NCBI GenBank assembly: GCA_963751455.1
Contig: CAVVUN010000015.1
Span: forward strand, 672,001 to 736,000
Length of the DNA stretch: 64,000 nt
Origin: Nitrospirota bacterium
GTDB taxonomy: Bacteria; Nitrospirota; UBA9217
Reading direction: 5' to 3'
The position numbers were made by a program, and so were the translations under genes. Shown piece by piece: positions 1 to 64,000 of the stretch; positions within the stretch are counted from its first letter, which is position 1; each line of letters starts with the position of its first letter. The notes under the pieces were generated by a model. That model searched no databases. It had not been told where the DNA came from and worked only from the letters and a program-made list of their open reading frames with translations.

Positions 1-131
1 ATGAATAAAGTCTTTCCTGATAGGAGCGCAGCGTAGTTGCATTGAAAGCTCATCATATAAACCGGCGTGAGAATCTGTCGTTCGTTGATGACTTATTCTC
101 TCGGTAACATCGGCATAGGAACTTTTCAGTC

Positions 132-1301
132 ATGACCTCAAGAAAAAAGGTATTGGTTACTCTGCCCGTACTGCTTCAAGGTGGTACGGAAATGCAGACT
201 CTCAACTTGATTCGGACGCTTGTGGGAGCAGGTTACAATGTTGTTGTCTGCTGTTTTTATGAGTATGACGGTCAGATGGTCGTTCGCACGGAAGAAGCGG
301 GTGCGCGGGTTGAGTTCTTGCATCAGTCTTGGGGAGCCGGTTTATTAAGATTATTTTTGAGATTGAGCGCCTATTTTAGAGAACAACGTCCAGATGTCGT
401 TCATGTGCAATACGTTGCGCCGGGTCTTATCCCTGTACTGGCAGCGCGCGCCGCTCGAGTTCCAGTGATCTTTGCCACGGTTCACCAGCCAGGACGGACA
501 TACGGCTGGAAGGCAAAGTTCTATCTGCGAGTTGCGTCCAGGCTTTGCACAACTTTCTTCTGTGTTTCACGGGCAGTAGAAGAGTCATGGTTCGGCACTA
601 GCACCCTCTTCGATGGAATAGGGAAAGGTAAACATCGTCACTGCACATTATATAATGCAGTGGACGTGGATCGGATCCGCTCTGCTGCGGTTAGTGCGGA
701 CGGTGCTGCCTTGCGGTCATCCTTGGGTATCGGTGACCGGCCGGCAATCGGGGCCGTAGGTCGGCTCCGTTGGGAAAAAGGACACGCAATTCTGATTGAC
801 GCCATGTTTCACGTGGTGAAAAGGGCGCCTACAGCGATATTATTGCTTGTGGGTGACGGGCCTGACCGAAAGCTACTCGAAGAGCAAGTGCAACGACTGG
901 GGCTCATTGAGAATGTTATTTTCTTGGGGCATCGTCATTCGTTGCTGGTTTACCAAATGTACGGCATCATGGATGTTGTTGTTGTGCCGTCACGTTTTGA
1001 AGGATTCGGGCTTGTTGCTGCGGAGGCAATGGCAGCAAGCGTGCCGGTTGTGGCTGCTCACGTGGATGCATTATGTGAAGTTGTTGAAGCCGGAGTGACC
1101 GGCTCGCTGGTCGCTCCTGACGATAGTAGTGCATTTGCGTCCTCAATTATCGATTTTCTTCTCGATTCTCAAAAAGCGAAAAAATATGGAGAAAACGGAT
1201 ATTTACGAGTGAAGGAGAAATTTTCGATTGAGCAATTCAGAAAACTCACTACATCATCGTATTCTTATTTTACACACTTAGAGCCTCTTCACGGAAAATA
1301 G
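132..1301 (+). CDS. GT4 family glycosyltransferase
   Basis: N-terminal GGTE motif, VGRLRWEKG, and SRFEGFGLVAAEAMAA (ExFG..E motif of GT4). Confidence 0.9.
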   Translation: MTSRKKVLVTLPVLLQGGTEMQTLNLIRTLVGAGYNVVVCCFYEYDGQMVVRTEEAGARVEFLHQSWGAGLLRLFLRLSAYFREQRPDVVHVQYVAPGLIPVLAARAARVPVIFATVHQPGRTYGWKAKFYLRVASRLCTTFFCVSRAVEESWFGTSTLFDGIGKGKHRHCTLYNAVDVDRIRSAAVSADGAALRSSLGIGDRPAIGAVGRLRWEKGHAILIDAMFHVVKRAPTAILLLVGDGPDRKLLEEQVQRLGLIENVIFLGHRHSLLVYQMYGIMDVVVVPSRFEGFGLVAAEAMAASVPVVAAHVDALCEVVEAGVTGSLVAPDDSSAFASSIIDFLLDSQKAKKYGENGYLRVKEKFSIEQFRKLTTSSYSYFTHLEPLHGK

Positions 1302-1333
1302 GCAATTTTCGCTGACCATTTGTAAGAAAAATC

Positions 1334-2575
1334 ATGGAATCAAATTATTCTGAAATAAATATAACCGCGCTTCAAAAGCAGCAGCCGCTAGTTCAAATCA
1401 TACATCAGGTGCCGGGACTGATATTGTGTGTGGCGTTTTGTACCATCTTATCTTTTTTCGGCGGCAAATTATTTGGGTTCAATTTCACCGGTTTAGCATG
1501 GGTAGTGCCGCTTATCGCAGCTCTTTTCGTTATCGCAAAGAACATCAGCAGCGTGTCTTTTCCTGTCCTGATATGGCTACCATGGATCCTGTTTGTTTTT
1601 ACTCAGTTGCTGTTCGTGGACTATTCCAACCTTGATCCAAGAGTGATTCCAGTACAGCGGACATTCCAGATGTTATGTCCTGTTTTCGTCGGAATGGCTG
1701 TCTCAACGATTCGTCCGACGCATATAATGCTGGAAAGCATTATGAAACTTACCCGCTATTTTGCTTTCCTTCTTATTGGCATCGTTGCACTGAAAACCGG
1801 GATTTTGTTTACAGGTGTACTGCCAGGCGCTACAGGCCTTGCTGCTGAATCCATGACAGTTATGCTTTTATGTTCATTGTACATAAACAGGTATCTTGTG
1901 TTCAAAGAGAAAAAGGACTTCCAAATATGGGTACTACTTGCGTTTATTCCTTTTGTGGCCTTAACCAGGGCTGCCATGGCTGTGACTCTGTTAACATTCC
2001 CTCTTGCAATTGCACCTATGAAACTATCAAGACGACTTGGAGCACTTGTTTTGATTGCTTTCCTGGCAATTGTCGCATTTTATTCACCGAGGGTACAGAG
2101 CAAAATGTTTTACTCGCAGCAAGGCGAAATATTGGACATCATGGGCCCGGATTTTAATACAACCGGACGCTCATCTATGTGGGCCAATATGTATTCGGAC
2201 ATCGGCGACAATATATTCCAGGGCTACGGTACTGGTGCTGGCGAAACATTTGCGTATAAATTTTCTGGACATCTTGCATATCCACATAATGACTGGCTTT
2301 TGACGCTTTATGATTATGGAGTACTAGGCGTATCGCTGTTTGCTCTGTGTCTAATTTTAGCACTGGCGCACGCAAAAAAACGGGCGGAATACTGCGCATT
2401 GCCCGAAAATAAACTCTTATTTCTCACTGGAGCTTCAGCAATAATACCATTCTCCTTGTTGATGTTTACGGATAATATCATGGTTTATAGTTCTTACTTC
2501 GGCAACCTTCATTTTGTTATTCTCGGCTTAGCGTATGGCGCATTCCAGAAACAATATGACGATGAGATATTTTAA
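1334..2575 (+). CDS. O-antigen ligase/Wzy polymerase-like membrane protein
   Basis: About 10-11 hydrophobic segments, TGR..MW loop, GYGTG and PHNDWL motif typical of Wzy_C. Confidence 0.8.
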   Translation: MESNYSEINITALQKQQPLVQIIHQVPGLILCVAFCTILSFFGGKLFGFNFTGLAWVVPLIAALFVIAKNISSVSFPVLIWLPWILFVFTQLLFVDYSNLDPRVIPVQRTFQMLCPVFVGMAVSTIRPTHIMLESIMKLTRYFAFLLIGIVALKTGILFTGVLPGATGLAAESMTVMLLCSLYINRYLVFKEKKDFQIWVLLAFIPFVALTRAAMAVTLLTFPLAIAPMKLSRRLGALVLIAFLAIVAFYSPRVQSKMFYSQQGEILDIMGPDFNTTGRSSMWANMYSDIGDNIFQGYGTGAGETFAYKFSGHLAYPHNDWLLTLYDYGVLGVSLFALCLILALAHAKKRAEYCALPENKLLFLTGASAIIPFSLLMFTDNIMVYSSYFGNLHFVILGLAYGAFQKQYDDEIF

Positions 2576-3555
2576 TGATTACTTTCGCGCCTGTTTCGGT
2601 CATTATACCGCTTTATAATAAAGAGAACGAAGTTGAACGGGCAATCAAATCCGTGCTGGCTCAGACCGTGCAGGATTTTGAGTTAATTGTAATCAATGAC
2701 GGCTCAACTGATAAGGGACCTGATAAAGTAAGAGCCAACCAAGACAGACGCATCAAAATAATCGATCAATCGAACAGCGGTGTGTCTGCCGCCAGGAACC
2801 GCGGAATCGAGGCCGCTTCCGGAGACTTTATTGCTTTTCTCGATGCTGACGATGAATGGGAAATAGATCATTTAGAGACAATATTTTCCTTGCGAGCAAA
2901 ATATCCGTCATGTAGCGCGTTCGCGACCAGATACTATGTTTGTGGTCCTGATTTCAGAAGAGGAGCAATTATAAGGGGACTTGAGGCTGGCTACGAAGAC
3001 GGAATCCTGATGAACTACTTTAATATCGCGGCGCAATCCGATCCTCCGCTTTGGTCATCGGCAGTTGCTGTTACGAAGCGGTCAATATTGGCTATTAAAG
3101 CGTTTCCTACCGGGATTACATCGGGTGAAGATCTGCTTACTTGGGCGCGGCTTGCTGCTAGGTATAATATAGCGTACAGCTCGAAGCTGACGGCAAATTT
3201 CTGGGAACCACGTGCGCCATGGGATCGTCCCGGTCGAAGGCCTCAAATGCCTGATATCGTCGGACAGGAATTATTACGCCTGAAAAAACAAGGTAACCCC
3301 GACAGAGTGAAGAGCTTGGATGAATATTTGTCTCTGTGGCATCGTATGAGAGCGAGCATATATATGCAGCTTGGAGAAAATATCAATGCACGAAGAGAAT
3401 TGATAAAAGCGATGAAATACTCAAACAACATGACAGCCCTATTATTCTTCTTTGTTCTTTCGCTTCTGCCGGCTCGGTACGGATTGTCGATCTATGAAAG
3501 AGTCAAGAGATTGTATCAAAAAGCGAATAAAGCTGGTGAAAATGCAACGGAGTGA
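2575..3555 (+). CDS. GT2 family glycosyltransferase
   Basis: SVIIPLYN, INDGSTD, NSGVSAARNRG, FLDADD motifs. Confidence 0.92.
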   Translation: MITFAPVSVIIPLYNKENEVERAIKSVLAQTVQDFELIVINDGSTDKGPDKVRANQDRRIKIIDQSNSGVSAARNRGIEAASGDFIAFLDADDEWEIDHLETIFSLRAKYPSCSAFATRYYVCGPDFRRGAIIRGLEAGYEDGILMNYFNIAAQSDPPLWSSAVAVTKRSILAIKAFPTGITSGEDLLTWARLAARYNIAYSSKLTANFWEPRAPWDRPGRRPQMPDIVGQELLRLKKQGNPDRVKSLDEYLSLWHRMRASIYMQLGENINARRELIKAMKYSNNMTALLFFFVLSLLPARYGLSIYERVKRLYQKANKAGENATE

Positions 3556-3564
3556 TACAAGGCT

Positions 3565-4248
3565 ATGATTATAGAGCGACGCAAAGTCAATAGAACCGAT
3601 CGTATACGTGTTACTGAAAATCTTATTTTGCCGCAATCCCCAGAGTCAGTGCTTGAGATAGGGGCAGGTGATTACTCATTCGATTATTTAAAAAAGCCGA
3701 GCATAATTACCTGGACAAAGGCCGATTTTGCGCAGCCTTGCGATGTTGTTTGTAATTTCAATTCGGATAATCTCGTTCTCCCTTTTGCGGACCGCGAATT
3801 CGAGATGATTATTTGTACAGAAGTACTTGAACATATTTTATGGCCACATAGACTCCTAATGGAACTGAACAGAGTATTAAGCGAAGACGGAATGCTCCTG
3901 GTCAGCGTACCGAATATTGCAAGTTTAAGTTATCGGTTTGCCTGGCTGTTTGGGCATATCCCCTCATGTGCCGCGTCGGGAAATCTTCCCACTGACCTAG
4001 GCAGCACTGCTTACATTAACGACGTCGGGGAAATTATCGGTGGACATGTTATTGATTTTAACAAAAAGAGGCTGGTCAGCCTTCTAAATTATGTTGGTTT
4101 TTCCGTAGAGAAGATGAAGGGATCAGGTGTTATCTGGCATAGACAAATTTTACCGTACTGGCTCGTTTCTTCAGCTCTTTCATCAAATCTTATCTGTCTT
4201 GCAAAGAAAAAGATATCCAATCAGCAGCATATATCTTCGGATCGATAG
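3565..4248 (+). CDS. Class I SAM-dependent methyltransferase
   Basis: VLEIGAG motif I, LPFAD..F, EVLEH, RVL..DG motifs. Confidence 0.85.
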   Translation: MIIERRKVNRTDRIRVTENLILPQSPESVLEIGAGDYSFDYLKKPSIITWTKADFAQPCDVVCNFNSDNLVLPFADREFEMIICTEVLEHILWPHRLLMELNRVLSEDGMLLVSVPNIASLSYRFAWLFGHIPSCAASGNLPTDLGSTAYINDVGEIIGGHVIDFNKKRLVSLLNYVGFSVEKMKGSGVIWHRQILPYWLVSSALSSNLICLAKKKISNQQHISSDR

Positions 4249-4249
4249 C

Positions 4250-5452
4250 ATGCATATTGTTGTTATTTGGCAGCGATTGCTGCCCTACCATATAGCAAGG
4301 TTAAGCCATGCCAAGAAGAGACTGAGCCAATGTGGCCACCGATTGACTGCCGTAGAAGTCGCGGCCAGTGACCAATCGTACTCCTTTATTCCTGTTATGA
4401 CAAACGGCGAGTTTGATAGAGTTTGCTGTTTTCCCTGCATGTCATATCATAAGCAAAATGCAGGCGCCGTGCATCGAAAGGTCCTGCAGATACTTGAATC
4501 GCTTCAGCCGGATGTAGTTTTTGCTCCTGCTACAGCCTTTCCAGAAGGTATGGCATCTCTAGTCTACCGGCTTAAGAGCAGAGCAACGGCAATAGTCATG
4601 GACGATGCCTGGCAGCATACCGACCAGAAAGGAGCACTTACGCGGGCGGTCAAGAAGTTGATACACGGTAATGCGGATGCTGCTTTTGTTCCGGCAATCT
4701 CACATCGAGATTATTATATGCAGCTTGGCTTTCCTGCCGATCGCATATTATTCGGCGTTGACGTTGTAGATAATGATTATTTTTCTGTTCGTGTGGACAA
4801 AGCCCGCCGGGATGATCCAAGGATACGACTGAAGAGAAAACTGCCGGTGAATTATTTTCTTTTTGTCGGCAGATTTTTGCCCCGTAAAGGTTTGGAAACC
4901 TTACTTACTGCCTATAAATTATATCGTGAAAGAATGGCGCTCGGTTATTGGGACCTAGTACTGATCGGCGAAGGCGACTATCTGGAGACACTTAGTCCAG
5001 ACATTAAAGCCCAAGCGGCTGTGCATTATGCAGGCGGACAATTTGGAGATGATCTCTGTGAGTATTATGGTTTAGCGAGAGCACTGGTAGTCCCTAGCGA
5101 AACAGACCCGTGGGCTTTGGTGGTAAACGAAGCGCTGGCCTCCGCTTTGCCGGTCATTGTCAGCAAAGGCTGCGGGGCAGCGATGACTCTTGTGAAAGAG
5201 TCACAAAATGGATGGACTTTTGAACCGGGGAACGCGGAAGAATTGAGTTTACTGCTCCATCGGCTGACACAGTTAAGCACCGCGGCACTGTTAACGATGA
5301 GTAACAAGTCACGTGAGATCATATCAGCCTGGTCTCTGGACCGATTTGCGGACGGCATCGAAGAAGGAGTGAGGATAAGTCGGCGATCTTCGGCCGGTCT
5401 TCTTGCCGATGTGACGACCAAGCTTTGGAAGGGAAGAGTACGAATAGTATAG
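4250..5452 (+). CDS. GT4 family glycosyltransferase
   Basis: FLFVGRFLPRKG and PWALVVNEALAS; ATG 4250 follows the upstream stop directly. Confidence 0.88.
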   Translation: MHIVVIWQRLLPYHIARLSHAKKRLSQCGHRLTAVEVAASDQSYSFIPVMTNGEFDRVCCFPCMSYHKQNAGAVHRKVLQILESLQPDVVFAPATAFPEGMASLVYRLKSRATAIVMDDAWQHTDQKGALTRAVKKLIHGNADAAFVPAISHRDYYMQLGFPADRILFGVDVVDNDYFSVRVDKARRDDPRIRLKRKLPVNYFLFVGRFLPRKGLETLLTAYKLYRERMALGYWDLVLIGEGDYLETLSPDIKAQAAVHYAGGQFGDDLCEYYGLARALVVPSETDPWALVVNEALASALPVIVSKGCGAAMTLVKESQNGWTFEPGNAEELSLLLHRLTQLSTAALLTMSNKSREIISAWSLDRFADGIEEGVRISRRSSAGLLADVTTKLWKGRVRIV

Positions 5453-5469
5453 AGACCAGTTTACAGCGC

Positions 5470-6687
5470 ATGAATATAGAGCAGCCCATGAAGTTACTCC
5501 TTATCCACAATTTTTACGGCTCTTCGGCTCCGAGCGGCGAAAACATGGTTTTTGCGGCGGAAGCAGAACTACTGAGGCAGCACGGCCATACGGTAATGGA
5601 TCTCACAAGGCATAGCGATGAGATACGAAGTAAAGGGCTGCCGGGCGCGATACACGGGGCATTGACGACGCCCTGGAACCATTTCGTCAAAAGAGATGTC
5701 CTTCGGATTGTAGAGAAAGAACGGCCGGACATAATGCACGTGCATAATACCTTTCCTCTCATCTCGCCGTCTCTTTTTTATGCTGCAAGAAATAGGGTTG
5801 CCACGGTAATGACACTCCACAATTATCGGCTTTTTTGTCCGGCTGCTATCCTCATGAGGCACGGGACGGCGTGTACCGAATGCATCGATAAAAAAAGCGT
5901 TCTTCCTGCCCTCAAATACGGATGCTATAGGAACAGCAGGCTTGCAACCGTTCCCCTGGCGATAAACGTCGCAGTCCACAGACTGCTCAAGACATGGAGA
6001 GACAAAGTCGATGCTTTCATCGCACTGACCGAATTCCAGCGACAAATGCTTGTGCAGGCCGGACTTTCTCCGGATCTGATTCATGTGAAGCCTCATTTCT
6101 ACCCTGATCCTCCTTTGCCTTTGCCCTGGTCCGAGAGAGAGCAGAAGGCCGTATTCATCGGCCGGCTTGGACCGGAGAAGGGAATAAACTTGTTGATTAA
6201 TGCTTGGAAGAAGTGGGGATCTGATGCGCCTGATCTTGAAATTATCGGCGATGGATCCGAAAGAGGCGCTTTAGTAAAGCTAGCAGGAGAATCCTCAAAT
6301 AAAAATAAGATAGTGTTCCGTGGCCAGATCTCCTTTGAAGAAACGCAGATCCAGCTGGCAAAATCACGGATTCTATTGCTCCCCTCCATCTGCTTCGAAG
6401 GATTTCCCATGGTGATCAGGGAGGCATTTGCCCTTGGAGTTCCGGTTGCGGCATCACGGATAGGGGCTCTTCCCGACATAGTGGATGAGGGAAAGAACGG
6501 GGTGCTATTCGCACCTGGCAGCTCGGATGATTTGTTAAACGTAGTGAAACGCGAATGGCAAGAGAGCAAATTACAAGCAATGGCCAAAGGTGCAAGGGAA
6601 AAATTCGATCATGAGTATTCTGCCACGACCAATTACGAAATGCTCATGAACATTTACAGAAAAGCAATGGCACAACGGAGAAGATGA
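5470..6687 (+). CDS. GT4 family glycosyltransferase
   Basis: HNFY..SGE, FIGRLGPEKG, EGFPMVIREAFA; start is 5470 or 5488. Confidence 0.88.
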   Translation: MNIEQPMKLLLIHNFYGSSAPSGENMVFAAEAELLRQHGHTVMDLTRHSDEIRSKGLPGAIHGALTTPWNHFVKRDVLRIVEKERPDIMHVHNTFPLISPSLFYAARNRVATVMTLHNYRLFCPAAILMRHGTACTECIDKKSVLPALKYGCYRNSRLATVPLAINVAVHRLLKTWRDKVDAFIALTEFQRQMLVQAGLSPDLIHVKPHFYPDPPLPLPWSEREQKAVFIGRLGPEKGINLLINAWKKWGSDAPDLEIIGDGSERGALVKLAGESSNKNKIVFRGQISFEETQIQLAKSRILLLPSICFEGFPMVIREAFALGVPVAASRIGALPDIVDEGKNGVLFAPGSSDDLLNVVKREWQESKLQAMAKGAREKFDHEYSATTNYEMLMNIYRKAMAQRRR

Positions 6688-7472
6688 TGCATTACCTCGA
6701 CAAGGAAGACATATTCGGATATAATATTACGACTTGCCCCGTCAGCGTTTGCGTAGCACAGATAATGCAGTGGTTAAGTAGAAACGATTCTGCCCGGTAT
6801 CTGGTATGCGCAAATCCCCATTCGTTCGAGGTGGCTCGAAGAGATAATTTGTTTGATGCATCACTGAAAAATGCCGATATCTTGATTCCCGATGGAACCG
6901 GCATTGTTATAGCTTCCAAAGTGCTCGGCGGAACAATTAAACAACGTGTTACGGGGAGCGATATTTTCGGGGAGCTAAATAAAGCGTTAAACTCTGACAA
7001 TAGATACCGCTGTTTTTTTCTTGGTTCTACAACAGAGAACTTGCAAAAGATTGTGGAACGAATGAAAAGAGAATTCCCTGGGGTTGAAGTCGCTGGTGTT
7101 TATTCCCCTCCTTTTAAAAAAGAACTCGACGAATGGGATAATGAGAAAATTATTAAAATAGTAAATCGTTCTCATGCAGATATCCTTTGGGTCGGAATGT
7201 CCGCTCCTAAGCAAGAAAAATGGATTTACAAAAACAGGGATAAATTAGACGTACGGTTCATTGGAGCGATTGGTGCGGTATTTGACTTTTTCACGGAAAG
7301 AATCAGACGATCTCGTCCCTTTTTTCAGCGTCTCGGTCTAGAATGGCTTCCGAGACTGTTACAGGAGCCGCGAAGATTATGGAGAAGAAATTTAATTTCT
7401 ACACCTCTGTTTATCATGAGAATAATATCTGCAAAACTCGGCACTGAGAAGCAAACAAGCAGCGACCGCTAA
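6684..7472 (+). CDS. WecB/TagA/CpsF family glycosyltransferase
   Basis: ANPH, PDGTG, RVTGSD, VGMSAPKQEKW, GLEWLPRLLQEPRRLWRR motifs. Confidence 0.93.
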   Translation: MMHYLDKEDIFGYNITTCPVSVCVAQIMQWLSRNDSARYLVCANPHSFEVARRDNLFDASLKNADILIPDGTGIVIASKVLGGTIKQRVTGSDIFGELNKALNSDNRYRCFFLGSTTENLQKIVERMKREFPGVEVAGVYSPPFKKELDEWDNEKIIKIVNRSHADILWVGMSAPKQEKWIYKNRDKLDVRFIGAIGAVFDFFTERIRRSRPFFQRLGLEWLPRLLQEPRRLWRRNLISTPLFIMRIISAKLGTEKQTSSDR

Positions 7473-7498
7473 CATTAATGCATTGACAAACAGCGATT

Positions 7499-8908
7499 AT
7501 GTTCTTCCAAAACACCGAAAAATCTATCTTAATTCTCCTCTTCGATCTCATAGCCATGGTTATCGCTATGATTTTCGCCTTTCTCTTAGGATATAAAACC
7601 CCCGTAAGTCTTCTTCTTTATCCGCAATACGCAGGAAGCATTCATACCGTCTTCATTTTTACCGTGATTATATTTTATATTCTTGATCTCTATTCTTTGC
7701 ACAGGTTGCCTGAAATATTTCTTCACCACGTTCCAATAATTGGTCTTGGTCTCTTATTCAGTTCAATACTGGTTACCTTTATATTCTTCTTCTTCCGAAA
7801 CCCCATCCCCCGTGCTGTCTTTATCCTGTTTTACGGTTTTTCATTTCTTTTTATCGTTATCGGCCGCCTTATATTTAACAGGCTGACCATGTCGTCGATC
7901 TTCTGGAATGTTCTGCTTGTTGGTGAGAAGGAACCCAGTGAAAAAATCGCTCAGTTCATAAACGAGAGACAGTATCTAAGACAGCGAGTTATCGGATATA
8001 TATCCTCCGAAAAAATCTCTGGAGACGCGAATACATCAAACCATGATCGTTCTGTTAGCCAGCATGATTATGCAGAAGATTTGAAGTATCTGGGGAGCCT
8101 GAAAGACCTTATGTCTGTTCTTCGGAAAAACAGCGTGAGCCAGGTGATCGTTACGACGTTGAATGTTGATCGGGATATGAGCATTCTCCTGAGAGAATGC
8201 ATGCGGAGAAAGATCCGGATCTCAGACCACAGGCGGGTGATGGAGTATATAGAAGGTATGGTGCCCCTCGACTTGTTGGACGACTACTGGTTCATCTTGT
8301 CGTTGAGTCACACTGATAAAACATATTTCTGGTATATAAAGCGGTCCTTTGACGTTCTGGCCAGCCTTGTCGGCCTCTGCCTTGCCATTCCCTTATTTCC
8401 TCTTGCCGTCATCCTGATAAAACTTGATTCACGCGGGCCCGTCTTTTATTCACAGGAGCGGACAGGCAGGGATGACAAGCCGTTCAGGGTCTGGAAGCTC
8501 CGCACCATGGTTGAGGGCGCGGACAAAAATAACGTTCACTGGACAACCGACAATGATGTCCGTATTACCCGGATCGGAAGGCTGATACGGAAAACCAGGC
8601 TCGATGAGCTGCCCCAGCTGCTCAATATCCTGAAAGGTGAGATGAGCCTGATAGGACCGCGTCCCGAAGCGGTAAGCCTCGCGGATATGTATGCCAGGGA
8701 AATACCCTATTACCGTGAACGTCATAGAGTGACGCCGGGCATTACCGGCTGGGCGCAGATCAATTATCCTTACGGCAATTCGCTTGACGATACTCGGGAA
8801 AAACTGAAGTACGATTTTTATTACGTAAAGAACAGAAGCTTTGTGCTGGATATGGTTATTTTTCTCAAAACGATCCGCATTGTGCTTACAGGAAAAGGGG
8901 CTATATGA
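7499..8908 (+). CDS. Priming polyprenyl-phosphate glycosylphosphotransferase (WcaJ/CpsE-like)
   Basis: N-terminal TM helices; KRSFD, KLRTM, DVRITRIG, RLDELPQLLNILKGEMSLIGPRPE, PGITGWAQ. Confidence 0.93.
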   Translation: MFFQNTEKSILILLFDLIAMVIAMIFAFLLGYKTPVSLLLYPQYAGSIHTVFIFTVIIFYILDLYSLHRLPEIFLHHVPIIGLGLLFSSILVTFIFFFFRNPIPRAVFILFYGFSFLFIVIGRLIFNRLTMSSIFWNVLLVGEKEPSEKIAQFINERQYLRQRVIGYISSEKISGDANTSNHDRSVSQHDYAEDLKYLGSLKDLMSVLRKNSVSQVIVTTLNVDRDMSILLRECMRRKIRISDHRRVMEYIEGMVPLDLLDDYWFILSLSHTDKTYFWYIKRSFDVLASLVGLCLAIPLFPLAVILIKLDSRGPVFYSQERTGRDDKPFRVWKLRTMVEGADKNNVHWTTDNDVRITRIGRLIRKTRLDELPQLLNILKGEMSLIGPRPEAVSLADMYAREIPYYRERHRVTPGITGWAQINYPYGNSLDDTREKLKYDFYYVKNRSFVLDMVIFLKTIRIVLTGKGAI

Positions 8909-8920
8909 AAGGTAGGGAGG

Positions 8921-9195
8921 AATTGTAAAATGCAAAGTGCAAAGTGCAAATTGAAAATTTGATTGAAAACTTTCTAACAAACGGAAATATGCGATAATTC
9001 CACAACCCCCTTTGAATTCTGTCTTCCAGCTTTTATCCGCGCTCATCCGATTCTTCCGCGTCCAAATTGGTTTTGCATTTTCACTTTGCACTTTTTAATT
9101 TGCATTTTTCAATTTTTATAAAATCTACTCTTCTGCGGTTGCTTAACGATCAAAATGACCCATTTAACTTTGCAATTTGAAATCTGCAATTTAAT
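8921..9195. repeat. Inverted pair of imperfect heptamer tandem repeats (TGCAAAG/TGAAAAT type)
   Basis: tgcaaag tgcaaag tgcaaat tgaaaat near 8931-8958, mirrored by tttgcat...tttgcac...tttgcat tttcaat near 9072-9115. Confidence 0.75.
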
Positions 9196-9204
9196 TAGAA
9201 CCTA

Positions 9205-9789
9205 CTACTCTCCCAGGTACCTGTCCACATACTGCGCCAGGATTTCCTGGGTCTTTACGGGTGGGGGGAACGCGAAGTACGAGCAGATAACAGCATGCGC
9301 GATTTCGTGGGCAAGGACCCGGTCAGTGACGCTGTCAAGGGAGACGGCTATCGTGCGGGAAGCATGATCGTAATAGGCGGCAGGGGGCTGCCTGTTGTTG
9401 ATGAGATATGTATATGCGCGGTCGATCTCGGCCCTGGTACGGTAGACGTCTATCGAGAAGCGAAGGACCGCAGGCCGCATGCCCAGTATTTTCATTACGT
9501 CGTTCACAAGCCTGTCTACGCGTTTCGCGGCCAGCAGTGGGTCTTTTTCCGGACTTTCGAGCAGGTAGTTGAGCCCGCTTCCGATCTGGCGCGCAAACGT
9601 GAACAGGTCTTCCTGTTTCTCATAGAATACGGTCGCATACCTTGTCCTGTACGCCCTGCTCTTGTTGCCTGAATCGACTTGAGAGGGAACGAAAAGCAGG
9701 CCGATCAGGACAAAAGCAGCGAGATATCCCACCGGGCCAATAATGATATTACCGCTTCTCCAGTCTTGATGTAAATTCATGATGATCAC
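9205..9789 (-). CDS. Exported zinc metallopeptidase-like protein (HExxH)
   Basis: N-terminal hydrophobic anchor; VLAHEIAHA with a downstream E (QEILA). Confidence 0.65.
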   Translation of the reverse strand: MIIMNLHQDWRSGNIIIGPVGYLAAFVLIGLLFVPSQVDSGNKSRAYRTRYATVFYEKQEDLFTFARQIGSGLNYLLESPEKDPLLAAKRVDRLVNDVMKILGMRPAVLRFSIDVYRTRAEIDRAYTYLINNRQPPAAYYDHASRTIAVSLDSVTDRVLAHEIAHAVICSYFAFPPPVKTQEILAQYVDRYLGE

Positions 9790-10068
9790 AGCCCAATGAC
9801 CGGTAAACTGGATATCAGGTCAGCCGACAAAGCTCAGGCTGATTGCGGTCACAGGTGTAAATATTTCCGACATATGTTCGTTTTGTTGTATTCTCCTGGT
9901 AATTATTATATCGAGCAAAGCAATTGTTGGTGTGTTATTACGCATTGAGCTTGTGCCTCTTTCCTCCTTGAATCCATCCGAACACCACTGTATTATGTAA
10001 TACAATAGAGAAGATATCTTTGCTGTTTATTCCGGACCGAGCGGATCCAAGCGCGATGGAGTTTCAAC

Positions 10069-10704
10069 ATGAACCATCTGAATTTTATCTTCGTGTTTAT
10101 GGTTGCTTTAACGGGAGAAGCCGCTAGTGACGCAGGCGCGGCCATTGAAGTCAGAATGGACAATGCCGGTATCACCGGAAAAAACAAAGTTCTCGCTCCC
10201 AGGCTTATAGAAAAAATAGAATTCTACGAGGTATGCGGAAGCTGCGAAAAAGACCTGCAGTGCGACTTGACGAAAAAAGCCATCAAGTGCAGCGACGGGA
10301 AAAAATACGATTCGGTTACCGACTGGAAGTTGACGTGGGAATATGGCTATACCAGGACGCGCAGGACATGTCTCGTGGACTCATTCAGGGTTACCGCAGA
10401 GATTACCACCCGTCTTCCGAAATGGGCGGCTCCAAATGATGCTCCGGTGAGCCTGATTGAAAAATGGAACAGCTATTTGACCAGTCTGATGCTTCACGAA
10501 AAAGGGCACCGCGACAGGACTGTTGAGGCCGCACATGATCTTACCAAGGCCGTGGCGGTCCTGCCTGCTGCAGCGATTTGCGCGGACGTGGACCGGGATG
10601 TGGGCGGGCTTATCCGGTTTCATAAAGAAAAGCTTATTCTGGAGCAGAAGGAGTATGACGCGGTAACGCTCCACGGCCACACCGAAGGCGTTAGTTTTCC
10701 ATAA
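10069..10704 (+). CDS. DUF922-type secreted Zn-dependent protease-like protein
   Basis: Signal-like N-terminus; T.W...W.Y, LPKW, LHEKGH and QKEYDAVT.HG..EG pattern. Confidence 0.7.
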   Translation: MNHLNFIFVFMVALTGEAASDAGAAIEVRMDNAGITGKNKVLAPRLIEKIEFYEVCGSCEKDLQCDLTKKAIKCSDGKKYDSVTDWKLTWEYGYTRTRRTCLVDSFRVTAEITTRLPKWAAPNDAPVSLIEKWNSYLTSLMLHEKGHRDRTVEAAHDLTKAVAVLPAAAICADVDRDVGGLIRFHKEKLILEQKEYDAVTLHGHTEGVSFP

Positions 10705-10740
10705 AAAACAGGCTGCGATTGCAGCCTGGACTAATGCCCG

Positions 10741-10772
10741 CTCTCTATCCCCCGTTGAAGGGGAATAGAGAG
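10741..10772. terminator. Hairpin between convergent genes
   Basis: ctctctat-cccc/gggg-atagagag stem. Confidence 0.55.
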
Positions 10773-10805
10773 GGTTTATATTGTTAGATTAACCTGAGTG
10801 AATTC

Positions 10806-11189
10806 CTACGAGCCAATATCGAACGTGTCATATGATCTTCCTGCGAAATCCGTGATGCCGTTATACGGCTGGGCTGCCGATTCGTCTCTCCGGAGACCTC
10901 CCGCGCTTGTTCCTTCCACGGAGGAGATATCCGCTCCTGAGATATCAAATGTGTCATATGACCTGCCCGTAAAATCCGTAACGCCGTTAGAAAGCTCCAT
11001 CATGGAGGCGTCTTCCCGTAACCCCCCTGCGCTGGCTCCCTCTACCGACGAACCTCCGTTCCCAATGTCAAACGTGTCGTACGACTTGCCGGAAAAATCA
11101 GTAACGCCGTTATTCAGTTCAGCAGCATAGGCGGTCCCGAGAGTAAGAGTGAACGCTATTGCGATCATCAGAATATTTATCTTCTTCAT
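10806..11189 (-). CDS. Small secreted protein with three NG(V/I)TDFxG(K/R)SYDTFDI repeats
   Basis: Sec signal peptide MKK...AYA, AAAGGGG RBS, three visible repeats. Confidence 0.75.
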   Translation of the reverse strand: MKKINILMIAIAFTLTLGTAYAAELNNGVTDFSGKSYDTFDIGNGGSSVEGASAGGLREDASMMELSNGVTDFTGRSYDTFDISGADISSVEGTSAGGLRRDESAAQPYNGITDFAGRSYDTFDIGS

Positions 11190-11344
11190 TGTATGCCCCT
11201 TTCTTTGTGATTCTCCGTATCCTTACTACAGTATACCATATCAGGATAAAAACTGTCCTGATTGGTAATGGATGAAAATTCTGCCTTGTCCCTTCAGGGG
11301 CATGCGCTAACGCAGGAATGAAGAAGGCCTTGTTTGGTGTTATC

Positions 11345-11472
11345 CTAAGTGTAGGATATCCTACACTTAGTCAAGCAGACAGTTCAGAGTTTCGCCTAAT
11401 TCCATATTGTCTGTATCTAAGTTATTGTTATTTAATGAGATTAGTGCAGCAATTTATGGCCTAGCCATTGCA
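11345..11472 (+). promoter_or_regulatory. sigma54 promoter with palindromic enhancer and IHF-like site upstream of cusC
   Basis: TGGC-ctagcca-TTGCA at 11457-11472 (GG-N10-GC); perfect 26-bp palindrome 11345-11370 containing TGT-N10-ACA; IHF-like taagttattgtta at 11418-11430. Confidence 0.75.
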
Positions 11473-11495
11473 ATACTTTCCTATAGGAGGTTACC

Positions 11496-12749
11496 ATGCG
11501 TGTTCTGTTTATTGCAATGCTGCTCGCTTTTGCAGCGTCGCCGCTTCCTGCTGAAGAGGCCATGATTACTCTGCAAGACCTGGAGAAGGAGGCGCTCGCC
11601 AACAATCCGGAAATTCTCATGGCGGCAAAGAATGTTGAAGCGGCGGAAAAGCGCGTGACAGTGGCTTCGGCGTTGCCTGACCCTATGATCGGCTACGAGG
11701 TGCAGAACGTCGGCAAACTAAACGATCTGACCATCGGCCAGGAAGAGATGAGCATGAGGGGCATTGTCGTTACGCAGGAAATCCCTTTTCCGGGGAAGCG
11801 TTCGACCATGGGACGGGCAGCAGAAAAGGCGGCCGGGAGGGAACAGCAGAACCTGCGCGAGATGAGGCTAAAGGTCCTGAACAACCTTCGCGCCTCGTAC
11901 TATGGATACTACCTCGCATACCGCTCTGCCGAGATCCTGGAGCAGAACAAGGAGGTCATGAAAAATTTTCAGCGTATCGCGGAGACGCGATACGCCACGG
12001 GCCAGGGTATCCAGCAGGATGTGCTGCGGGCGCAGCTCGAAGTATCGATGCTGCTCGAAAAACTGGCCATGGAAGCGCAGAAGAAAGAAGCGCAGCGCGC
12101 AATGATCAACAATTTCCTTGGCAGAAATCCGCTGGCGCCACTCGGCAAGCCATCGGATAGGCTCAAGACCGCATATGCGGCCAATCTTGACGATCTTGCC
12201 TCACGGGCGGTTTCCCATGCACCGTCCGTGCTTGCGGGACAGAGAATGGTAGAGATGAACGAAGCGGAGCTGTCGCTCAGCAGGTTGGAGTTTCTGCCTG
12301 ACTTTACCGTGTCCGCGGGACGGTTCAGCCGGGGCGACATGACCGACTTCTGGCAGGCGAGCGTGATGGTGAAGGTCCCTCTCTGGTTCTGGAACAAGTC
12401 AGCGGCTGTGAAGGAATCGGCGGCAGAGTTGAGCGCCAGCCGGCATGAGTATGAAGCGCGGAAGCTCATGCTCCTCTCGAAGGTAAAGGACCAGTATACC
12501 ATGGCAAAGACGTCGGAGCAGCTCTTGGGTCTTTACGAGGCGGGCATCATCCCCCAGGCGCAGATGGCGCTCAGGTCGGCCACTTCGAATTATCAAGTCG
12601 GTAAGATCGATTTCCTGATGCTCCTGGACAGCCAGGCGCTTCTGTTCAAATACCAGCTAGCGTACGAGCAGGAACTGGTGAACCTGAATAAGACGATATC
12701 CATGATTTCCGAAATTACCGGAGAAGGAGACCCACTTGATGCAAAATGA
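11496..12749 (+). CDS. cusC: TolC/CusC family outer-membrane efflux protein
   Basis: Signal peptide, NNPEI, LPDP, QEIPFPGK, YQVGKIDF; first gene of an RND triad; GGAGG RBS. Confidence 0.8.
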   Translation: MRVLFIAMLLAFAASPLPAEEAMITLQDLEKEALANNPEILMAAKNVEAAEKRVTVASALPDPMIGYEVQNVGKLNDLTIGQEEMSMRGIVVTQEIPFPGKRSTMGRAAEKAAGREQQNLREMRLKVLNNLRASYYGYYLAYRSAEILEQNKEVMKNFQRIAETRYATGQGIQQDVLRAQLEVSMLLEKLAMEAQKKEAQRAMINNFLGRNPLAPLGKPSDRLKTAYAANLDDLASRAVSHAPSVLAGQRMVEMNEAELSLSRLEFLPDFTVSAGRFSRGDMTDFWQASVMVKVPLWFWNKSAAVKESAAELSASRHEYEARKLMLLSKVKDQYTMAKTSEQLLGLYEAGIIPQAQMALRSATSNYQVGKIDFLMLLDSQALLFKYQLAYEQELVNLNKTISMISEITGEGDPLDAK

Positions 12750-14124
12750 AAATTGCAAAATGAAAAATGCAAAATTGAGTTCGCGGTTCAGTTTGCAGTT
12801 TGCAATTTGCACAGCCTGCACTCACCCTGTACTCGCGCATGCACTCGTAAACACCGGGCGCAGGCTCGTTATCGCTGGGTGCAAGTCTTTGCAATTTGCA
12901 ATGGCCGCGCTGCTTTTTTTTGCTGCTGCGGCCTTCGCCCAGGATCATGCAGGCCATGCGGGCCCTTCTTCGGTACAGGACGCGCCCGCGATAACCGAGC
13001 ATCCCGCGGGGCATGAGCCGTCTCCCGCACCCAAAAAAGAACCGAAGCAGCAGAAAAAGAGCAAAGACAAGACAGCGGTGAAGAAGGAGGCCCCGGCAAG
13101 CCAGGCCCCGGTCACCATAACCGTTAGCGAAGAAAAGCGCCAGCTCATCGGCGTGCGCACAGCCGTGGCCGCTGTCCGCCAGATCGGGAGCCGGATCCGG
13201 ACCGTGGGCAAGGTTGACGTGGATGAGACAAGGCTCGCCTTCGTGAACACGAAGATCGCGGGTTGGGTACGCAAACTCCATGTAGATTACACCGGAAAAG
13301 AGGTAAAAAAAGGAGAGCCGCTCCTGTCCATTTACAGCCCCGACCTTCTCTCCGCCCAGGAAGAATATCTCCTGGCCCTGAAAACGGTTAAGCGTTCCTC
13401 CGTTACTTCCGATTTTCCTGAGTTGGCCGAGTCCCAGGACACTCTTCTCGAATCCGCGAAGCGGCGGCTCCTGCTGTGGGACATAACTTCCGAGCAGATA
13501 GCCGAGCTTGAGAAGACCGGCAAGCCCCGGACCGAGATGACGATCCAGGCGCCTATCGACGGCATCGTGCTCGAGAAGATGGTCCTTGATGGCGCCTATA
13601 TCATGCCCGGGATGAACCTTTACAAGATCGCCGATCTTTCAACCGTCTGGATCCTCGCGGACGTGTATGAATACGAAGTGCCCCTCGTTCGTGTCGGACA
13701 GACGGCGCAGGTGGACCTGTCGTACAATCCGGGCAGGCCGTTCACAGCGAGGGTCAGTTACATCTATCCGACAGTGGACCCCATGACGAGAACCGTGAAG
13801 GTGCGGCTCGAAGTGGGCAATGCCGGCATGATGCTCAAGCCGGACATGTTCGCGAATGTGGAAATTGCATCGGGCGCAGGAGCCAGGTTGGCAATCCCGA
13901 CAGAGGCCGTTCTGGACGCCGGTCCACGGAAGATCGTGTATGTCGAGAAGGACCCCGGCGTGTATGAAATGCGGGATGTGACGCTCGGTGTCCGCGGCGA
14001 AGGGTATGTGGAAGTAGTCAAGGGCGTTAAAAAAGGCGAGCGTGTCGTGACATCCGGGAATTTCCTGCTCGATTCCGAAAGCCAGCTGAGGGCAGGACCG
14101 TCGGGGGGAGGACACCAGCATTAA
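12739..14124 (+). CDS. cusB: CusB-type RND periplasmic adaptor
   Basis: GWVRKLHVDYTG..VKKGEPLLSIYSPDL..AQEEY, APIDG, LKPDMFA, SGNFLLDSES, His-rich ends; ATG 12739 follows AAGGAGA, true start uncertain. Confidence 0.85.
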   Translation: MQNENCKMKNAKLSSRFSLQFAICTACTHPVLAHALVNTGRRLVIAGCKSLQFAMAALLFFAAAAFAQDHAGHAGPSSVQDAPAITEHPAGHEPSPAPKKEPKQQKKSKDKTAVKKEAPASQAPVTITVSEEKRQLIGVRTAVAAVRQIGSRIRTVGKVDVDETRLAFVNTKIAGWVRKLHVDYTGKEVKKGEPLLSIYSPDLLSAQEEYLLALKTVKRSSVTSDFPELAESQDTLLESAKRRLLLWDITSEQIAELEKTGKPRTEMTIQAPIDGIVLEKMVLDGAYIMPGMNLYKIADLSTVWILADVYEYEVPLVRVGQTAQVDLSYNPGRPFTARVSYIYPTVDPMTRTVKVRLEVGNAGMMLKPDMFANVEIASGAGARLAIPTEAVLDAGPRKIVYVEKDPGVYEMRDVTLGVRGEGYVEVVKGVKKGERVVTSGNFLLDSESQLRAGPSGGGHQH

Positions 14125-14134
14125 GTAGCATTAA

Positions 14135-14228
14135 GTTTATCGGTTTTTCTGGTTTGTCTCGTTCATCTTGTTAACGCCGAAACCAAATAAACCATACAAA
14201 CCAAAACAAACCCAACAAACAGATTTAT
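14135..14228. repeat. Inverted pair of 9-mer tandem repeats (AAACCAnAn type)
   Basis: tttatcggt ttttctggt ttgtctcgt mirrored by aaaccaaat aaaccatac aaaccaaaa; same type recurs at 17380-17467. Confidence 0.7.
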
Positions 14229-14239
14229 CCGGAGTAATC

Positions 14240-17200
14240 ATGTTAGCTAAAATCATAGATCTCTCGGCACGAAACAAATTCCTCGTGTTTATCGCGGTAG
14301 TCTTTCTGATCGCATGGGGTGTCTGGGCGGTCTACAACACGCCGCTGGACGCGATCCCTGACCTCTCCGATGTACAGGTGATCGTCTATACCGAATGGAC
14401 CGGCAGGAGCCCGGACCTGGTTGAGGACCAGATCACCTATCCGATCGTGTCCACGCTGCTGGCAGCGCCGAAAGTAAAGGTGGTGCGCGGCAAGTCCTTT
14501 CTCGGGGTCTCTTTTGTCTATGCGATCTTTCAGGACGGCACCGATATCTATTGGGCCCGAAGCCGCGTGCTGGAGTACCTCCAAGGCGTTACCGGGAGGC
14601 TGCCCTCGGGCGTGATCCCGGTGCTCGGCCCCGACGCCACCGGCGTGGGCTGGGGGTTCCAGTACGCGCTCGTGGATGAAACCGGCAAGCACGATCTCGC
14701 GCAGCTTCGCTCGCTTCAGGATTGGACGCTCAAATACGCCCTTGCATCGGTGCCGGGCGTATCCGAAGTGGCGAGCGTAGGAGGTTTCGTAAAGCAGTAC
14801 CAGATCACTGTGGAACCGAATAAGACCCACGCCTACAACCTGTCCCTGATGAAGATCATGGAAGCTGTCCGCAGAAGCAACAGCGATGTCGAGGGCCGCG
14901 TAATCGAATGGTCCGGCAGGGAGTACATGATCAGGGGCCGCGGCTACATCAAAGACAAGACCGATGTCGAAAAGATCGTCGTCGGCAGCAATAAAGGCAC
15001 TCCCATTCTCCTCCGTGATGTCGCCGCGGTTCAACTAGGGCCTGAGATGCGGCGGGGCGCAGGCGAGCTCGACGGCAAAGGAGAGACCGTCGGCGGCATT
15101 GTAGTCGTCAGATTCGGTGAAAATGTGCTCGGCGTGATCGAGCGGGCGAAGGAAAAGATTAAAGAGATCGAGCAGACCCTGCCTGAGGGAGTAAAGATCG
15201 TTACGACGTATGACCGGTCCGAACTCATTCACCGTTCAGTGGACACGCTTCGTGAAGAAGTGATCAAGCTGGGAGTCGCCGTTAGTGTCGTGTGCATTAT
15301 TTTTCTCTTCCATCTTCCAAGCGCTCTTGTCGTTATTCTGACCCTTCCGATCGCAATTCTTATCTCATTCATCTGTATGTACTATTTGGGGATCAGTTCG
15401 AACATCATGAGTCTCTCCGGCATCGCGATAGCGATCGGCGCCATGGTAGATGCGTCGATCATCATGGTGGAGAACGCTCATAAAAAACTTGAGGATTGGG
15501 ACATGGGCAAGAGTCACGGGTCGAGGGTAGACGTGATTATCGATGCGGCTAAGGAAGTGGGGCCTTCGCTGTTCTTCTCTCTTTTGGTCATTACCGTCGG
15601 GTTTCTGCCCGTGTTTACGCTGGAGGAGCAGGCGGGGAGATTGTTCAAGCCTCTCGCGTATACAAAGACGTTTTCAATGTTGTTTGCCAGCTTTCTGGCG
15701 ATCACACTCACGCCGGTGCTGATGACGCTTCTCATCAGGGGCAAAATCACGCACGAGGATCATAATCCGATCAGCCGTTTCCTCATCAGGATCTATCATC
15801 CCGTTGCGGAATTTTCATTGAAATACAGAAAACTGGTCATCATTGCCGCTATTGTGATCGTAATTGTCACAGTTTTTCCGTTCTCGAAGCTCGGTTCTGA
15901 ATTCATGCCGCCACTCTACGAGGGGACCCTCCTGTTCATGCCGTCGGCGCTTCCGGGCGCTTCGATAACGACCGTAACCGACGTGCTCCAGGCGCAGGAC
16001 CGTATTTTGAAAGAGTTCCCCGAGGTGGAACGGGTCTTCGGTAAAGCAGGTCGCGCCGAAACGCCCACGGACCCGGCGCCGCTTGAGATGTTCGAGACCA
16101 ATGTAACGATGAAACCCATGAACGAGTGGCGGCCCCAGTTCAAAAAAATGGAGGACCTGCGCGACGAGATGGACAACGCGCTTACAATGCCCGGCATTGC
16201 CAATACGTGGACCATGCCGATCATCGGCAGGATCGACATGCTTTCCACGGGGATCAGAACTCCCTTAGGCATCAAGATCTTCGGTCCCCGTCTTGACGAG
16301 ATAGAGCGGATCGGCCTGGACGTGGAGCAGACCATCCGGAACGTGCCGGGCACGCGGGGCGTCTATGCGGAACGGGCCAATACCGGTTACTTCCTCGACT
16401 TTACGATAAAACGGGATGAGATCGCCCGCTATGGCCTTACGATCGATGATGTTCAGGGCATCATTCAATCATCCATAGGCGGCATGAATCTTACCACTAC
16501 CGTGGAGGGAAGGGAGCGGTATCCCGTAAATATCCGCTACCCGCGTGAACTTCGGGATGATGTCGAGAAACTGCAACGGGTCCTCGTGCCGCTCATGGAC
16601 GGCAATCATATTCCCCTGGTGCAGCTTGCCGATATCAAGGTAACACGGGGCCCCGGCCTGATCCAGAGTGAAGGCGGAAGGCTTACGGCGAATGTCACGC
16701 TCCACATCGCAGGCAGCGATTTCGGCGGGTACGTGAAAACCGCGCAAAAGGCCATTGCCGATAACGTAAAACTGCCTGCAGGGTACTCGTTGAAATGGTC
16801 TGGCCAATACGAGTACATGGAGAACGTAAAACAGAAGCTTTTTTATGTTATCCCTCTTACGCTCCTCATTATCATCGTACTTATATACATCAATACCGGT
16901 TCATGGACGAAGACCTCAATCGTGCTGCTAGCTGTTCCGTTCTCGCTGGTCGGCACGGTCTGGCTGCTGTACTTGCTTGGGTACCACATAAGCACAGCGG
17001 TCTGGGTTGGCGTTATCGCGCTGGCCGGCTTGGATGCCGAGACCGGGATCGTGATGCTCCTCTACCTCGATCTGTCATATAACCGTGGCGTCAGGAAGGA
17101 CGGATCAGCACACTCAGGGACATCGAAGACGCAGTCATGGAGGGCGCGGTCAAGCGGATCCGGCCCAAAATCATGACCGTCTCGGTGATCCTGGCCGGGC

Positions 17201-17367
17201 TCGTCCCGATCATGTTCTCGACGGGGACCGGCGCGGACGTGATGAAGCGGATCGCCGCACCCATGGTCGGCGGCGTGGTGACATCCACAATCCTCGAACT
17301 TATCATTTATCCTGCGATTTATGTGATCTGGAAGGAACGGGAGCTGAGAAAAGTGCGTGAGGCGTAA
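14240..17367 (+). pseudogene. cusA: CusA/CzcA heavy-metal RND permease with a 1-nt frameshift near 17085
   Basis: LDAIPDLSDVQVI, GPDATGVGW; the frame breaks at aac-cg|tgg, and the second frame continues WRQEGR...EGAVKRIRPKIMT...MKRIAAPMVGG. Confidence 0.85.
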
Positions 17368-17470
17368 AGAAGTATACAGTCATCTGGTTTGTTTGGTTAA
17401 TTTAGTTTATTTGGTTAGTGGTTCCTATATTCCAAACCAGATAAACCAGTTAAACGACACAAACCATTAA

Positions 17471-18145
17471 TTACTTCGTTTTCGGTGCGCGCGCCGCGTC
17501 GAAGCGTTTGAGGTAATCGCTGCACATCCGGTCCGCGTCGCAGCCGAGCGCTTTTGCATACAACGTCAGGAACCCGCGCGTGTAGGGCCGGACCGGAAGC
17601 TTCTCAAAATTTTCTTCCTCGATCAATTCCAGATACCGGATCCCGACCTTCGTTATGTCCGCAATGTTCCGCAGGGTCATCCCGCGTTGTTCCCGCAGCA
17701 TCTTTATGGCGCTGCCCGAAAATTCCGCTATAAATTGAGAGACGACCGATTCTCCGGATTTCGACCTGTCCGTGCCGGCCGGCTCGCAGGCATTTGTGCC
17801 GACAAAGCGATTTTCCGAGGGAAGAGAGAATGAAGACTGCACGACCTGCGGCTGGTATTTGGGGGCCGGCGCCGGCGTCTCTTCAGGAAGCTCTTCTCGG
17901 CGAGACTGCAGCTTAGCGTCGTACCTTCTCCGGTTATCCTCATACAACAGCGTGCGGTATGCCTCCTCGATGCGCTGATGTATGGCTGTCGTTTCTTCCG
18001 CATTGAAGAGCGAATAAAGGGCGATCGAGTTCGGATCATACACCCGCCGGATCCGCTCGTACGCCTTGTGAATTTCCTGGGGGGATGATGCGGGACTCAC
18101 TTCCAGCAGTTCGTAATAATTCAGGTCTTCAATTTTTTTAACCAT
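17471..18145 (-). CDS. DnaJ-like N-terminal domain fused to RodZ-type HTH
   Basis: NYYELLEVSP.SS.QEI.KAY...IEEAYRTL...RRRYD (HPD replaced by YDP) plus LREQRGMTL..IADITKV..RYL..IEEE.F..LP...Y.RGFL..YAK.LG. Confidence 0.8.
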   Translation of the reverse strand: MVKKIEDLNYYELLEVSPASSPQEIHKAYERIRRVYDPNSIALYSLFNAEETTAIHQRIEEAYRTLLYEDNRRRYDAKLQSRREELPEETPAPAPKYQPQVVQSSFSLPSENRFVGTNACEPAGTDRSKSGESVVSQFIAEFSGSAIKMLREQRGMTLRNIADITKVGIRYLELIEEENFEKLPVRPYTRGFLTLYAKALGCDADRMCSDYLKRFDAARAPKTK

Positions 18146-18161
18146 GGACCGGCTTCCTCTT

Positions 18162-19106
18162 TCAGTACAGCATGCTTACGGTAAGCTGCTCTTTTTTGAG
18201 CAGGTTGTGAACGATCCGTTCCAGGCAGCGTGAAGGCCTCGAATAGGGGTATTCGACCGCGAGCGGCCGTTTGCTCCGAATCGACTGCCACACGCAATCG
18301 TCGTATTCCACATATCCCAGGTACTCCAGATGAATGCCGAAGTATTTCTGGCAGGCGCTTTTCATTGAAAATCCGATCTGGATGTCGGTTTTGGACCTTA
18401 CCTGGTTTACCACCAGCTTCGGCTTGAATTTCATGACTTCCAGCTCCAGGATTTCGCCGACCTCCCGTTCCATTGTTTTTACCCGTTCTATCAGATCGTA
18501 CGGCGTGCGAATGCCCATGGCGTTCTTCTGGTCCATGGCCGCGTCGATCAGGTCCTTTATCCCCTGGTGGGTCACGACTTTCTTGAAGCGGCGGTAGAAG
18601 GCGCTCTTGATGAACCGGTATGCGTTTTCGATGGCGGTCGGTTCCGGCAGCACAACAAGAATGCCGTGGTCGGAGAAGAGAAAAAAATCGAGGATATTGA
18701 ACGACGTTCCTGCGCCGAGGTCCAGCAGGATATAGTCCGCGTCGAGTGTCTCGAGGTGTCTGAGCAGCCGCGCTTTCTGCGCAAAATTGGGATTGGCGGC
18801 ATCCAGGAAGTCCTGGGCGCCGCTGATGAGACTCAGGTTCGGGATGCCTGTCTTGATGATGATGTCCTGGATGTTTTCGACGCGCCGGTTCAGAAAATCG
18901 GAAAGTGTTATGTCGGGCACACCGATCCCGAGGGTGGTATGCAGGTTCGCGCCGCCGAGATCGGCATCCACGAGCAGAACCTTTTTCTTCAGGCGGGCAA
19001 GCAAAATGCCGATGTTTCCGGTGATCAGGCTTTTGCCGATCCCGCCTTTTCCGCCGCCGATAGCCCAGATTTCTTTTTTGCGCAGGACATCCTGGATGTC
19101 GATCAT
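18162..19106 (-). CDS. MinD/FlhG/ParA family ATPase
   Basis: Deviant Walker A GGKGGIGKS, DADLGGANL, LLDLGAG, PEPTAIENAY. Confidence 0.88.
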   Translation of the reverse strand: MIDIQDVLRKKEIWAIGGGKGGIGKSLITGNIGILLARLKKKVLLVDADLGGANLHTTLGIGVPDITLSDFLNRRVENIQDIIIKTGIPNLSLISGAQDFLDAANPNFAQKARLLRHLETLDADYILLDLGAGTSFNILDFFLFSDHGILVVLPEPTAIENAYRFIKSAFYRRFKKVVTHQGIKDLIDAAMDQKNAMGIRTPYDLIERVKTMEREVGEILELEVMKFKPKLVVNQVRSKTDIQIGFSMKSACQKYFGIHLEYLGYVEYDDCVWQSIRSKRPLAVEYPYSRPSRCLERIVHNLLKKEQLTVSMLY

Positions 19107-19756
19107 CCCGTGGTACTCTCCTCTGTTGCCGCGGCGACAGCGCTGCCGTCTTCAGCCGCCGAGGCCCCTTCGGGGGCCGGTTCCGGGTTCGCGTCTTCAA
19201 CAGGAATTTCCTCCATGACCTCCTCGCCGGCCTCCAACTCCTGAAATTCCTTTAACGTCGGCAGCGCGGACAGGTCCTTCATGCCGAAGTACTGAAGGAA
19301 GTCCGGAGTGGTCCCGTACAGCATCGGTTTGCCCGGTACGTCCTTCTTGCCGACGATCTTGACGAGGCGGCGTTCCATCAGGTTGCGCATGATGCCGCCG
19401 ATATTCACCCCCCGGACGGCCTCCACTTCAGTGCGTGTGATCGGCTGCTTATACGCCACGATCGCCAGCGTCTCGAGCGCCGGTCTCGAGAGCCTGGCGG
19501 ATACCTTTACTGATTTGAATTTCCGTATCCAGCCGGCTGTCTCCGGTCTTGTGGCGAATTGATAGCCTCCCGCCACTTCCGCGAGCATGATCCCGGCATT
19601 TCGGGCGTCGTATTCCCGGACGAGTTCCTGGAGCTGCGCTTCGATCTGTCCGGCAGCCGTCTCTTCAAAGATTCCGGTCAGCCTGTCCACGGACACGGGA
19701 TTGCCGGCCACGAACAGCAGCGCCTCGATTGCAGATTTCAGTTCATGATCTTCCAA
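19103..19756 (-). CDS. scpB: SMC-Scp complex subunit ScpB
   Basis: IEALLFVA, EVAGGYQF.TRP, LSRPALETLAIVAYKQPITRTEVEAVRGV, GKPMLYGTT..FL..FG; TTG start after AAGGAG. Confidence 0.95.
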   Translation of the reverse strand: MEDHELKSAIEALLFVAGNPVSVDRLTGIFEETAAGQIEAQLQELVREYDARNAGIMLAEVAGGYQFATRPETAGWIRKFKSVKVSARLSRPALETLAIVAYKQPITRTEVEAVRGVNIGGIMRNLMERRLVKIVGKKDVPGKPMLYGTTPDFLQYFGMKDLSALPTLKEFQELEAGEEVMEEIPVEDANPEPAPEGASAAEDGSAVAAATEESTTG

Positions 19757-19906
19757 GTCAAACTCCTTTGACACCGCATAGCGCACACCCTGCACTCGCG
19801 CGATCGCACTCATAAACGCTGGGTGCAAGGGGGCATGGCGCAAAGCGAAAATTCCGTCGGTTGTGCTCTTTGCGCTCTGCGCTCTGCTCTCTGCGCATTG
19901 CATCTG

Positions 19907-20755
19907 TTACATTCCCGCCGGATCGCCCATCCTGCCAAGGGCAACCTTGGCGTTCATTTTGACATCGAGGTCCGTCGACAGCTCCATGATCTTCCGGATC
20001 TTCGGCAGAGCCTCTTTTACGATTTGCGGGTTGGAACTGCCGATATTGTCGAGCGCGGCGACCGCGTTCTTTACGGCATTCGGATGGCCGCTGTCGAGAT
20101 AGGCCATGAGACGGGGCACGAGGCCCGCCACTTCTGCCGGGTAATGGAGGCCGATGGCGCCGAGCGCAAACAGGACCCCGCCGCAGGTGGCTTCTTTGGA
20201 GAACTCGAGCACTTCGATGAGCTTCGGCAGAATACCGCGGATCAATTCAGGGGCATTGATGCCGATCTTGCCGAGGGCATGGGAGACTGCTTCACGTTCG
20301 TCGTCATCGCCCCGTTCCAGCATCTCAATCAGATGCGGGACCGTGTCCCTGACAATGTCCGTATGGGCGAAGCCGATATTTCCGAGAGCATAGGCCGCTT
20401 CCTGCCGCACGAGGCTCTGCTCGTGGCGCAGCATTGCTTTCAGCTTCGGAGCGGCACTTGCGGCTGAATCCTTAAAATTAAACCCCAGGTTCCCGACTGC
20501 GTTTGCCGCGTCGATCTTGATGAACATGTCCGGTTCGTCGAGAAGCGCGATCAATACCGGGAGATGCGGCCGCGTGTCCTGCGGATAATCAAAGCCGACC
20601 CGGGACAGCAGGTTCAATGCCCCTGAACGAATATCGCCGTTCTTTTCCCGAAGCAGGCCGACCAGCTCGCCTATCAGGGACCGGTCCTCGTAGACAGCGG
20701 TCTCTATCGCTCCGAATTTTTTTTGAAGGGCTAGCGCTTTTATGTCGGGTTTCAT
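19907..20755 (-). CDS. HEAT-repeat protein
   Basis: About 6 repeats of the form P.L..LL....VR..AA.ALG.IG. Confidence 0.85.
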   Translation of the reverse strand: MKPDIKALALQKKFGAIETAVYEDRSLIGELVGLLREKNGDIRSGALNLLSRVGFDYPQDTRPHLPVLIALLDEPDMFIKIDAANAVGNLGFNFKDSAASAAPKLKAMLRHEQSLVRQEAAYALGNIGFAHTDIVRDTVPHLIEMLERGDDDEREAVSHALGKIGINAPELIRGILPKLIEVLEFSKEATCGGVLFALGAIGLHYPAEVAGLVPRLMAYLDSGHPNAVKNAVAALDNIGSSNPQIVKEALPKIRKIMELSTDLDVKMNAKVALGRMGDPAGM

Positions 20756-20769
20756 AAGATTAAATCTCG

Positions 20770-20938
20770 TAGCCACAGAGAGCATAGAGACTGCAGAGAA
20801 ATGCCCTTAAATCACTGAATGTTCCACTATCGGAACAGTGTTTTTTTTCATGAAGCTCAGGAGTAATTATAAGCGTTTCAAATATAAAAAATCTTTCAAT
20901 AAGGAGATCTCTCTGTGAACTCGGTGTCCTCTGTGGCA
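20770..20938. repeat. Inverted 9-mer repeat element (CACAGAG type)
   Basis: gccacagag agcatagag actgcagag mirrored by ctctgtgaactcggtgtcctctgtggc; near-identical arm at 32657-32683. Confidence 0.75.
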
Positions 20939-20954
20939 AAATGCTTTTAAGGAT

Positions 20955-21713
20955 TTACCCGAACAGGTTCCCGGTTGCGGTGTCCTTGTCCCGCTTTTCC
21001 GTCACTGCCTTCATGATCCGGATTGCGCCGAATTGTTCAACCTGTACGGCTTTCACGACCCGGGTTTTGACCAGTTCGAGAAGCGCCAGGAAGGTGGCGA
21101 TCACCTGCGCTTTGGTCGTGCTGCCCTCGAACAGGTCGGCAAAAACCAGGCTGTCCGAGAGCTCGAGCCGGGAAAGGATCTGGGAAATCTTCTCGGTGAT
21201 GGAGACCGCCTCGGCCGTAATCTCGAACCCGGCATCCGGCACCCGCGCCATCACGTCCTTGAGCGCGGCGAGAAGGTCGAACAGGTGAAAATCGAAGAGC
21301 AGGGGTTCATCGTCAGCCGGTATGTCGGGCGCAGCCTCGGCCGCGCGTGTATAGATTCTGGACCAGGTCTCTTCCTTGTGCTCCAGGGAGGAAGCTGCCT
21401 CTTTGAAGCTCTTATACTCGAGCAGCCTGCGAATAAGCTCGGCATGAGGATCGACGCCTTCTTCATCGCCTTCAGGGTTTTCCGGCGGAGGAAGGAGCAT
21501 TCTTGACTTGATGTGCGTGAGTGTGGACGCCATCACAAGGAATTCACCTGCGATTTCCATGTCCAGGCTTTTCATGAGTTCGAGGTATTCAAGATACTGT
21601 TGAGTGATGTCTGCGATAGGGATGGAGTAAATATCGAGTTCGTGCTTCTTGATGAGATGCAGCAGAAGGTCCATGGGGCCTTCGAAGATCTCAAGTTTGA
21701 TCTGATAGGACAT
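20955..21713 (-). CDS. scpA: Kleisin ScpA
   Basis: FEGPMDLLLHLIKK.ELDIY.IPIA.IT.QYL, IKSRMLLP, FLALLELVK. Confidence 0.95.
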   Translation of the reverse strand: MSYQIKLEIFEGPMDLLLHLIKKHELDIYSIPIADITQQYLEYLELMKSLDMEIAGEFLVMASTLTHIKSRMLLPPPENPEGDEEGVDPHAELIRRLLEYKSFKEAASSLEHKEETWSRIYTRAAEAAPDIPADDEPLLFDFHLFDLLAALKDVMARVPDAGFEITAEAVSITEKISQILSRLELSDSLVFADLFEGSTTKAQVIATFLALLELVKTRVVKAVQVEQFGAIRIMKAVTEKRDKDTATGNLFG

Positions 21714-21812
21714 CTGTTCTGAAGCCCCTCCCTGGGGCCGAATCGCGCGACTGGCCGTGAAAAAAGTATTATAGAAAATTAGCGTTATTTGCCCGAAAAG
21801 TCAAGAGGAAAG

Positions 21813-21953
21813 GTTGCGGATGAGGTGCGAATGCGGATTTCGGAGTGCGGAGTGCGGAGTGAAAACCAGTACCGCGAGCGCTAGCCTTATAGATTAATTT
21901 GTACAGCTTTTAATGTTTCAGTTCCGAATTCCGAACTCCGCATTCCGCACTCG
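21813..21953. repeat. Inverted heptamer repeat element (TGCGGAG type)
   Basis: tgcggat ttcggag tgcggag tgcggag mirrored by ttccgaa ttccgaa ctccgca ttccgca. Confidence 0.75.
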
Positions 21954-21991
21954 ATTAGTTTGGTATAATGGTTTTACAGGAGGGGAGCTTG

Positions 21992-22993
21992 ATGCTGTCC
22001 GGAAACGGAATGTACACAGAAAAAGAGCTTTTGCGCCTGGTCCGGAAATGGGTACCGCGGGAACGGGTGCCGAAGCGCATTCGGGTAAAGGACACGGGCG
22101 ATTTTTTCCGGGTGGATTACGACGACGTGGTCATGCTCGCCGGAGTCCCGTATTTTGTGCGCAACAACGAACGAGAGGGCCGGTTCGGGCTCGACGACGA
22201 GCAGAAGTTCTGGGTAAAGCGAGCCCGGAACCTGCTGACCGGCGATGTTAAAATCCTGAAGTGGGTGTTCAAGGAGCGTTTCCAGTCCAAAATCGGAAAC
22301 CTGGTTTTCGAATGCGTCCGCAGCCCCCAGAAAGAGGCGCGGATCCTCGAACTGGTCAGGGGCAGGCCGGACTTCATGCAGGGGGAGACGGTATTGGATT
22401 CGGCCGGGAACGAGCTGCGGATCCTGGACTTTATAAAAGGCTTGACCCTGGACCGGGTCACGCTGGAAACCGGCAGGGACCACGAGGATTTCTTTTTTAA
22501 CCACTTTCCCGGCCTGCTTGACGAGTTCGTCAGGGTCGTCGAGGCCATTCGGTTCCTGCACGGGAATGACGAAAAGCACGGGGATATACGCCGGGACCAT
22601 CTGATCAAGGACGCCTCGACCGGCCAATACAGATGGATAGACTTCGACTTCAACTACTGGCACGGCGAGAGCCGTTTTGCATACGATCTCTTTGGCCTCG
22701 GCAACATCCTGCTCTTTATCACGGGGCGGGGCGACATTACAACGCACCGGCTGTACCGGGAAAATCCGGAGATGCTTCAACGGCTCACGGAAAACGATCT
22801 CAATATCGTTTTCCGAAACCGGGTCAATAACCTGAAGAAGATCTATCCGTACATCCCTGAATCGCTGAACCGGGTGCTGATGCATTTTTCTGTCGGCTCG
22901 TATGTTTATTACGAAGAAACGCAGGAGCTGCTGGAAGACCTGGGACGGGCGAGGGAGGACATCATTTCGGATTGCGGAGTGCGGAGTGAATAA
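21992..22993 (+). CDS. Protein kinase-like fold protein
   Basis: VKILK, EARIL, HGDIRRDH catalytic loop, WIDFD, DLFGLG. Confidence 0.7.
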   Translation: MLSGNGMYTEKELLRLVRKWVPRERVPKRIRVKDTGDFFRVDYDDVVMLAGVPYFVRNNEREGRFGLDDEQKFWVKRARNLLTGDVKILKWVFKERFQSKIGNLVFECVRSPQKEARILELVRGRPDFMQGETVLDSAGNELRILDFIKGLTLDRVTLETGRDHEDFFFNHFPGLLDEFVRVVEAIRFLHGNDEKHGDIRRDHLIKDASTGQYRWIDFDFNYWHGESRFAYDLFGLGNILLFITGRGDITTHRLYRENPEMLQRLTENDLNIVFRNRVNNLKKIYPYIPESLNRVLMHFSVGSYVYYEETQELLEDLGRAREDIISDCGVRSE

Positions 22994-23183
22994 ACCTAAA
23001 AACGGCAGTTGAACGCGGATAAACGCAGAAACGGCGGATAAGTCGAAGACTTAGAGTCGAAGCGAAAAGTCCAGGTGGGTGCTGGTTTTTTATTAAGAAG
23101 GTCATTTTTATTATGTTTATCTAATGTTATCCGATTTTTCCGTGTCCGAATGCTCTTTTTACATAACGGAAAGGAGCACCACG

Positions 23184-23660
23184 ATGAAAACAGACAGCAA
23201 TGACACCGTAAAAGACAAGCACCTCCTGATTGCGGTGGACGAGTCAGAAAGTTCGCGCCGGGCGGTGCTGTATGTGGCGGATATTCTCGGCGGTTTTCCG
23301 GGGTTCAAGGCCACGCTTCTGAGAATTGTGCCTGAGCCGGAAGAGGATTTCTTCGATACCGAGGCCGATATGACCGCCTGGATGAAGGAGAAGATTGAGG
23401 CGTCCAACAAAATGCTTGAGAACTACCGCCAGATACTCATACAGTCCGGTTTTGCCCCGGAAAAGGTCCGGTATCGATCCTGCGTTGGAGAAGCACGGTC
23501 ACTGGCCGAAGCGATCCTCGAAACCCGGTGCGATCTTACCTGCTGCACCGTGGTCGTCGGCCGGCATCACAAGTCGAAGACCGAAGAGTTCCTCTTCGGA
23601 AGCACGTCGAGCAAACTGATCCATGAAGCGAAAAACTGCGCGGTCTGGGTAGTGGAATAA
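23184..23660 (+). CDS. Universal stress protein
   Basis: LLIAVDESESS..AV.Y, VVVGR, LFGSTSSKLIH...CAVWVV. Confidence 0.92.
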   Translation: MKTDSNDTVKDKHLLIAVDESESSRRAVLYVADILGGFPGFKATLLRIVPEPEEDFFDTEADMTAWMKEKIEASNKMLENYRQILIQSGFAPEKVRYRSCVGEARSLAEAILETRCDLTCCTVVVGRHHKSKTEEFLFGSTSSKLIHEAKNCAVWVVE

Positions 23661-24166
23661 TGAACGATGTGCGCATTCCAGGGTGAGCAAGATTGCTTCG
23701 CTGCGCGCAACGACGGTGCGCGGCTTGGCAACAGCAGTGTATGTGCGTTTAGGCGCTTACGCCTATAACATCGACAAAAGATTGTCGATCTTTAAAAAGA
23801 ATTTAATGCAAAAACAGGATTATATTGCGCTCGCAAAGGAAGGCCAAAGCGCCGGGTTTAAAACCAGACTTAAAGCTACTTTACGAACCAACATCTTGAG
23901 TTTTTAGTCGAGTCAAAACCAAAACAAAATTTTCACACAAAGCCACGAAGCCACAAAGAAGAAAACTGATTTTTTGTCTTTCGATTTTTGGTCTTTCTCC
24001 GTGTCTTAGTGGCTTCGTGTGAGATCGTTTTAAGGTTTTACTTTTGCTTTATTGGTCTGAGGCGTAACCTCATAAAAGTTTTCTTTGCGTTCTTTGCGGC
24101 TTTGCGAGAGACGCCTTTTAGATTTTGTCTTTTGGTTCCGGCTTGTCCGGGTTAGGAGGTTGAACA

Positions 24167-24721
24167 ATGACAGATCATGTCTGTCCCTGGTGGCTGGCGT
24201 ATACGTTCGATAACCCGTTGCGCCGGTTTCTGCACGATCCGGTAAAACTCCTTTCTCCCCATGTTAGGGAAGGAATGACAGTAGCCGATATCGGGTGCGG
24301 CATGGGTTACTTCTCAATTGCAATGGCGGAGATGGTCGGGGACCGGGGAAAAGTGATTGCCGCTGATCTTCAGCAGGAGATGCTCGATATCATGCAGAAG
24401 CGGGCAGTGAAAAAGGGCATGATATCCCGTATCCGCCCTGTTCTCGCATCAGAGAACCACATCAACATCAACGAACCGGTCGATTTCGTTCTTGCCTTCT
24501 GGATGGTCCACGAGGCCGGCGACATCCCTCGCTTGTTTTCGGAGGTTTCCTCGATCCTGAAAGACCCGGGAAGGTTTCTCATTGCAGAACCGAAAATGCA
24601 CGTTAGCCGCCACGCGTTCGAGCGGACGCTGGAATATGCCAAAATTGCGAACTTCAGAATAGTCGAAGCACCGCGCGTAGGCATCAGCCGGGCGGTTGTG
24701 CTGTCGAAGAAACGAGAATAA
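24167..24721 (+). CDS. Class I SAM-dependent methyltransferase
   Basis: VADIGCGMGYF, DLQQEML, FWMVHE. Confidence 0.88.
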   Translation: MTDHVCPWWLAYTFDNPLRRFLHDPVKLLSPHVREGMTVADIGCGMGYFSIAMAEMVGDRGKVIAADLQQEMLDIMQKRAVKKGMISRIRPVLASENHININEPVDFVLAFWMVHEAGDIPRLFSEVSSILKDPGRFLIAEPKMHVSRHAFERTLEYAKIANFRIVEAPRVGISRAVVLSKKRE

Positions 24722-24925
24722 AAAGCAGGTTGAAAAGTTTTTGAGTCGTTGAAGAGGGGAGTTGTTCTGTCCTTGAGGAGCAGATCGAATACTGAAAACA
24801 TAAGCACCTCTTATCAGCATGCGCCAAAAGAGAGGCCACCGGCGCGGGGTTTTGAAACCCTGTTTTATTTCGCCCTTGTTTAACGCCCTTTTTCGATACA
24901 AAAATTATTCCAACCGCGTCTATCT

Positions 24926-24980
24926 TGACTAAATATGGTATTAGTTTTGTCTTGACAGCACAATATGTTGTGGCTATACT
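24926..24980 (+). promoter_or_regulatory. sigma70 promoter overlapped by tandem NrdR boxes
   Basis: TTGACA 24952-24957, 17-nt spacer, TATACT 24975-24980; gcacaatatgttgtgg (24958-24973) and tgactaaatatggtat (24926-24941) match acaCwAtATaTwGtgt and are 32 bp apart. Confidence 0.85.
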
Positions 24981-25168
24981 CCATACCAGTTTTTGATGAT
25001 TCTTAAGGTTCGATAACCGATTTAATCTGGATCACCTTCTTCTCGCTAATACAAATACAAGATTCCCGACAGGCGGTAAATCGTAATGATGGTCCGTTTG
25101 CTTTTCGACAGCTTCTTACAATCTTGTTCCCGTAATCAGAAGAATCAGCCGTTCAAGGATTAGACATC

Positions 25169-25204
25169 AATCAGGGCGAAATGCTCGCCCTGATTTTATT
25201 TTTC
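25169..25204 (+). terminator. Terminator-like hairpin in the nrdJ 5' leader
   Basis: aatcagggcga-aatgc-tcgccctgatt followed by ttatttttc. Confidence 0.6.
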
Positions 25205-25233
25205 TATTACTCACTATCTATTCGGGAGGCGTT

Positions 25234-27612
25234 ATGAAGAGCGCGGCATCCGTCTCTGCTTCAACAACCGGGAAGGGTCTCAACCTGTCCGAGAATTGCC
25301 TCAAGGTCCTCGAAAAGCGATACCTGAAGCGCAATGAAGACGGGACCGTTATCGAAACAGCAGTAGACATGTTCACCCGCGTGGCACGCACTATTGCCGA
25401 GGCGGACCGGGCCTACGGCAAAACCGCCGAGGACGCTGAGCGGACCGCCACGGAATTCTACCGCCTCATGACCTCCCTCGAGTTTCTCCCGAACAGTCCC
25501 ACGCTCATGAATGCGGGCCGCGAGCTCGGACAGCTTTCGGCCTGCTTCGTGCTGCCGGTGGGCGATTCCATGGACGAGATCTTCGAGTCCGTGAAGAACG
25601 CCGCGCTCATCCACAAATCAGGCGGGGGCACGGGCTTCTCCTTCTCGCGGATCCGTCCCCGGAACGATGTGGTCAAATCCACAAAGGGCGTTTCCTCGGG
25701 CCCGATCTCATTCATGACGGTGTTCGACGCGGCGACCGAGACGGTGAAGCAGGGCGGAACCCGCCGCGGCGCGAATATGGGCATCCTCCAGGTCGACCAC
25801 CCGGACATCCTCGACTTCATCACCTGCAAGCAGCAGAATGACCGGCTGAACAACTTCAATATTTCGGTGGCAATGACCGATACTTTCATGGAAGCCGTGG
25901 AGAACGACGGCGAGTATGAACTGGTTTCCCCCCGCGGCAAAGCCGTGGTCAAGCGGCTGAAAGCGCGGAAAGTCTTCGACACTATCGTGAACATGGCCTG
26001 GAAGAACGGCGATCCGGGCATTATCTTTCTCGACCGCATCAATCAGTACAATCCGACTCCGCACGTCGGCCGGGTAGAGTCTACGAACCCCTGCGGCGAG
26101 CAGCCGCTGCTGCCGTACGAGTCGTGTAACCTCGGCTCGATCAACCTCGCGAAGATGCTCGAGAAGCACGGCAAGACTATCGATTACGGCAAGCTGCGCA
26201 ATACCGTGCGCTCGGCGGTCCATTTCCTGGACAACGTTATCGACGCCAACCGGTACCCGATAGAAAAAATCAGCGAAATGACGCGGGCCAACCGCAAGAT
26301 AGGCCTCGGTGTGATGGGCTTCGCTGATATGCTCCTCGAGATGGGCGTTCCCTACAATTCCGAGGAAGCGGTGCGGACTGCGGAGAAGCTCATGAAATTC
26401 ATTACCGATGAAGGCCGGATCATGAGCCAGGAACTGGCGAAAGAGCGCGGCACGTTCCCCAACTTCAAGGGAAGCATCTACGACAAGCCCGGCATGCCTC
26501 CCGTAAGAAACGCAACGGTGACTACGATCGCCCCCACAGGCACGCTCTCAATCATTGCGGGCTGCTCAAGCGGGATAGAGCCGCTTTTCGGGCTAACCTT
26601 TATCCGGAAAGTGCTTGACGGCGCGGAATTGCTCGAAGTAAACCCGGTGTTCGAGCGGATTGCGAGCGAGCGGGGGTTCTATTCGGGCGACCTGATGAAA
26701 GAGATAGCAGAGCACGGCGGATGCACCGGTATTCCGACGGTCCCGGAGGACGTGCAGCAAATCTTCGTAACAGCTCACGATATAACCCCGGAATGGCATA
26801 TCCGCATGCAGGCGGCCTTCCAGAACCATACCGATAACGCGGTGTCCAAGACCGTGAACTTCCCGCATACCGCAGCGCAGAAGGACGTTGATAAAGTCTA
26901 TCTGCTGGCCTACAAACTCGGCTGCAAAGGCGTTACCATCTACCGTGACGGTTCACGCGACGAGCAAGTGCTTTCGACCGGCGCCACGGAGAAAGCGCGC
27001 AAAGCAGCGGCCGCTGCCCAGATCATGCTCTCGCAGGACGGCGCCTCGGCGGCCATTGAACCGGTTGAGGAGAAGAAGCCCCGGTACCGGCCTCTGCTTA
27101 CTCACGGTGTCACGCAAAAGATCCCTACCGGGTGTGGAAATCTTTACATTACGATCAACGAGGACGAGGAGGGCATCTGCGAGGTGTTCTCGACCATGGG
27201 CAAGTCCGGCGGATGCGCAGCCAGCCAGTCCGAGGCGGTCAGCCGCATGGTATCGCTGGCGCTCCGGTCCGGCATTTCCCTGGAGGCAATCATCAAGCAG
27301 GTAAAAGGTATACGCTGTCCCTCCCCGGCGTGGGGCGAGGGCGGGTCCATCCTGTCCTGCCCGGACGCAATCGGCAGGGCGCTCGAGCGCTATTCCAAGG
27401 ACGGCGTTAATGACCGTCGCCAGAACAAGCCCAGGAGTTCCGTTGGCGTTGCCGATCAGCCGACCGTCCCGTATGGTTCATCGGACTGCGTAAAGGGCGG
27501 CAACAAGAACCATCTGGGACTCTGCCCGGAATGCCCGGACTGTGGCGGCCTTCTTGAGTTCGGCGAAGGCTGCGCTTTCTGCAGGGGCTGCGGGTTCTCG
27601 AAGTGCGGTTAA
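25234..27612 (+). CDS. nrdJ: Class II (AdoCbl-dependent) ribonucleotide reductase with C-terminal TSCPD/Zn-ribbon domain
   Basis: [27 protein letters not shown]...[29 protein letters not shown] and terminal CxxC pairs. Confidence 0.95.
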
Positions 27613-27784
27613 ACGCTTCACTCAAATATTTTCTGATTTAAGGTGAAAGAATCACGAATTTTGTTGTGAGCAAGAGTGTCTTCGGTTTATAATTGGAGCC
27701 GACGTTATGAAAACCGGGGGTTAGGGTGATCCTCTTCTGCACCATTTTCAAAACCAGGCAATATTATAAAACACGTTAACAAAA

Positions 27785-27811
27785 AGAGCCGGAATTTTTC
27801 CGGCTTTTTTA
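27785..27811. terminator. Bidirectional intrinsic terminator
   Basis: A-tract, agccggaa-ttt-ttccggct stem, T-tract. Confidence 0.7.
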
Positions 27812-27863
27812 TTTAAGTCTATAGTATTATCAAAATAAGCCATTGAATTAAAAGGAGAAATGG

Positions 27864-28055
27864 ATGAGGCTTGAAGAGGTTATTTTTGAACTGTACCGTA
27901 TTGCCGAAACGAGAAAGTGGGACGGAAAGAAGACGGATGAAGCGATCTCCTCCGCCATAGAAAGCATGGAGAAGATCTGGGAACTTCAGCAGGCGGATAA
28001 AAGGAAGAGCGCCATGGTCAAAGCGAATAAAAAACAGCCGCGCACCTGGTGCTAG
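27864..28055 (+). CDS. Small hypothetical protein
   Basis: AAAGGAG RBS, 63-aa helical composition. Confidence 0.55.
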   Translation: MRLEEVIFELYRIAETRKWDGKKTDEAISSAIESMEKIWELQQADKRKSAMVKANKKQPRTWC

Positions 28056-28234
28056 CAGAGCGCAAAAAATTGAGTCTGCAGGTAAAAAAACTTGACATTT
28101 GATTAATATGATTCTAAATTAATGCTGTCCTTGTCCTGTATTTTAAAACAATTTCGAACCAGGTTCGCAGTTCACCGTACCATCATCCAAGGCCCGGATA
28201 TCGGGTTATAGCTTAATCAAGGAGGGGGACTCGT

Positions 28235-28600
28235 ATGGGTATTGAAAGGATTGTACAGTACGAATGCAGGGTGTGCGGCAGGAAGATAGATGTGACCAGG
28301 ACCGGCGAGGTATATGAAGAACCGGTATATTGCTGTGGTCTGGAGACGGCAGAGGCCGTAGTACCGACGCCTCCCGCTGAACCGGCACCGGCGGTACGGA
28401 AACCGGCGAGGAAGAAACCCGCCAAAAAGAAGGCTGCGAAAAAGAAGGCCAAAAAAGCGGTCAAGAAAAAAGCTGGAAAGAAAGCGGTAAAAAAGAAAGC
28501 AACCAAGAAGAAAGCCACCAAGAAGAAGGCCACCAAGAAAAAAGCCACTAAAAAGAAGGCATCGAAGAAAAAGGCTGCGAAAAAGAGCAAAAGACGCTAG
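28235..28600 (+). CDS. Histone H1-like Lys/Ala-rich protein with N-terminal desulforedoxin-like Cys motif
   Basis: YECRVCG-x14-CCG, Pro linker, KKA(T/A/V)K pentapeptide repeats; AAGGAGG RBS; TTGACA-17-TAAATT at 28092-28120; terminator 28618-28647. Confidence 0.8.
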   Translation: MGIERIVQYECRVCGRKIDVTRTGEVYEEPVYCCGLETAEAVVPTPPAEPAPAVRKPARKKPAKKKAAKKKAKKAVKKKAGKKAVKKKATKKKATKKKATKKKATKKKASKKKAAKKSKRR

Positions 28601-28720
28601 GATATTGTTATCTTCGAGGCACCTGGAAATTTCCGGGTGCCTTTTTTATTTGCTCCGGTTCCTACAACCGAGTCCATTTTTACTGTTGACTTCCCCAATT
28701 CCAGGCATTAGGATTTTCCC

Positions 28721-29554
28721 ATGAACAATACACCAAATGGAGAGCGCCGCATCCGCAGGCTGGCCGGCCGTGCCATCGGTGACTTCCGGCTTGTCGAGAA
28801 CCATGACCGGATCCTCGTTGCGTTGTCGGGCGGCAAGGACAGTTGGACACTGCTTCATATCCTGCATACTCTGCAAAAACGGGCCCCGGTTGCCTTCTCT
28901 CTTACCGTAGTCACGGTCCACCCCGGCTTTCCCGGTTTTAAGACGGGACTCATCGAAGAATATCTTGAGGCGCATGGGTTCGAGTACCGGGTTGTTCACG
29001 CTCCTATCCACACGCTCATGCTCGAAAAGCTGACGCCGGACGATACGCCTTGTACGCTTTGCGCCAGAATAAAACGCGGCGTGTTGTATACCCAGGCGCG
29101 GGAACTGGACTGCACAAAAGTGGCGCTTGGCCACCACCGGGATGATTTCATCGAGACGCTGCTCCTGAACCAGTTCTATAACGGCAGAATCAAAGCAATG
29201 TCTCCGCTGCTTCGGGCCGATGACGGGCGTACAGTCGTAATCCGGCCTCTTGTGTACGTTCGGGAGGAAGACATTATTCGCTATGCTGCGGACGCGCAAT
29301 TCCCGATTGCGTGCTGCGCCTGCCCGGCCTGCGGCGATCCCGATATGAAACGGATAAAAATAAAAAACCTTCTTGCGGTGCTTGACCGTGAGCAGCCGGG
29401 TATAAAGGCAAGCCTCCTTGCAGCCCTGTCACACATAGACCATCGTCATCTCTTCCCCGAGCGCGGGAACGGGTCCCCTGAGCGTCATGAACACGCGGCA
29501 GAGGGCAGCCGCGCACGGTTTTTTTCTGAAAGTTCAAAGGGGGATTTATCCTGA
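28721..29554 (+). CDS. ttcA: tRNA 2-thiocytidine(32) synthetase
   Basis: PP-loop ALSGGKDS, CTLC.RIKRG.LY, ALGHHRDD..ETLLLN, VIRPL, CxxC. Confidence 0.9.
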   Translation: MNNTPNGERRIRRLAGRAIGDFRLVENHDRILVALSGGKDSWTLLHILHTLQKRAPVAFSLTVVTVHPGFPGFKTGLIEEYLEAHGFEYRVVHAPIHTLMLEKLTPDDTPCTLCARIKRGVLYTQARELDCTKVALGHHRDDFIETLLLNQFYNGRIKAMSPLLRADDGRTVVIRPLVYVREEDIIRYAADAQFPIACCACPACGDPDMKRIKIKNLLAVLDREQPGIKASLLAALSHIDHRHLFPERGNGSPERHEHAAEGSRARFFSESSKGDLS

Positions 29555-29751
29555 AAAAAGCAGTTGGACACGGATAAAATCTGATCAACACGGATTTATA
29601 GGAAGTTACGAACAGTAATGGATTCACCCAAAAGGCGAGATGGCTTTTTGCTCTATCACATTGTTTTGATCCGCTGTTTCCGTGTTCATCCGTGTTCAAA
29701 TGCCGTTTTTAGGTTTATAGAACCACTCTCACCCGCAATCCGAACTTTCCG

Positions 29752-29781
29752 TTGACATCTCCGAGGAATGAAGCATATAAT
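29752..29781 (+). promoter_or_regulatory. sigma70 promoter
   Basis: TTGACA-18-TATAAT upstream of the gene at 29864. Confidence 0.7.
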
Positions 29782-29863
29782 CGCATGACAGAGAGAAATG
29801 GTTCACCGACGCACTGCAATTTGACGCAGTAAGCATTTAAACTGCTTTGACCAGGAGGCCTCT

Positions 29864-30562
29864 ATGGCCGAGACCAAAAAGCTCGGGGAGCTTTTGAAGG
29901 AAGCAGGATTGATCGACGATTACCAACTGCAGTCGGCTCTTGCACACCAGCGCAATTGGGGCGGAAAATTGGGCTCCGTTCTTGTTGAAATGGGTTTCGT
30001 TCGCGAACCGGACGTAGCGCAGGTGCTGGCGGAAAAGTTCAGGATGCCGTACGCTGATCTTTTCGAGCCTGAAATCCCGCTGTCCACGATCAGGCTGATC
30101 AAACCGGATGTGGCCAAAAAATACAACGTTATACCGGTCAAAAAGGAAAGCACCGGACTTATTGTCGCCATGGCCGACCCGCTCGACATTGATGTCGTCG
30201 ACGCAATTCGTTTTGCAACCGGGCTAAAAATTAAACCGGCTCTCGCCCTTGAATCGGAGATCAGGGACGCCATTGCGAAATATTATGAGGGCAAGGCGAT
30301 CTCTCGGAAGCCGTCCGTCCCGGTGCTGGAGATGGCGCAGAACGCGCTGTCAGAACGAGAGCCCCCCGGCGGTGTGGAGCCCTCTCATGCCGGGAATGCG
30401 GATCCGGAAGCTAAGGCGTCAGCCGGCGAAAAATCCGAGGAGCCTGCGTCTCAGGACTATAAGGTCCGGGTGGACGCGCTCGTCAATCTCCTGATTGAGA
30501 AGGGGCTCATAAAACGTGAAGAATTTATGGCACGGATCTCCGGTGAAAAAATCGGACAGTGA
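29864..30562 (+). CDS. Stand-alone MshEN/T2SSE_N domain protein (putative c-di-GMP receptor)
   Basis: KLGELLKEAGLI...QL..AL..Q...KLGSVLVEMGFV, AMADPLD; no ATPase domain. Confidence 0.82.
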   Translation: MAETKKLGELLKEAGLIDDYQLQSALAHQRNWGGKLGSVLVEMGFVREPDVAQVLAEKFRMPYADLFEPEIPLSTIRLIKPDVAKKYNVIPVKKESTGLIVAMADPLDIDVVDAIRFATGLKIKPALALESEIRDAIAKYYEGKAISRKPSVPVLEMAQNALSEREPPGGVEPSHAGNADPEAKASAGEKSEEPASQDYKVRVDALVNLLIEKGLIKREEFMARISGEKIGQ

Positions 30563-30627
30563 AGAGCGCTCATGAAAAATACCGGATGTTATCGCAATAG
30601 GGATTTCGATTCAAAAGGGGTATCGCA

Positions 30628-31023
30628 ATGCTTAAAATAGCGGTTGCAGTTCTGTGTACGGCGCTGCTGGCAGCAGGCGGGTTGTCGGCCGAAGATCTCG
30701 GGGGTGGACCGAAGATCGTTGTAAAAGAAACGCGCTTCGATCTGGGAAATGTCCAGGAGGGCTCGCAGGCGACGCATACCTTCGAGTTCCGGAACGCCGG
30801 CAACCAGACTCTGGTGATCGAGCGGATCCAGCCCTCCTGAGGGTGTACTGCCGCGGTGATTAGTTCTAATCGCCTGGAACCGGGAGCAGCGGGTCAGATC
30901 AAGGCATCCGTCGATACAGCGGGCAGAGCCGGACATCTGGAAAAACATATAGCAGTATATTCCAATGACAGGCAGACGCCCGTGGTTACCCTTTCATTGA
31001 GTATGACTATCCTGCAAAAGTAA
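30628..31023 (+). CDS. DUF1573 exported protein with in-frame TGA, probable selenoprotein (S-U-G-C-T)
   Basis: FEFRNAGNQTLVIERIQPS-TGA(30838)-GCTAAVISSNRLEPG...IAVYSND..TP, ending at TAA 31021-31023; SECIS-like hairpin at 30855-30874. Confidence 0.85.
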
Positions 31024-31465
31024 CCCGGAAAAGCATTGAGCCTGGGAGGAAATGCAGAGCTACGGCATTTCCTGCCTGGCAAGCGATCCGGGCGGAAAAG
31101 ACGATTTCCGTCTTCGAGGCCCCTGCCGCACTATTTCCTTGACAATTTTCTTCGGCTTGTGCTAACCTTTAGCCGTTTTTGGCCTGACTTGTCCCGGCAG
31201 CTATCTGAAGAGGAGTACGCGAAGCGTCTCGGCCAGGAACGGGGTCTTTCGGCGCCTGCCGTGGCCCGACCGAGTTTTAAGAAAAGAGGCAATACATACC
31301 TTGAAACAGCACAGACACCCGCAATACCCCAGCGACACGCCAACCCCGGGCATAGGTCCCGCCCCGGCGGGACTTTAATTTCTTCGCATACACTCAAGCG
31401 TCTTGATCTGTTCAGCTGTTACGTTAGATAATCCGATCGATTTCGTGATTTTGGAGGGAATATTC

Positions 31466-32602
31466 ATGCAAAAAAAATATCTCTTGGCCCCCGGGCCGAC
31501 GCCTGTTCCGCCTGAAGCGCTCCTGGCGATGGCCATGCCGATTATTCATCACCGTGCCCCGGATTTTTTGCCGGTGCTCGAATCGGCAAAAAAGGGCCTT
31601 CAATGGCTTTACCAGACGAAGAACGACGTGCTGATCCTTTGCTCCACCGGCACGGGCGGCATGGTCGGTTCCGTCACCAACTTTTTGAGCCCTGGCGACG
31701 ACGTCCTTGTTATTAACGGCGGAAAGTTCGGCGAACGATGGACAAAGATCTGCCAGGCCTACGGTATGAAGGTTGAGGAACTGCTGGTGGAATGGGGCAA
31801 TGCGGTTAAATCCGAACAGGTGGAGGCCGCCCTCAAGAAGAACCCGAAGATCAAGGCAGTCTTCGTGCAGGCAAACGAAACATCAACCGGTGTGTACCAT
31901 GATGTAAAGTCCGTTGCCGCGGTCGTCAAAAAGACCGACGCTCTGTTTGTCGTTGATGCGATATCGGCGCTTGTGGCCCATGATATAAGGACTGACGAGT
32001 GGGGAATCGACGTGATGGTGGGCGGGTCCCAGAAGGGCGTCATGCTGCCCCCAGGCCTTGCCTTTGTCTCCGTAAGCGACAAGGCATGGAAGGCTGCGGA
32101 TACGGCAAAAACCCCGAAGTTCTATTTCAACTTTAAAAAAGAGCGTGAGAACCTTGCAAAGAACCAGACGAACTTCACGTCCGCAGTTACGTTGATCATC
32201 GGCTTGAACGCTTCGATCAAGATGCTCCAGGCAGAGGGGCTTGACAACGTTTTTGCACGTCACGAAAAGCTGGCAAAAGCGACCCGCGCGGCAGCAGCGG
32301 CGCTTGGTCTCAAGCTCTTTCCGAAGGAAAGCCCGAGCAACGCGCTCACTGCTATCGAAGCGCCGGCAGGCGTGGACGGCCAGGCAATATATAAGAACCT
32401 CAGGGAGAAGTACGGTATAACGGGAGCAGGCGGCCAGGATAAGCTCAAGGGCAAGATATTCCGGATCGCGCACCTCGGATATGCAGACACATTCGATGTG
32501 ATCACCGCGGTTGCAGGCATCGAGATGGTCCTGAAAGGCCTGGGGCACCCCGTCAAGCTCGGAACCGGCGTGGCAGCCGCCGAAGAAATATTGATGAAGT
32601 AA
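31466..32602 (+). CDS. Class V PLP aminotransferase (alanine-glyoxylate/phosphoserine type)
   Basis: PGPTPVP, NETSTGV, VVDAIS, GSQKG..LPPGL, FRIAHLG; directly upstream of serA. Confidence 0.9.
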   Translation: MQKKYLLAPGPTPVPPEALLAMAMPIIHHRAPDFLPVLESAKKGLQWLYQTKNDVLILCSTGTGGMVGSVTNFLSPGDDVLVINGGKFGERWTKICQAYGMKVEELLVEWGNAVKSEQVEAALKKNPKIKAVFVQANETSTGVYHDVKSVAAVVKKTDALFVVDAISALVAHDIRTDEWGIDVMVGGSQKGVMLPPGLAFVSVSDKAWKAADTAKTPKFYFNFKKERENLAKNQTNFTSAVTLIIGLNASIKMLQAEGLDNVFARHEKLAKATRAAAAALGLKLFPKESPSNALTAIEAPAGVDGQAIYKNLREKYGITGAGGQDKLKGKIFRIAHLGYADTFDVITAVAGIEMVLKGLGHPVKLGTGVAAAEEILMK

Positions 32603-32708
32603 TTTTTGCCACAGAGATCACGGAGACCACGGAGAAAAGCAGGTAATGATTTGTTACTCTGTGAACTCGGTGTCCTCTGCGGCTGCAGCTTTTAAATTTG
32701 GAGGATTC

Positions 32709-34286
32709 ATGAAGGTTCTGATCAGCGATAATCTCTCGCCCGTCGGGGTTGAGATCCTAAAAAAGGCCGGACTCGAGGTGGACGCCCGGAGCAAGACCGC
32801 GCAGGAGGAGATCGAGAAGATCATCGGAGAATATGATGCCCTGATCATCCGGTCGGCGACAAAAGTTACGGCAGCGCTGCTCGAAAAGGCGACGAAGCTC
32901 AAGGTCGTTGGCCGTGCAGGAAGCGGTCTTGATAACGTTGACATCCCGGCGGCAACCAAGAAGGGCGTGGTCGTCATGAACACTCCCGGCGGCAACACGG
33001 TCACCACGGCTGAGCATACAGTGGGCATGATCTTCGCATGCGCACGCATGATCCCCCAGGCCTATGCGTCGCTCAAGGCCGGTAAATGGGAAAAGAAAAA
33101 ATTCGAAGGGGTTGAGCTCTATGCCAAGACGCTTGGCATCATAGGCCTGGGCGCAATAGGCGGCGTGGTTGCGAACCGTGCGATCGGCCTGGGCATGAAA
33201 GTGCTCGCATTCGATCCCTTCATCTCGACTGAGAAGGCCACATCGCTTGGCATTGAGCTGGCGGACCTGCCCGCGATCTACAGGCGGTCGGATTTTATCA
33301 CGATCCACACGCCCAAAACGAAGGAGACGGCGAACCTGATCAACCGGAACACGATTGCCCAGATGAAAGACAGCGTCCGGATCATCAATTGCGCGCGGGG
33401 CGGCATCGTGAACGAACAGGACCTCTACGAGGCGCTCAAGAGCGGCAAGGTGGCAGCAGCGGCCTTCGATGTTTTCGAGAAGGAGCCGCCGGACAGCCAT
33501 CCGCTCCTGACACTGGATAATTTCATCGCTACGCCGCATCTGGGCGCTTCCACCCTGGAAGCTCAGGAGAACGTTGCTGTTGCGGTTGCAGAGCAGGTTG
33601 TGGATTATCTCGTGGCCGGGACCGTACGCAACGCCGTAAACGTGCCGTCAGTACCGGCCGACCAGCTGCCGACGCTTTCGCCATACATAAATCTGGCCGA
33701 GCGCATGGGCCTGTTCGTGGGCCAGCTGACTGAAGGCGGGCTGACGCAGGTCACGATCGAATACAGCGGAGAGGTGGCTAATCTCAAGCAGGAGCCTATT
33801 ACGCTCGCGGCCCTCAAGGGGCTGCTCACGCCAACCCTGCAGGAGAACGTGAACTATGTAAATGCGCCGCTCATGGCAAAGGACCGGGGAATCGATGTCA
33901 AGGTTTCTAAATCCAGCGGAACTGCCGAATATACAAGTCTCGTAACGCTCAGGATCAGGGCGGGCGGCAGGGACCTTTCTGCTGCAGGCACACTGAACAG
34001 CAGGAAGGAACCGAGGATCATACAAGTGGACAACTTCCCGATGGAGACCGTTCCGGACGGAGCGATGCTCGTGCTGATGAATAACGATAAGCCGGGCGTC
34101 ATCGGCGGTATCGGCATGATTCTCGGCCAGAACGGCGTCAATATCGCGAGGATGCAGTTCGGCCGGGAGACGCAGGGCGGCCTCGCCATGTCTGTAGTGA
34201 GCGTCGACAGTGTCGTATCTGACGATCTTATGGCGAAGATCAAGCAGCTCCCGAACGTGCTGTCCGTAAAACTGATACGAATCTAG
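32709..34286 (+). CDS. serA: D-3-phosphoglycerate dehydrogenase (long form with ACT domain)
   Basis: IRSATKV, GRAGSGLDNVD, GLGAIG, INCARGG, TPHLGAST.EAQ, NNDKPGVIG. Confidence 0.95.
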   Translation: MKVLISDNLSPVGVEILKKAGLEVDARSKTAQEEIEKIIGEYDALIIRSATKVTAALLEKATKLKVVGRAGSGLDNVDIPAATKKGVVVMNTPGGNTVTTAEHTVGMIFACARMIPQAYASLKAGKWEKKKFEGVELYAKTLGIIGLGAIGGVVANRAIGLGMKVLAFDPFISTEKATSLGIELADLPAIYRRSDFITIHTPKTKETANLINRNTIAQMKDSVRIINCARGGIVNEQDLYEALKSGKVAAAAFDVFEKEPPDSHPLLTLDNFIATPHLGASTLEAQENVAVAVAEQVVDYLVAGTVRNAVNVPSVPADQLPTLSPYINLAERMGLFVGQLTEGGLTQVTIEYSGEVANLKQEPITLAALKGLLTPTLQENVNYVNAPLMAKDRGIDVKVSKSSGTAEYTSLVTLRIRAGGRDLSAAGTLNSRKEPRIIQVDNFPMETVPDGAMLVLMNNDKPGVIGGIGMILGQNGVNIARMQFGRETQGGLAMSVVSVDSVVSDDLMAKIKQLPNVLSVKLIRI

Positions 34287-34341
34287 TTCAATCGATTGAA
34301 GATTGGAAATGTAAATTGAAAATTATTTCTTCAATTTTTAA

Positions 34342-35691
<1,350 letters not shown>

Positions 35692-35850
35692 AACATTAAA
35701 TTCCAAATAACAAGCGCCAAATAACAAATAAGCATCAATAAGCAAGCAAGAAGTTCGGAGTTCAGCAATTTGGATTTAGCAGTGTCCCGTAAATTTTGTT
35801 GCAAAACCGCGGGAACTCTGATAATATACGCGTCTTCGCGTGGAAAACGC

Positions 35851-35926
35851 GGGCCGGTAGCTCAGTTGGTAGAGCACCGCCCTTTTAAGGCGGGTGTCCT
35901 GGGTTCGAGTCCCAGCCGGCTCACCA
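35851..35926 (+). tRNA. tRNA-Lys (TTT)
   Basis: Cloverleaf; anticodon loop CTTTTAA, GGTTCGAGTCC T-arm, CCA end. Confidence 0.96.
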
Positions 35927-35931
35927 CTTCA

Positions 35932-36015
35932 ATTGCGGATTGCAGATTGCGGAATTCGGATTGAAAGAAAAAGTCAGGCAGTTAAATCCGCAATCCGAAA
36001 TCCACAATCCCAAAT
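35932..36015. repeat. Inverted heptamer repeat between the tRNAs
   Basis: ttgcgga ttgcaga ttgcgga attcgga mirrored by aatccgc aatccga aatccac aatccca. Confidence 0.75.
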
Positions 36016-36020
36016 TATAT

Positions 36021-36098
36021 GTCCCCATCGTCTAGCCCGGCCCAGGACACCGCCCTTTCACGGCGATAACGGGGGTTCGAATCCCCCTGGGGACGCCA
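36021..36098 (+). tRNA. tRNA-Glu (TTC), integration target
   Basis: Anticodon loop CTTTCAC, GGTTCGAATCC T-arm, CCA end. Confidence 0.95.
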
Positions 36099-37428
36099 AT
36101 TTACTTCTGTAACCCACGGATTTCTTAATCAGATTTTCCGTGGGTTTTCTTGTTTCTGGCCTGTTGTGAATGTCTTGTGAATGAATTTCTGTAACACTCC
36201 CGCCGTGCATCTTCCGCAGCATCTCTACTGATCGCTGAACATACTTTTTCGACATCCCTGACGTGCTCTGACCGGCCATCATTTCCATGTCCTTCTCACT
36301 GTGCCCGTTGAGTGCGTACTGCGTCATCGTCGTGTGTTTGGTTGCATTGTACACGTTGACATAAGGAACGCCGGCGCGTTTGCAGGCACGCTTCCAGATG
36401 TCATTCACAACCCAGTTGGAATACCGGGTGCCGAGTTCGTTCGGGAAAGCGATCTCTCGACCAAAGCGGCCTTGGAGAATTGAGGTATCAAAGCGAGGAT
36501 GAAGCGGAATCACGTATTCCTTTCGGTTCTTTCTCGTTTTCAGACTTCGATCAAAATCCAGACTATTCTCAATCCAGACGGTCATTGCCTTCAAATCGAA
36601 GTGCCGCACATCCAGGGCGCAGGCCTCGGACGGCCGCACAGGATGCTTAATGAGAAAGTCGATAATCGCATGATGAACCGGGTTCGTGATAGAAGCGAAC
36701 GCCTTGTCCCGGTCCTCGATCGGCATGACGCGAACCAGCTTCTCGCTGAGTACAATCGGGTCGAAGATCGGAACGATGAAATCACGCTTCATTTTGTGGA
36801 GCCAGTTACAGAAGCCGCGGAGCTGATCCATCACGTTCTTGACCGCCTTATCTGAAAGCGGCTGATCTTTATGGCCTCCGAATGGGATCCGGTATACCTC
36901 AACGAGGTGCTTCTGGAAGCGGGCGATGTCCATTGTCTCGATCTCGAGCATGTTCCGTTCGCTGAAGAATGGGATGAAATGATCCTCGCAATACTGCTCG
37001 ATCTTTCGAATATAGGAGAGCGCCCGTTTCGGTTTCCTCGAGCGAATGTCGCTCAGCCAGGTGATTTTATCAGGCCCGGGATCTGCCGTTTGAAAAAGGA
37101 ACTTCCCTTTGTATTCGTCCAGCTCAGAAGCAAGGTATTTTCTGATATCGAACCGCCGATGCTCAGTCTTGCACACGTCAAGATCGGTTCGGATACTCTC
37201 AATGACTCCATAGGCGAGACTATAACTCGAGAACATATGCCCGGTCTTGTAATACCGGCTGATCACGTAGGGCTTGTGGGTGACTTTATCGTAAAAGAAG
37301 ATGTAGACCTTATCGGGTTTTGTTTGGCAGGTAGGACATATTAAAGCAGGTGCTTTTCCGACAAAGAGCTCCTTGAACTTTCCGGCGCAGACAGGACACA
37401 CTTCGCGGGTACGGACTTGTCCGCTCAT
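36058..37428 (-). CDS. Tyrosine integrase with N-terminal CxxC/CxxC zinc ribbon; reads through attL into the tRNA
   Basis: VRPSEACAL (Arg I), K, YNATKH, MAGQS, KKY; GGAGG RBS before ATG 37428. Confidence 0.88.
   Translation of the reverse strand: MSGQVRTREVCPVCAGKFKELFVGKAPALICPTCQTKPDKVYIFFYDKVTHKPYVISRYYKTGHMFSSYSLAYGVIESIRTDLDVCKTEHRRFDIRKYLASELDEYKGKFLFQTADPGPDKITWLSDIRSRKPKRALSYIRKIEQYCEDHFIPFFSERNMLEIETMDIARFQKHLVEVYRIPFGGHKDQPLSDKAVKNVMDQLRGFCNWLHKMKRDFIVPIFDPIVLSEKLVRVMPIEDRDKAFASITNPVHHAIIDFLIKHPVRPSEACALDVRHFDLKAMTVWIENSLDFDRSLKTRKNRKEYVIPLHPRFDTSILQGRFGREIAFPNELGTRYSNWVVNDIWKRACKRAGVPYVNVYNATKHTTMTQYALNGHSEKDMEMMAGQSTSGMSKKYVQRSVEMLRKMHGGSVTEIHSQDIHNRPETRKPTENLIKKSVGYRSKLASPGGFEPPLSP
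36164..36185 (+). repeat. Arm-type integrase-binding repeat (left)
   Basis: TTGTGAATGTCTTGTGAATGAA; copy with one mismatch at 56075-56096. Confidence 0.75.
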
Positions 37429-37666
37429 GTTATGGCCCCCCTCCTCAGTCTTCTGGTGGGGGTGATTGTAGGCTATGTCCACGCCTAAAGTCAAGCTGCC
37501 GTCCTCGATTGTCCTCAACCGCACTGGATTTGGAATCCAGCGGGGGATTTTAGAAATCGCAAATTCAAAGAGTTACGACCCTTATGCCACCTGTATGCTC
37601 GCGACCTTTTTACTGAAACCCGCTGGCCATTCGCCGTAATTACCGTCCATCTTTCAATATTGAGTT

Positions 37667-39223
37667 CTAGACGGTTCTATCCGACCCTATCACCTGTGAA
37701 GTTGCACCCAGCTGTATGAGCGCCTGGTTTGCATTGAGTGCTCCGGCGATCGCGGTAGCCCAGATGTTACCGCCGGCCTTCGCAGTATCAGCTCTGATCT
37801 CCATTGACGCGATAAGCGCCCTCACCGCCAATTGGGCCTGCTGCGCAAGTATCTGCGTCTGGAACTCAGCTGCCCCTTTCGTAAGTCCTGCGACGGCCAC
37901 CCCGACATCCGCACGCGCCTTCTGCAGTCCGACCTCTGCCGAGTACGCCCCGACCTTGGCCCCGAACGCAGAACCTTTCGCGGCTATCACCGAGGCAAGC
38001 CCTTCGGCCTTGGCTTTGAGCGCCTGCATATACGAGTCGAATTGCTTTAAGATAGCCATGTTCTTCTCTGCCGTGGCCTTGAGTTTTTCAACCTGCATCA
38101 TGGCGTCCGTTTTAGCGTATTCAAGGCTGAGTCCGTAATCGGTCTTTTCCTTGTCAAGCTTGGCCGTAAACGCCTTTAAAAGCATCTCGTTCTTGGAAAT
38201 CTGATGCCCTAAAAGGGCAAGCTGCACATCAGCAGCCTTTATGAGCGCCGATACCCGTGCAGCATACTTGGATATCCATGCGTTATAGAAGCCGAGAGAA
38301 AATTCGAAGACCGACCGCATGGCCGTCAGCGCCCGATTCTTCACCTGGTCGTAATGCTGGACCTCGACAGCCAGGACCTGAAGCATGCTCGACGTGGTGA
38401 ACTGCTGGTTCTGCAGGCTCATCTTTGCCTGGTCTTCGGCTACCGACCGGGACTCGTCCATTTTCTTATACCCATACTCGGTTTCGAATGCAGTGACTGT
38501 CTGTTTAAGAGTGCCCTGCGGCAGATCCCACCCAAAACGCGCATGATCATCGGCCATCTTCACGACCGTACGCTGCCGGATAAGTTCGTCACGCTCGGAC
38601 ATCCGATCCCATATCTGTCGCTCAACCGTGGGGTTGATACCCGTTACGCCGGCGGCCATGTCCGCAGTAAGCTTCGCATAGAGTGCGGTTGCGCTTATTG
38701 ACGAAAGGCTCTCGTTCTCTGCCTGGTATAGGCTGTCCTTATACGAGGTGATCGCGTCCTGGATAACGGTCATATCGTCCGACATCTTGATATCATTAAG
38801 GCTATCGGGATCAAAAAGGTCATCCGGGTTCGGTAAATCGATTTCTTTAAAATCCTTCAGGTCTTCCGTTGTCGGCGGCGCGTCGACTGTCTTGATATTA
38901 AGTGAGTCGTACGGATCCAGCGTGCCAGAAGGAGTTGGCGGCGTAGCACCGTTAAAGTCAATAGCTCCGATCTGCGACTCCTGCTGTGCGGTGTCAAGAT
39001 TGGCCCGGACAGTAATCGTCGTTCTGGGGTCGCTGATCAGCGTCTCCGGACTCGGCGGCGTCCATTGAAGCGCCGGAATCTCTACATTCGGCAGGAATAA
39101 TGAGGTTGATATCTGCTGCAGGGCTGACAGAAACTGCGCTGCGTTATCTACGTTTTCCGTTACATTCTGGTTGAGCGTTGCAAGCCGCTCGCTAACCGCC
39201 GCATTGACTTCTTCAACTGACAT
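37667..39223 (-). CDS. ~520-aa Ala-rich coiled-coil protein, possibly virion-associated
   Basis: Long helical ORF with GGAGG RBS, downstream of the terS-like gene; function is inferred only. Confidence 0.55.
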   Translation of the reverse strand: MSVEEVNAAVSERLATLNQNVTENVDNAAQFLSALQQISTSLFLPNVEIPALQWTPPSPETLISDPRTTITVRANLDTAQQESQIGAIDFNGATPPTPSGTLDPYDSLNIKTVDAPPTTEDLKDFKEIDLPNPDDLFDPDSLNDIKMSDDMTVIQDAITSYKDSLYQAENESLSSISATALYAKLTADMAAGVTGINPTVERQIWDRMSERDELIRQRTVVKMADDHARFGWDLPQGTLKQTVTAFETEYGYKKMDESRSVAEDQAKMSLQNQQFTTSSMLQVLAVEVQHYDQVKNRALTAMRSVFEFSLGFYNAWISKYAARVSALIKAADVQLALLGHQISKNEMLLKAFTAKLDKEKTDYGLSLEYAKTDAMMQVEKLKATAEKNMAILKQFDSYMQALKAKAEGLASVIAAKGSAFGAKVGAYSAEVGLQKARADVGVAVAGLTKGAAEFQTQILAQQAQLAVRALIASMEIRADTAKAGGNIWATAIAGALNANQALIQLGATSQVIGSDRTV

Positions 39224-39629
39224 ATACACCTCCATTTAATGTTGCGTTTTGTTAACATCTTCAGCCTTACTCAACGGGTCCGACGCGCTGCCAGGCAACC
39301 CGCTACTGCCCATGTCATCTAGGCAATAAATCTGAGATTTTCACATGAACTATATTTAGCTGCGACCTTAACAAACCTTAACAACCTCACTGCTTCAAGA
39401 GTCGGAACGTTAGCTTTTGTTAACAGGCCATTGGTTTCCGACCATTTCAGACAAAGGCGACTTGATCCCTGGTTGCGAGCCGTACACGATTCCACATCTT
39501 CTCGATAAAAATATCGGTAAATATCGGTTTCAAAGCTCACTAAGTCGAGAATCTTTCACGTTAATTTCGTGGCAACGAGTTTTAAACAATGCGGCCAGTG
39601 ACTCTCCAAAGTGTCGGTTTTTCTCCGGG

Positions 39630-39899
39630 TCAGTCCTCGTTTCCCACCTTGTCCGACTTCCCGATGAAAGCAAGCTCTTCGTCGGTCACATGCATTCCTT
39701 TTCGGAGATAACCTTCGATCAACGCTCTCCGTACCCGCGGTCTGTTCCGGACCAGGCATTGCTTGCTGCGCGCAGTTGATCTCTTGTAGCCGGCATCCAG
39801 CATAGCGCCCGTATAACACTCGCCGTCGAGAAGGGCCTGCACGAGCTTCCGCTCTTTTTCGGAGAGGGTCTCAATTGTCTTGGGTTTGTCATTGACCAT
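39630..39899 (-). CDS. Terminase small subunit-like HTH protein
   Basis: LSEKERKLV..LL.G...T.AM.DAGY...TA resembles the TerS N-terminal LTxKQ..F...AA..AGYS..TA pattern; GAGG RBS. Confidence 0.55.
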   Translation of the reverse strand: MVNDKPKTIETLSEKERKLVQALLDGECYTGAMLDAGYKRSTARSKQCLVRNRPRVRRALIEGYLRKGMHVTDEELAFIGKSDKVGNED

Positions 39900-40071
39900 C
39901 GTTTTTTACCTCTACCAATGCCCTAAATTTCCCCGATTCCTGCCTCTGCCTGTCTCACTACCATCTCACCCTGGGAAAACGTCTCTTTTTCCCTAAACAG
40001 ACACTTTGTCCACTGCATTTTTATCTTTCCCGAATGGCCTGAGATTCGCGAGAGCTGTTTTTTTCTGATCC

Positions 40072-40341
40072 TCAGACCTCAACTTGCTCAAATTCGGATT
40101 CTTGCCGCACCGGAAAGGATACAATGGCATTCGGCCTTGCCGTGCCTGCGAGCTCTGGCCGGCCTTCCAGCCTTGCGACGATCGTTGGGATCTTGTCCAT
40201 GATCGCCTGTACCTCAAGGGCCACGTCTTCGGGCAAACCAAAACTAGACCTGGCTCGAGCAAGGTTCAGTTGGGCCTTTAAAAGACACTGGATCTGAAAA
40301 CGTCTTGCCGCTTCGCCTAAAGTTGTCATTTCTTCCCCCAC
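40072..40341 (-). CDS. Hypothetical protein of the element
   Basis: Co-oriented with and closely packed after the CHC2 gene. Confidence 0.4.
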   Translation of the reverse strand: MGEEMTTLGEAARRFQIQCLLKAQLNLARARSSFGLPEDVALEVQAIMDKIPTIVARLEGRPELAGTARPNAIVSFPVRQESEFEQVEV

Positions 40342-40359
40342 TGGTTTAACGCCTGCCGT

Positions 40360-40944
40360 TTATTGAAGTGCCTGTACCGCTTCTGGAAAGGTTGCCCCGT
40401 ATAATTTCCGGTAAACGTCGATCGTGTCCGCTGTCTTGCCGCAAGAGAAGCAGTAGGCGAAATTATTCTTGATGAACATGCTCGGCCTGTGGTCTTCATG
40501 AAAGAGGCAGAGAGCCATTCCGCGGCGCGCATCAATGAAATTATCTATCGGGTATGCTTTCGCTCGCTCGATCATGTCAGGCGTGACGGTGTCTTGTTTC
40601 GGTTTCTGTCCGAATGCTTCGAGCCCCTTTTCGAGCAGATAATCACGCTCTCGCTTTAATTTATCCTTGTTCTTCATCAGTCTGGCTACGCGGTCCGCTA
40701 TCATGTGGCCGCTCATCAAATTTGTTTTGTGCTTCTCATAGCTTATCGATGCATCGAGCAGATGGTCTTGAATTTCTGCGATCTGTTCCATTAGAGCGAA
40801 AATCCGCAACCATTCCCCCTCGCGGGCCATCTCGTTTTTATGTTCGTGAATCCGCGCGCGGACTCTCGGCATATCTACAGCGTTTCTCCACTTTGTGAGC
40901 GCTGCATCACTTATCACCATTTCCTGATATTCGAGGTCGGTCAT
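40360..40944 (-). CDS. CHC2 zinc-finger protein (primase Zn-binding domain, no TOPRIM)
   Basis: CLFHEDHRPSM...YCFSCG...DTID......TF.EAV..L. Confidence 0.85.
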   Translation of the reverse strand: MTDLEYQEMVISDAALTKWRNAVDMPRVRARIHEHKNEMAREGEWLRIFALMEQIAEIQDHLLDASISYEKHKTNLMSGHMIADRVARLMKNKDKLKRERDYLLEKGLEAFGQKPKQDTVTPDMIERAKAYPIDNFIDARRGMALCLFHEDHRPSMFIKNNFAYCFSCGKTADTIDVYRKLYGATFPEAVQALQ

Positions 40945-40966
40945 GGGCGCCCCTGCTTCCTGGCCT

Positions 40967-41812
40967 TCAGCTTTTCATGGTGCATCTGTCTGTATTCCGG
41001 CTCAATTGTTCTTTCCCTGAGATCCTGAGATAAGGTCCTATCTTCGTGACGTTCACCTTCTTGTTCTTCGCTCCTGTAGCTCGGCACTTCGCAACCTTCA
41101 GAACTGCGTTGTCTCCGCCATCAAGCCGCCATATAAAAACAACCGTGTCCGCTTCCTTGCCGATCATGCCCGAATCCCGGAGACTCCTGATCGTCGGTTC
41201 CTCTGCCGCTTCGCTTCTATTCGTGTGAACGATCAAGACAATGATCAGATTTTCGTTTATCGCCAACAATTTGAGCTTCCGGCATATCCGGCCCAGATCG
41301 TTCGACAGGTTCCCGGTTTCTACCTGGTCGGACAAATAGTGGAGGTGGTCTATAAAAACGGCGTGAATCGTTTTATATTTCAGCTTTGCCTCCCTGATTC
41401 GTTCGCCGATCCAAGTCAACGTGCTCATCTCAAGTTCTGCCGGTAACATAAAATACGGTACTGCCTCGCCGAATTTTGCTAGAAATTCATCCGGCCTTTC
41501 TTCATAACTAAACCACAGGCATCCTGCGTCCTGTTCTGAAAAATTATTTGTCAGTGTACGAGCTAAAAGTGTTTTCCCTTCTCCCTCATCCCCGCTCAGG
41601 ATTACGAGCTGCCCGCCGCGGCAATCCCGGATATGATCGTCAAGGCCCGGGATCTTGGTTCTGAGGACTATTGTCGGTTCGAACTTCTTTTCAGCGTGGA
41701 GCTGATCAACCTTATCCCAGGAGGTAATCACCCGACCGGGTCCGCAATAGCTCTTGAGTTCCGCGTCTGCCTTTCGGCGTTCGTTGTCTTTGATGATCTC
41801 TTCAGGGTTCAT
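40967..41812 (-). CDS. DnaB-like SF4 helicase (C-terminal ATPase domain only)
   Basis: GDEGEGKT, FSYE, FIDHLH, LKLLA, LRDSGMIGKEADTV, KVAKCR. Confidence 0.88.
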   Translation of the reverse strand: MNPEEIIKDNERRKADAELKSYCGPGRVITSWDKVDQLHAEKKFEPTIVLRTKIPGLDDHIRDCRGGQLVILSGDEGEGKTLLARTLTNNFSEQDAGCLWFSYEERPDEFLAKFGEAVPYFMLPAELEMSTLTWIGERIREAKLKYKTIHAVFIDHLHYLSDQVETGNLSNDLGRICRKLKLLAINENLIIVLIVHTNRSEAAEEPTIRSLRDSGMIGKEADTVVFIWRLDGGDNAVLKVAKCRATGAKNKKVNVTKIGPYLRISGKEQLSRNTDRCTMKS

Positions 41813-42987
41813 GCGTATTGCCTCTTGTATCCGGGAACCATGCTGCTCTGTGATTCCTGCCTTTCAGGATTCACATGCTCCTTGTAAATATGAATCTTAT
41901 TCTTCCCGGTACCGCTTACGATAAACCGCACAGCGTCCTTAATTCCGAACCGCGGCTTTGTCGCTGCAAAATTACGAGCCGCCAAAATAGCGTTATCCTG
42001 TTCCTCGATATTTAGGCCGTTGAAAGCCGCTGCTGCTTCCTGCTTAGAACCCTTACGCCCGTCTTCTCTCGCTGGGTACGCCGTCCAGAATAATAGAAAC
42101 TTGTCGCTGTATTGCGGGTCTCCCTGTTCTGTCGGCTTTTTTGGTGTTCGTGTCTTCTGGCGCCTTTGGCGTTCGGGCCCCGTGACCTGGTGAGTTCGGC
42201 CGGCTTTCGTGGGATTCGCGTCTGTCTCTGATCCGGACAAAATAAGACTCTGTGCGTGCGCAGGAGCTAAATTTACAGGCTCTGTTCCATCAAGACGTAA
42301 AGAGATATCAGGTTTGCCCTTTGATTCGGTCTTTTCACGATCGATATCAGGCAGCGTTGAACCGTCTTCCGGTGAAACGCATTCTTTTGTTTGTTGTATA
42401 AGTGTATATTGTGGTCCCGGTTTTCCGTTACTGCTGTCCGGTTTTCCGTTACTACCTACAGCTGAGTAACGCTTTTCCGTTACAGTAACGGTTTTCCGTG
42501 ACTTCCCCTTTTGGGAGATGTTTTTCCACTTCGTATAGTCTTTTTGAAAGCCTACTTTTGCTCCTGATCGTGTCAGGATATTTCTCTCGCAGAGATCCTT
42601 GAAGGCCTCATATACCCGCTGCTTTTTAAGGCCGGTTTTTTCAATAAACTGCTCGTATGCAATCCAATCAAGCTTCTTGTCCCATCCATAAGTTTTCCGG
42701 AAAACGACCATCAGTATTCGCCAGCCATGGCCACTGATTTTCACCCTGGCAAGAGCTTCAAGGATCTCATCGGCGATCTTCGTATAGCCGTTCTGAAGTT
42801 GAGGGCTTGCACCCATCCTCATTTCCGATTCTGGTGCCCCTGCTTTGATTGCCAGCCGTGAAGAATCTATCTCTGGCAGCGGTGGTAGAAGGGCGCCGAT
42901 CTCCGACACTGCCCGTCCTTCTTTCATGGCACTAAGCGCCCAGTGCGGGAGGTGGAATCTATCATGATGTTCATCTCTGGCCAGCAT
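41809..42987 (-). CDS. Lambda O-like phage replication initiator
   Basis: NGYTKIA.EILEAL....S....RI...V.RKTYGW.KK.DWI...QF...TG; C-terminal FW..YP...K..A motif; GGAGGTG RBS. Confidence 0.85.
   Translation of the reverse strand: MLARDEHHDRFHLPHWALSAMKEGRAVSEIGALLPPLPEIDSSRLAIKAGAPESEMRMGASPQLQNGYTKIADEILEALARVKISGHGWRILMVVFRKTYGWDKKLDWIAYEQFIEKTGLKKQRVYEAFKDLCERNILTRSGAKVGFQKDYTKWKNISQKGKSRKTVTVTEKRYSAVGSNGKPDSSNGKPGPQYTLIQQTKECVSPEDGSTLPDIDREKTESKGKPDISLRLDGTEPVNLAPAHAQSLILSGSETDANPTKAGRTHQVTGPERQRRQKTRTPKKPTEQGDPQYSDKFLLFWTAYPAREDGRKGSKQEAAAAFNGLNIEEQDNAILAARNFAATKPRFGIKDAVRFIVSGTGKNKIHIYKEHVNPERQESQSSMVPGYKRQYA
42417..42502. repeat. Iteron array, probable replication origin within the O-like gene
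   Basis: Four TTTTCCGT(T/G)AC units, the first two exact CCGGTTTTCCGTTACT 21 bp apart, next to an AT-rich tract at 42381-42410. Confidence 0.8.
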
Positions 42988-42994
42988 ATCAAGC

Positions 42995-43234
42995 TCACCT
43001 CCTCGCAGCATACATCTTCGCACGCAAGACCTTATAGGCTGCGATAAAATCTTGGATCGGCACGCTTTCGTTCCCGTTGTATTTAGCGATGATAGCATTA
43101 ACTTCGTCAGAGGAGGCGTGAACGAAAACTGACAGATCCCGGTCAACTTCGAGGTTAGGCGCTTTTCGGGTGATTGCGAAGATCGCGGAGGACAGAAAGA
43201 TATCTCTTGTCTTGAACTGTTGGCTGGTAGGCAT
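42995..43234 (-). CDS. DUF5659-like small phage protein
   Basis: F.TRDIFLSSA...F...Y.....V....F...YK.LR pattern; AAGGAG RBS; first gene of the replication operon. Confidence 0.55.
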   Translation of the reverse strand: MPTSQQFKTRDIFLSSAIFAITRKAPNLEVDRDLSVFVHASSDEVNAIIAKYNGNESVPIQDFIAAYKVLRAKMYAARR

Positions 43235-43299
43235 TATCATTCTCCTTTCCTTTTGCATTGTCAAAATTACAAATACACTACATACAACAGACTTTTGAA

Positions 43300-43955
43300 G
43301 CGGGAGCTCGACAACGAGGAATTATCGTGAGTTGTCGATACTCCGAGCGTGGCTGCTACTGCGAGTCGCTGAGCGGCTTCGCCTTATCGGTGCCAAGTAC
43401 TCCGGATCCGATGGCCTGTATTTGCCGAGCGGCGCTCGGATTCGCGTTGCCGTCGACCACTGCGAGACCTGATTCGATCGGCGAAAAATATCATTGTTTC
43501 CCGTGTACCGCAGGAGCACTATTTCGGCGAGCCCTATGGGTCGTCGCCCTCGGTGCGGAGCCAAATTCGGTAGTCCGCACTTTCCAATTCTCTCTGAGCC
43601 CTGAGTGTTTTGGGGAATCATGCCGGAAGGGAGCCCCGCGTCCGGGGGAATCCACTTTCGAGTCAATGAGCCCTGCTCCTGGGAAGTCAAAAAGAACATA
43701 ATCTCTGCGTTCAAAAAAACAGGGTAGCCCACCAAGTAATACGTGTGACAGCACGTAGAGAAGCTTGAGCTTCTGCCTGGTGAACTACCCTGAATTTTTG
43801 ATGAGATCGCTGTCACGACCATAGTCCTCAAGACCCTTTTGCCGTACTATTGGGAGCGGCAAGGCCAAAAAAAAAGCCAGTTCAAAATTCCCTTACGGGA
43901 CTTGAACTGGCTCGTGTGTGCGAGGTGCAGTTAGTAATTTCTATTCAATTGTGAA
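43300..43955 (-). ncRNA. Structured leader RNA of the replication operon
   Basis: Many hairpins, two stem+U-tract terminators, two loop/target complementarities, long-range CAGGAGCA/TGCTCCTG pairing. Confidence 0.55.
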
Positions 43956-43958
43956 GAT

Positions 43959-43987
43959 ATTAAAGCAGAAACTGACCGCCTTGTCAA
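43959..43987 (-). promoter_or_regulatory. sigma70 promoter for the leader and replication operon
   Basis: TTGACA-17-TTTAAT on the minus strand. Confidence 0.65.
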
Positions 43988-44261
43988 TTATTTTTTTTGG
44001 CTTTAAAAGTCCAGGATCCGTTCACGTCCGTCTGTTTCTGAGGAAATTGGCCCTCTTTCTCGAGGCGAACGGCTGCAGAGCGAGATCGTTCACATGCGGG
44101 CACACGGACCATCGGGTCAACCCCGGTCAGGCGGGCCTGCCGCAACAGGAACGCCTTGCGGAGCATGTCCGATGGTCCGTGCTGCAGGGCTGCTACAGCA
44201 AAATCGCCGATGCTCTGATGAAACTCCCGGAGGAGCAATGGCGCCACAGAGGCGATGTGAA

Positions 44262-44423
44262 ATGAGCATGCTTCAACGAAGCACGATATTCACAGTTCTC
44301 TGGACACTCTTCTTGATCTGCCCGGTCGAGCTCGACGCATTCTTTGCTCTCTTCTGGCTGGTTATGCTGATTGTCGGGTTGGCTATGATTGTCATAACAC
44401 CGATAAGGTGGACATTGAAGTAA
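44262..44423 (+). CDS. 53-aa small membrane protein
   Basis: Two hydrophobic segments; GAGG upstream; GC hairpin at 44467-44489 downstream. Confidence 0.45.
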   Translation: MSMLQRSTIFTVLWTLFLICPVELDAFFALFWLVMLIVGLAMIVITPIRWTLK

Positions 44424-44603
44424 CTGCAGGCTGTTTGCTTCACTTGGCTTGTAACTAAAAAGAAGGTGGCCCCCGGTTTCCCGGGGGCCAGATCGTCTCT
44501 CTTCAAAAAGTTTACAATAAAACCCGCTAAAGTTTACAATTCCTCGGACTCAGGCCTACCCCAGACTCGAGATCGTGGCGTACAGGACAAGATTTTTTAT
44601 GGC

Positions 44604-44981
44604 TCATGAGCCAGTCTTCACTATATTCGATATCTGCACAAGAAAATCAAGCTTCCAATGCAGAAACTGCCGTTCATGCTCAGATCGTGAAGGTGATATA
44701 TTCGATGCGAGCTCTGATTGCGTCTTGTCGAATTCGAATGCAACAAATTGAGCAAGGTCGGCTATTGTGGTCGCATCTCGCGCAATCTGTTTCCCGAGAA
44801 GTTCATCGATACGGTGAGCCGTCAAAAGAACGTGGCCGACGGCTTCATCGCTCTTATCTCTCATGTCGGGATGCATTAATTGATATGTATATACGGCATT
44901 TGTTAAAGATGAAACGGAAATCTGCATTAATTGTTGAAGGAGCGCAGCCTCGATCATAGTTTCTCCAATCCGATGAGTCAA
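44604..44981 (-). CDS. Hypothetical protein
   Basis: Abuts the upstream gene, helical composition. Confidence 0.45.
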   Translation of the reverse strand: MTHRIGETMIEAALLQQLMQISVSSLTNAVYTYQLMHPDMRDKSDEAVGHVLLTAHRIDELLGKQIARDATTIADLAQFVAFEFDKTQSELASNISPSRSEHERQFLHWKLDFLVQISNIVKTGS

Positions 44982-45518
44982 TTAATAGCCATAGCAGGAC
45001 ACAGTAACGTCTGCTACAGCGGAGATGGCGGGGGCAAATTTTATCGCTGAAACGGTAATGGTTTCGCTTGGCTGAAGATATTTGGGGCCGCTTTGTGTGG
45101 GTGACACGACATTTCCCTTAGCGGTTTGAACCTTAACATCTCGGAGGTTGAATACTTTTCTTGACGCTGAGTTATTTTTTACGGTGATGGTCAAATATGT
45201 TGCCTGCTTAACCCTAGCCGTGCCGCCGCCTTCCACAGTGCCAGAAGTTGAATTGCCGGCACTTTCGCCATAGAAGGTGCCACGGGTATTAACTAAGACA
45301 GTATCATCATAAGATTGGTAATTGACTACAGCACAGCCAGCTTGATTTTGTGACGCAGAGGAACGCGAAGCGTCAAGTTCGTTCACAGATTCGTGTCTGG
45401 TAGCTGCACTCGCGCCTCTACCATATTGACGATCGAGATCGTCATTGCTTATCATCTGAGCAGAACCAATACAAGGAAACGCGAGGAATACTACGAAAAT
45501 GACAGCCATGAATCGCAT
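44982..45518 (-). CDS. Exported beta-rich protein
   Basis: AAGGAGG RBS, signal peptide MRFMAVIF...SA, Ig-like ITVKN...LQPSET segment. Confidence 0.6.
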   Translation of the reverse strand: MRFMAVIFVVFLAFPCIGSAQMISNDDLDRQYGRGASAATRHESVNELDASRSSASQNQAGCAVVNYQSYDDTVLVNTRGTFYGESAGNSTSGTVEGGGTARVKQATYLTITVKNNSASRKVFNLRDVKVQTAKGNVVSPTQSGPKYLQPSETITVSAIKFAPAISAVADVTVSCYGY

Positions 45519-45898
45519 ATGCCGCACCTCCTTGACGCAAATACCCATGTGTCACCTCCACTTCTGATTTTTAATCTCAAGTGTATTCCTGAACTTGGTG
45601 CATTTCAAGCAAAAAAGCTCCTGGATTCCGCGGTTCATCGCATTATTATCAGATCAGCCTTGATTAAGAATATACGAACCTAATACAAGGAGAATGTAAA
45701 AAAACCCGGTTTCCTGTCCAGACAGCAACCCTTAGAAAACTCACAAATCCGTTGATAATCCGCATCTGTCCAATTGTCCGGCCCCTATATCTGAAAAGAC
45801 GGATAGGTCAAAAAGCCCCCGGCCTGTGAGAGCGCCGGGCTGATCGAAAATCAGCGGCAATTATTCACACAGGTTCGGGCAGTAGCGCTGACCGCACT

Positions 45899-46384
45899 TC
45901 ATCGTGATTCTTCCTTTTGATGTTTGGTATGTTTTTGATATATGTGGACACAAAGGCCGTTGTTGGTGTGAAACGCCTTGTCGCATTGCGTACACTTATG
46001 ATCACGTGTATACCTTTCGGGATGTTCAGCGCGCCATTCCTGCAATTTTTTTTCGTTCTGTTCGCGCCATTCAGCGTGTTGTGTGGTCAGGTGTATATGG
46101 ATGCCCGGACATTTTGTTGTGACAAAATCGCAAAGTGGACATTTATATATATCTAATCGTTTGTCATGAATTATTTGAAGTTCAGAGGAAGACACCGTTT
46201 CGCCTGGACCAGAACGATTGTCTGTTGGAAGTGACAGTAGAATATCTTCTATTGAATGAAACGCAGCACTGTAAATATTAAGTGTCCTTTCCAACCGCTC
46301 TCGAATTAAATCATCTGTTTTTTTACGTTGTTTAATAATTGCAGTTCTTCTTGCAGATCTTTTAAACGGGATCAGCTCGCCCAT
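45899..46384 (-). CDS. Protein with two classical C2H2 zinc fingers
   Basis: YKCPLCDF...IHIHLTTQH and HKCTQCDKAF...LCVHIYQKH. Confidence 0.75.
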   Translation of the reverse strand: MGELIPFKRSARRTAIIKQRKKTDDLIRERLERTLNIYSAAFHSIEDILLSLPTDNRSGPGETVSSSELQIIHDKRLDIYKCPLCDFVTTKCPGIHIHLTTQHAEWREQNEKKLQEWRAEHPERYTRDHKCTQCDKAFHTNNGLCVHIYQKHTKHQKEESR

Positions 46385-46580
46385 AGTTCACCGTCCTTTT
46401 TTAATCGCTCATCTGCGCGAATTTCAGAAATGATTTTTTATTACCCATTTGACCCGGAGGTCGAGCCCCTGTAAGTCGGTGATGTGTCGTATCGGATTTT
46501 TTGCTTTGGGTCATAAAAGATACTCTTATATGACCCATCCACGGTAACACCCGTCGCTCAGGGGCGTCCCGGCACTACTC

Positions 46581-49500
46581 TCATTCCCCTAAGTCTGGCA
46601 AAAAGAAAGTGCGTTCCGATTCTGAGTATTCCCCATACTCCTTCTCGCGGTCCCAAATGCGCAGCCGTATAAAGAAGGCGAGCTTGCGCCCTAACCGTTC
46701 CATTGCGTCGGTGAGCAGCTCCTGATCGATCATGGTCGCCGTGCCGCAGCGCGTCGAACCTCCCTTCGGGTACAGCGGAGTCCAATTGTCGTTCCATATC
46801 CGAGTTCTCGAGGCAATCTTCCCGTCGGATGCGATACAGTCGATACTCTCCCGTGTACATCGGATTTCGGTTTTGGGAACCGTATAAGAGGCGGGAACCT
46901 TCAGCCCTATGGACAAATAGTCGCTTTGCCATGTACCAAACGGTATTGGTATAAGGGAATTGCAGACAGCAACCTCGTCACCCGTTTTACCTCCAGAGCT
47001 TGCTTCCTCGATCGTGATCTCTTCTGGCGGCCCCTTGAGTTCGAAAGTGTCATTAACAAACAGTAATAAATTTTTTTCGTAGAGGTAGGCACTATCAGGT
47101 AGTTCATAATCAGGCGTTATGAGGTGGGCACTGAGGGTAAGGTCGGCATACTTCTGCACCAATGACGTTACTGGCGTATGGAGCGACACGAGCATCATGC
47201 CTTCAGCGCGTGCTGTCTGCACGAGCTCGCGGACGATAGGCGAGAAATTAGCGCCGGGAGCGCAGAATCTTTCAGGGAAGTCCGAGAGCCACACCGGCCT
47301 TGCGACAGGTTCGACATCGAAGAGACCTGCAATCCCGTGAACGATGTCGACGCAAGAGCCTTCCGCGATCCTCTGGGGCATACGCAACTCGCTCACGGCA
47401 TAAGCCAGAGTCCGCAGATAAGCGGAGCGATAGACCTCGCTCATACGCTGCCAGTACTGGCCAATGATTCCCGCACGTGCGTCTGATACGTTGTCGAAAT
47501 AATACGGGTAGCGCGTGTAGTGCGTGCCCAGCTTGTCTCGTAAGGTTTTCCACTCATAGGCCCAGTGCTGGAGAAAGGGGTAGCCGCTCAAGAGTTCCAG
47601 CTTTGTCAGATTGTTCATGAGGATCGGTGGAACATGCGCGGTCTTGTGCTCCTCGAAGTAGCTATCGCTCTCGAAGTCGGCCGGAGCCCGTCCCGAGTGA
47701 GCCTGGCGCCATCCGCCGATGCCGTGCCCCTGTCCATAGGTCCGCTCCAGAATGATGTCGGCGAGAATCGAAGGGCAATGGAGGCGCGATGCGAGCACCG
47801 TGCGCAAGGGTCTACCGTCTGGCGATGTCAGGAAGACGATCGTGAGGATCTGACAGACTTCAGACTCGGTATTACACTGATCGAGATAGTCCAAAAGCGC
47901 GTCCTCCGTTGAGGACCGCGTCCCCGGATCATTGAGAAGGTTGCGGATTTCCTTGGCCGTTCTCCAGCGCGACATTGGCACTGGCCATTTCAGCCGCTCG
48001 AAAAGGAAGGAAAGCGCGAGAGGGGCCGAGGTTGCTAGGAACCATGGTGTCGCCGGGATCGGCTGCTCTCGAACCTCCTCAACCAACGTGTCAACGAAGG
48101 CAGCCGTGATCTTGTCGGCAAGTTCCACCTGCCCGACGAGCATCAGGAAGCGCACCAAGTATTTGTAACCAATGACGAAACTGTAGCGTCGGCGTCGGTA
48201 ATAAGGAAGGGGCACCGACGTGTCCTTGATGTATTGGAGCCAGCGATCCGGATAGTGCTTTGCAGCGAGCCTAATTCGCGTCATTATTTGAGCATCTGAT
48301 TCATAGTAGCTCCAGCCATGGCGATGAATGTGAGCTTTGACGAGCCATGGGTATGCAGCGTCCTTACCTTCGACAGCGAGGCTCACGAGGAAAGCTTCGT
48401 CTAGGACTTCCTCAGCGCTGTAGGTTGTTTCGCTCGTGTCGAAATAGGAGAGGATCGATTGCAGAGCTTTTGATGTTTTGCCCTGGCTCTTCCAGTGATG
48501 GAGCCACTTCGCCATGAATTCCCTGCGGCTCCTGTAATGAAGGGGCACCGCTGCTTTAGCGACGGCGGCGAAATCCTCATAGCTGAATGATGTGGGATCG
48601 ACCTTAGCAGCCTCTTTCTCCTGCTCGGAAAGCTCTTCTTCCTTAGTCTCTTTGATTTCGAGGCCAACTTTGGGCGGTCGGCCTAGAAAGACATTCTGAT
48701 TTTCTAGAAGCTCTTGGGCGGGCTGTTCATTGACCGCTCGGCCCTCGAGAACCCCTAGAGTTCGCTCGTCTAGGAATGTGCGGGCCAGTGCAGCACCTTG
48801 CGGAGATTTGAGATCCATAATCTTCGCGCATTCGTTCAGACACTCGTCGGCATAGGAATATTCGTCCGCCGAAAGGTGATGTCTATAGATGGATGGCAAG
48901 TGGTCGGGTGCAACCTTCGCCACGACTTCGATAAGTTCAGAACGCACGTGATTCGTATCGTCGCCGTCTGTGAATTCCGTGATCATCTCGATAATCGGGA
49001 CGAGCGTTTCGACGTGTGTCCGCGCGACAGCCGGTTTCCTCGCGCTCAACTCGACAACGGCATCGAGCACGTCCATCGCGTGGAGGTCTTTATGCGAGCC
49101 ATATCCGACAAGGCATTCGGCAGCGTGTGCGAGAAACTCGGCCTGTCTTCCATCCTCGTAGAGAAGCGCCATGTTTGCGAGTTCCGTCCAGCGCCCTGAA
49201 CGCTCGCTGAAATCCGTCACCTTCCCTGACAGCGCTTTCGCCTCGTCACCAAGAAGCACCGCCACACCATCTTTATCGAGGAGAGGAATCCTGTTTCCCA
49301 CATTACGTGTCGCCCAGATCGTGTCAGACCAATGGTCGGATTGGCGCGCTATGCTCAGCTCCGAGACAGGCACCCTAGTATTGCTGGGATCGGAAAGTCC
49401 AAGGAAATGAAGATCGACACCGATACGCCGGAGAGCCTCGCTGAAGGCTCGATATTGTGCGGCTTCTTTTTCGGGAGATGGACCCCAATGGACAGGTTCC

Positions 49501-52412
49501 AGATCAGCAGTAGCCGCATACACGGCTGAGAAGGTTGGAACAAGGCGGCCTGCTGCAATGTCCCGTGCAATCTCTTGGAGTTTTGCCGTTCCCTGCGGTA
49601 GCCATCCCAGATCGGCGCTGCCGAGACCCGGATGGATCATTGAATAATCGCCGCCCTTCGCACAAAACCCGATGTACAGAGCGGTCCAAAACACGTCGTA
49701 AAAGAAGGATATGACGTCCGGGTTCTCTCCGAGTGAATAGTGCTCCCGGATGAGGTTGTTGGGCACCGGAGGGATATACACATCTATCTTTGCGTCGCGA
49801 TCGCGCCAGAGGAAGAAGCATGCGGCAAAGGCCGAGAGGGACTCGTTACCGAGAGGAACGAGTTCTCTGACATCCACGCCTTTGAAACTGCCCGCCCGTA
49901 TGAGCGCGTCGTGGATTAACCGCCGCTGATCGTTCCACTTGGCGCCGCCTAGCGTTTTGCGGATAAGCTGAAGCCCCTCGATGTTTTGCGCATCACCAAG
50001 CAGACGGATGAACCTCGAGACATGGGGCTCTGGCTTCTTGAAGCCGCGCGCATAGTTTAGCGTGCGCCGCACTGTCTCCTTATCCATCAGCGCACTAACC
50101 GAGAGGAGGTGATCCGAAAGCTCCGTGAATTCCCGCTCGGGACGGTGCCGCAGCACGATCCATGCATTGACGCGGCGGGCCAGTTCATTGAGGCATGCTG
50201 GCAAGATCTGAAGTGACATTTCTTTTGGCCCGAGTCGGGCGAGTTGTGTTACTTCGCTGTCGGTCAAATTGTGGATGTCGTCTAGAAGATTCAGCGTCTG
50301 CTGACGGTTGTCGGAAACCGCAAGCGCAGTCGCTCGGTAAGCGGCAAAATCACTCGATTGAAACTCGCGGGCGTTTGAAACGCGGGTCTTCAGACTGCGA
50401 AGAAATACTGTTCGCGACAAGTCTGCGTCTTTGAAGGTCTTCTCTTCAGCGACGGCGAGTATATTTTCAATCTGCTGATCGGGCCAGCCCTTCGCGAAGG
50501 ATTCGACGACCCAATCCCGCGTTGCGCCTACGAACAAATCTTCGAAATGGCCTGCTTGCGCCCCTGCAAGCCATAGCCAGCCCCATCGCCAGTATTCAGG
50601 CGCATCATTCGCGAGCCAGTTGATGATCTTGGGCAGGAGTGCTTGATAACTTTCCGCATGGTCATCCCGCTCCCGTACCCATGCGAAGATGCTCGAGTGG
50701 AAAGGGACCATGCCGACATTGCGTGGCTCCAACAGGTGGTCGATCTGGCTGAAGTCCCCTAGCACCTGCCTTATGCCGAGGCTTGGCCAGAAGAAGTCCG
50801 ATCCCGCGAGCATGTGGAGAGCGTTCTTGGCATCCGCGCTGAGGTGAACCCAGAGCCCCCGATAGTAGGTACGGATATCGCCATCCGGACACGGCGGGAG
50901 CAATTGAATTTCCTCCGCAGACGTTGGGCGGCCTGCGCGGATAACACCCTCGTATGCGTAAATCAAATGCAGCGGGTGGCCCTGGCTGATATTAAAAAAC
51001 GCTGTCGCGATCTCGTCGATCATTTCAGAACGCCGCTCGGGAGGCGGATCAAACCGGAAGATGAGTGGACGCGCCTTGAACTGCTGCACCACCCAGCGGT
51101 GGACCGCGACCTCGTCCATACGCGGAATCTCGCTCCAGTCATCGTCATTCGCGATCGTCAGCAGCTTGCCGGGCAGCTGCTCGTCACTGACGCGCTGCGT
51201 TCCGACGATAAGATTGACATTTGGCGGTAGCGGGAGCAGTTCGTTGAAGAGGTGATTGAGTTGGTCGACGCGCTGCGTGTCGCGCCAAACGTGATCGAGT
51301 CCATCGACGATGATATAAAGCCGCTGACCTTTGCCGGCGAGGTTGGTTGCAGCAATCCCGATGGCGGCCCGCAACTCGCTAGGATCACCCTTGACGCCGG
51401 CCATGGCTTCAGGATGGCGCACATAGAGCTGATCCATTAGCGAGGTCGAAATTTCGATAAAAGAGCTGCGGTTGGAACTCGAGTCCTCCGCTGACAAAAA
51501 GTAGTGGTGTCGCGTTATGGCCGCGCCTTCCTTTTGAAGCTCCTGGGTCAGATAGCTGAGGTAGGTGCTCTTCCCGCGCCCTGGCGTTCCCCAAAGGATT
51601 GTGATCGGATTGTCGTCCCTCGCGATGCGTGCACGAAAGGTCTTGTGGAAGGCCTCGCTCGGCGGGCTGTAGCCGTCGAGGACGATAAAATCCTGTCGGA
51701 TAGGTTGCGGGCGGCGCTTCGTAATGAGCTGTACAAGATGCTCCCGCAGAATATGTCCATCGGGTTCAGGCTGGTTTTTGCGGGTCGCCCAACGACGTAC
51801 GCTCTCGCGGAAAAGAAGCCAACCCGCCGAATCAGTGTCTGTAGGTACGAGCTGATCGCGAAGATAGTCTTCGTATCTGTCGAGGTCCGGCATACCTCCT
51901 AAGAAATCGAACGTACTGAAGAATGTTTTAGCCTCGGCGGCGCCTCCGCATGCGCTCTCAACTGACTCGCGAAATTCCTTTGGTAGGAGGTCAAGGTCGA
52001 CCCGCATGCCTTTCAGGCACTTTGCGAACTCCCCAGACGGTATGCGGTTTGTTTTAAGACCAGCACTGTGGATTGGACCCATCGCTGCCACACGGGCAAG
52101 GGACTTCGCCCACTTTTCGAGCATCGCCGTCCCTTTTTCAGTTTTGGCGAGAAGCCAGTCCCAATCCAGCTCGTAGCGGCCGGGGTCGACCGTGAACTTG
52201 ACCTGTACGAGCTCGTAGGAACCATCTTTACGTGCAGCCACAACGTCGTCGAGCGCTCGGTAAGCCGTGTCGTCGGCCTCGAGCAGCACCCACGCGTAGA
52301 GCTCAGGGTCTCGGTACTGGCGAATAAGCACCTCGATACCGACGAGGTCTTGGTACTCGAAAGCTGCTCTTGTTATCGCGGCGGGCTTTATCCGGGATTT
52401 TGCCATTGTCAT
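46581..52412 (-). CDS. PD-(D/E)xK nuclease - STAND/NACHT NTPase - helical sensor protein (Avs-like anti-phage candidate)
   Basis: N-terminal FEYQD...LDDVV...VQVK; Walker A GTPGRGKST; Walker B YIIVDGLD; GHPL; long helical C-terminal region; intact 1943 aa. Confidence 0.8.
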   Translation of the reverse strand: MTMAKSRIKPAAITRAAFEYQDLVGIEVLIRQYRDPELYAWVLLEADDTAYRALDDVVAARKDGSYELVQVKFTVDPGRYELDWDWLLAKTEKGTAMLEKWAKSLARVAAMGPIHSAGLKTNRIPSGEFAKCLKGMRVDLDLLPKEFRESVESACGGAAEAKTFFSTFDFLGGMPDLDRYEDYLRDQLVPTDTDSAGWLLFRESVRRWATRKNQPEPDGHILREHLVQLITKRRPQPIRQDFIVLDGYSPPSEAFHKTFRARIARDDNPITILWGTPGRGKSTYLSYLTQELQKEGAAITRHHYFLSAEDSSSNRSSFIEISTSLMDQLYVRHPEAMAGVKGDPSELRAAIGIAATNLAGKGQRLYIIVDGLDHVWRDTQRVDQLNHLFNELLPLPPNVNLIVGTQRVSDEQLPGKLLTIANDDDWSEIPRMDEVAVHRWVVQQFKARPLIFRFDPPPERRSEMIDEIATAFFNISQGHPLHLIYAYEGVIRAGRPTSAEEIQLLPPCPDGDIRTYYRGLWVHLSADAKNALHMLAGSDFFWPSLGIRQVLGDFSQIDHLLEPRNVGMVPFHSSIFAWVRERDDHAESYQALLPKIINWLANDAPEYWRWGWLWLAGAQAGHFEDLFVGATRDWVVESFAKGWPDQQIENILAVAEEKTFKDADLSRTVFLRSLKTRVSNAREFQSSDFAAYRATALAVSDNRQQTLNLLDDIHNLTDSEVTQLARLGPKEMSLQILPACLNELARRVNAWIVLRHRPEREFTELSDHLLSVSALMDKETVRRTLNYARGFKKPEPHVSRFIRLLGDAQNIEGLQLIRKTLGGAKWNDQRRLIHDALIRAGSFKGVDVRELVPLGNESLSAFAACFFLWRDRDAKIDVYIPPVPNNLIREHYSLGENPDVISFFYDVFWTALYIGFCAKGGDYSMIHPGLGSADLGWLPQGTAKLQEIARDIAAGRLVPTFSAVYAATADLEPVHWGPSPEKEAAQYRAFSEALRRIGVDLHFLGLSDPSNTRVPVSELSIARQSDHWSDTIWATRNVGNRIPLLDKDGVAVLLGDEAKALSGKVTDFSERSGRWTELANMALLYEDGRQAEFLAHAAECLVGYGSHKDLHAMDVLDAVVELSARKPAVARTHVETLVPIIEMITEFTDGDDTNHVRSELIEVVAKVAPDHLPSIYRHHLSADEYSYADECLNECAKIMDLKSPQGAALARTFLDERTLGVLEGRAVNEQPAQELLENQNVFLGRPPKVGLEIKETKEEELSEQEKEAAKVDPTSFSYEDFAAVAKAAVPLHYRSRREFMAKWLHHWKSQGKTSKALQSILSYFDTSETTYSAEEVLDEAFLVSLAVEGKDAAYPWLVKAHIHRHGWSYYESDAQIMTRIRLAAKHYPDRWLQYIKDTSVPLPYYRRRRYSFVIGYKYLVRFLMLVGQVELADKITAAFVDTLVEEVREQPIPATPWFLATSAPLALSFLFERLKWPVPMSRWRTAKEIRNLLNDPGTRSSTEDALLDYLDQCNTESEVCQILTIVFLTSPDGRPLRTVLASRLHCPSILADIILERTYGQGHGIGGWRQAHSGRAPADFESDSYFEEHKTAHVPPILMNNLTKLELLSGYPFLQHWAYEWKTLRDKLGTHYTRYPYYFDNVSDARAGIIGQYWQRMSEVYRSAYLRTLAYAVSELRMPQRIAEGSCVDIVHGIAGLFDVEPVARPVWLSDFPERFCAPGANFSPIVRELVQTARAEGMMLVSLHTPVTSLVQKYADLTLSAHLITPDYELPDSAYLYEKNLLLFVNDTFELKGPPEEITIEEASSGGKTGDEVAVCNSLIPIPFGTWQSDYLSIGLKVPASYTVPKTEIRCTRESIDCIASDGKIASRTRIWNDNWTPLYPKGGSTRCGTATMIDQELLTDAMERLGRKLAFFIRLRIWDREKEYGEYSESERTFFLPDLGE

Positions 52413-52562
52413 TTACTAGTTTTAGCGTCTATTTTGTCAATCGATTGTTATTGCTATTATCTTGCGAATATTATGCTTTCTGTTGCATACTGTCAAGAAT
52501 GTAACATGAAGTGTTTGAGGGTCGCAATTCAACAGCTCCAGGAAGAAATAATTTAATCAGTC

Positions 52563-53198
52563 CTATAACCCAAATTGCAGCCGTGAAACTGCATCGATCT
52601 TCTTTTCATCGGATGTGTGGAGATACTTTTCGGTCGTCCGAATGTGACTGTGGCCTAAAAGTTCTTGAACTGTTCGCAGGTCAACGCCCTTGTCCAAAAG
52701 GGATGTAGCAAAGGTATGTCTCGTCGTGTGCGGCGTGATCCGCTTCGTGATGAGCGCCGCCTTCTTTACCCTCTTCATAAGGCAGTCAACGGCCTTGTGC
52801 GTGAGGGGCACCGGTTCGCAGTTGCCGCGCTCACCCAGGGTGAAGAAGAGCGGCCGGGCCGTGGCCGGTGCGCCGGCTCTGTCCTCGAAAAGATGAGGCA
52901 TACTGCTCTTGAGGGCCTTCTGATAATCGAGGACCGCCTCCACAACGTCGTTGGTGAGAGCAACGCGCCGTTGCTTCTTTCCCTTGCCGATCACGTCTAC
53001 AACCGTCTGATTCCGATATGTGGTCAGGTTCTCGATACTCAGGCTGCATACCTCGGCCTTTCTGAGGCCCGAGGAAAGCATAAGGAGTAGCAGGGCATAA
53101 TCACGCTTGCCCTTGAGGGTCCGCCGATCCGGGACCCGGAGGAGGGCTTTGACTTCATCCGCAGTCAAAAAATCCGATGGTCTCTTTATCTTTTCCAT
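52563..53198 (-). CDS. Minimal tyrosine recombinase (catalytic domain only, resolvase-like)
   Basis: RD.ALL.L...GLRKAE, GKGKK.R, HTTRHTFAT, LLGHSHIRTT.KY. Confidence 0.9.
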   Translation of the reverse strand: MEKIKRPSDFLTADEVKALLRVPDRRTLKGKRDYALLLLMLSSGLRKAEVCSLSIENLTTYRNQTVVDVIGKGKKQRRVALTNDVVEAVLDYQKALKSSMPHLFEDRAGAPATARPLFFTLGERGNCEPVPLTHKAVDCLMKRVKKAALITKRITPHTTRHTFATSLLDKGVDLRTVQELLGHSHIRTTEKYLHTSDEKKIDAVSRLQFGL

Positions 53199-53259
53199 TT
53201 TCTATCACCGCCTTTTTCGTTTTCATTATCGTGAATCGATGGCCGCCGGTGGCCGCGCC

Positions 53260-53637
53260 TTACGCTGCCTGGACCTTTAAAATTTTATCATCGACTTTTT
53301 GAAGTTGTTCAACGATCTCAGTCATGAGCAAATGCAAACCCATACTTTCATTGTCGCCGGTCCCCTCCCGGACCTCATCCGACGTGACGGCAGCGTGGAG
53401 ATAATTCAATTTCCTGATAGCATAGTAAAGTTGGTCATGGGCTTCACTTAATACCGTCTTTCGCTCCTGTGTTCTTTCATCCGGTCGTTTGGCCGCCTCT
53501 TTAGCGGCCAGATGTTTCTTTACCGCTGGCAGCTTCCCTAACTCGCTCACTTCATCAAATGCGGTTCGGGCTTTTTCTACAGACTGCTCATACCGTTTCA
53601 CTTGATCATCTTTGACACTTGCTTTTTTCGTTTTCAT
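53260..53637 (-). CDS. Hypothetical helical protein
   Basis: AGGGGG RBS; lies between the phd-like gene and the recombinase. Confidence 0.6.
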   Translation of the reverse strand: MKTKKASVKDDQVKRYEQSVEKARTAFDEVSELGKLPAVKKHLAAKEAAKRPDERTQERKTVLSEAHDQLYYAIRKLNYLHAAVTSDEVREGTGDNESMGLHLLMTEIVEQLQKVDDKILKVQAA

Positions 53638-53658
53638 TTTTGACCCCCTATGAGTTTT

Positions 53659-53832
53659 TTATTTTTTCTTTGGCTGAAACTCAAAATCTTCCTCCGGTGC
53701 CGGGCCAATAACGGCAATCGGCTTTCCATTGAGTGTAACGACAAGTTTTTTCCCTGTCTTGTTCACTTCTGATAAAATCTTCTTCGCATCGTGTTTAAGT
53801 TCAGAAATCGTGATGAACTTCAGCGGTGACAT
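53659..53832 (-). CDS. Phd/YefM family antitoxin-like protein (57 aa, below ORF-track cutoff)
   Basis: Translated by hand: MSPLKFITISELKHDAKKILSEVNKTGKKLVVTLNGKPIAVIGP...; GGAGGTG RBS. Confidence 0.8.
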   Translation of the reverse strand: MSPLKFITISELKHDAKKILSEVNKTGKKLVVTLNGKPIAVIGPAPEEDFEFQPKKK

Positions 53833-53851
53833 GCGATCACCTCCTTTTTAT

Positions 53852-53887
53852 ATGACCAAATTTAGACCTAATTTAGTCATTTGTCAA
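53852..53887 (-). promoter_or_regulatory. Promoter with inverted-repeat operator
   Basis: TTGACA-17-TAAATT overlapped by ATGACCAAAT...ATTTAGTCAT. Confidence 0.6.
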
Positions 53888-54120
53888 GGGGAATAAAATC
53901 CGAGAATGAGAAGCCATTTTTCAGGGGCATCCTTGGATAAGCTTAAAACAGTGATTGCTGGACCGGCCCCCAGTGGAGCTTGAAATCTAATGGAGGATAA
54001 TAAAAAAGCAGATTGGACAGAGAAGGAAGAAAAAATTTAAAAGATTCTTGCAAAATATGCGGGTATCTATTAATGTGGATCCGAAGATAGCATTTGCGTC
54101 TCTGTAAAGAGCTGACAAAA

Positions 54121-55149
54121 ATGATCACACCTCAAACTCATCGCGCTCGTGAAATTCTCCAAGCTGTTGGTCGCGCATATCCGTCTGCCTGGCAAATGGC
54201 CGATCGTGTTAATGCAAACCGCGATATAGCCCTGCCAGGTTGCCCGCGGTGGTGCTATCTGCCGGTGCATGCAGCGCGTGCTATTACGGAGGATGGCGGA
54301 CAGAATCCAGCGTCGATCGATCGCATGCATCATGTCGCTATTATCGGCGCTCTTGCCGCCTGGCGCATGGGGCAGCAAATCATCCGATATGACGGCTCTC
54401 TCTACAATTCGCTCGTTGAAACGCCGATAACAGGCGATTTGCCCGCAGAGCTCCTGTATCGGTTGCCCGCATGGTGCCTGTACATCGAGACCCCTGGCCT
54501 CTCCTGGATGGGCCGCCAACTGCATGGTTTTTTTGTTCACCTCGACTGGGACAAACGAGGCCATAATGAATTACGCTTTCTTCTTGATACCGTAGAAACA
54601 ACGGATGCACTGTTCGACTTCAGGTACGGTCTGATTCCGAATCCGCTTATACTCGGAAACGGTACTCTTGCGGACGCCCTTGAACGTGTAGTTGCTTTCG
54701 GAAAACTAAATGCGGAAAAAGCAGGAATTGAGCTTGAGCTGAGCAGCACTGTCGATCAAATGGCGGAGTCACTCTCCACGGCACTCTCGCCGCTTATCTC
54801 GCTCACTCTTTATCTGTGCAGCGACTCTCCGGACTGGGATCTGGAGCCGCCCAGGAACCCGACCCCGGTAAAGACCAAGCGAGGACTGCGTACATTTCCC
54901 GTCGCACAGCCAAGGATATGGGACGTAGGCGTCAGAATTGGAGCGGCTCTGAGAAAGGCCGTAGCCTCTCCCCGGATGGAAGAGGTTGCAGAGGCCGAAC
55001 ATGCATCGCCTCGCGCTCATATTCGCCGCGCTCACTGGCACACTTATCTGACCGGTACCGGTCGCAGCAAGCGAGTGCTGAAATGGCTGCATCCTATGCT
55101 TGTTAAGACTGATACCGTGGAAGATTTCCGGCAACGATACGCAGTGTGA
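54121..55149 (+). CDS. AcrVA2/FinQ family protein
   Basis: AAWR...I.RYD, LPAWCLYIE, GFF, LYLCS..PD, G.RIG, PRAHIRRAHWH.Y.TGTG...KW..P, colinear with AcrVA2 as I recall it (RPHIRRGHWHGYWQGTG). Confidence 0.8.
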   Translation: MITPQTHRAREILQAVGRAYPSAWQMADRVNANRDIALPGCPRWCYLPVHAARAITEDGGQNPASIDRMHHVAIIGALAAWRMGQQIIRYDGSLYNSLVETPITGDLPAELLYRLPAWCLYIETPGLSWMGRQLHGFFVHLDWDKRGHNELRFLLDTVETTDALFDFRYGLIPNPLILGNGTLADALERVVAFGKLNAEKAGIELELSSTVDQMAESLSTALSPLISLTLYLCSDSPDWDLEPPRNPTPVKTKRGLRTFPVAQPRIWDVGVRIGAALRKAVASPRMEEVAEAEHASPRAHIRRAHWHTYLTGTGRSKRVLKWLHPMLVKTDTVEDFRQRYAV

Positions 55150-55167
55150 AAGAAAGGGAATCGTCAG

Positions 55168-55527
55168 ATGAAAAGAGATCCTGAACTCATCAGAAATATC
55201 ATGCTTGAAGTTGAAAAAGTGCCCCCGGGAAAGCATGTGACAGCATTGTCTTTTGACGATATCGATAACCAGACTATCATTCAACATGTGGTGCTTTTGA
55301 TAGAAGCAGGACTGTTGAGCGGCAACTTTACGAAAGTGATATCCGGTCCAGCGGGTTTTAGGATTACCGGCTTGACATGGTTTGGACACGACTTTGTCGA
55401 CGCCGTGCGTGAGCATTCCATTTGGAAAGTGATCAAAGATAAAGTTTTGAAACCGGCTGGCTCATGGACATTTGGCTTGGTTACAGAGGTAGCAAAAGAG
55501 GAACTGAAGAATCGTTTGGGTATCTGA
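55168..55527 (+). CDS. DUF2513 domain protein
   Basis: MKRD.ELIR.I.L.VE, H..LL.EAGL, LTW.GHDF.DAVR...IW..IK. Confidence 0.8.
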   Translation: MKRDPELIRNIMLEVEKVPPGKHVTALSFDDIDNQTIIQHVVLLIEAGLLSGNFTKVISGPAGFRITGLTWFGHDFVDAVREHSIWKVIKDKVLKPAGSWTFGLVTEVAKEELKNRLGI

Positions 55528-55677
55528 AACCAGGGTTCGCAGAGGGCACGGAACAGCACGCAGTCAAGGCCTCCGGATGAGAGGGAAACAGCAGCTTCGA
55601 GATCTGATAGGGCCAAGAAAACGGCGGGCTGCCGGGGCAACGAACAACCCGCCAACAGTTCAAATTCTGGCCTTATG

Positions 55678-55923
55678 CTATCTGCTATCCCGTACTTTTT
55701 TCGCCTCTTCGTGATGATGCAAAATAATGGCTGCAATTCTGTGCAAGTGTACGCTTACCTCGTCCATGTTCAGATCTGGGCTCAAGTGAAGAGTAATCGT
55801 CTCCGATTTCAATTCCTCTATTGTCGGTTCAAACCGAAACCTTAAAACCAAGACACCTTGTTCAGACTGCACTGACACTTCTGATAATCGATGCATTTTG
55901 TTAAATTCTGATAGTCGATCCAT
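55678..55923 (-). CDS. Hypothetical protein
   Basis: AGGAGG RBS before ATG 55923. Confidence 0.5.
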   Translation of the reverse strand: MDRLSEFNKMHRLSEVSVQSEQGVLVLRFRFEPTIEELKSETITLHLSPDLNMDEVSVHLHRIAAIILHHHEEAKKVRDSR

Positions 55924-56202
55924 ATTTCCCTCCTGAATTTGATGTTCACATTGAATCGTGATTGCCATGCATTCTAGCAGAGAGAAGCAAACTGTTCGGG
56001 CCAGACGAAAGCGAATCCAGCAGGGATTGCGGTTGGGGAGCTTCGGGCGATGAGGCGGCTCTGATCGAGTCATCTTGTGAACGTCTTGTGAATGAAAAAA
56101 AGGTCTATCCGTATGTTCTTTTTGCTCTTAACTGCTGGAAATATTGACTTTTTCTATTCTTCCTCAGGGGGTTCGAATCCCCCTGGGGACGCCAATCAAT
56201 TC

Positions 56203-56238
56203 AGGAGTTACCGGTTTCCGGTAGCTCCTTTTCTTTTT
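56203..56238 (+). terminator. Terminator after attR
   Basis: aggagttaccgg-ttt-ccggtagctcct followed by a T-tract. Confidence 0.7.
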
Positions 56239-57114
56239 ACTGTGCTGAATTTGTGCTAATTCCCCCGGACTCTTCCCCAAATGTGTTACGTTCAACTCTT
56301 GCCCGTCTGGTCCTTCCTAAAATCGAAATTTTTTTAACTTAGCTTTCCTCGCGTGACTCCCATGAGAGATGAACTGCTGGGGTCCGCTTGTTAATGCAGC
56401 GAGACGCCCGAAGCGAAGGAGGCGGGCTTCCGGGTTACGATCTGTCTTACTGTGGGGGTGCATGCGCTCGTGCAGGTGCCGGAGGCGCTCACAGGCTGGC
56501 AGGATTACAGCGGACGGCTATCCCGCGACTGGACATCTTCGGCTCCCTGCCGGGGTTAGAAAGTGCTTACTCGCGCCTGGCGCTTACGACGAGCGTAGGC
56601 GCGAGCAGCAGTCCCGCCCTACACTCGCGCGGTCGCACTCGTAAACGCGGGGTGCAGGCGCGAGGTCGCGTTATTTAGTCCCGACAAGTCGAGACGGTGA
56701 TCGAGGCTCCTCTGGGATACGTTCTTCTGGTGCAACTGCTTTCAAGCTGGCAGGGGAGAAGCATCTCGTTCCGGAGGAGCAACCTCTAACTTCCTCATTT
56801 TCTAAAGAGGACTACAAATGCGACCTCCCAGCGGTTCACGACGCACTACGACGGCCGGGGCCGGGGTAGTGCAAGTCGCGGGATTCGAAGTGATTTACGA
56901 GACCGACCCGCGCAGACCCGCTCCGCCATGTCATCCTCTGACTCTGCTTCTCGGAATATGAGGGGTTTCACGATCCTGCTGCCGGAAGAATATTAGTCGC
57001 GTTCACTTCCCCGGATTCGGCCGGGGGGACCTCTCCAAAGGGCTTCCATTTCCCTTTGATTTTATGTTATTATCATACAAAGTATAGAAGATGAAGGCTA
57101 GTCAAGAGGTGCAT

Positions 57115-57435
57115 ATGCTGCCGGTGGAAAAAACAATTCTCGATAGATTCAAAGCCCTTCTTGCCGCACGTGTAAACGTGTATAAGCTGATTCTATTCGG
57201 TTCTCGTGCCCGAGGCGATGCGGAATTTTCCTCAGATATGGACGTCCTGGTCATTCTGGAGGGTTCGCCTTCCGAGAAGGATTTCGATGTTGTCAGTGAC
57301 TGTGCATGGGAAGCGGGATTCGTACACGGGATCGTAGTCGTACCGGTCGTTTATTCGAGAAACGAATGGGAAAACACTCCTGAGCGCTATTCCCTGCTGG
57401 CCCGTGCCGTAGAAAAGGATGGAGTTCTCGTTTGA
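57115..57435 (+). CDS. Minimal nucleotidyltransferase (MNT) antitoxin-like protein
   Basis: LFGSRARGD...SDMDVLV. Confidence 0.9.
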   Translation: MLPVEKTILDRFKALLAARVNVYKLILFGSRARGDAEFSSDMDVLVILEGSPSEKDFDVVSDCAWEAGFVHGIVVVPVVYSRNEWENTPERYSLLARAVEKDGVLV

Positions 57436-57836
57436 AAGAACAGGAGATCGAAGACCTCGTACGCCATCGAATGGAGCAGGCTGCAACGGCTCTAGCTGAC
57501 GCAGATTTTCTCTTGCAGGGTAATCGCAGTGCGCAAAGCATCGTCAACCGGGCCTATTATGCCATGTTTTATGCCGCGCTCGCTCTTCTTCAAAAAGCAG
57601 GGAAAGTACCCTCGAAGCATGTTGGTGTGATAAGCCTCTTTGATACGGAATTCGTTCTGAAAGGCATGTTGCCGAAAGAGCTCTCAAAGACTTTTCATAA
57701 AGCCTTTGAGCTGCGACAGGTATCAGACTACAAGAGCGTTACTCACGTATCAAATGACAAAGCTGTAGAAACTCTTCAGAATGCAAAACGATTTGCAGAT
57801 GAAGTGCGTGTTTTTCTGGCTAAGCAGTCGTCTTAA
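57432..57836 (+). CDS. HEPN domain protein
   Basis: NRAYYAMFY, SKH.GVISLF..EF, RQVSDY; overlaps the MNT stop. Confidence 0.9.
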   Translation: MKEQEIEDLVRHRMEQAATALADADFLLQGNRSAQSIVNRAYYAMFYAALALLQKAGKVPSKHVGVISLFDTEFVLKGMLPKELSKTFHKAFELRQVSDYKSVTHVSNDKAVETLQNAKRFADEVRVFLAKQSS

Positions 57837-57986
57837 CAAAACTGTTTGGCTTCCCGTTTTTTATGCTTTTACCGTTTGTAAGGTTAACAAGAGACACTTT
57901 GAGCAGATTGACTCTTATTGATACCCGCCATCCTGTACACCTCAACCTCCATTCGCACACCTGCCGTTCAATGATTCGGAGATTCA

Positions 57987-59903
57987 ATGTCTAACAAGAA
58001 AGCTCTTCTCGAGGCGATTGAAAAAGAAGAAGCATTGCTTTCGAATCTGGACAGCGAACGCGAGAAATCTCTTTTTAGACTCAAAGCATTCAAACAACAA
58101 CTTGCCGAACTGGAAGCAACGTGCGCTGAGTCGGTTATATCCTACGCAGCCAAGACTCCCAAGGAAAAAGTATCGTTATTCCGTTCTCTGTTTCACGGGA
58201 GGGAGGATATCTTTCCGAGACTTTGGACCAGCCGCGCCGGCAAGAAAGGTTATTCTCCGGCCTGTTCGGATGATTGGATCTCCGGCACATGCGGGAAGAC
58301 GCACAAACCGCCTGTAAAGTGCAGCGAATGCACGAATCGAAACTTCCTTCCTGTAACCGATCAAGTCATTATGAATCATCTCCAAGGGCGTCATGTAGTC
58401 GGTGTTTACCCAATGTTGCCTGACGATACTTGCTGGTTCCTTGCCGCTGATTTCGATAAAGAATCATGGAGGGACGATGTCAGTGCATTCCGGGAAACCT
58501 GCAAGATCATGAATATCCCGGTGGCAATAGAACGATCACGCTCAGGAAATGGAGCCCATGCGTGGTTCTTCTTTGCCGAGCCCATCCCAGCGGCGACGGC
58601 GCGAACAATGGGATGCTACCTGATCACGGAAACCATGAGCCGGAGACATCAACTCAGCATGGAATCCTATGACCGGCTGTTCCCCAGCCAGGATACTTTG
58701 ACCAAAGGCGGCTTCGGGAACCTGATCGCGCTGCCGTTTCAGCATGAGCCACGCCAAGAAGGCAATACCGTATTCCTGGATGATAAGTTAAGTCCCTATG
58801 AAAATCAATGAGCGTATCTTGCATCAATAGGACGAATGTCACCGGAAGAAATTCAGCGAATTGCAAACGAGGCGATACGACTTGATAGTGTGATCGGTGT
58901 TCCGCGAGATGCCGGTCAAGATGAAGGCGATCATATTCCATGGACACGGTCGCCGTCCAGAAAAGCAGGGAAAAAGAAAGTCACCGGAACGTTTCCATCA
59001 GAAACACATGTTGTTTTTGCGCAACGTCTTTTTATCGAGAAAAAGACGTTGCCCTCGCCTTTCATAACCCGTATCAAGCGGCGGGCGGCGTTTCAGAATC
59101 CGATGTTTTATGAAAAGCAGAGTTTGCGCTTATCCACGGCAAGAATACCCCGTGTGATCTCCTGCTACGAAGAGCATCCTGAACACATCGCTGTCCCGAG
59201 AGGTTGTCTCGACAGCCTTCGCGAACTGTTCGTGGAGCATGGCGTAAAGCTCATGCTCGATGACAAACGTGTTGCTCCCGCCGGTCCATCATATGCCTTC
59301 CAGGGAACGTTGAGAGACGCGCAGCTGGAGGCCGTCAATGAAATTTTGAAGCACGATCTCGGCGTCCTCTCCGCACCGCCGGGATTCGGCAAGACGGTTA
59401 TCGGTGCTCATCTTATTGCCAACCGGGGTTGCAGCACACTCGTGCTTGTCCACCGGAAAGAGCTTCTCGATCAGTGGATTGCGCGGCTTTCCCTTTTTCT
59501 CGGCATTGATCCTAAGGAAATCGGAAGGATTGGGGCGGGGAAGAACAAGTCGAACGGAATGTTAGACGTTGCCATGATTCAGAGCCTGGTCCGGAAAGAT
59601 GAAGTCAATGATATTGTCGCCGGCTATGGTCAGGTGATTGTGGATGAGTGCCATCACCTCCCGGCAGTTTCCTTTGAGCGCGTCCTGAACGAGGGCAGAG
59701 CTCGTTATGTTGTGGGCCTGACCGCAACGCCCTACCGGCGCGATGGACACCAGCCGATTATCCATATGCAATGCGGTCCCGTCAGGTATTCGGTTCATCC
59801 GAAAAGCCAGGAAGCGAGAACGCAGTTCAAGCACCAGTTGATTTGTACAGCCACGGTGCTGATGGAAAACTCCGTGATCGCGCCTGAACGCTCAGGGGAT
59901 TAG
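57987..59903 (+). pseudogene. Primase-like plus SF2 (DEAD/DEAH-type) helicase, TOTE-like; nonsense codon and truncation
   Basis: LFRSLF.GRED, FLAADFD, ERSRSGNGAH, GFGNLIALP; TGA 58809 at Q[W]AYL, same frame resumes with APPGFGKT, DECHH, GLTAT; second RecA domain missing. Confidence 0.8.
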
Positions 59904-59960
59904 GGTCGCTTCTTTGCCCTTGACGCGCTGGGTAAATAATAACGCCATTATACTGTGACC

Positions 59961-60374
59961 TCATGTCGCCTCACTCCGCTGCCGCTCGATCTCCCGCAAA
60001 AACTCCCGCACATTTACGACTCTGACGGCGTCTTTCGGAAAGTGCTTCTTGTTCTTCGTTACGATGAAGTCCGCATCCCCGCCTAAGGCAGCGGAGAGGA
60101 ACTTTTCGTCATCGGCATCCGCGCAGAGGCCTTGCGCTGCCGCCGGGCGCACCTTGATCGCCTTAGCAAATACCAGTTCAAGCAGCTCTTCACTTTTGTC
60201 CGGGGGTACGTCGTTATCAAAAAGATGAATTACCCGGAGATACTCGTCGAAGACGTCGTGCGTGACGATCAATTCGAATTCTGCATCCTGAAATGCCCGG
60301 ATGATCTTTGCGGCTCCGCCGTCGGCATTAAGCAGACCGGCCAGAAAGATGTTGGTGTCGATGACGGCCCTCAA
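59961..60374 (-). CDS. PIN-domain toxin
   Basis: AVIDTNIF, C.DADDEKFL.AA, IVT.N.KHF. Confidence 0.88.
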   Translation of the reverse strand: MRAVIDTNIFLAGLLNADGGAAKIIRAFQDAEFELIVTHDVFDEYLRVIHLFDNDVPPDKSEELLELVFAKAIKVRPAAAQGLCADADDEKFLSAALGGDADFIVTKNKKHFPKDAVRVVNVREFLREIERQRSEAT

Positions 60375-60646
60375 TTACGCGGACCCCGTCGTGCGGTCTT
60401 TACGGCCTCATCTATGCTTTTCGCGGTGATGCCCGCCCGCTTCGCTGATTTGCGCACGCTCCCCAAGGCCTCATCGAACTTCCGTGCCCAATCCACGTTC
60501 TTGTCAGAAACACGCTTTGGGGTGATGATGATATGATTGTTGTCGTAGGATACTTCGACGACGTCACCCTGCTCAATATGCGCCTTTTTCCGAATATCGG
60601 CGGGGATCGTGACCTGGGCGAATCGTTTTACCTTCACTAGCGACAT
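60371..60646 (-). CDS. AbrB/MazE family antitoxin
   Basis: QVTIPADIRKK..I..GD.V; 4-nt overlap with the PIN gene. Confidence 0.88.
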   Translation of the reverse strand: MSLVKVKRFAQVTIPADIRKKAHIEQGDVVEVSYDNNHIIITPKRVSDKNVDWARKFDEALGSVRKSAKRAGITAKSIDEAVKTARRGPRN

Positions 60647-60721
60647 TGCAGTTCTCCTCTCTTAATCTCTTAATTTAAAATTTTACACCTATTTATGGCG
60701 TCAGTCAACCTCCTTCTTGCC

Positions 60722-61848
60722 CGTTGCTTCATAATAAAATGTTACCGGAAGATAGTATGTAGGTTTAAGGTTTGAAGATCTTTTTAAGCTTCTTTTCCAA
60801 GGCTTTTCTTAAGACAAAGAGGTTCAGCGTTTTGAATTGTTCCATGAGTGCATGCTTTGTTTTTGCGGAGATCTCAGGAGAGTCCAGGCGATCGTAGCCG
60901 AGCCATTGCCTCACGTGAGTCCAGTTTTTTTGCTCCACGTGGGCGTTGTCGTCTTTTTTATAAGCACGGCTCCGGGTAAACTGAACCGGCCGGATTCTGT
61001 TCTCGGTCAGATAGCGAAGCAGGTGGTGATTTAAAAACTCACTACCGTTGTCAGTGTCAAAGCCCAGGATCGGGAACGGAAGCGATTGTTCGATATTCTT
61101 GATCTGGTCGATGACATCCTGATAGTTTTTGCCCCAGACAGCGCGCTGTTCCGTCCAGCCGGTAGCGATGTCCACGCAATCGAGGGTGTTGGCATACATG
61201 CCTTCCGTAGAGCTTCCACAATGGGCAACGGTATCGGCCTCCAGGAAGCCCGGACGGGATTCATCCCATTGATTGGTTTTGATTGGAATATGCTTTTTTA
61301 AGAGCGTCCCTGGCTTGGTTGTCGCCCTGCCGTGTTTGGTATGCAGAGCACGGACCGGCTTTAAGACCCGGTCAATGCTTGATGGAGATATCCGGAGCAA
61401 GGCCGCCGCAGCCTTCTGGGAGATGGGGCCATAGGTCTTGATATAGCCGGGCAGCCACAGCGGGATAATGGCCTTCAATCGCTTTGAGCAGGGCAGATTC
61501 GCTGCCTTCCAAATGCGTTTTAAAGGCACCAGAAGCATCTCAGGATCATACAAGGGCCTTCTTCCTGGCTTTCGCAACGGTTTTGGGGTAAACCGTCGAA
61601 AGGTCCTCAGAAGCCTAAGCGCGTGCTTACGGTGGTACCCGCAGGTTGAACAGAATTCGTTCAGAATCGTTGTTTTTATTTTCCGGGAAGCGGCCCGGTA
61701 CCGTTTAACGATTGCAGCCAGATACTCCCGTTTTGATCGTGGACTCATCAGAACTAACCCTCCTTTGGGGGGTCATGTTCCGGTAACATGAATTATGAGT
61801 CAACGATCAATTTTTAAATTCAATTGGGTAACATTTAATTTGAGTCAA
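60722..61848 (-). mobile_element. IS with rve-type DDE transposase (ORF 60765-61748), probably internally deleted
   Basis: EADTVAHCG, DTDNGSEF, SRAYKKDDNAHVEQKN; imperfect IRs 60722-60750 and 61778-61805, extra end repeat 61827-61848. Confidence 0.82.
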
Positions 61849-61989
61849 TTCGGCCCCCAAAAAGCTTCCATTTGGCATTGATTTTATGCTATTATCACCA
61901 AACGAGCCGCGTAGCGCGAGTTCGCAGTTCCGGGAGGTCGCGTTGTTAGAGGGAGCCTCCGGCTCCTGCCGGAGGGGGCTCCACTGGCG

Positions 61990-62190
61990 GTGCAATGCCT
62001 TGGAGAATTTCTTGTCGAAGATTTCGGTTTTAATGAACTCTCTGTCAAAGAGGGAAATCGCGCCGCTATGTTTTGCGGAGAGCAAGCTGGTAAAGTTCGT
62101 GGTCCCCCTTTTCCATCGCTGCATTGAAGCTCCCGAGAGCGGCACGGAGCTTCCATTCGTAAGGTGAAATAATTGTCGTATTCGCGCGCT
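61990..62190 (-). pseudogene. Fragments of a second MNT-HEPN pair
   Basis: SAKHSGAISLFDREFIK...FSKALH parallels the 57432 protein; IISPYEW...AMEKG resembles an MNT C-terminus. Confidence 0.6.
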
Positions 62191-62249
62191 TGGCTTACTC
62201 CCGAATTCGCTCGCTACGCGAAGTGACGGTTCGTAGAGGAATCTCCAGA

Positions 62250-62280
62250 ATTCGAACCCCCGTTATAGCCGTGAAAGGCG
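62250..62280 (-). other. Inverted tRNA-Glu fragment
   Basis: Reverse complement cctttcacggc(t)ataacgggggttcgaat matches the tRNA-Glu anticodon-to-T-loop with one mismatch. Confidence 0.75.
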
Positions 62281-62388
62281 AAAAAACCTAAATACACCAG
62301 ATCGTTGGAATGCCAAGAAACTCCTAATTTTGAAGGAAAAACGGGAAACCCGGACAACATCAATCCCCCTGGGGACGCCAAAATTTCA

Positions 62389-62422
62389 AGAGGGTTAGCT
62401 GAAAAGCTAGCCTCTTTTTTTT
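62389..62422 (+). terminator. Terminator after the third att copy
   Basis: agagggttagct-gaaa-agctagcctct followed by a T-tract. Confidence 0.7.
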
Positions 62423-62504
62423 GAAAACGTAGCAGAGCGTAGCTGCTCTCTGGCTTCCGGTACATTTACCGCTTCCCTCAAGTTCTCCGGTGGCAAGTAC
62501 TTTG

Positions 62505-62650
62505 CAGCAACGTCATGCGAAGATCCTTGTGCCCCAGCAGTTCCATGATCATCTGTCATCCACTCCTGATTGCCTCATGCCTGAACAAAGTCGTGTCTTA
62601 GATCGCGAACCGGAGGGAAGAACGGTTTGCCTTTGCGCGGTTAAACACAT
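62505..62650 (-). pseudogene. Frameshifted tyrosine integrase relic
   Basis: Minus-strand pieces LRF/RDLRHDF, MRQSGVD, IMELLGHKDLRMT. Confidence 0.7.
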
Positions 62651-62763
62651 CTGATAATCTCCTGCTGAAGGGGTCTCTTACCGAACTCGCGGTGGGGACT
62701 TCCGAAGAATCTGTTCGACGCTCTTGCAGCATGCGACCGGTCAGCTGCCGAAAGCATCCTTTT

Positions 62764-63006
62764 TTAGCCTGTTTTCCTTATGTAGAAAGTGAACGTACCC
62801 GAACCTTCATCTATCTTGACAATCTCGTTCCCGGTGCTTTTTGCCCATGATACCATGTCATTTTTAGATCCCGGATCCGTTGCCTCTACTTTCAAGACCT
62901 GATCTTTAGAAAGCGCCTCGACCGCCTTTTTTGTTTTCAGTATCGGGAGCGGACAAGTCATCCCTTTTGCGTCGAGAACCTGGTCAAACTTTATATCTGG
63001 CGCCAT
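62764..63006 (-). CDS. tusA: TusA/SirA family sulfur carrier
   Basis: LDAKGMTCPLPILK, ATDPGS..D...W. Confidence 0.88.
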   Translation of the reverse strand: MAPDIKFDQVLDAKGMTCPLPILKTKKAVEALSKDQVLKVEATDPGSKNDMVSWAKSTGNEIVKIDEGSGTFTFYIRKTG

Positions 63007-63086
63007 GTTTTACCTCCGATTAACACAAAGAGAAGAGGGCCGGGAGCTCCGGCCCTCTTTTTAGAGGAGGTGCAGACAAAAAACTA

Positions 63087-63503
63087 TCAGAAGCAGAGAG
63101 AACCTTTTGCATGTGACGCAAGATCTATCAAGCTCATTGCGCCTGCAGGCGTTACGCCGGGCATCAGGTCCCCGGGGGTAATCTTCTTATTCGCCATCGT
63201 CTGGGTACAGCACTGGATCTCCACTCCCATATCGACGGCCTCCCGGAGGCGTTGCGCGACAGTGGGGACGCCGGGTTCCGTATGCTCCTGTCGTTCCAAA
63301 ACCCCGTTTACCATGACATCTACTGCGTTTTGAACACAGTACAGAATTGTCCGGTAATCTGCGGCTGCCGCCAAAGACGCGAACATGAGCGCCGAGCGCA
63401 ACCGTGCGGGGGTCTCCAGCCCGGACGCACAGAGGACGATGAACAGGTTGGCAAGGCCCCCGTTCGAACAGTCAATGCCTTTATGCTGCAGCACTTCCTG
63501 CAT
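63087..63503 (-). CDS. DsrE/F family protein
   Basis: ALMFA.LAAA, GVEIQCC.QTM, L.PGV..AG; GGAGG RBS before ATG 63503. Confidence 0.78.
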   Translation of the reverse strand: MQEVLQHKGIDCSNGGLANLFIVLCASGLETPARLRSALMFASLAAAADYRTILYCVQNAVDVMVNGVLERQEHTEPGVPTVAQRLREAVDMGVEIQCCTQTMANKKITPGDLMPGVTPAGAMSLIDLASHAKGSLCF

Positions 63504-64000
63504 GTGAATCCTCCAGTTCGGCCTTGATCGCCACCGGCCGGGCAAGCGTCATTCCCACCGGGGATGTCGATATGACATGTTTATGCAGTTCTTCGAGCGT
63601 CTTCTTGTCTGCGGAAGATTTTATCCTGACCTTCGCGGTGATGTTCTTGAAGCCGGGAAGTTTGTCCATCTTGAGCTTTTCAGGAGCTTCGAGGCCGAGA
63701 AATCCCGGGAGGTCGATCTCTCCTTCCAGGTCGATCTTGATATCGTCGATCTTGATGTTGCGGACCGCAGCATTCATGGCGTAGCCTATCGACAAGCATG
63801 CACCGTAGGCCTGAAGCACCATCTCGACCGGGTTGGCCGCGGTGTTTGTCCCGCACAGCATCTCGGGTTCGTCGGCCAGGAGCTTGAAGTCCCGGGAACA
63901 TGTCTCGACTTTGAATCCGCCTTTCCATGTCGTTGTTGCCTTCCAAGTCGTTCTGCCGACTTCCCAGTTTTTCTTGACCGTGTCCACGACCTGCATCAAC
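63481..64000 (-). CDS. OsmC family protein (5' end outside the window)
   Basis: DEP..L.G.N.A.NPVE..L.A.GACL, EGEIDL.GFLG, SPV. Confidence 0.88.
   Translation of the reverse strand, partial: LMQVVDTVKKNWEVGRTTWKATTTWKGGFKVETCSRDFKLLADEPEMLCGTNTAANPVEMVLQAYGACLSIGYAMNAAVRNIKIDDIKIDLEGEIDLPGFLGLEAPEKLKMDKLPGFKNITAKVRIKSSADKKTLEELHKHVISTSPVGMTLARPVAIKAELEDSHAGSAAA

Follow-up and report, generated by a model that had tools for sequence, protein, structure and literature searches.

The locus and its product

The stretch of DNA analysed here, a 64-kb window, comes from a genome that we call G000; positions on its contigs C1, C2 and C13 are given with the contig name, and all other coordinates are those of the window. 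Translation of positions 30628-31023 gives 70 residues, a TGA at 30838-30840, and then 60 further residues that begin with G-C-T and end at a TAA. The features of the locus are as follows.

29752-29781, + strand: sigma-70-type promoter match (12/12) upstream of the MshEN gene, a match to the consensus only
29864-30562, + strand: gene encoding an MshEN protein that has a c-di-GMP-binding motif, a conserved neighbour (PF05157; NF053729, 73.7 bits against a cut-off of 38)
30615-30620, + strand: Shine-Dalgarno-like AAGGGG, 7 nt 5' of the ATG, as read from the sequence
30628-31023, + strand: full coding sequence, 131 aa, with the recoded codon as residue 71 (S70-U71-G72-C73-T74), from translation, Pfam and orthologs
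30628-30690, + strand: residues 1-21, a likely cleavable signal peptide (basic residues first, then a hydrophobic core, then small residues ahead of E22)
30718-30987, + strand: DUF1573 (PF07610) domain, residues 31-120, a predicted PapD/ASH-like beta-sandwich (Pfam profile, structure model)
30838-30840, + strand: TGA, in frame, where the C-G-C motif of the family has its first Cys (TGA in 30/30 orthologs, a Cys codon in 63 other homologous domains)
30844-30846, + strand: Cys73, predicted resolving partner of Sec71 (invariant in 102/102 aligned domains)
30855-30874, + strand: bacterial SECIS hairpin with 7 conserved pairs, an AGUUCN loop and the loop G at +23 (folding, ortholog covariation)

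The initial annotation had noted that the TGA occupies, in frame, the first Cys position of the SCGCT motif of DUF1573 proteins, had described the frame as open for 60 codons beyond it with family-like sequence, and had called the product a hidden, Ig-like protein with a U-G-C motif. Translation, alignment to PF07610 and the structure model bear out this description. The read-through protein scores 94.6 bits against PF07610 (gathering cut-off 26.1), and its two halves are contiguous on the profile, with positions 2-41 matched before the TGA, positions 43-91 after it, and the TGA itself at position 42. It thereby combines a Pfam score above the gathering cut-off with the S-U-G-C-T motif, as the catalogued DUF1573 selenoproteins do. 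NCBIfam model NF041425, for the OS_HP2 family, gives 81 bits (E 6.4e-23, U scored as C) and its cut-off of 100 is not reached; the gene is a relative of that subfamily that is not filed under the model. The protein is also hidden in the literal sense, as the protein collection that was searched contains a 70-aa stub and lacks the read-through product. By inspection, the N-terminus is hydrophobic in the 131-aa protein and in its orthologs, and export is predicted from this N-terminal sequence, which is similar across the orthologs.

The gene order around the locus is ttcA, the MshEN gene, the selenoprotein gene, a serC-like aminotransferase gene and serA. The MshEN gene lies upstream in 27 of 30 loci, with two of the three misses cut by contig ends, and the two genes, 65 nt apart, are likely on the same transcript. 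The MshEN protein is 232 aa long and has an N-terminal MshEN c-di-GMP motif, with no ATPase domain matched. No redox genes were found within 1.5 kb of the gene or of its 29 orthologs.

Two other elements of the window deserve mention in their own right. A conserved upstream ORF of 25 codons (31301-31378, + strand) precedes the serC-like aminotransferase gene and serA. It has a TTG or GTG start behind a GAGGC ribosome-binding site, is Pro/His-rich with a core of HRHPQYP, and is present in all 26 loci that reach the aminotransferase gene, with a 1-nt deletion in one copy (L023). Its variation by codon position is 0.047/0.082/0.147, highest at position 3, and it overlaps a terminator-like hairpin (31354-31375) that has no Rfam match; it is a candidate leader-peptide attenuator of serine biosynthesis. 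Further downstream, a tRNA-like region near 35800-36050 is followed by an integrase-like ORF (36058-37524, - strand) and phage-like ORFs, over 36058-39899; to judge from the translations, this is probably a prophage edge.

Conservation of the TGA codon

A six-frame search of 61 genomes gave matches in 46, and the best match contains the TGA in 35 of these and is without it in 11. The 35 genomes are G000, all 32 same-family relatives with a match, and members of two other families; the closest named relatives are Nitrospirota metagenome-assembled genomes. The aligned codon is TGA in all 30 of the top orthologs inspected, with 59-80 open codons after each, and is a Cys codon in 63 other homologous domains, so the alignment of homologs that the initial annotation had proposed as a check comes out in its favour. 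Both Cys positions of the motif are invariant in an alignment of 102 domains. One feature by which bacterial selenoprotein genes are recognized is a UGA in frame at a position where homologs have a conserved Cys, and this gene has it. A close Cys ortholog exists at 52% identity (P0046), and two Sec-capable genomes (G037 and G046) keep Cys. The same bacterial family has a second, divergent Sec-DUF1573 subfamily (L058, L059 and L064), with a SECIS that is different and equally paired.

Profile and six-frame searches gave thousands of homologs; a word-index search returned 45 candidates with none at E <= 0.001 and was uninformative. Among the sequencing runs searched, no RNA run was listed for the sequence, none shared half of its words, and source reads of G000 were not found. 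Three runs that were inspected show only contigs of relatives, some of which begin at or just before the TGA, and so do not bear on this base or on selD in G000.

A covarying SECIS hairpin

The hairpin at 30855-30874 was found as the initial annotation had described it, with the stem GGTGATTA/TAATCGCC, the loop GTTC, and a loop G that is the 23rd base after the TGA. The claimed 8-bp stem needs trimming: seven pairs are conserved, but the eighth, an A-U pair, forms in just 14 of 30 orthologs. The element shared by the orthologs is thus a 7-bp stem with an A-G-U-U-C-N loop. A loop of 4-6 nt, a stem of 7-8 bp, a spacer of 21-22 nt and energies of -9.2 to -12.1 kcal/mol place the element of this gene within the published bSECIS model, which asks for a loop of 3-9 nt, a stem of 4-16 bp, a G in the first two loop positions, a distance of 16-37 nt from the UGA and an MFE <= -7.5 kcal/mol (PMC13188914). 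Rfam has no match at 29500-31600.

By itself the hairpin is weak evidence, and the case rests on conservation. Folding energy gives z = -3.1 for a 31-nt piece and z near 0 for pieces of 53-100 nt, and 2.5% of 20,000 random G000 TGAs are followed by a stem of at least 8 bp under a loose bSECIS model. A motif-plus-hairpin scan of G000 returned 142 candidates, mostly spurious, and missed both of the DsbA-like TGA genes described below. Given these values in longer windows, this background and these spurious candidates, we did not accept the folding energy of the hairpin by itself as demonstrating a SECIS.

The orthologs are more telling. The covariation alignment took the 30 loci returned by the search, out of the 35 TGA genomes, and 205 of its 210 stem cells are paired (97.6%), against 18-49% in controls with the register slid. 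Double-sided changes occupy 25 cells over three pairs, which none of 500 shuffles reaches: G-C/C-G in 24/6 orthologs, A-U/G-C in 19/11 and U-A/C-G in 18/8. Two of the five covariation measures (pairs with a double change and further pair types) are not above shuffles, and the statistics are inflated by sequence kinship among the orthologs. RNAalifold recovers the same helix unprompted. The changes in the stem alter the protein in step, as V/L (together with the third base of an R/H codon), I/V and N/D; three upstream codons are fixed at third-position G, and Ser in the loop is encoded by AGT in 30/30 orthologs, where Ser codons elsewhere vary.

The divergent Sec paralogs L058, L059 and L064 keep 7/7 pairs with other bases, and among further homologous domains in this register, 8 of 11 with TGA have 7/7 pairs. 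None of 63 Cys domains reaches even 6 pairs in the SECIS register, although these Cys forms are also more distant. On this pattern of sequence conservation the SECIS is real, and the SECIS-like geometry of the initial annotation is upheld by both the covariation and the published constraints.

Selenocysteine machinery and a second UCA tRNA

G000 encodes the machinery for selenocysteine insertion. Its selA (605.8 bits), selB (373.4 bits) and tRNA-Sec (63.2 bits) are all above cut-off; selA and selB are intact open frames, and the tRNA-Sec, on C1, is canonical with G73. The initial annotation had named selA, selB, selC and selD as the genes to look for, and the first three are thus present. Missing Sec machinery, or a TGC or TGT in place of the TGA, would have spoken against that annotation; neither applies, given these genes and the TGA in all 32 same-family relatives with a match. 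The fourth is less clean: the sole selD (L013, C2:129950-130910, + strand) has its own Sec TGA in the motif C-A-G-U with its own 8-bp hairpin, but carries a frameshift near C2:130,520. The break is probably an assembly error, because the assembly also splits 4 of the 130 orthologs that were tested. More broadly, 30 of the 35 TGA genomes gave a selB match, and 33 gave a match to at least one of selB and selD; the remaining two are 63% and 86% complete. Among the 11 Cys-only genomes, selB was not found in nine.

A second Sec-like tRNA lies at G000:C13:3947-4041 (- strand; L002/L173), directly behind yedF and a rhodanese-like gene; in G031, its counterpart adjoins selD. It has the anticodon UCA, U73, G1:C72 and an 8-bp acceptor stem, the eighth pair of which was read by eye where ARAGORN drew seven, and so has the features that define selC* (U73, a UCA or GCA anticodon, an 8-bp acceptor and a long variable arm). 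Eleven copies of this type were found, in G000 and 10 of 36 family relatives, all with UCA and U73. Neither a second selB nor a second cysS was found in G000, which has one of each. According to passages of PMC5389517, selC* has been reported in Nitrospirae. Neither the frameshift in selD nor the selC*-type tRNA figured in the initial annotation. Because of them, insertion of Cys in place of Sec retains some plausibility, and on the features of this tRNA it is possible as a back-up at UGA in G000.

These observations allow the readings of the TGA to be weighed. If translation really ended there, or if the TGA were a pseudogene lesion or an error of sequencing, the 70-aa product at which gene callers end would be the real one, and hairpins of this size are common enough by chance; but the same TGA recurs in 35 genomes, the coding sequence downstream of it is conserved, the stem covaries, and termination would cut the predicted beta-sandwich in half. 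This reading is already contradicted by conservation, and we give it almost no weight; the codon is very likely read through. Less remote, yet still improbable, is that the codon in G000 is read mainly as Cys by the selC*-type tRNA, yielding a C-G-C protein. The identity elements of the C13 tRNA, its position behind yedF, the retention of UCA and U73 in all copies and the frameshift in selD would all suit this reading, and in E. coli, tRNAs of this type were reported to insert Cys at UGA (PMC5389517). Against it stand the canonical G73 tRNA-Sec with intact selA and selB, the single selB and cysS, the possibility that the selD break is an error, and the lack of such a tRNA in most TGA genomes when sought with the same query. 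Moreover, all the genomes with such tRNAs had the full Sec apparatus in the account of PMC5389517, which fits a back-up role. We consider it very probable that the codon is read as selenocysteine rather than cysteine in G000.

The selenoprotein call itself is ordinary. What it adds is a corrected annotation for a gene that is annotated too short throughout one bacterial family, together with a clean, covarying SECIS.

Predicted fold

We modelled the protein with AlphaFold2, using an alignment of 102 rows in which C stood in for U. The model (pLDDT 95.8) has eight strands and no helix, and is predicted to be a PapD/ASH-like Ig beta-sandwich with the U-G-C in the turn that joins strands 62-69 and 74-78. 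The best structural match is 2QSV (Z 15.3, rmsd 1.9 A over 103 residues), and HYDIN (2E6J, 2YS4), VesB (4LK4) and CEP192 match with Z 11-13. A single-sequence search of the PDB gave no significant match, and the ESM Atlas, queried with the close Cys ortholog P0046, returned DUF1573 clusters only. The fold is silent on redox function because the closest solved structure, 2QSV, is without the C-G-C motif.

Redox genes associated with Cys-type relatives

Evidence on function comes mainly from the company kept by Cys-type homologs, at 27-46% identity, which were picked by short-pattern matching and come from partly related genomes. The Pfam scan covered 66 of the 110 listed homolog and neighbour ORFs, and 33 of 150 representatives were scanned. 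DUF1573 is fused to a diheme cytochrome c (two CxxCH motifs) in 8 of the 11 Cys-only genomes of the phylum, and a DsbA-like gene is directly adjacent in six of the eight; in G046, DUF1573, cytochrome and DsbA share one frame across two contigs that overlap by 121 identical nt. The fusion loci (L049, L051, L052, L054, L062, L063, L056/L144+L150 and L146) belong to three other families of the phylum. The eight genomes (G037, G040, G043, G046, G049, G051, G057 and G059) include none with DsbB or VKOR and one with MauE, so that seven of the eight are without all three, among those searched.

Other phyla show a related pattern. Of 40 loci sampled there (L072-L111), 11 have MauE within their flanks (L072-L074, L076, L078, L081, L087, L089, L095, L097 and L107), and rhodanese accompanies it in 10 of the 11. 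These loci come from Ignavibacteria, Bacteroidota, Planctomycetota and an Opitutaceae genome (Verrucomicrobiota), close kin included. The two-heme fusion recurs in 7 of the 40, and thioredoxin and AhpC/TSA domains also occur as fusions or neighbours among DUF1573 homologs. MauE has been reported to replace DsbB and to need its CGC active site, and about 20% of species are said to be without DsbB, VKOR and MauE, in the parts of the preprint consulted (bioRxiv 10.64898/2026.03.05.709764). No literature joining MauE and DUF1573 was found by a search from which most subscription journals were outside. The Cys-type fusions, together with the MauE and rhodanese neighbours, suggest that a PapD-like fold, rather than a thioredoxin, carries out disulfide exchange in the periplasm; by analogy with these relatives, the G000 protein likely helps to form or shuffle disulfide bonds outside the cytoplasm.

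In G000 itself, neither a fused-cytochrome homolog nor DsbB, VKOR or a clear MauE was found, and a DsbD/CcdA-type gene is present. Two DsbA-like genes (G000:C1:272019, - strand, and C2:302555, + strand) have predicted export signals and a TGA first in the motifs UPYC and UPHC, respectively, and are candidates for further unannotated selenoproteins.

We also considered whether Sec-DUF1573 replaces DsbB in this family. DsbB is present in 9 of 36 family relatives and a divergent VKOR-like protein in 24 of 36 (weak VKOR matches), and several families without DUF1573 are also without DsbB, VKOR and MauE among those searched. The idea is weakened by both observations, and the Sec form is no general DsbB substitute because many same-family relatives carry DsbB or a VKOR-like protein anyway. 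At L163-L166, the divergent VKOR-like protein is fused to a CxxC thioredoxin-like domain; the VKOR-like protein was not found in G000.

Proposed mechanism and alternative functions

Selenocysteine normally takes the place of catalytic cysteines. Its presence at the first Cys of the motif marks that residue as likely catalytic. The reading that we favour, with somewhat better than even confidence, is that of a 131-residue, exported, PapD-like selenoprotein whose presumably exposed Sec-Gly-Cys loop would act as a reversible selenenyl-sulfide in periplasmic thiol-disulfide exchange. SelB with Sec-tRNA would bind the 7-bp hairpin, which lies 22-23 nt beyond the UGA, and would insert Sec71, and the N-terminal peptide would then export the protein. 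The predicted all-beta sandwich would present U71-G72-C73 in the turn between its strands. Sec71 may next attack a disulfide of a partner or substrate, with Cys73 resolving the mixed bond, and the carrier could be returned to its starting state by a DsbA-like protein, a membrane oxidant or a heme oxidant. For this last step we have moderate confidence, drawn from the relatives: in Cys-type forms, recycling would be the task of the fused diheme cytochrome c, the DsbA domain or MauE. Candidates for the partner in G000 are the two DsbA-like UxxC proteins for which export signals are predicted.

Two other roles for the U-G-C turn compete with thiol-disulfide exchange. CxC turns can bind soft metals, and the motif could be a soft-metal or metalloid site (Cu, As, Hg) in a periplasmic metal chaperone or sensor, a possibility encouraged by one Cys-type locus (L055) that lies beside an ArsP-type permease. 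We consider it unlikely, given that no metal-handling gene recurs near the 30 orthologs and that the 66 scanned homolog and neighbour proteins include one such gene, against repeated MauE, DsbA, AhpC, rhodanese and cytochrome c. Less likely again is a Sec-Cys bond that is structural or regulatory, within a PapD-like binding or folding module that takes part in pilus or surface biogenesis together with the c-di-GMP receptor encoded on the same probable transcript. The fold is common to PapD chaperones and ASH domains (Z 9-13), the MshEN gene is a near-constant neighbour (27 of the 30 loci), and many homologs are tandem DUF1573 repeats without another catalytic part. This role sits poorly, however, with the usual substitution of catalytic cysteines by selenocysteine and with the single domain here, where PapD chaperones have two; the MshEN link is also limited to this family, as the Sec copies L050, L053, L058, L059 and L064 have other neighbours.

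Periplasmic thiol-disulfide exchange can be extended into a broader scheme, which we offer as a speculative one. DUF1573 might be the soluble carrier of a non-thioredoxin disulfide pathway not described before, shuttling electrons between DsbA-like proteins or substrates on one side and the fused diheme cytochrome c or MauE on the other, and filling part of the known gap in bacteria without DsbB or VKOR. The G000 gene would then be a selenium-tuned, stand-alone form that is switchable between Sec and Cys at its UGA through the Cys-type UCA tRNA. The functional lead is the worthwhile part of the analysis; the DUF1573 family is very large (20,951 representatives at E <= 0.001) and no function for it appears in the papers found.

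Comparison with known systems

The gene belongs to a predicted selenoprotein family that is already published. OS_HP2 was reported as a selenoprotein family in 2007 (Zhang & Gladyshev, PMC1976440), was tied to pfam07610 with the motif UxC in the 2008 GOS survey (PMC2398784), and is listed as 'DUF1573, UGC' in reviews of 2022 and 2026 (PMC9312934, PMC13188914). The passages of these four papers that we consulted give no function for DUF1573/OS_HP2, and one DUF1573 gene in an iron-responsive table (PMC10434189) is not informative. The G000 gene shares with the catalogued family, as predicted there from sequence, the Pfam domain, a Sec at the first Cys of C-G-C and a downstream bSECIS. It differs in being single-domain, in its own conserved AGUUCN-loop SECIS, in its MshEN/serC synteny and in its score of 81 bits, below the 100 of NF041425.

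The second tRNA of G000 resembles the selC* tRNA-Cys(UCA) of Mukai et al. in its UCA anticodon, U73 and 8-bp acceptor, and departs from it in having G1:C72 rather than A1:U72 and in that the accompanying selB* and cysS* were not found in G000 (PMC5389517).

In its predicted fold, the protein is the same as the PapD-like/ASH Ig domains of 2QSV, HYDIN (2E6J and 2YS4), VesB (4LK4) and CEP192, although 2QSV, unlike the DUF1573 protein, is without C-G-C at the aligned position and shares ~20% sequence identity. With oxidoreductases of the DsbA/DsbC type it would share the role of an exported dithiol/disulfide carrier, and DsbA-like proteins are adjacent to or fused with DUF1573 in the Cys-type relatives. 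Those enzymes have a thioredoxin fold with CxxC at the start of a helix, however, whereas the DUF1573 protein has UxC in a model without a helix, and it does not belong among the thioredoxin-fold oxidoreductases. MauE has as its active site a periplasm-facing C-G-C, like the DUF1573 motif, and its genes lie beside Cys-type DUF1573 in the 11 of 40 loci noted above. MauE is a quinone-linked membrane protein (bioRxiv 10.64898/2026.03.05.709764), in contrast to the soluble, all-beta Sec domain predicted for the DUF1573 protein.

Follow-up and report, generated by a model that had tools for sequence, protein, structure and literature searches.

A 20.1-kb island, bounded by 30-nt direct repeats at a tRNA-Glu gene of a Nitrospirota bacterium, carries no recognised capsid gene but encodes a 522-aa homologue of the tail tube of a short-tailed phage. 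The boundaries, the gene set, the membership of the island in a wider family and the homology of this protein to a solved tail tube are established directly. We consider it probable that the island belongs to an undescribed, PICI-like family of phage satellites and, given that reading, lean towards the view that it would build the tube into its own particles. The full proposal, in which the satellite would excise from tRNA-Glu, start replication at an origin of its own, rely on an F116/A1002-like phage for packaging and use its own tube in its particles, is close to an even call.

Boundaries and gene content

The window, the whole 64,000-nt stretch of DNA that was analysed, contains an uninterrupted tRNA-Glu(TTC) gene (36021..36098, + strand), the integration target, whose 3' end is the left att core (36071..36100, + strand). 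This core is 100% identical to the right core (56167..56196, + strand), and the two copies found genome-wide both bound the island. An arm-like repeat, TTGTGAANGTCTTGTGAA, with a tandem TTGTGAA and a presumed arm-type role, starts at 36164 and 56075 (36164..36185 and 56075..56096, both + strand), which is two matches against 0.01 expected. The earlier note, made from the letters of the DNA, had described the cores and arm repeats as intact, as they proved to be. A terminator-like hairpin (56203-56229) lies directly beyond the right core.

The tyrosine integrase (36058..37428, − strand) has N-terminal CxxC pairs and is 456 aa long from its conserved start; its frame crosses the att core and its stop codon falls within the tRNA. 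Its relatives form six clusters with 74-80% identity, and a search of three contig collections returned three loci, all distant. The second recombinase of the island, overlooked at first, is Xer-like and consists of the catalytic domain only (52563..53198, − strand; 82-87% identity in three sibling islands). A conserved noncoding site (46418..46538, without strand), with an inverted pair and a third TGGGTMATA-like subsite, was present in four of 64 genomes, namely the four with the 82-87% Xer-like gene in the island, and is likely to be the target of this recombinase.

Profile matches agree with the leftward run first proposed, from a DUF5659-like gene (E 3e-6) through an O-like initiator (Phage_rep_O, 9e-26), DnaB (DnaB_C, 5e-20), CHC2 (5e-9), a TerS-like gene and the ~520-aa ORF to the integrase. 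The lambda O-like initiator (41809..42927, − strand) has an uncertain start, either the ATG at 42927 or a site some 100 nt further downstream, and contains four iterons with a central A-tract (42418..42502, − strand) followed by an A+T-rich stretch, likely the origin of replication. The iteron pattern GTNACGGAAAANCG, derived from the same four sites it was scored on, found these sites at 42418-42502 and one further match in the window, against 0.00 in shuffles. The DnaB-type helicase (40967..41812, − strand; 281 aa) is a RecA core without the N-terminal domain, a detail missed earlier, and belongs to a conserved size class (14 other clusters, 267-293 aa, 66-85% identity); the pair of O and short DnaB was also found in a phage contig. 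The neighbouring protein (40360..40944, − strand; 40-46% identity in two siblings) combines a coiled coil with the CHC2 zinc finger and has the primase zinc-binding domain only.

The TerS-like HTH protein (39630..39899, − strand; 89 aa) matches phrog_641 (E 7e-6) over residues 12-62 only, which are 51 residues confined to the HTH, and is 42% identical to the product of a 90-aa gene in the sibling island of genome G011. Other small ORFs are conserved in the family: o89 (40072..40341, − strand), without a family match, has 46-52% identity in three sibling islands; a 161-aa zinc-finger ORF (45899..46384, − strand) has 43% in sibling G075:C39; and a Phd/YefM-fold protein without a toxin partner (53659..53832, − strand), a candidate regulator, has 50-59% in four siblings. 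The 79-aa DUF5659-like protein (42995..43234, − strand), the family marker, was modelled confidently as a small alpha/beta fold, for which there were no structural matches at Z>=5.

ORFs of about 55 aa upward were scanned against Pfam, PHROGs and NCBIfam. The 29 ORFs gave no matches to capsid, portal, TerL, lysis, conjugation or CI/AlpA genes, as had been claimed, nor to an AlpA/MerR/Stl regulator. On coding frames, the complete list of ORFs above 250 aa is the integrase, the 522-aa ORF, DnaB, O, a STAND protein and an AcrVA2 homologue. Promoter and terminator scans of the sequence were near chance level and carry no weight here. As neither TerL (phrog_2) nor the phrog_267 capsid had a match in this genome, a resident helper was not found by these two queries.

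The suggestion of both defence and anti-defence cargo held by homology. The STAND NTPase (46581..52412, − strand; 1943 aa) has an N-terminal nuclease-like domain and is Avs-like in its nuclease-STAND layout only, its score against Avs1b (22.9 bits) falling far short of the curated cut-off of 1500. The AcrVA2 homologue (54094..55149, + strand; phrog_6160) matches PDB 7ci1 with E 2e-13, and is followed by a DUF2513 protein (55168..55527, + strand). Two further cargo ORFs of 125 and 188 aa (44604..45548, − strand) have no family match, and a 125-aa ORF (53260..53637, − strand) no useful one.

Before the DUF5659-like gene lies a structured leader (43713..43911, − strand), C4/CI-like by architecture only. 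It consists of a terminator-like hairpin (43911-43867), two small hairpins (43835-43823 and 43820-43805) and a three-way junction with a U-tail (43792-43713) whose two loops complement two hairpin loops, and its fold strength ranked first among 100 windows across the island. C4 and P4 CI RNA likewise have a three-way junction, with two loops complementary to two upstream hairpin loops, before the replication operon; they differ in that no second downstream target was found for the island leader and no ash/icd gene was recognised. The leader had no match in Rfam at E<=1, including C4 antisense RNA RF01695; a pattern search of viral contigs, a one-sequence model run across 63 other family genomes and a DNA comparison with sibling loci gave none either. 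In most siblings a gene for a 200-370-aa protein occupies the leader slot. The idea of control by RNA stands in part: the strongest fold and the two loop-loop complementarities support it, while the lack of an Rfam match or homologue and the protein gene in most siblings speak against it.

The predicted tail tube

The 522-aa ORF (37667..39235, − strand) is predicted to encode an alpha-helical tail-tube or DNA-conduit protein of the A1002 gp37 family, whose hallmark on the virion is a dodecameric double-layer tube. It had been read as a coiled-coil protein in an element free of tail genes, and on both counts the reading must be revised, as it is a virion protein orthologous to structural protein 4 of F116-like podophages (phrog_10969, E 3e-21; 23-27% identity to F116-like proteins). 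The tube family profile in turn matched a 318-aa chain in PDB 26LA/44NX (E 7e-15), identified as gp37, the tail tube protein of the Pseudomonas podophage A1002 (PMC13730344). The link to gp37 depends on a profile block of 99 positions, corresponding to the gp37 nozzle-dock domain, through which residues 198-296 of the island tube align to gp37 109-207. As a single query, the island tube did not match the solved tube, and the PDB search returned unrelated helical repeats only; it also had no match in viral contigs or among 60 relatives. Foldseek of the tube model against PDB gave nothing at E<=0.001, and a fold search of BFVD ranked two proteins highest, one from an uncultured phage and the other from F116.

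The AlphaFold monomer model has the same order of N-helix, linker, helix and long helix as gp37. Shared with gp37 and the F116-like proteins are the nozzle-dock block, the N-terminal helix, a Pro-rich linker and long C-terminal channel helices, whereas the length differs (522 aa versus 318 in A1002 and 630 in F116-like phages) and the island gene has no nozzle, adaptor, fibre or ejection genes beside it. The protein is complete at both ends against the family profile, and its channel helix is about 98 profile positions (~100 residues) shorter than in the 600-630-aa phage type; tubes with a short channel, 400-460 aa long, occur commonly. In a quick tree, many of whose forks are open, it sits on a long branch, apart from the prophage tubes of the phylum.

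In F116-like phages the tube gene lies immediately upstream of large ejection-type genes, so that its product may be an ejected tunnel instead of a standing tube. An identity as an ejection protein, considered on the same gene order, was demoted because the solved homologue is a tail tube.

Related islands in Nitrospirota

The DUF5659-like profile, with 35 matches in total of which eight are its own seeds, located 34 loci in 24 of 401 Nitrospirota genomes. DUF5659, a domain for which the literature search gave no paper, is thereby usable as a marker for locating further islands. Eighteen of the loci lie inside att-bounded islands, with tRNA-end direct repeats 5.6-21.7 kb apart; ten of these 18 have a TerS-family match and none a full portal match. 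One or a few recognised virion genes are carried by nine islands (tube in two, tape measure in four, one of them below the cut-off, TerL in two and capsid in one) and the other nine have none; the present island has no tape measure match. With G063 included, five islands have a tape measure, and L014 has P1-like tail genes. The content of the slot after the TerS-like gene varies highly between islands. Two islands, of 48 kb in G034 and 11 kb in G149, were left uncounted, as by eye they share the integrase clade but not the skeleton.

Three independent capsid-less sibling islands have several orthologues in common with this one. The earlier proposal of an undescribed satellite-like type therefore gains support from the genomes examined, where capsid-less islands of the same skeleton were found independently, and literature searches on DUF5659, on satellite ejection proteins or podovirus tail tubes and on Nitrospirota satellites gave no description of the island family. 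The combination of O and DnaB, offered as the trait that sets the type apart, does not define it, as the siblings carry at least five different replication modules.

Sibling G075:C39 is 12,056 bp long and sits at tRNA-SeC, with a more distant integrase; identities are 87% for Xer, 45% for O, 38% for DnaB, 46% for CHC2 and 52% for o89. Its tube homologue (24% identity) precedes the replication module, whereas in the present island it comes after. The G075 tube gene is interrupted by one frameshift, and a second gene of that assembly is also split. As the tube lies on the other side of the same replication module, the two arrangements are not obtainable by one deletion from one prophage, and such an origin was not borne out in the genomes examined. 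Elsewhere in the phylum, some genomes have a cluster of capsid, head-closure and tube genes from the same phage type, showing that such phages do reach these hosts.

Known satellites and the role of the tube

The island resembles PICIs in having att sites and a tyrosine integrase that targets a tRNA gene, in its cargo, in its size class (about 10-20 kb) and in its lack of lysis genes; its replication module and its TerS-like gene, the latter matched over the HTH only, are putative counterparts of theirs. It differs in having no AlpA/MerR/Stl match and no capsid-morphogenesis gene (many SaPIs likewise lack the latter), in the position of the integrase, which follows Rep and TerS and shares their strand, and in its O-type initiator, iterons and own short helicase in place of a primase-replicase, to whose job that of the O-like, short DnaB and CHC2 proteins would be analogous. 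It also has a tail gene; tail genes are forbidden components in the SatelliteFinder PICI definition (PMC10085698), and PICI detectors are for that reason designed to exclude such a class. The capsid, portal, TerL and head-tail connectors of cf-PICIs were not found in the island scans, nor did Pfam or PHROGs match the Psu, Delta, Sid, Ash or alpha primase-helicase of P4-like satellites.

PLEs use a recombinase of the serine type, and their helper is a virulent myophage. Those with the TAC-TMP-BhuB tail cassette are, like this island, capsid-less satellites with a tail-core part of their own, and PLE11 of Vibrio cholerae incorporates its own TMP and BhuB in chimeric virions (PMC12987554). Where PLE supplies a tape measure, this island encodes a predicted alpha-helical tail tube of podophage type, and no PLE genes were matched in the general island scans. 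EPIPs of Mycolicibacterium are, in the available text of their description, satellites of about 11 kb with TerS and a tape measure, whose particles have a tail length unlike that of the helper; they differ in their serine integrase, actinobacterial host and long-tailed helper, and an O/DnaB module is not described in that text (PMC12822802). Demonstrations of satellite tail piracy are recent and limited to long-tailed phages and their tape measure proteins (PMC12987554).

On the best reading, members of the family would bring DNA-delivery parts specific to their helper, in the way that PLE brings its tape measure. In the proposed cycle, infection by a helper would relieve termination within the structured leader and Int would recombine the 30-nt cores by means of the arm repeats. 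The O-like protein would bind the four iterons and load the short helicase, aided by the CHC2 protein, and the Xer-like recombinase would resolve multimers at the conserved 120-bp site. The short TerS-like protein would direct island DNA to the terminase of an F116/A1002-like short-tailed phage for packaging, where the island tube would substitute for the helper tube in island particles and probably also spoil helper tails, as the PLE tape measure does. Host and island alike would gain protection from the cargo, namely the Avs-like STAND and the AcrVA2-like protein.

Within the same satellite family, the tube might instead be a decoy that co-assembles with the tube or nozzle of podophages that invade and yields dead particles, thereby protecting the host. 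We regard this as unlikely, although it is the best placed of the alternatives. A lone, intact tube gene of 614-615 aa in the related genomes G237:C82 and G231:C49, with no other phage genes recognised nearby, indicates that a tube gene can persist by itself, and the long branch of the island tube and the other defence cargo would suit a decoy. Satellites are also known to block tail assembly through Tai (PMC11364771) and Rta, but in the available text these inhibitors are not described as copies of virion proteins. The tube is moreover preserved at both ends and lies outside the cargo, occupying the position in the TerS operon that a tape measure, TerL or capsid gene fills in siblings.

A decayed F116-like prophage, having lost the TerL-to-nozzle and ejection-to-lysis blocks and kept TerS, tube and integrase by chance, is improbable, and the sibling islands have weakened this reading. 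It does find a template in the Epa33 order of terminase, head, tail, structural protein 4, lysis and a last same-strand gene, which is annotated as hypothetical, 'Bbp50', and which we read as an integrase. Other genomes of this phylum frequently contain degraded podophage modules, a 38-kb full prophage in G367 (read by eye) belongs to the same integrase clade, and the closest relatives (integrase 74-80%, DnaB 66-85%) might be full prophages. Two clean deletions would however be required, and tblastn found no remnant of the lost blocks. The TerS-like gene has an orthologue of the same size in a different island and is therefore not a deletion stump, the sibling tube gene stands at another position beside the same replication module, the island tube falls outside the prophage-tube group of the phylum, and the skeleton is common to 18 small islands without a full portal. 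Equally improbable is a self-replicating integrative defence island moved by ordinary transduction or DNA uptake, with the TerS-like protein as an HTH regulator and the virion genes as phage-derived passengers, which the HTH-confined TerS matches, the nine islands without a recognised virion gene and the diverse slot would fit, but random capture is disfavoured by the recurrence of DNA-delivery and packaging parts, mostly right behind the TerS-like gene.

Returning to the satellite reading, we tentatively suggest a broader form of it, in which the family, widespread in Nitrospirota, would have one swappable slot for the DNA-delivery or packaging part of its helper and this member would rebuild a podophage tail under a C4-like RNA switch without a repressor. 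If true, it would be the first satellite to do so, with a particle tube of its own length. A podophage tail tube borne by a satellite would widen tail piracy to short-tailed phages, and would allow tests of why a satellite keeps its own conduit, be it escape from tail-targeting defence, sabotage of the helper or altered envelope reach. On the swappable-slot reading, tape measures would correspond to long-tailed helpers, P1-type tail parts to myophages and the self-measuring alpha-helical tube to podophages.

Boundaries, gene content and leader of the island

The island occupies 20.1 kb (36071..56196) and is flanked by a perfect 30-nt repeat (36071-36100 and 56167-56196). The left copy forms the 3' terminus of the tRNA-Glu gene (36021..36098), which is left intact, and no third copy was found in the genome. 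An 18-nt arm-like repeat lies immediately interior to both cores (two matches against 0.01 expected). The minus-strand genes run in the order DUF5659-like (42995..43234), O-like initiator, which contains four iterons with a central A-tract, DnaB, CHC2 protein, small ORF, TerS-like ORF, 522-aa ORF (37667..39235) and integrase (36058..37428). The position, att repeats and leftward gene run proposed from sequence in the earlier note are thus borne out by the identical repeats and by family matches, as is its view that capsid, portal, TerL, lysis, conjugation, CI and AlpA genes are absent, since none of these families was matched in the 29 island ORFs scanned. The cargo comprises a 1943-aa nuclease-STAND protein (weakly similar to Avs), a Xer-like recombinase with the catalytic domain only (52563..53198, minus strand), a lone Phd-fold gene, an AcrVA2 homologue (PDB 7ci1, E 2e-13) and DUF2513.

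The integrase frame does not stop at the att core but continues into the tRNA (36058-36100), which makes it 17-39 aa longer than six close homologues; the integrated and circular forms would hence encode different C-termini of the enzyme. Just beyond the right core, 57091-59903 encodes an MNT-HEPN pair, an AEP-TOTE primase and a helicase; this is probably another island at that site, older than the present one. Host palindromic repeats, which are imperfect inverted repeats, were seen at 35932-36008 between tRNAs and at 34295-34357 between serA and purA.

Ahead of the DUF5659-like gene the island has a 1-kb noncoding leader, where most siblings (other islands bearing this marker gene) have a protein gene. 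Positions 43701-43900 fold the strongest of 100 windows (z -6.8, 15 shuffles each); the next (44101-44300, z -4.4) lies upstream of the leader. The leader contains a hairpin resembling a terminator, two small hairpins and a three-way junction followed by a U-tail. The two loops of the junction show complementarity of 6 and 8 nt to the loops of the two small hairpins, and each motif is present a single time in 1.1 kb. We take this architecture to recall antisense control by P1 C4 and P4 CI. The leader RNA had no Rfam match and no homologue was found, hence there is no covariation to draw on. On the folding and loop complementarities, the RNA control suggested in the earlier note is plausible for this member, but as a family trait it does not stand, given the protein gene in most siblings. 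The c4 motifs are listed in PMC2864571.

The 522-aa protein

The distinctive feature of the island is its podophage tail-tube gene. The earlier note had read the 522-aa product as a coiled coil and recognised no tail gene; it is instead a predicted podophage tail-tube protein, which matches phrog_10969 (E 3e-21). By tblastn it has homologues in 37 phage records, of which 35 are Pseudomonas phages, mostly F116-like, and those in Epa33 and 8P are labelled 'structural protein'. Its relatives at E<=0.001 number 927 representatives, and a family profile built from 100 sequences finds phage proteins at E about 1e-155 and matches the 318-aa chain of PDB 26LA/44NX (E 7e-15). According to PMC13730344, the 318-residue protein of 44NX is gp37, twelve copies of which form the alpha-helical tail tube of podophage A1002; its domains are a fibre dock (4-105), a nozzle dock (106-186) and an inner channel (187-305). 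The matched block aligns gp37 109-207 with residues 198-296 of the island protein. Judged by these homologies, the 522-aa ORF encodes a virion protein.

The AlphaFold model (mean pLDDT 72) consists of an N-terminal helix, a low-confidence Pro-rich linker and helices 202-233, 240-366 and 372-511, a modelled layout that agrees with the prediction from gp37. Both ends of the family profile are kept and about 98 central positions are missing, a shortening also found in many natural 400-460-aa tube homologues. The channel would be about 235 residues long, compared with 119 for gp37 and about 335 for the 620-aa type. As a single query the sequence did not reach chain 26LA/44NX, a fold search of the model against PDB gave no match, and the F116-like homologue gene directly precedes large ejection-type genes, for which reasons it is safest to call the island protein a 'tail tube or ejected DNA conduit'. 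A quick tree places the island tube with three 412-436-aa proteins (SH-aLRT 96, long branch) and separates it from prophage tubes found in the phylum.

Two related genomes carry near-identical copies of an isolated, intact tail-tube gene of 614-615 aa (L100:3874-5718 in G237:C82 and L105:1304-3151 in G231:C49). It adjoins a gene of 1962 aa that belongs to no phage family, and no other phage gene was recognised nearby; it may be a domesticated tube that serves as a decoy against phages.

Related islands in the phylum

An integrase profile matched 17 of 401 phylum genomes, and the flanks showed several 10-22-kb islands, some unrelated islands and, judged by eye, one complete prophage of 38 kb (G367). 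A DUF5659-like profile, aligned from nine proteins of these flanks and used as an independent marker, gave 35 matches (eight being seeds) at 34 loci in 24 of the 401 genomes. Inspection of all 34 loci showed 18 to be bounded by tRNA-end direct repeats of 24-55 nt that stand 5.6-21.7 kb apart; at the other 16 a second copy was not seen in the 6-20 kb retrieved, several of which stop at a contig end. The skeleton they share consists of cargo, a gene of 200-370 aa that belongs to no family, DUF5659, a replication module, in many cases a TerS-like HTH, and a tRNA-adjacent integrase. The O plus DnaB layout stressed in the earlier note is present in the island and some siblings and is not general, as the modules vary (O with short DnaB, HTH_36 Rep, Lin1244 Rep with DnaB, Phg_2220_C Rep with DnaB, primase-helicases).

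A TerS-family match, to the HTH part only, was obtained in ten of the 18 att-bounded islands, and nine of the 18 have a recognised virion gene: tape measure in four (one scoring below the Pfam cut-off), tube in two, TerL in two and a protease-capsid fusion in one. Islands G032 and G011 encode proteins resembling ejection/scaffold proteins by eye, without a family match. Among loci other than the 18, G063 encodes a tape measure, and a metagenome locus with the same skeleton (L014:337-6442, its left side a contig end) carries AlpA, PmgG and two P1-like tail genes, which suggests a P1-type helper. No full portal match was found in the ORFs scanned at DUF5659 loci; of 52 ORFs of at least 200 aa that earlier scans had not covered, 31 were run against Pfam, the 21 set aside being integrases, resolvases and one transposase.

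The protease-capsid fusion gene (L073:8161-10464) is in a 9.6-kb island at tRNA-SeC (G078:C1), with no portal or TerL match among scanned ORFs, and two family members have TerS and TerL without a capsid or portal match (L029:14979-17774, L038:16321-17754). The tRNA-SeC gene is a recurrent target, of four att-bounded islands in four genomes (L062, L071, L073 and L078; G016, G075, G078 and G011).

Origin by one large deletion from a prophage, with no independent elements of this layout, was named in the earlier note as the competing account. Att-bounded islands of the same skeleton elsewhere in the phylum make it unlikely; the closest relatives by integrase and DnaB may be full prophages. No remnants of neighbouring podophage genes were found in the island, and the short DnaB is of a size conserved in 14 clusters (66-85%). 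The G075:C39 island (12,056 bp, tRNA-SeC target, more distant integrase) shares Xer (87% identity), a zinc-finger ORF (43%), O (45%), short DnaB (38%), CHC2 (46%) and o89 (52%; 40072..40341, minus strand, in our island). Its tube homologue (24%) precedes the replication module and is broken by one frameshift, which may be an assembly error because an integrase in that assembly is also split. The G032 island (15,761 bp) has O, CHC2 and o89 in common. In the G011 island (13,302 bp) the genes in common are Xer (83%), Phd (55%), o89 (47%) and a 90-aa TerS-like gene (42%), so the short TerS of our island is no deletion stump. The replication block of G011 is inverted relative to its own integrase.

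A 120-bp site at 46418-46538 occurs in four of 64 family genomes, exactly those with a close Xer-like gene in the island, and from this co-occurrence it is likely the target of the Xer-like enzyme. In G078, two inverted copies bracket the replication-TerL block. Outside our island, copies of this res-like site are at L029:7520-7638 and 18034-18152, L071:1003-1123 and L078:4590-4683, and cargo genes lie between recombinase and site in both the island and G078.

Proposed mode of action and helper phage

No description of this family was found in the literature searched on DUF5659, on Nitrospirota satellites and on satellites that carry an ejection protein or a podovirus tail tube. The island is real and intact, and it belongs to a satellite-like family, apparently undescribed, as the earlier note had suggested; 18 att-bounded islands share the skeleton. 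The best reading is a PICI-like satellite carrying its own predicted tail tube, which would excise, replicate autonomously, divert the terminase of a helper and provide its own tube. This mode of action would be like that of PICI and PLE. Under the PICI definition of PMC10085698, however, the island is not a member, as it has no AlpA/MerR/Stl and no capsid-morphogenesis gene and has a forbidden tail gene. According to PMC12987554, PLE11 puts its own TMP and BhuB into chimeric virions and some cf-PICIs have TMP genes, and EPIPs carry a TMP as well (PMC12822802). Satellites also have tail-blocking defence genes (PMC11364771), on which grounds the tube of the same satellite family could instead poison invading podophage particles and go unused in the island's own, which we consider unlikely.

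No resident helper was found in the genome with TerL (phrog_2) and capsid (phrog_267) queries. The tube profile matched nine of 401 genomes, two weakly. In one family of the phylum (f17), genes for capsid, head closure and tube lie beside one another and near large ejection-type genes, which shows that phages of the F116/A1002 type do reach these hosts.

Follow-up and report, generated by a model that had tools for sequence, protein, structure and literature searches.

An integrase gene that crosses its tRNA-Glu attachment core in a phage-derived element of a Nitrospirota bacterium

Why should the integrase gene of an integrated element run through its own attachment core and end in the antisense strand of the target tRNA, so that excision would rewrite the end of the protein? 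The question arises in the window, the 64,000-nt stretch of a Nitrospirota contig (CAVVUN010000015.1, positions 672,001–736,000) analyzed here. The initial annotation read this layout as a directionality switch, in which the circle makes a stable integrase and the integrated form a labile one.

The attachment site and the two ends of the integrase

The features concerned are listed below by window position.

36071–56196, no strand: phage-derived element of 20.1 kb, annotated with Pfam (24 ORFs), PADLOC (8 ORFs), and PHROGs (24 ORFs)
36021–36098, plus strand: tRNA-Glu(TTC) found by ARAGORN; the integration target, whole after integration
36071–36100, plus strand: att core on the tRNA side, an exact 30-bp direct repeat covering the T-arm, acceptor 3′ strand, and CCA
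56167–56196, plus strand: distal copy of the att core, identical over 30 bp; 56162–56196 with a 5-nt left extension
36164–36185, plus strand: arm-type repeat on the tRNA side, 22 nt with TTGTGAA twice, within the integrase tail (IHSQDIHN)
56075–56096, plus strand: distal arm-type repeat, 22 nt with TTGTGAA twice, repeat family D10
36111–36146, plus strand: terminator-like hairpin 3′ of the tRNA (ViennaRNA, 10-bp stem, −17.6 kcal/mol), within the integrase tail codons
36058–37428, minus strand: tyrosine integrase gene, likely 456 aa from ATG 37428, with catalytic Tyr396
37446–37440, minus strand: ribosome-binding motif GAGGAGG ahead of ATG 37428 (consensus match only)
37494–37465, minus strand: weak candidate for a sigma-70-like promoter (consensus match only; one found versus 1.6 expected)
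36058–36069, minus strand: integrated-form end Leu-Ser-Pro-TGA by translation, antisense of the tRNA variable arm and anticodon arm
56154–56165, minus strand: excised-form end Glu-Glu-Glu-TAG by translation of the joined site

The tRNA-Glu gene is whole at one end of the element, a duplicated 3′ fragment of it lies at the other, and arm repeats flank attP, as in tRNA-targeting elements. The 30-bp core consists of the last 28 nt of tRNA-Glu plus 2 nt. The two arm repeat copies are 95% identical and lie on both sides of the core in the joined attP, which indicates that the two att sites are cognate and tied to one integrase. In attP, nine of the 10 bases to the left of the T-loop are mirrored in the 10 to its right (five of 10 in attB). 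The hairpin downstream of the tRNA is predicted to terminate the tRNA-Glu transcript; a strict terminator scan gave no match to it. An IHF consensus scan near both att sites gave no match at ≤1 mismatch. A 19-bp tRNA-Glu piece at 62362–62380 was rejected as a partner site, as it has neither a T-loop match nor an arm repeat.

The integrase matched Pfam PF00589 (E = 9e-11) and phrog_1 of PHROGs, and the predicted structure matched the folds of XerA, Tn1549 Int, and lambda Int. The catalytic Arg and Tyr of the Phage_integrase family are present as Arg265 and Tyr396, both invariant in 20 of 20 aligned sequences. Translation probably starts at ATG 37428, giving 456 rather than 488 residues, because of the GAGGAGG motif upstream, the sigma-70-like site, and the starts of homologues; the homologue starts also make GTG 37524 an unlikely start. 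The HxxR motif is replaced by NxxK and the second His by Gln, and 7/7 close relatives are alike in this (residues 361–387; window 36268–36346, minus strand). Four N-terminal cysteines, C11, C14, C31, and C34, are nearly invariant (residues 11–34; window 37327–37398, minus strand), and they suggest a zinc-ribbon arm-binding domain, for which there was no Pfam match.

Sixty residues follow Tyr396, passing in order over the last helix, the arm repeat, the 10-bp hairpin, and the T-arm. AlphaFold pLDDT is <50 for residues 408–456, where alignment coverage is thin. Read on the minus strand in the integrase frame, the core encodes L-A-S-P-G-G-F-E-P-P. In the integrated form the ORF ends with ASPGGFEPPLSP before the TGA at 36060–36058, which is the antisense of the tRNA-Glu anticodon bases plus A37. 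Translation of the ORF and the ARAGORN call thus bear out the initial description of a gene that crosses the att core and stops in the tRNA antisense strand. In the attP joined in silico, the integrase ends with ASPGGFEPPEEE and TAG at unchanged length. This second element of the description, a same-length Glu-Glu-Glu end read from codons 56165–56154, is likewise correct, and the arm repeats confirm the pairing. Excision would swap the last three residues of the integrase from LSP to EEE, 57 residues beyond the catalytic Tyr. Of 24 sequencing runs listed, none contains more than a 0.06 share of the window, and no RNA run with it is listed.

The odds of such an end were estimated from random flanks of local base composition. 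Equal length after joining is expected in 4–6% of cases, three acidic terminal residues in 0.03–0.12%, and three charged ones in 1–5%. The combination of equal length and three terminal acids has a chance of 1e-5 to 1e-4, for a pattern picked post hoc; the exact same-length EEE end is unusual, though it was chosen after being seen. Three of the nine EEE bases lie within the core inverted repeat and, given the mirror symmetry of attP, are therefore tied to the symmetry of the core; the one base that breaks the symmetry makes Glu, not Gly.

Read-through among relatives and at other cores

As a rule in this family, the integrase gene extends at its 3′ end into the attP arm and stops shortly ahead of the core. 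In the window integrase, 60 aa follow the catalytic Tyr; the tails of the 19 first-search homologues all measure 15–35 aa, and none of the 19 has the T-loop signature. P0002, which is 78–79% identical to the window integrase, encodes IHSQxxHN from the arm in the same frame, together with P0021 and P0022, and all three stop at 428 aa. For the six closest protein clusters, the stop-to-core distance was derived from protein length only. Among 173 stored family proteins, 145 have an aligned Tyr, and 28 were dropped as fragments or misaligned. The T-loop signature is present in four of the 145, the window integrase, P0027, P0028, and P0034, and the median tail is 30 residues. The last residue is charged in 77 of the 145, and none of them has three acids at its C terminus. 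The tree comprised 40 rows, a subset made up of first-search hits, top representatives, and loci with an intact ORF. In it, the window integrase is the sole read-through in a 24-row clade with a support of 100/100, and five others lie on a separate branch.

At the DNA level, the T-loop was located in 28 of 34 family loci, two being read separately because the search pattern missed them; 23 genes stop 6–88 nt before it, and five cross it, including that of the window. At the same tRNA-Glu, three other family members (L013, L004, and L006/L140, the last being an attP form on a viral contig) stop 16, 16, and 9 nt short of the end of the tRNA, and none crosses the core. Distant integrases that face tRNA-Glu in the family genomes also stop 5–17 nt short (7/7). 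The family loci with the same geometry form a small sample (n = 13). When close DNA relatives were sought, neither the integrase protein alone nor an alignment of the close subfamily found a viral locus, and the INPHARED phage set had no match. The acidic attP flank pattern occurred in one of 401 phylum genomes, the window's own; its two viral matches are other tRNA genes.

Excised-type tails were read in ten other cases, and none is acidic. Those of G161 and G147 have 20 residues and finish KSKR and KTSR, G248-Val has a long run finishing RRV, and G139-Val finishes CPR in a tentative pairing (different contigs, T-arm mismatches). The database proteins P0027 and P0028 end KSKG and KIKK. Outside the family, a complete phage ends HDQ, a phage group KSDT, and two serine recombinases KRRA and, tentatively paired, RMAA. 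None of six in-silico att pairs keeps the integrated length. The pairing in G407 is tentative (74 kb apart), and the pair in G147 lies on two contigs. The acidic tail, which was expected to be conserved if selected, is thus not a property of the homologues: one of 24 clade rows reads through, and 0/10 of the other tails are acidic.

Read-through is shared in a sister clade at tRNA-Gly/Val, which comprises five tree rows plus L029 and L167. Its members are L016 (G161:C7), L019 (G147:C88), L029 (G139:C12), L167 (G248:C28), P0027, P0028, and P0034. They always cross the core in the GFEP frame, and several have an excised end of ~20 residues rich in lysine. Since this clade reads through as a group, read-through can persist over time. 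In 4/4 distal flanks an A-rich DNA motif lies 57–58 nt from the T-loop; the lysine-rich end coincides with this motif, and the frame is lost in the flank at 57. The placement of the motif and the loss of frame fit a DNA-level constraint, and an assembly indel is possible there. A functional tail swap is more plausible in the tRNA-Gly/Val clade than in the window integrase, and with its shared read-through this clade is the better target for experiments.

Crossing of this core is not confined to the family. Among 42 viral loci with the same tRNA-Glu core, 13 have an ORF across it, and the nine crossing ORFs scanned comprise six serine and three tyrosine recombinases, none of them related to the window integrase, which indicates that crossing recurs easily. 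Six large serine recombinases from viral contigs (L117, L128, L130, L137, L145, and L152) end in tRNA-Glu antisense; four of them end Leu-Pro-Pro-stop, and one reconstructed excised end finishes in Ala-Ala.

Known systems and explanations for the read-through

Integrase genes that span attP are already known from Mx8, SSV, the rumA ICEs, and DsiB, and the layout is not new. Passages of the Islander paper describe the Mx8 and SSV genes as extending across attP (PMC4383910). In Mx8, integration replaces a 112-residue C terminus by 13 residues, and the product is less active, according to parts of PMC4701971 and PMC6070905. Like Mx8 Int, the window integrase is a tyrosine integrase whose gene contains the att core and gains a new 3′ end on integration. 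Unlike the large replacement in Mx8, the swap exchanges the last three residues of a tail predicted to be disordered for three others, and the close kin of the window integrase stop before the site. In the rumA ICEs, which have streptococcal serine integrases, att lies inside the integrase gene, and the excised form has another C terminus. As presented in sections of PMC4701971, they differ from the window in their protein-coding target, in a reciprocal exchange with a frame change, and in that the arrangement is common to the whole group. The serine recombinase ORF of Dehalococcoides DsiB overlaps att and the antisense of ssrA and has a divergent, variable C terminus; its authors propose both a trivial and a regulatory reading of the overlap (portions of PMC3146451). 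The window ORF likewise runs over its att site and into the antisense strand of a stable RNA gene. In DsiB, as far as those portions describe it, the target is a tmRNA and the overlap is always present, whereas the window gene encodes a tyrosine integrase and is the exception in its clade.

A parallel with mycobacteriophage BPs had also been drawn. In the relevant passages of PMC3694055, attP of BPs lies in the repressor gene, the free form carries a degron that integration removes, and proteolytic tags are the means of control; Int's own tag is unaltered by recombination, and the system is drawn without arm sites. The parallel holds insofar as recombination rewrites the C terminus of a protein, and it fails for the gene, which is the repressor in BPs, and for the direction, as the tagged form there is the free one. 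In the window the core lies in the integrase gene, and no repressor was recognized near it by Pfam or PHROGs. The excised form ends EEE, an end class linked to slower decay, rather than in a degron, and the element has arm repeats, small unannotated ORFs, and no recognized excisionase. The window integrase has an Mx8-like geometry and is not a BPs-type switch. A search of largely open-access literature found nothing on an integrase gene across attP with a C-terminal tail change at excision and nothing on a Nitrospirota prophage integrase or attP.

Here, we propose that the read-through of the window integrase is recent and incidental, in a crowded DNA region, rather than a selected stability switch (probability about 0.7). 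An incidental overrun is likelier than such a switch because the closest relatives stop short of the site. Judged by position, the tail residues are translated DNA and RNA signals: first the arm repeat, then the terminator-like hairpin, and last the T-arm. For the gene to cross the core, it would have been enough for this lineage to lose one stop or to change frame once. The tRNA then dictates the integrated end, its anticodon supplying the TGA, and the excised end is probably set by the purine-rich flank and in part by the symmetry of the core. As the swap occurs in a predicted disordered tail and the entire catalytic domain is kept, we expect catalysis to be similar in the two forms and the amount of protein to differ modestly at most. 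As with other arm-bearing tyrosine integrases, we predict that expression, together with an accessory factor, decides the direction of recombination. The arm repeats suggest that such a factor is in use, although none was recognized. The low chance of the tail, the asymmetric base that makes Glu, the reporter data on C-terminal Asp and Pro considered below, and the group read-through of the sister clade count against the incidental reading.

We consider it unlikely that the swap is a selected stability switch, in which an acid-tailed, stable Int from the circle would drive integration and a short-lived Int-LSP would hold the integrated element without an excisionase. The exact EEE tail has a low chance with random flanks. 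In the family, a charge is found at most excised-type ends (E, R, R, K, G, V, and R) and at none of the integrated ones (P, N, S, S, V, and V). Excisionase searches also fit a switch: in agreement with the initial description, none was recognized in 24 ORFs by Pfam or in 24 by PHROGs, and small unannotated ORFs remain. The lower activity of integrated Mx8 Int points the same way (in the part of PMC4701971 concerned). The premise that C-terminal residues affect proteolysis agrees with reporter assays in passages of PMC7246954. There, charged and in particular acidic C termini slow decay, a C-terminal Asp giving 3.6-fold slower decay than Leu. A C-terminal Pro can stall termination in Escherichia coli, and the expression of Pro in that assay is average. 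Under such a switch, loss of Int-LSP could proceed by protease recognition or by stalling at the Pro-stop with tmRNA tagging. In its most economical form, the switch would preserve length, with three far-end codons giving an acidic, stabilizing end and the integrated Pro-stop end being stalled, tagged, or degraded; the likelihood of this we rate as low.

Several observations oppose selection. The tail is unconserved among the clade rows and the other excised-type tails, and 77/145 ordinary family C termini are already charged, so that stopping short achieves the same result. In one unrelated case, tentatively paired, the excised tail has an Ala-Ala end, which points the opposite way. To our knowledge, LSP is not an Ala-Ala type degron. 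The window element has arm repeats, whereas the BPs type, which lacks an RDF, is drawn without arm sites in the passages of PMC3694055 on this point. The computational test set for a selected directionality switch, conservation of the tail across homologues, failed, with 0/19 homologues and 0/3 family members at the same tRNA-Glu showing the read-through. What stands of the initial interpretation is the DNA-level rewriting of the last three residues; the claim of a functional switch is not supported by the relatives, and an effect limited to this one integrase may exist.

Two further explanations were considered. Under an assembly artefact, a one-base indel or miscalled stop between the arm repeat and the core would hide a protein that really stops before the core. 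Both other reading frames of the window sequence do stop before the core, and the protein cluster of the window integrase has one member from one contig. Related integrases in other assemblies (G095, G139, and G248) appear in two frames, showing that indels occur in such records. This explanation is nevertheless very unlikely, as the rest of the 456-aa ORF is unbroken and aligns without a gap in frame, the P0002 cluster shares the frame through the arm plus eight residues further, and the hairpin in that stretch pairs over 10 bp. Alternatively, the element may be a stranded, decaying prophage or satellite that lost the stop after its mobility ended, so that no circle forms and neither tail is under selection. 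No capsid or large terminase was recognized (Pfam, 24 ORFs; PHROGs, 24 ORFs), the cargo is composite with a second recombinase, and the excised form was absent from the viral, INPHARED, and 401 phylum genome searches. With cores identical over 30 bp, arm repeats 95% alike, and intact integrase and replication genes, such decay is highly improbable.

If the length-preserving switch were true, the amount of Int would signal the recombination state of the element itself and take the place of an excisionase, and the tRNA-Gly/Val clade would be a second, older instance, with an uncharged integrated and a lysine-rich excised end. If the swap changed half-life, three residues would be enough to couple the integrase level to the recombination state, and the question why so many integrase genes run past tRNA att sites would become simple to test. 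The preferred reading, incidental overrun, carries a caution: integrase genes packed against att cores cross them readily, and selection need not lie behind a conspicuous tail in a single genome. The annotated C terminus of such integrases is tRNA antisense, unlike that of the free-element form.

Gene content and neighborhood of the element

The element encodes an O-like replication initiator, a DnaB-like helicase, a DnaG zinc finger, and a terminase-small-subunit-like ORF, and its cargo includes a NACHT defense protein and a second recombinase. The NACHT/STAND protein (46581–52412, 1943 aa) carries a nuclease-like domain at its N terminus and matches Avs1b weakly, and it is likely to be anti-phage defense cargo. 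The second tyrosine recombinase (52563–53198, 211 aa) consists of a catalytic domain only. A second element of 6.2 kb follows in tandem (56197–62380), closed by the 19-bp tRNA-Glu piece at 62362–62380. It contains a nucleotidyltransferase/HEPN pair, a TOTE-type primase, and a helicase-like ORF. At its left end only the last codons of another integrase remain (KEKELPETGNS), intact counterparts of which are found in L053 and L086. In the family genomes, tRNA-Glu is a hotspot of integration where up to three copies of the core lie in tandem (for example, G042:C14, G131:C1, and G239:C6), and the genome of the window has displaced 3′ fragments at several further tRNAs.

Follow-up and report, generated by a model that had tools for sequence, protein, structure and literature searches.

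The C4 and CI antisense RNAs are processed by RNase P, and the P4 gene kil has a toxic role. Immunity exerted by RNA alone has been characterized in a few enterobacterial phages, namely P1/P7, P4 and N15 (PMC3632133). In P4, the CI RNA is processed from the leader transcript, pairs with seqA and seqC and brings about premature termination (PMC4825925). Two loop-loop pairs are needed both for attenuation in pIP501 (PMC3834814) and for the repression of rot by RNAIII (PMC2837412).

In a 64,000-nt stretch of a Nitrospirota genome (the window, i.e. the whole stretch of DNA analyzed here), a sequence-only reading had drawn a parallel between the C4/CI RNAs and a branched RNA encoded ahead of a replication operon. 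The parallel holds as regards a small three-way-junction RNA in the replication leader of a satellite, matching sites on its own transcript and the lack of a cI-like match, but it does not extend to membership of the family. The comparison with Rfam that had been proposed as a check (C4, c4-2, isrK) returned no match in the window at the gathering threshold and none at E-values up to 10 within 43200-44600, and searches of the organism's own genome with RF01695, RF02944 and RF01394 yielded nothing at this locus. By analogy with P4 CI and P1 C4, this RNA, which is not a member of their family, likely keeps the replication genes off and may thereby confer immunity.

Results

The host element and its replication operon

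The RNA lies within an element of 20.1 kb that is integrated at a tRNA-Glu gene and bounded by a 30-bp repeat (30/30 identical) of the tRNA-Glu 3' end (Table 1). Downstream of the RNA and on the same strand follow, in this order, the genes for the DUF5659 protein, the replication protein O-like initiator (Rep O), the DnaB-like helicase, the CHC2 zinc-finger protein, the terminase-small-subunit-like protein, a 522-aa protein and the integrase. The best relatives of the Rep O-like initiator are found in Nitrospirota. The closest DUF5659 proteins, two of which are encoded on contigs of 12-14 kb, share 52-69% identity with the one encoded here, whose structure model (pLDDT 92) gave no clear match in a fold comparison (best Z 4.0). 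The sequence-only reading had noted the absence of a visible repressor, and scans with Pfam, PHROGs and NCBIfam indeed detected no cI-like match among the element proteins scanned. No capsid match was obtained among the scanned proteins either, and the two absences together fit a satellite.

Several further features of the element and its surroundings were recorded. The 522-aa protein (37667-39235, minus strand) is rich in Ala and Gln, matches phrog_10969, is weakly related to a protein of the sister element G249 and is possibly a virion-associated ejection protein. A 1943-aa NACHT/STAND ATPase with an N-terminal nuclease-like stretch (46581-52412, minus strand) is likely Avs-type anti-phage cargo; its residues 253-536 match PADLOC Avs1b at E 6.7e-10, far under the Avs1b cut-off, and residues 11-128 give a PD-DExK-type match. 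The ATPase gene lies between those of a second, XerC-like recombinase (52563-53198, minus strand) and a zinc-finger protein (45899-46384, minus strand). This recombinase is 87% identical to its counterpart in G249, where the zinc-finger gene adjoins the recombinase gene. Divergent from the switch runs a 53-aa hydrophobic frame (44262-44423, plus strand) with a coding-like codon score and no family match, possibly an exclusion or membrane peptide, and the plus-strand frame at 43918-44265 returned no homologue. An 11-nt word, TTGTAAACTTT, is directly repeated at 44508-44539 (minus strand), just upstream of a terminator and overlapping a plus-strand promoter-like site, and may be an operator. Outside the element, an inverted 29-nt piece of the tRNA-Glu 3' half (62250-62278, 28/29 identical) is possibly the scar of another integration.

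Table 1. Features of the element and of the RNA locus, in window coordinates.
Feature	Position	Strand	Description
att repeat, left (tRNA-Glu 3' end)	36071..36100	+	30/30 identical to 56167-56196
Tyrosine integrase	36058..37524	-	Pfam PF00589, E 1.1e-10
Terminase-small-subunit-like protein	39630..39899	-	phrog_641, E 6.9e-6
CHC2 zinc-finger (primase-type) protein	40360..40944	-	Pfam PF01807, E 5.3e-9
DnaB-like helicase	40967..41812	-	Pfam PF03796, E 4.7e-20
Phage replication protein O-like initiator	41809..42816	-	Pfam PF04492, E 8.9e-26
DUF5659 protein, first gene of the putatively controlled operon	42995..43240	-	Pfam, E 2.6e-6, 27.6 bits (cut-off 23.6); atlas
164-codon open frame	43322..43816	-	Starts at GTG 43816, crosses the RNA and T2, ends ~80 nt before DUF5659; translation uncertain
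U7, predicted terminator T2	43713..43719	-	Abuts the closing stem; U7 read in the sequence, termination putative
Three-way-junction RNA	43720..43792	-	17-bp closing stem and hairpins x' and y' (6 bp each); predicted fold
Loop y', GCTGTCAC	43752-43745	-	Second hairpin tip of the junction RNA; from sequence
Loop x', CTCAAG	43769-43764	-	Hairpin tip of the junction RNA; from sequence
A/U-rich linker, 12 nt	43793..43804	-	Predicted cleavage site that would free the junction RNA
Target hairpin y	43805..43820	-	Loop UGACAG; site y opens with GTG, where the 164-codon frame starts; predicted
Target y, GTGACAGC	43816-43809	-	Exact complement of loop y'
Target hairpin x	43823..43835	-	Loop UUGAG; overlaps Shine-Dalgarno-like GAGGA 43829-43825; predicted
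Target x, CTTGAG	43832-43827	-	Exact complement of loop x'
T1, strong intrinsic-terminator-like hairpin and U9	43867..43911	-	Hairpin 43911-43876, U9 43875-43867; upstream of the switch
Candidate promoter TTGACA-17-TTTAAT with upstream A-tract	43959..43987	-	TTGACA 43987-43982, TTTAAT 43964-43959; putative
att repeat, right	56167..56196	+	Repeat match to left att

Candidate promoter and first terminator

A promoter had been proposed at 43987-43959. Both boxes and their 17-nt spacing are present, but the -10 box lacks the A at its position 2 and the site was not listed by the consensus scan; judged from its boxes, it is a plausible promoter. The hairpin of T1 has a folding energy of -21.9 kcal/mol, with a z-score of -3.65 for the fold of a 96-nt stretch. 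No internal promoter passed the consensus scan and, since T1 is strong and lies upstream, supply of the junction RNA would therefore depend on leak or antitermination. A role in trans for the leader preceding T1 was considered and rejected, as its downstream complement is not significant (26 of 40 shuffles as good).

A branched RNA whose loops match two upstream sites

The coordinates that the sequence-only reading had assigned to the promoter, the hairpin with its U-tract, both sites, the junction and the loops all agree with the DNA, and its multibranch fold is predicted as a three-way junction directly followed by U7. The 73-nt junction folds with -40.4 kcal/mol on the minus strand (z -7.18; 0 of 200 shuffles as good), versus -35.5 kcal/mol on the plus strand, and all of its 29 pairs, three of which are G-U, are intact. 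The 3' end of the RNA carries no CCA-like tail. As had been observed from the letters, the two hairpin tips are exact complements of the upstream sites, in the same order and at similar spacing (16 nt between targets, 17 nt between loops): loop x' (CUCAAG) matches target x (CUUGAG), a pairing of 6 bp and -7.4 kcal/mol, and loop y' (GCUGUCAC) matches target y (GUGACAGC). Both exact complements were jointly present in 8 of 200,000 shuffles of the 140-nt upstream stretch. The complementarity is confined to the loops and does not reach beyond the loop-closing pairs, and the target hairpins and the junction hairpins have different stems. An inverted duplication is therefore excluded, which bears out the earlier remark that a simple one would not give this arrangement; a match limited to the loops of unrelated stems is instead what is expected of loop-loop recognition.

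Using an architecture scanner that was designed with knowledge of this case, 393 two-hairpin folds preceding a U-run were identified in the host genome, 12 of them with both loops matched upstream (at least 5 nt each) in order. A summed loop match of 14 nt was reached by two of the 393, this RNA and one -25 kcal fold with U-rich loops. Within the element, no exact y site occurs downstream of the RNA, and the best downstream sites are at chance level (for y', -12.0, with 21 of 200 shuffles as good; for x', -7.2, with 191 of 200). A downstream site near 43457 was likewise rejected as a target, being at chance level. The junction RNA is a real, well-formed and uncatalogued RNA element, present in single copy.

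The targets are predicted hairpin loops on a candidate ribosome-binding site

Overlooked by the sequence-only reading, each of the two targets is predicted to sit in a hairpin loop of its own. Since the targets are themselves loops, the predicted contact consists of two loop-loop kisses, and two tandem same-order loop-loop matches of at least 6 nt arose in 0 of 150 leader shuffles. Folding indicates that hairpin x is weak and competes with alternative folds. The GAGGA overlapped by target x, whose duplex with the anti-Shine-Dalgarno sequence amounts to -5.9 kcal/mol, lies 8 nt ahead of the GTG with which target y begins. A transcript that stops at 43745 has a minimum-energy fold in which y and y' form a 9-bp helix around the 5' arm of the closing stem. 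RNase E/G and Rho-N domains are present among the host's proteins.

The same GTG (43816) is where the database gene call for the 164-codon frame (P0035) begins. This frame stays open in 6 of 5000 shuffles when the reading frame is fixed, and in 57 of 5000 when any of the three frames is accepted. Its codon score, -0.18, is non-coding-like; seven of eight other element genes score between -0.02 and +0.20, and the eighth -0.22. A protein search with its product found the self match only and the atlas gave no match, and no match to the Ash family (PF10554) was obtained at E up to 1, nor to any other family.

Homologue searches and sister elements

Searches for the RNA by blastn in its own genome and 60 relatives gave short chance matches only. 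A covariance model was built from one sequence (that of the window, the same DNA in locus L001), and is consequently of low sensitivity. It returned one match among 63 family genomes (E 0.56), rejected as a plain terminator, one unrelated match among 150 phylum genomes (E 0.34), a best E of 2.3 in 100 of 102 Rep O loci and a best E of 0.39 in seven loci searched with filters off. The architecture scanner identified 254 folds in the 102 Rep O loci (1.07 Mb), with a summed match of at least 11 in 22 of them, none above 12 and none alike. Three patterns run against IMG/VR gave 1, 3 and 5 matches, all of which lack the fold; one candidate from this collection (L034) was rejected because it lies inside a protein-coding frame. 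The best E-values obtained by blastn against phages and plasmids were 0.1 and 0.2, respectively, and DUF5659-led scans of viral and genome contigs produced no confirmed case. Two metagenome DUF5659 loci were also rejected: one is genuine and offers 331 nt upstream, with no such RNA, and the other is spurious. None of these searches, the one-sequence model being insensitive, gave a homologue in which loops and targets could be compared for covariation. No description of this RNA was found in the literature searched, PMC12360218 included; work on the c4-2 and int-alpA motifs (Weinberg 2017, PMC5737381) may bear on its novelty.

Three sister elements (G249, G032 and G011) were identified among 400 phylum genomes, and the junction RNA is absent from all three. 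In G249 and G032 a protein gene lies upstream of DUF5659. In G011 a promoter, a terminator and a structured leader with a 90-codon frame precede DUF5659, constituting a different RNA without tandem kisses. Across the 400 genomes DUF5659 was matched in 13, and an int-alpA RNA lies upstream in two of these 13 loci. The slot preceding DUF5659 is thus occupied by exchangeable control modules.

The G011 leader (L049:850-1420, on contig C8) is a different candidate RNA switch, combining a good promoter, a strong terminator and a structured region (z -3.35) whose helices exclude one another; its 90-codon frame ends 83 nt before DUF5659, and Rfam at gathering gave no match in this region. The int-alpA RNAs (RF02996, L014:710-776 and L021:2555-2620) score above gathering and lie upstream of a protein gene followed by DUF5659.

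Discussion

Proposed mechanism and alternatives

We propose, with confidence about evenly balanced between belief and doubt, that the locus is a self-targeting antisense attenuator keeping the replication operon of the integrated satellite off. Starting from the sites, loop matches, U-tracts and ribosome-site overlap present in the DNA, and from the predicted folds, we infer the remaining steps as follows. Transcripts from the 43987 promoter would mostly stop at T1, and those that escape would form hairpins x and y and then the junction, whose 17-bp closing stem and U7 would act as terminator T2. For IsrK, a comparable first terminator is described as being read through in part (PMC4825925). 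In a cell free of the RNA, a ribosome would load at GTG 43816, run into the closing stem and unwind its 5' arm, so that T2 would fail to close in time; alternatively, nascent y' may pair back onto y, enclosing the 5' arm and making T2 late. With T2 not closed, DUF5659-repO-dnaB would be transcribed. Terminated transcripts would be cut in the A/U linker, and a junction RNA of ~80 nt would accumulate. The free RNA would then kiss x and y in trans on new transcripts, blocking both ribosome loading and cis pairing and allowing T2 to close. The outcome would be maintenance of the integrated state, together with immunity to incoming elements whose loops have identical letters.

The proposed attenuator is favored by the location of the RNA, which precedes a Rep O-DnaB operon within an element that is flanked by att repeats and gave no cI-like match. 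With the targets merely 12 nt upstream, cis pairing would nonetheless be easy, and the anatomy does not require action in trans. Unlikely, in our estimate, but to be taken seriously is a purely cis-acting double-kissing attenuator, in which x' and y' are bound by the x and y of their own transcript, thereby tuning how efficiently T2 works or masking the ribosome site, and a helper-phage or host factor flips the switch with no free RNA in trans. The short linker and the matching spacing of targets and loops (16 and 17 nt) would suit it, as would the cis y:y' helix, which is the minimum-energy fold at an intermediate transcript length, and the lack of both downstream targets and a CCA-like end. 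Against it, the trans-acting form in P4 is a stable, terminated RNA that exposes two loops (PMC4825925), and with a lock working only in cis an element without a cI-like match would have no obvious means of distinguishing its first entry from its integrated state.

The position of the targets, covering both the Shine-Dalgarno-like site and the GTG of an unusually long frame, would also agree with an antitoxin-like translation lock, where the RNA blocks only translation of a toxic or regulatory, Kil/Icd-like 164-codon product and leaves termination unaffected; a2/b2 of P1 are in fact annotated as repressing icd-ant translation. We consider this improbable, because full-length translation would require read-through of T2, which lies within the frame, and the frame shows non-coding-like codon use, no Ash (PF10554) or other family match and a self match only. 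Very unlikely, finally, is that the locus is just a terminator, ordinary or decayed, whose loop happens to be branched and whose loop matches are coincidence or a non-functional relic. Such a terminator would account for a single copy with no conserved relative, and the shuffles tested a pattern chosen after it had been sighted; their outcome (8/200,000 and 0/150), the centering of both targets in hairpin loops, the 29/29 intact junction pairs and the G-U pairs favoring one strand nevertheless speak against it.

The self-targeting antisense attenuator, if it works, would show that a satellite from a distant phylum uses a different build, suggesting that the logic arose more than once. Its lock of 130 nt, in which two short loop pairs can be swapped, would make a compact orthogonal attenuator. 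It may even represent a new family of RNA-only satellite immunity switches, probably of Nitrospirota, that arose apart from C4/CI, a suggestion we advance tentatively and with rather more doubt than belief. In such a family the RNA would be both terminator and repressor, placing two same-order kisses on the Shine-Dalgarno sequence and start codon of a frame that runs through the RNA itself, and its loops would serve as a two-part password. For the present it is one well-formed instance.

Comparison with described RNA switches

The build of the C4/CI type, a three-way junction of ~75-80 nt with a long closing stem and two hairpins, is predicted here as well (73 nt, 17-bp stem), and the position is shared, in the leader of a satellite operon that it would control, with complementary sites on the same transcript. 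In C4/CI the order is nested, and of the two antisense stretches one occupies the second hairpin loop and the other the 3' junction strand. At this locus both stretches lie in hairpin loops in the same order as their targets and the junction strand is 3 nt long; nor is a second target set (a2/b2, seqC) found at the ribosome site of the next gene.

Like the RNA described here, P4 CI (Rfam C4 RF01695, isrK RF01394) is a small junction RNA in the replication leader of a satellite, complementary to its own transcript (PMC4825925, PMC3632133), and in P4, too, an annotated long frame crosses the region of the RNA (NC_001609, CDS 8168-8584). In our reading of the P4 sequence, targets lie both upstream and downstream, are nested, and one antisense stretch falls outside a hairpin loop, whereas here the targets are only upstream, in the same order and matched loop to loop, and U7 follows the stem of the RNA itself. 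The C4 RNA of P1/P7, with which the c4-a1b1 and c4-2 motifs are grouped, is likewise a junction RNA, of 77 nt, with an upstream target in a hairpin loop, and the P1 targets are annotated as blocking translation of a leader-proximal gene, a likeness to the ribosome-site overlap seen here. P1 a1 and a' (UUGACAG/CUGUCAA) share a core with y and y' (GUGACAG/CUGUCAC), although this 6-nt core may be due to chance. The P1 order is nested (a1 b1 ... b' a' ... a2 b2) and that of this locus parallel; a' of P1 lies in a junction strand and its first hairpin ends in a UUCG tetraloop (PMC2864571), while both stretches here occupy hairpin loops. P1 C4 moreover controls icd-ant under the C1 repressor.

Gifsy-1 IsrK resembles this locus in having a promoter, a short terminator-ended RNA and a long leader that carries an upstream frame and is reached by partial read-through (PMC4825925), but it activates in trans (PMC4825925), and the leader preceding T1 has no significant downstream complement. 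The opposite-strand, fully complementary antisense RNA of the pIP501/pT181 type has no equivalent at this locus, where the complement is on the same strand and in the loops only. pIP501 RNAIII and S. aureus RNAIII-rot also make contact through two loop-loop pairs at a time, and the outcome is attenuation or a block of the ribosome site (PMC3834814, PMC2837412). The former is a cis-encoded antisense RNA and the latter an unlinked regulator, whereas the Nitrospirota RNA shares a strand with its targets and lies downstream of them.

Follow-up and report, generated by a model that had tools for sequence, protein, structure and literature searches.

Which kind of antiviral receptor is encoded by a large nuclease-STAND gene of a Nitrospirota bacterium, what would trigger it, and how far does the mobile element that carries it explain its role? 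The gene lies on the minus strand at 46581..52412 of the window analysed here, a 64,000-nt stretch of contig CAVVUN010000015.1 (assembly GCA_963751455.1), and a preliminary description had read its product as an Avs-like anti-phage receptor that it could not assign to a named Avs type. We examined this reading using comparisons of sequence, predicted structure and genomic context. The probable answer, in our judgement, is that the receptor is a Cap4-effector member of the Avs1 branch and senses the large terminase of infecting tailed phage. We annotate the gene as encoding a 1943-aa protein in which a Cap4 nuclease, a STAND module and a helical sensor follow one another, and as the fused form of what appears to be a two-gene Avs1-type system.

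Receptor gene and domain architecture

The open reading frame is uninterrupted, has an ATG start and encodes 1943 aa, a database copy being given as 1941 aa with its start at Met3. Domain-by-homologue comparisons of the receptor with five related loci yielded dN/dS values of 0.10–0.26 in 23 of 23 cases. This indicated that the receptor is a real, conserved gene, and it is under purifying selection. The G+C content of the gene is 56%, against 51% for both the carrier element and the genome, and no paralogue was found in the 5.7-Mb assembly. The product is a conserved and probably functional antiviral STAND protein.

The N-terminal domain (residues 1–234; 51711..52412, minus strand) is a predicted PD-(D/E)xK nuclease in which the motifs DDVVA (55–59, with D55/D56) and QVKF (70–73, with Q70-x-K72) can be read. 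The nuclease was assigned to the Cap4 type by fold because residues 17–234 of the N-terminal model match Cap4 7yib (VIA-align; Z 16.4, rmsd 3.2 Å, 206 aligned residues); PADLOC gave weak matches of this region to endonuclease effector and LmuA models. The STAND NTPase module that follows (residues 240–590; 50643..51695, minus strand) was delimited using Pfam and hhalign to canonical Avs1b. Pfam families NPHP3_N, NACHT and AAA_16 match residues 256–446 above their cut-offs, and the sequence contains a Walker A motif (GTPGRGKST, 275–283), a Walker B region (DGLDH, 370–374) and the further motifs GTQR (404–407) and FHSS (571–574). The Cap4/Mrr-like D...QxK nuclease and intact Walker motifs that had been described from the sequence are indeed present, and D56, Q70, K72, G280, K281, S282, T283, D370 and D373 are invariant in an alignment of 113 sequences.

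The region after the NTPase extends over some 1350 aa (591–1943), as against the ~1400 aa originally claimed, and is helical with a beta domain at its end; the nuclease-NTPase-sensor layout proposed for the 1943-aa protein was therefore confirmed as a Cap4-fold nuclease, a STAND NTPase and this long region. Its first part is a TPR-like helical sensor (residues 591–1458; 48039..50642, minus strand) that carries a GYGxHKD loop at 1103–1109 and a TDGDxT loop at 1148–1153. The C-terminal part (residues 1459–1943; 46581..48038, minus strand) consists of helical repeats and the C-terminal beta domain, and corresponds to a separate gene of ~485 aa in split relatives.

Two AlphaFold2 models, of residues 1–1100 (mean pLDDT 89.1, pTM 0.76) and 951–1943 (mean pLDDT 94.1, pTM 0.91), together span the receptor. 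SeAvs3 (8DGC) ranked first in Foldseek searches with both the N-terminal model (E 7.2e-17) and the C-terminal model (E 7.8e-10), and the latter had two matches in all at E<=0.001, both of them chains of 8DGC. Residues 1031–1943 of the C-terminal model align with SeAvs3 1077–2085 at Z 11.4, rmsd 6.9 Å, 595 aligned residues and 11% identity, a Z value that helical repeats may attain through common arrangement alone. For this reason we put weight on the collinear, near end-to-end range of the alignment and on the gap to the next PDB entry (Z 7.9). Avs structures were found by fold searches alone, as sequence searches of the PDB with the receptor protein and three profiles returned none. A search of the ESM Atlas with the sensor gave nothing above 0.83, and the C-terminal part retrieved its own unnamed clusters only, one of which is labelled 'multidrug DMT transporter permease'. 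This label was rejected for the C-terminal part, the model being a soluble-looking helical repeat with a beta domain and the full protein having no transporter match in Pfam.

A family of split and fused receptors

A single-sequence search detected 350 relatives among 7991 candidates scored, of which the best 120 were examined. A search with a sensor profile detected 797 clusters at E<=0.001, 419 of them also passing E<=1e-30, and the best 150 were examined. At 50% identity the family comprises 797 clusters, some with members from E. coli and Klebsiella, and exists in two forms, an overlapping gene pair encoding 1457 and 485 aa or a single fusion. The preliminary description had viewed the receptor as one gene and so missed that residues 1459–1943 are a separate gene in most relatives. 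The length distribution has two peaks. Of 267 relatives listed, 204 could be classed, the remaining 63 being fragments or below the coverage filter; 124 of the classed relatives end at the equivalent of residue 1458, three of these 'split' rows being probably truncated and dropped from later trees, and 80 run on for ~480 aa and are fused. Use of residues 1459–1943 as a query recovered 130 stand-alone homologues or fragments, most of ~485 aa. The nuclease QxK is kept in 192/199 long relatives, at position 67–71 in most relatives, and the GYGx(R/H)KD and T(D/E)GD(E/D)T loops are present in 144 and 146 of the 204 relatives, respectively.

Genome and viral scans provided 21 loci. Eleven are split, the STAND gene stopping at the junction and the partner ATG overlapping it by 13 nt in 11/11; L001, L009, L010, L011 and L021 are fused, L002, L006 and L008 are cut by contig ends, and L007 and L015 are frameshifted. 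In three pairs from more distant relatives the overlap is 1, 4 and 10 nt. Distant members (25–30% identity), both fused and split, occur in Klebsiella, Serratia, Pseudomonas, Cupriavidus and E. coli. The split partner at L024:8425-9867 and L026:8476-9852 is homologous to the C-terminal part of the receptor and is publicly annotated as 'multidrug DMT transporter permease'. Individual copies have been disrupted, one by an insertion in the C-terminal beta domain (L010:13720-14903) and one by an IS3 element after 732 aa, beside an intact Avs2 (L025:6004-8202). A full-text literature search with six accession numbers found no mention of them, and no experiment on any member of the branch was found in the literature searched.

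Relationship to known Avs types

The sole Avs model matched by the receptor in PADLOC and NCBIfam was Avs1b, with weak scores of 35 and 22.9 bits that derive from the NTPase; the NCBIfam score lies far under the 1500-bit cut-off. Of 22 distant relatives from the database that were scanned, 20 likewise matched this model weakly. Avs3a gave no match at E<=0.1 (PADLOC) or E<=0.01 (NCBIfam), and there was no PADLOC match of the receptor to Avs2. A full Avs1b was absent from the 401-genome class sample, and the canonical Avs1b used for comparison was one sequence (L036) from a second genome sample. In hhalign comparisons the family profile matched this Avs1b with a probability of 98.1% (residues 241–747 against 200–700), Avs2 with 17.4%, confined to the NTPase, and a single Avs3a with 1.8%; a two-sequence Avs3 profile reached 95.2% over 14–489, a range that includes the shared nuclease, and the family profile scored 6.8 bits on a true Avs3a. 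The STAND NTPase is closest to Avs1b among Avs1–5 and, judged by profile, the receptor is neither Avs2 nor Avs3. Past residue ~750 the sensor had no significant match to the one Avs1b (profile score -1.7 bits, within shuffled controls). The next hhalign match to this same sequence, at 0.5%, is collinear and places the GYGxHKD loop on Avs1b 1068–1132.

A second line of evidence comes from Upx. Evans et al. 2026 (Nat Commun; PMC13601566) report a 'split-TPR variant' of Avs1 that is associated with Upx, and predict Avs1 to be structurally similar to Avs3. Supplementary Data 5 of PMC13601566 lists Upx cluster 92, to which WP_038339646.1 belongs; the mark 'Next to Avs1' stands at the cluster representative and not at WP_038339646.1 itself. 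In an E. coli locus, WP_038339646.1 lies directly upstream of a pair of 1475 and 482 aa (WP_001287788.1 and WP_038339079.1), the members of which match receptor residues 8–1466 (26%, E 2e-132) and 1467–1931 (25%, E 2e-16). This homology to an Upx-adjacent split pair was checked at one locus, and the paper gives its Avs1 gene no accession; we nevertheless consider it very probable that the split-TPR variant of PMC13601566 is the receptor's family. The locus (L030:3209-12868) is an ssrA-linked island of E. coli, in which Upx stands directly upstream of the split pair at a distance of 4 nt, and the Klebsiella split gene matches 11 of 5426 complete E. coli genomes. The preliminary description had not assigned a named Avs type, and a family-level PADLOC or NCBIfam match is indeed lacking, but given these ties with the split-TPR variant of Avs1 the receptor is probably not an unnamed type.

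The canonical Avs1 operon (AVAST type 1) comprises the MBL protein Avs1a, the protease-STAND Avs1b and Avs1c. Membership of the receptor in this operon type was rejected, as its N-terminus is a Cap4-fold nuclease and not a protease, an adjacent MBL gene (avs1a) is missing and the Avs1b score is 22.9 against 1500 bits. The neighbours of the receptor gene are a 211-aa Xer-like tyrosine recombinase directly upstream (52563..53198, minus strand) and a 161-aa ORF that weakly matches a zinc finger.

Sensors can span NTPase clades, as described by Lee et al. 2026 (Nature; PMC13581612; preprint version PMC12803255), who define Avs7–24. The receptor may be an abortive-infection receptor of the Avs type that combines an Avs1-like NTPase with a specificity of its own for a non-terminase phage protein, possibly one of Avs11–24 or another sensor cluster of Lee et al., an alternative that we consider possible but distinctly less likely than an Avs1-type terminase sensor. 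Its sensor is only 11–14% identical to that of SeAvs3, lacks a significant Avs1b match past ~750 and has conserved polar loops of its own (K1108 and D1109, each in 36/37 sequences), and a QxK at 67–71 is compatible with Q71/K73 of CkAvs11 (PMC13581612, source data). This reading is countered by the Upx paper, which comes from the same laboratory and names Avs1 as the neighbour of cluster 92 (PMC13601566), and by the collinear position of the GYGxHKD loop on Avs1b 1068–1132, though at 0.5% probability. EcAvs19 was rejected for two E. coli relatives, which have Q68 and Q69 at the nuclease motif and no C918-x-C920. PDB entries 9N00, 9N01 and 9YIX, considered for Avs7 and Avs11–24, were not among the fold-search matches, a result that does not in itself exclude membership.

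Carrier element and genomic context

The receptor gene is carried by a 20.1-kb element that is integrated at tRNA-Glu and has a perfect 30-nt repeat of the tRNA-Glu 3' end at both sides (attL-like at 36071..36100 and an identical attR-like copy at 56167..56196, both plus strand). The element encodes a tyrosine integrase (36058..37524, minus strand; Pfam and PHROG 1), a small-terminase-like ORF of 89 aa (39630..39899, minus strand; PHROG 641, a weak match at E 7e-6) and a replication module of primase zinc finger, DnaB-like helicase and phage O-like initiator (40360..43098, minus strand). Within the initiator gene there are three 16-nt repeats (42417-42503), which we take to resemble the iterons of a lambdoid origin. 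The sole virion-like gene of the element encodes a 522-aa protein (37667..39235, minus strand; PHROG 10969) that is weakly like a Pseudomonas phage protein (26% over half its length), the latter being termed 'structural protein' in some records; the 522-aa gene was found in none of 40 related genomes. No match to a large terminase, portal or capsid was detected among the 24 ORFs of the element using PHROGs, and three terminase Pfam families had no match in the whole assembly (completeness 100, contamination 5.37). With its att flanks, integrase, replication module, weak small terminase and no large terminase or portal found, the element fits a PICI-like layout. No relatives of the element were found.

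A second island follows attR (56196-62382) and contains a nucleotidyltransferase-HEPN pair, an AEP-TOTE primase, a short SF2 helicase ORF, a MazE-PIN pair and an rve-type transposase. It ends at a degenerate att-like copy (62353-62382), close to an inverted 29-nt piece of tRNA-Glu (62250-62278). A short repeat family at 56515-56680 and 61900-61990 has many copies across the assembly.

Relatives of the receptor occupy different settings. The family had no match in 50,697 phage records and was found elsewhere in 1 IMG/VR locus, 21 plasmid records and 20 chromosomal contigs with differing neighbours, such that relatives are mostly in chromosomal islands and plasmids. Hand-picked neighbours include short Argonaute, Gabija, type I RM, PDC-M01, PDC-S31 and Avs2; 11 of 15 hand-picked proteins had PADLOC matches, one of the 11 being the STAND relative itself, and this biased sample is not an enrichment test. 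Architecture, fold and the defence-island neighbours of relatives all support the original view of an Avs-like anti-phage receptor, and an anti-phage function is, we believe, highly likely. One split pair lies directly downstream of a TIR-APAZ/short Argonaute system, the contig also carrying conjugation-like genes (L005:5019-14043), and another is faced by a second STAND-like protein of 1710 aa with weak Avs4 and PDC-M54A matches (L019:14172-19304).

The preliminary description had suggested that carriage by an element without TerL and portal would avoid self-triggering while policing competing phages. This fits the locus, and the lack of large-terminase and portal matches in the element and of matches to the three terminase Pfam families in the assembly fits the idea of no self-trigger. 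Because relatives are rarely viral and sit mostly in chromosomal islands and plasmids, satellite policing can serve as a local reading only. The stronger form of this idea, in which a PICI-like satellite uses the receptor mainly as a weapon against its helper phages or competing ones and being carried by satellites is a defining trait, seems improbable to us. It would account for a 20.1-kb att-flanked element with an integrase, O-like initiator, DnaB, primase zinc finger and weak small terminase in which no large terminase, portal or capsid was matched, but conflicts with the unrelated contexts of the relatives enumerated above, with the difference in G+C (56% against 51%), which suggests recently acquired cargo, and with the absence of the 522-aa gene from all 40 related genomes; the element may be a decayed prophage.

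Origin of the single chain

The boundary between the sensor and the C-terminal part retains a fusion scar (48035..48045, minus strand) in which the ATG of the former partner gene (48045-48043) and the TAG stop of the former STAND gene (48037-48035) are both now out of frame. The junction differs from the one in split locus L004 by lacking 2 nt and, as the old ATG and stop remain, the direction of change in the receptor's lineage was from split to fused. The single-chain receptor arose when two overlapping genes were joined by the loss of 2 nt. Locus L001 is fused with the same junction as the receptor gene.

A 205-row tree requires 25 changes between the split and fused states, whereas 200 shuffles required 64 on average and never fewer than 54; among the 107 closer rows the number is 11. 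A single fused clade was rejected family-wide (p-AU 3e-67; 39 rows, 19 fused) but not within the close clade (p-AU 0.117; 29 rows, 14 fused), with the rows for both AU tests having been picked after the first tree was seen and many inner branches being weak. Fusion or fission took place repeatedly in the family. It is highly improbable that the two-gene form alone works, with the fusion resulting from a damaging frameshift or from faulty assembly: the junction does look like a 2-nt deletion from the split state, and no raw reads of the genome were found (the best run shares 0.13 of words), but 80 of 204 classed relatives are fused, including L001 with the same junction, the C-terminal part has a dN/dS of 0.24–0.26 in fused-fused comparisons, model confidence stays high through the junction (block pLDDT 94) and SeAvs3 is one chain over the equivalent span.

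Discussion

Characterised Avs proteins provide a model for how the receptor may act. SeAvs3 tetramerises on terminase binding and degrades dsDNA (PMC13601566), and its residues Y1714 and H1770 contact the ATP of the terminase (bioRxiv 10.64898/2026.08.25.746987). By analogy, the large terminase is the trigger that we favour. The receptor would be auto-inhibited at rest. Binding of the large terminase of a phage in the sensor cradle would release it, ATP-dependent tetramerisation through the STAND module would bring the Cap4 domains together, and cutting of DNA would lead to cell death and abortive infection. The fold suggests that, where the two genes are separate, the same cradle is completed in trans by the ~485-aa partner. 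This partner would supply the terminase-ATP surface because the equivalents of Y1714/H1770 are placed past residue 1459, by a rough interpolation of the structural alignment range that does not operate at residue level. The GYGx(R/H)KD and T(D/E)GD(E/D)T loops are candidate contacts on the STAND chain.

Alternatively, with the cradle cut and rejoined many times at one fixed hinge, the two-gene forms may be heterodimeric NLR-like receptors whose trigger is a non-terminase phage protein. We think this combination unlikely; if it were true, the part of the recognition surface provided in trans could be swapped, or regulated on its own.

Belonging to a named class, the receptor adds little by itself. 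Two aspects merit following: that fusion and fission recurred at a single hinge, and the identity of the trigger. Natural fused and split versions at 75–85% identity, together with a readable scar, offer a ready comparison for the assembly of two-chain NLR-like sensors, and this comparison could show which half recognises what. Defence inventories also undercount the branch, because PADLOC 2.0 and NCBIfam 20 miss it and databases mislabel the partner gene.

Several known systems come close to the receptor. SeAvs7, a Cap4-STAND capsid sensor (PMC13581612), has a Cap4 effector and a Walker A position similar to those of the receptor; its sensor (561–1523) is common to Dsr1 (PMC13581612), the PADLOC model of which the receptor did not match. 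SeAvs3 (8DGC) has the same effector fold and domain order and is the best structural match for the models of both halves, the predicted C-terminal beta domain included, but shares 11–14% identity with the receptor, which is ~150 aa shorter and belongs to a family that often consists of two genes. Canonical Avs1 has the closest NTPase, an hhalign match at 98.1% that covers the STAND module and extends ~160 residues into the sensor, and a similar length (1924–1931 profile positions); the receptor differs in having a Cap4 nuclease for the protease, and no MBL or small third gene alongside. The split-TPR variant of Avs1, named as an Upx neighbour only in the passages of PMC13601566 covered here, differs from the receptor in that the latter is one fused chain without an Upx neighbour. 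The E. coli pair beside the cluster-92 Upx has full-length homology to the receptor (25–26%), and shares with it the nuclease motif, GYGx(R/H)KD, SAYLR and the position of the split.
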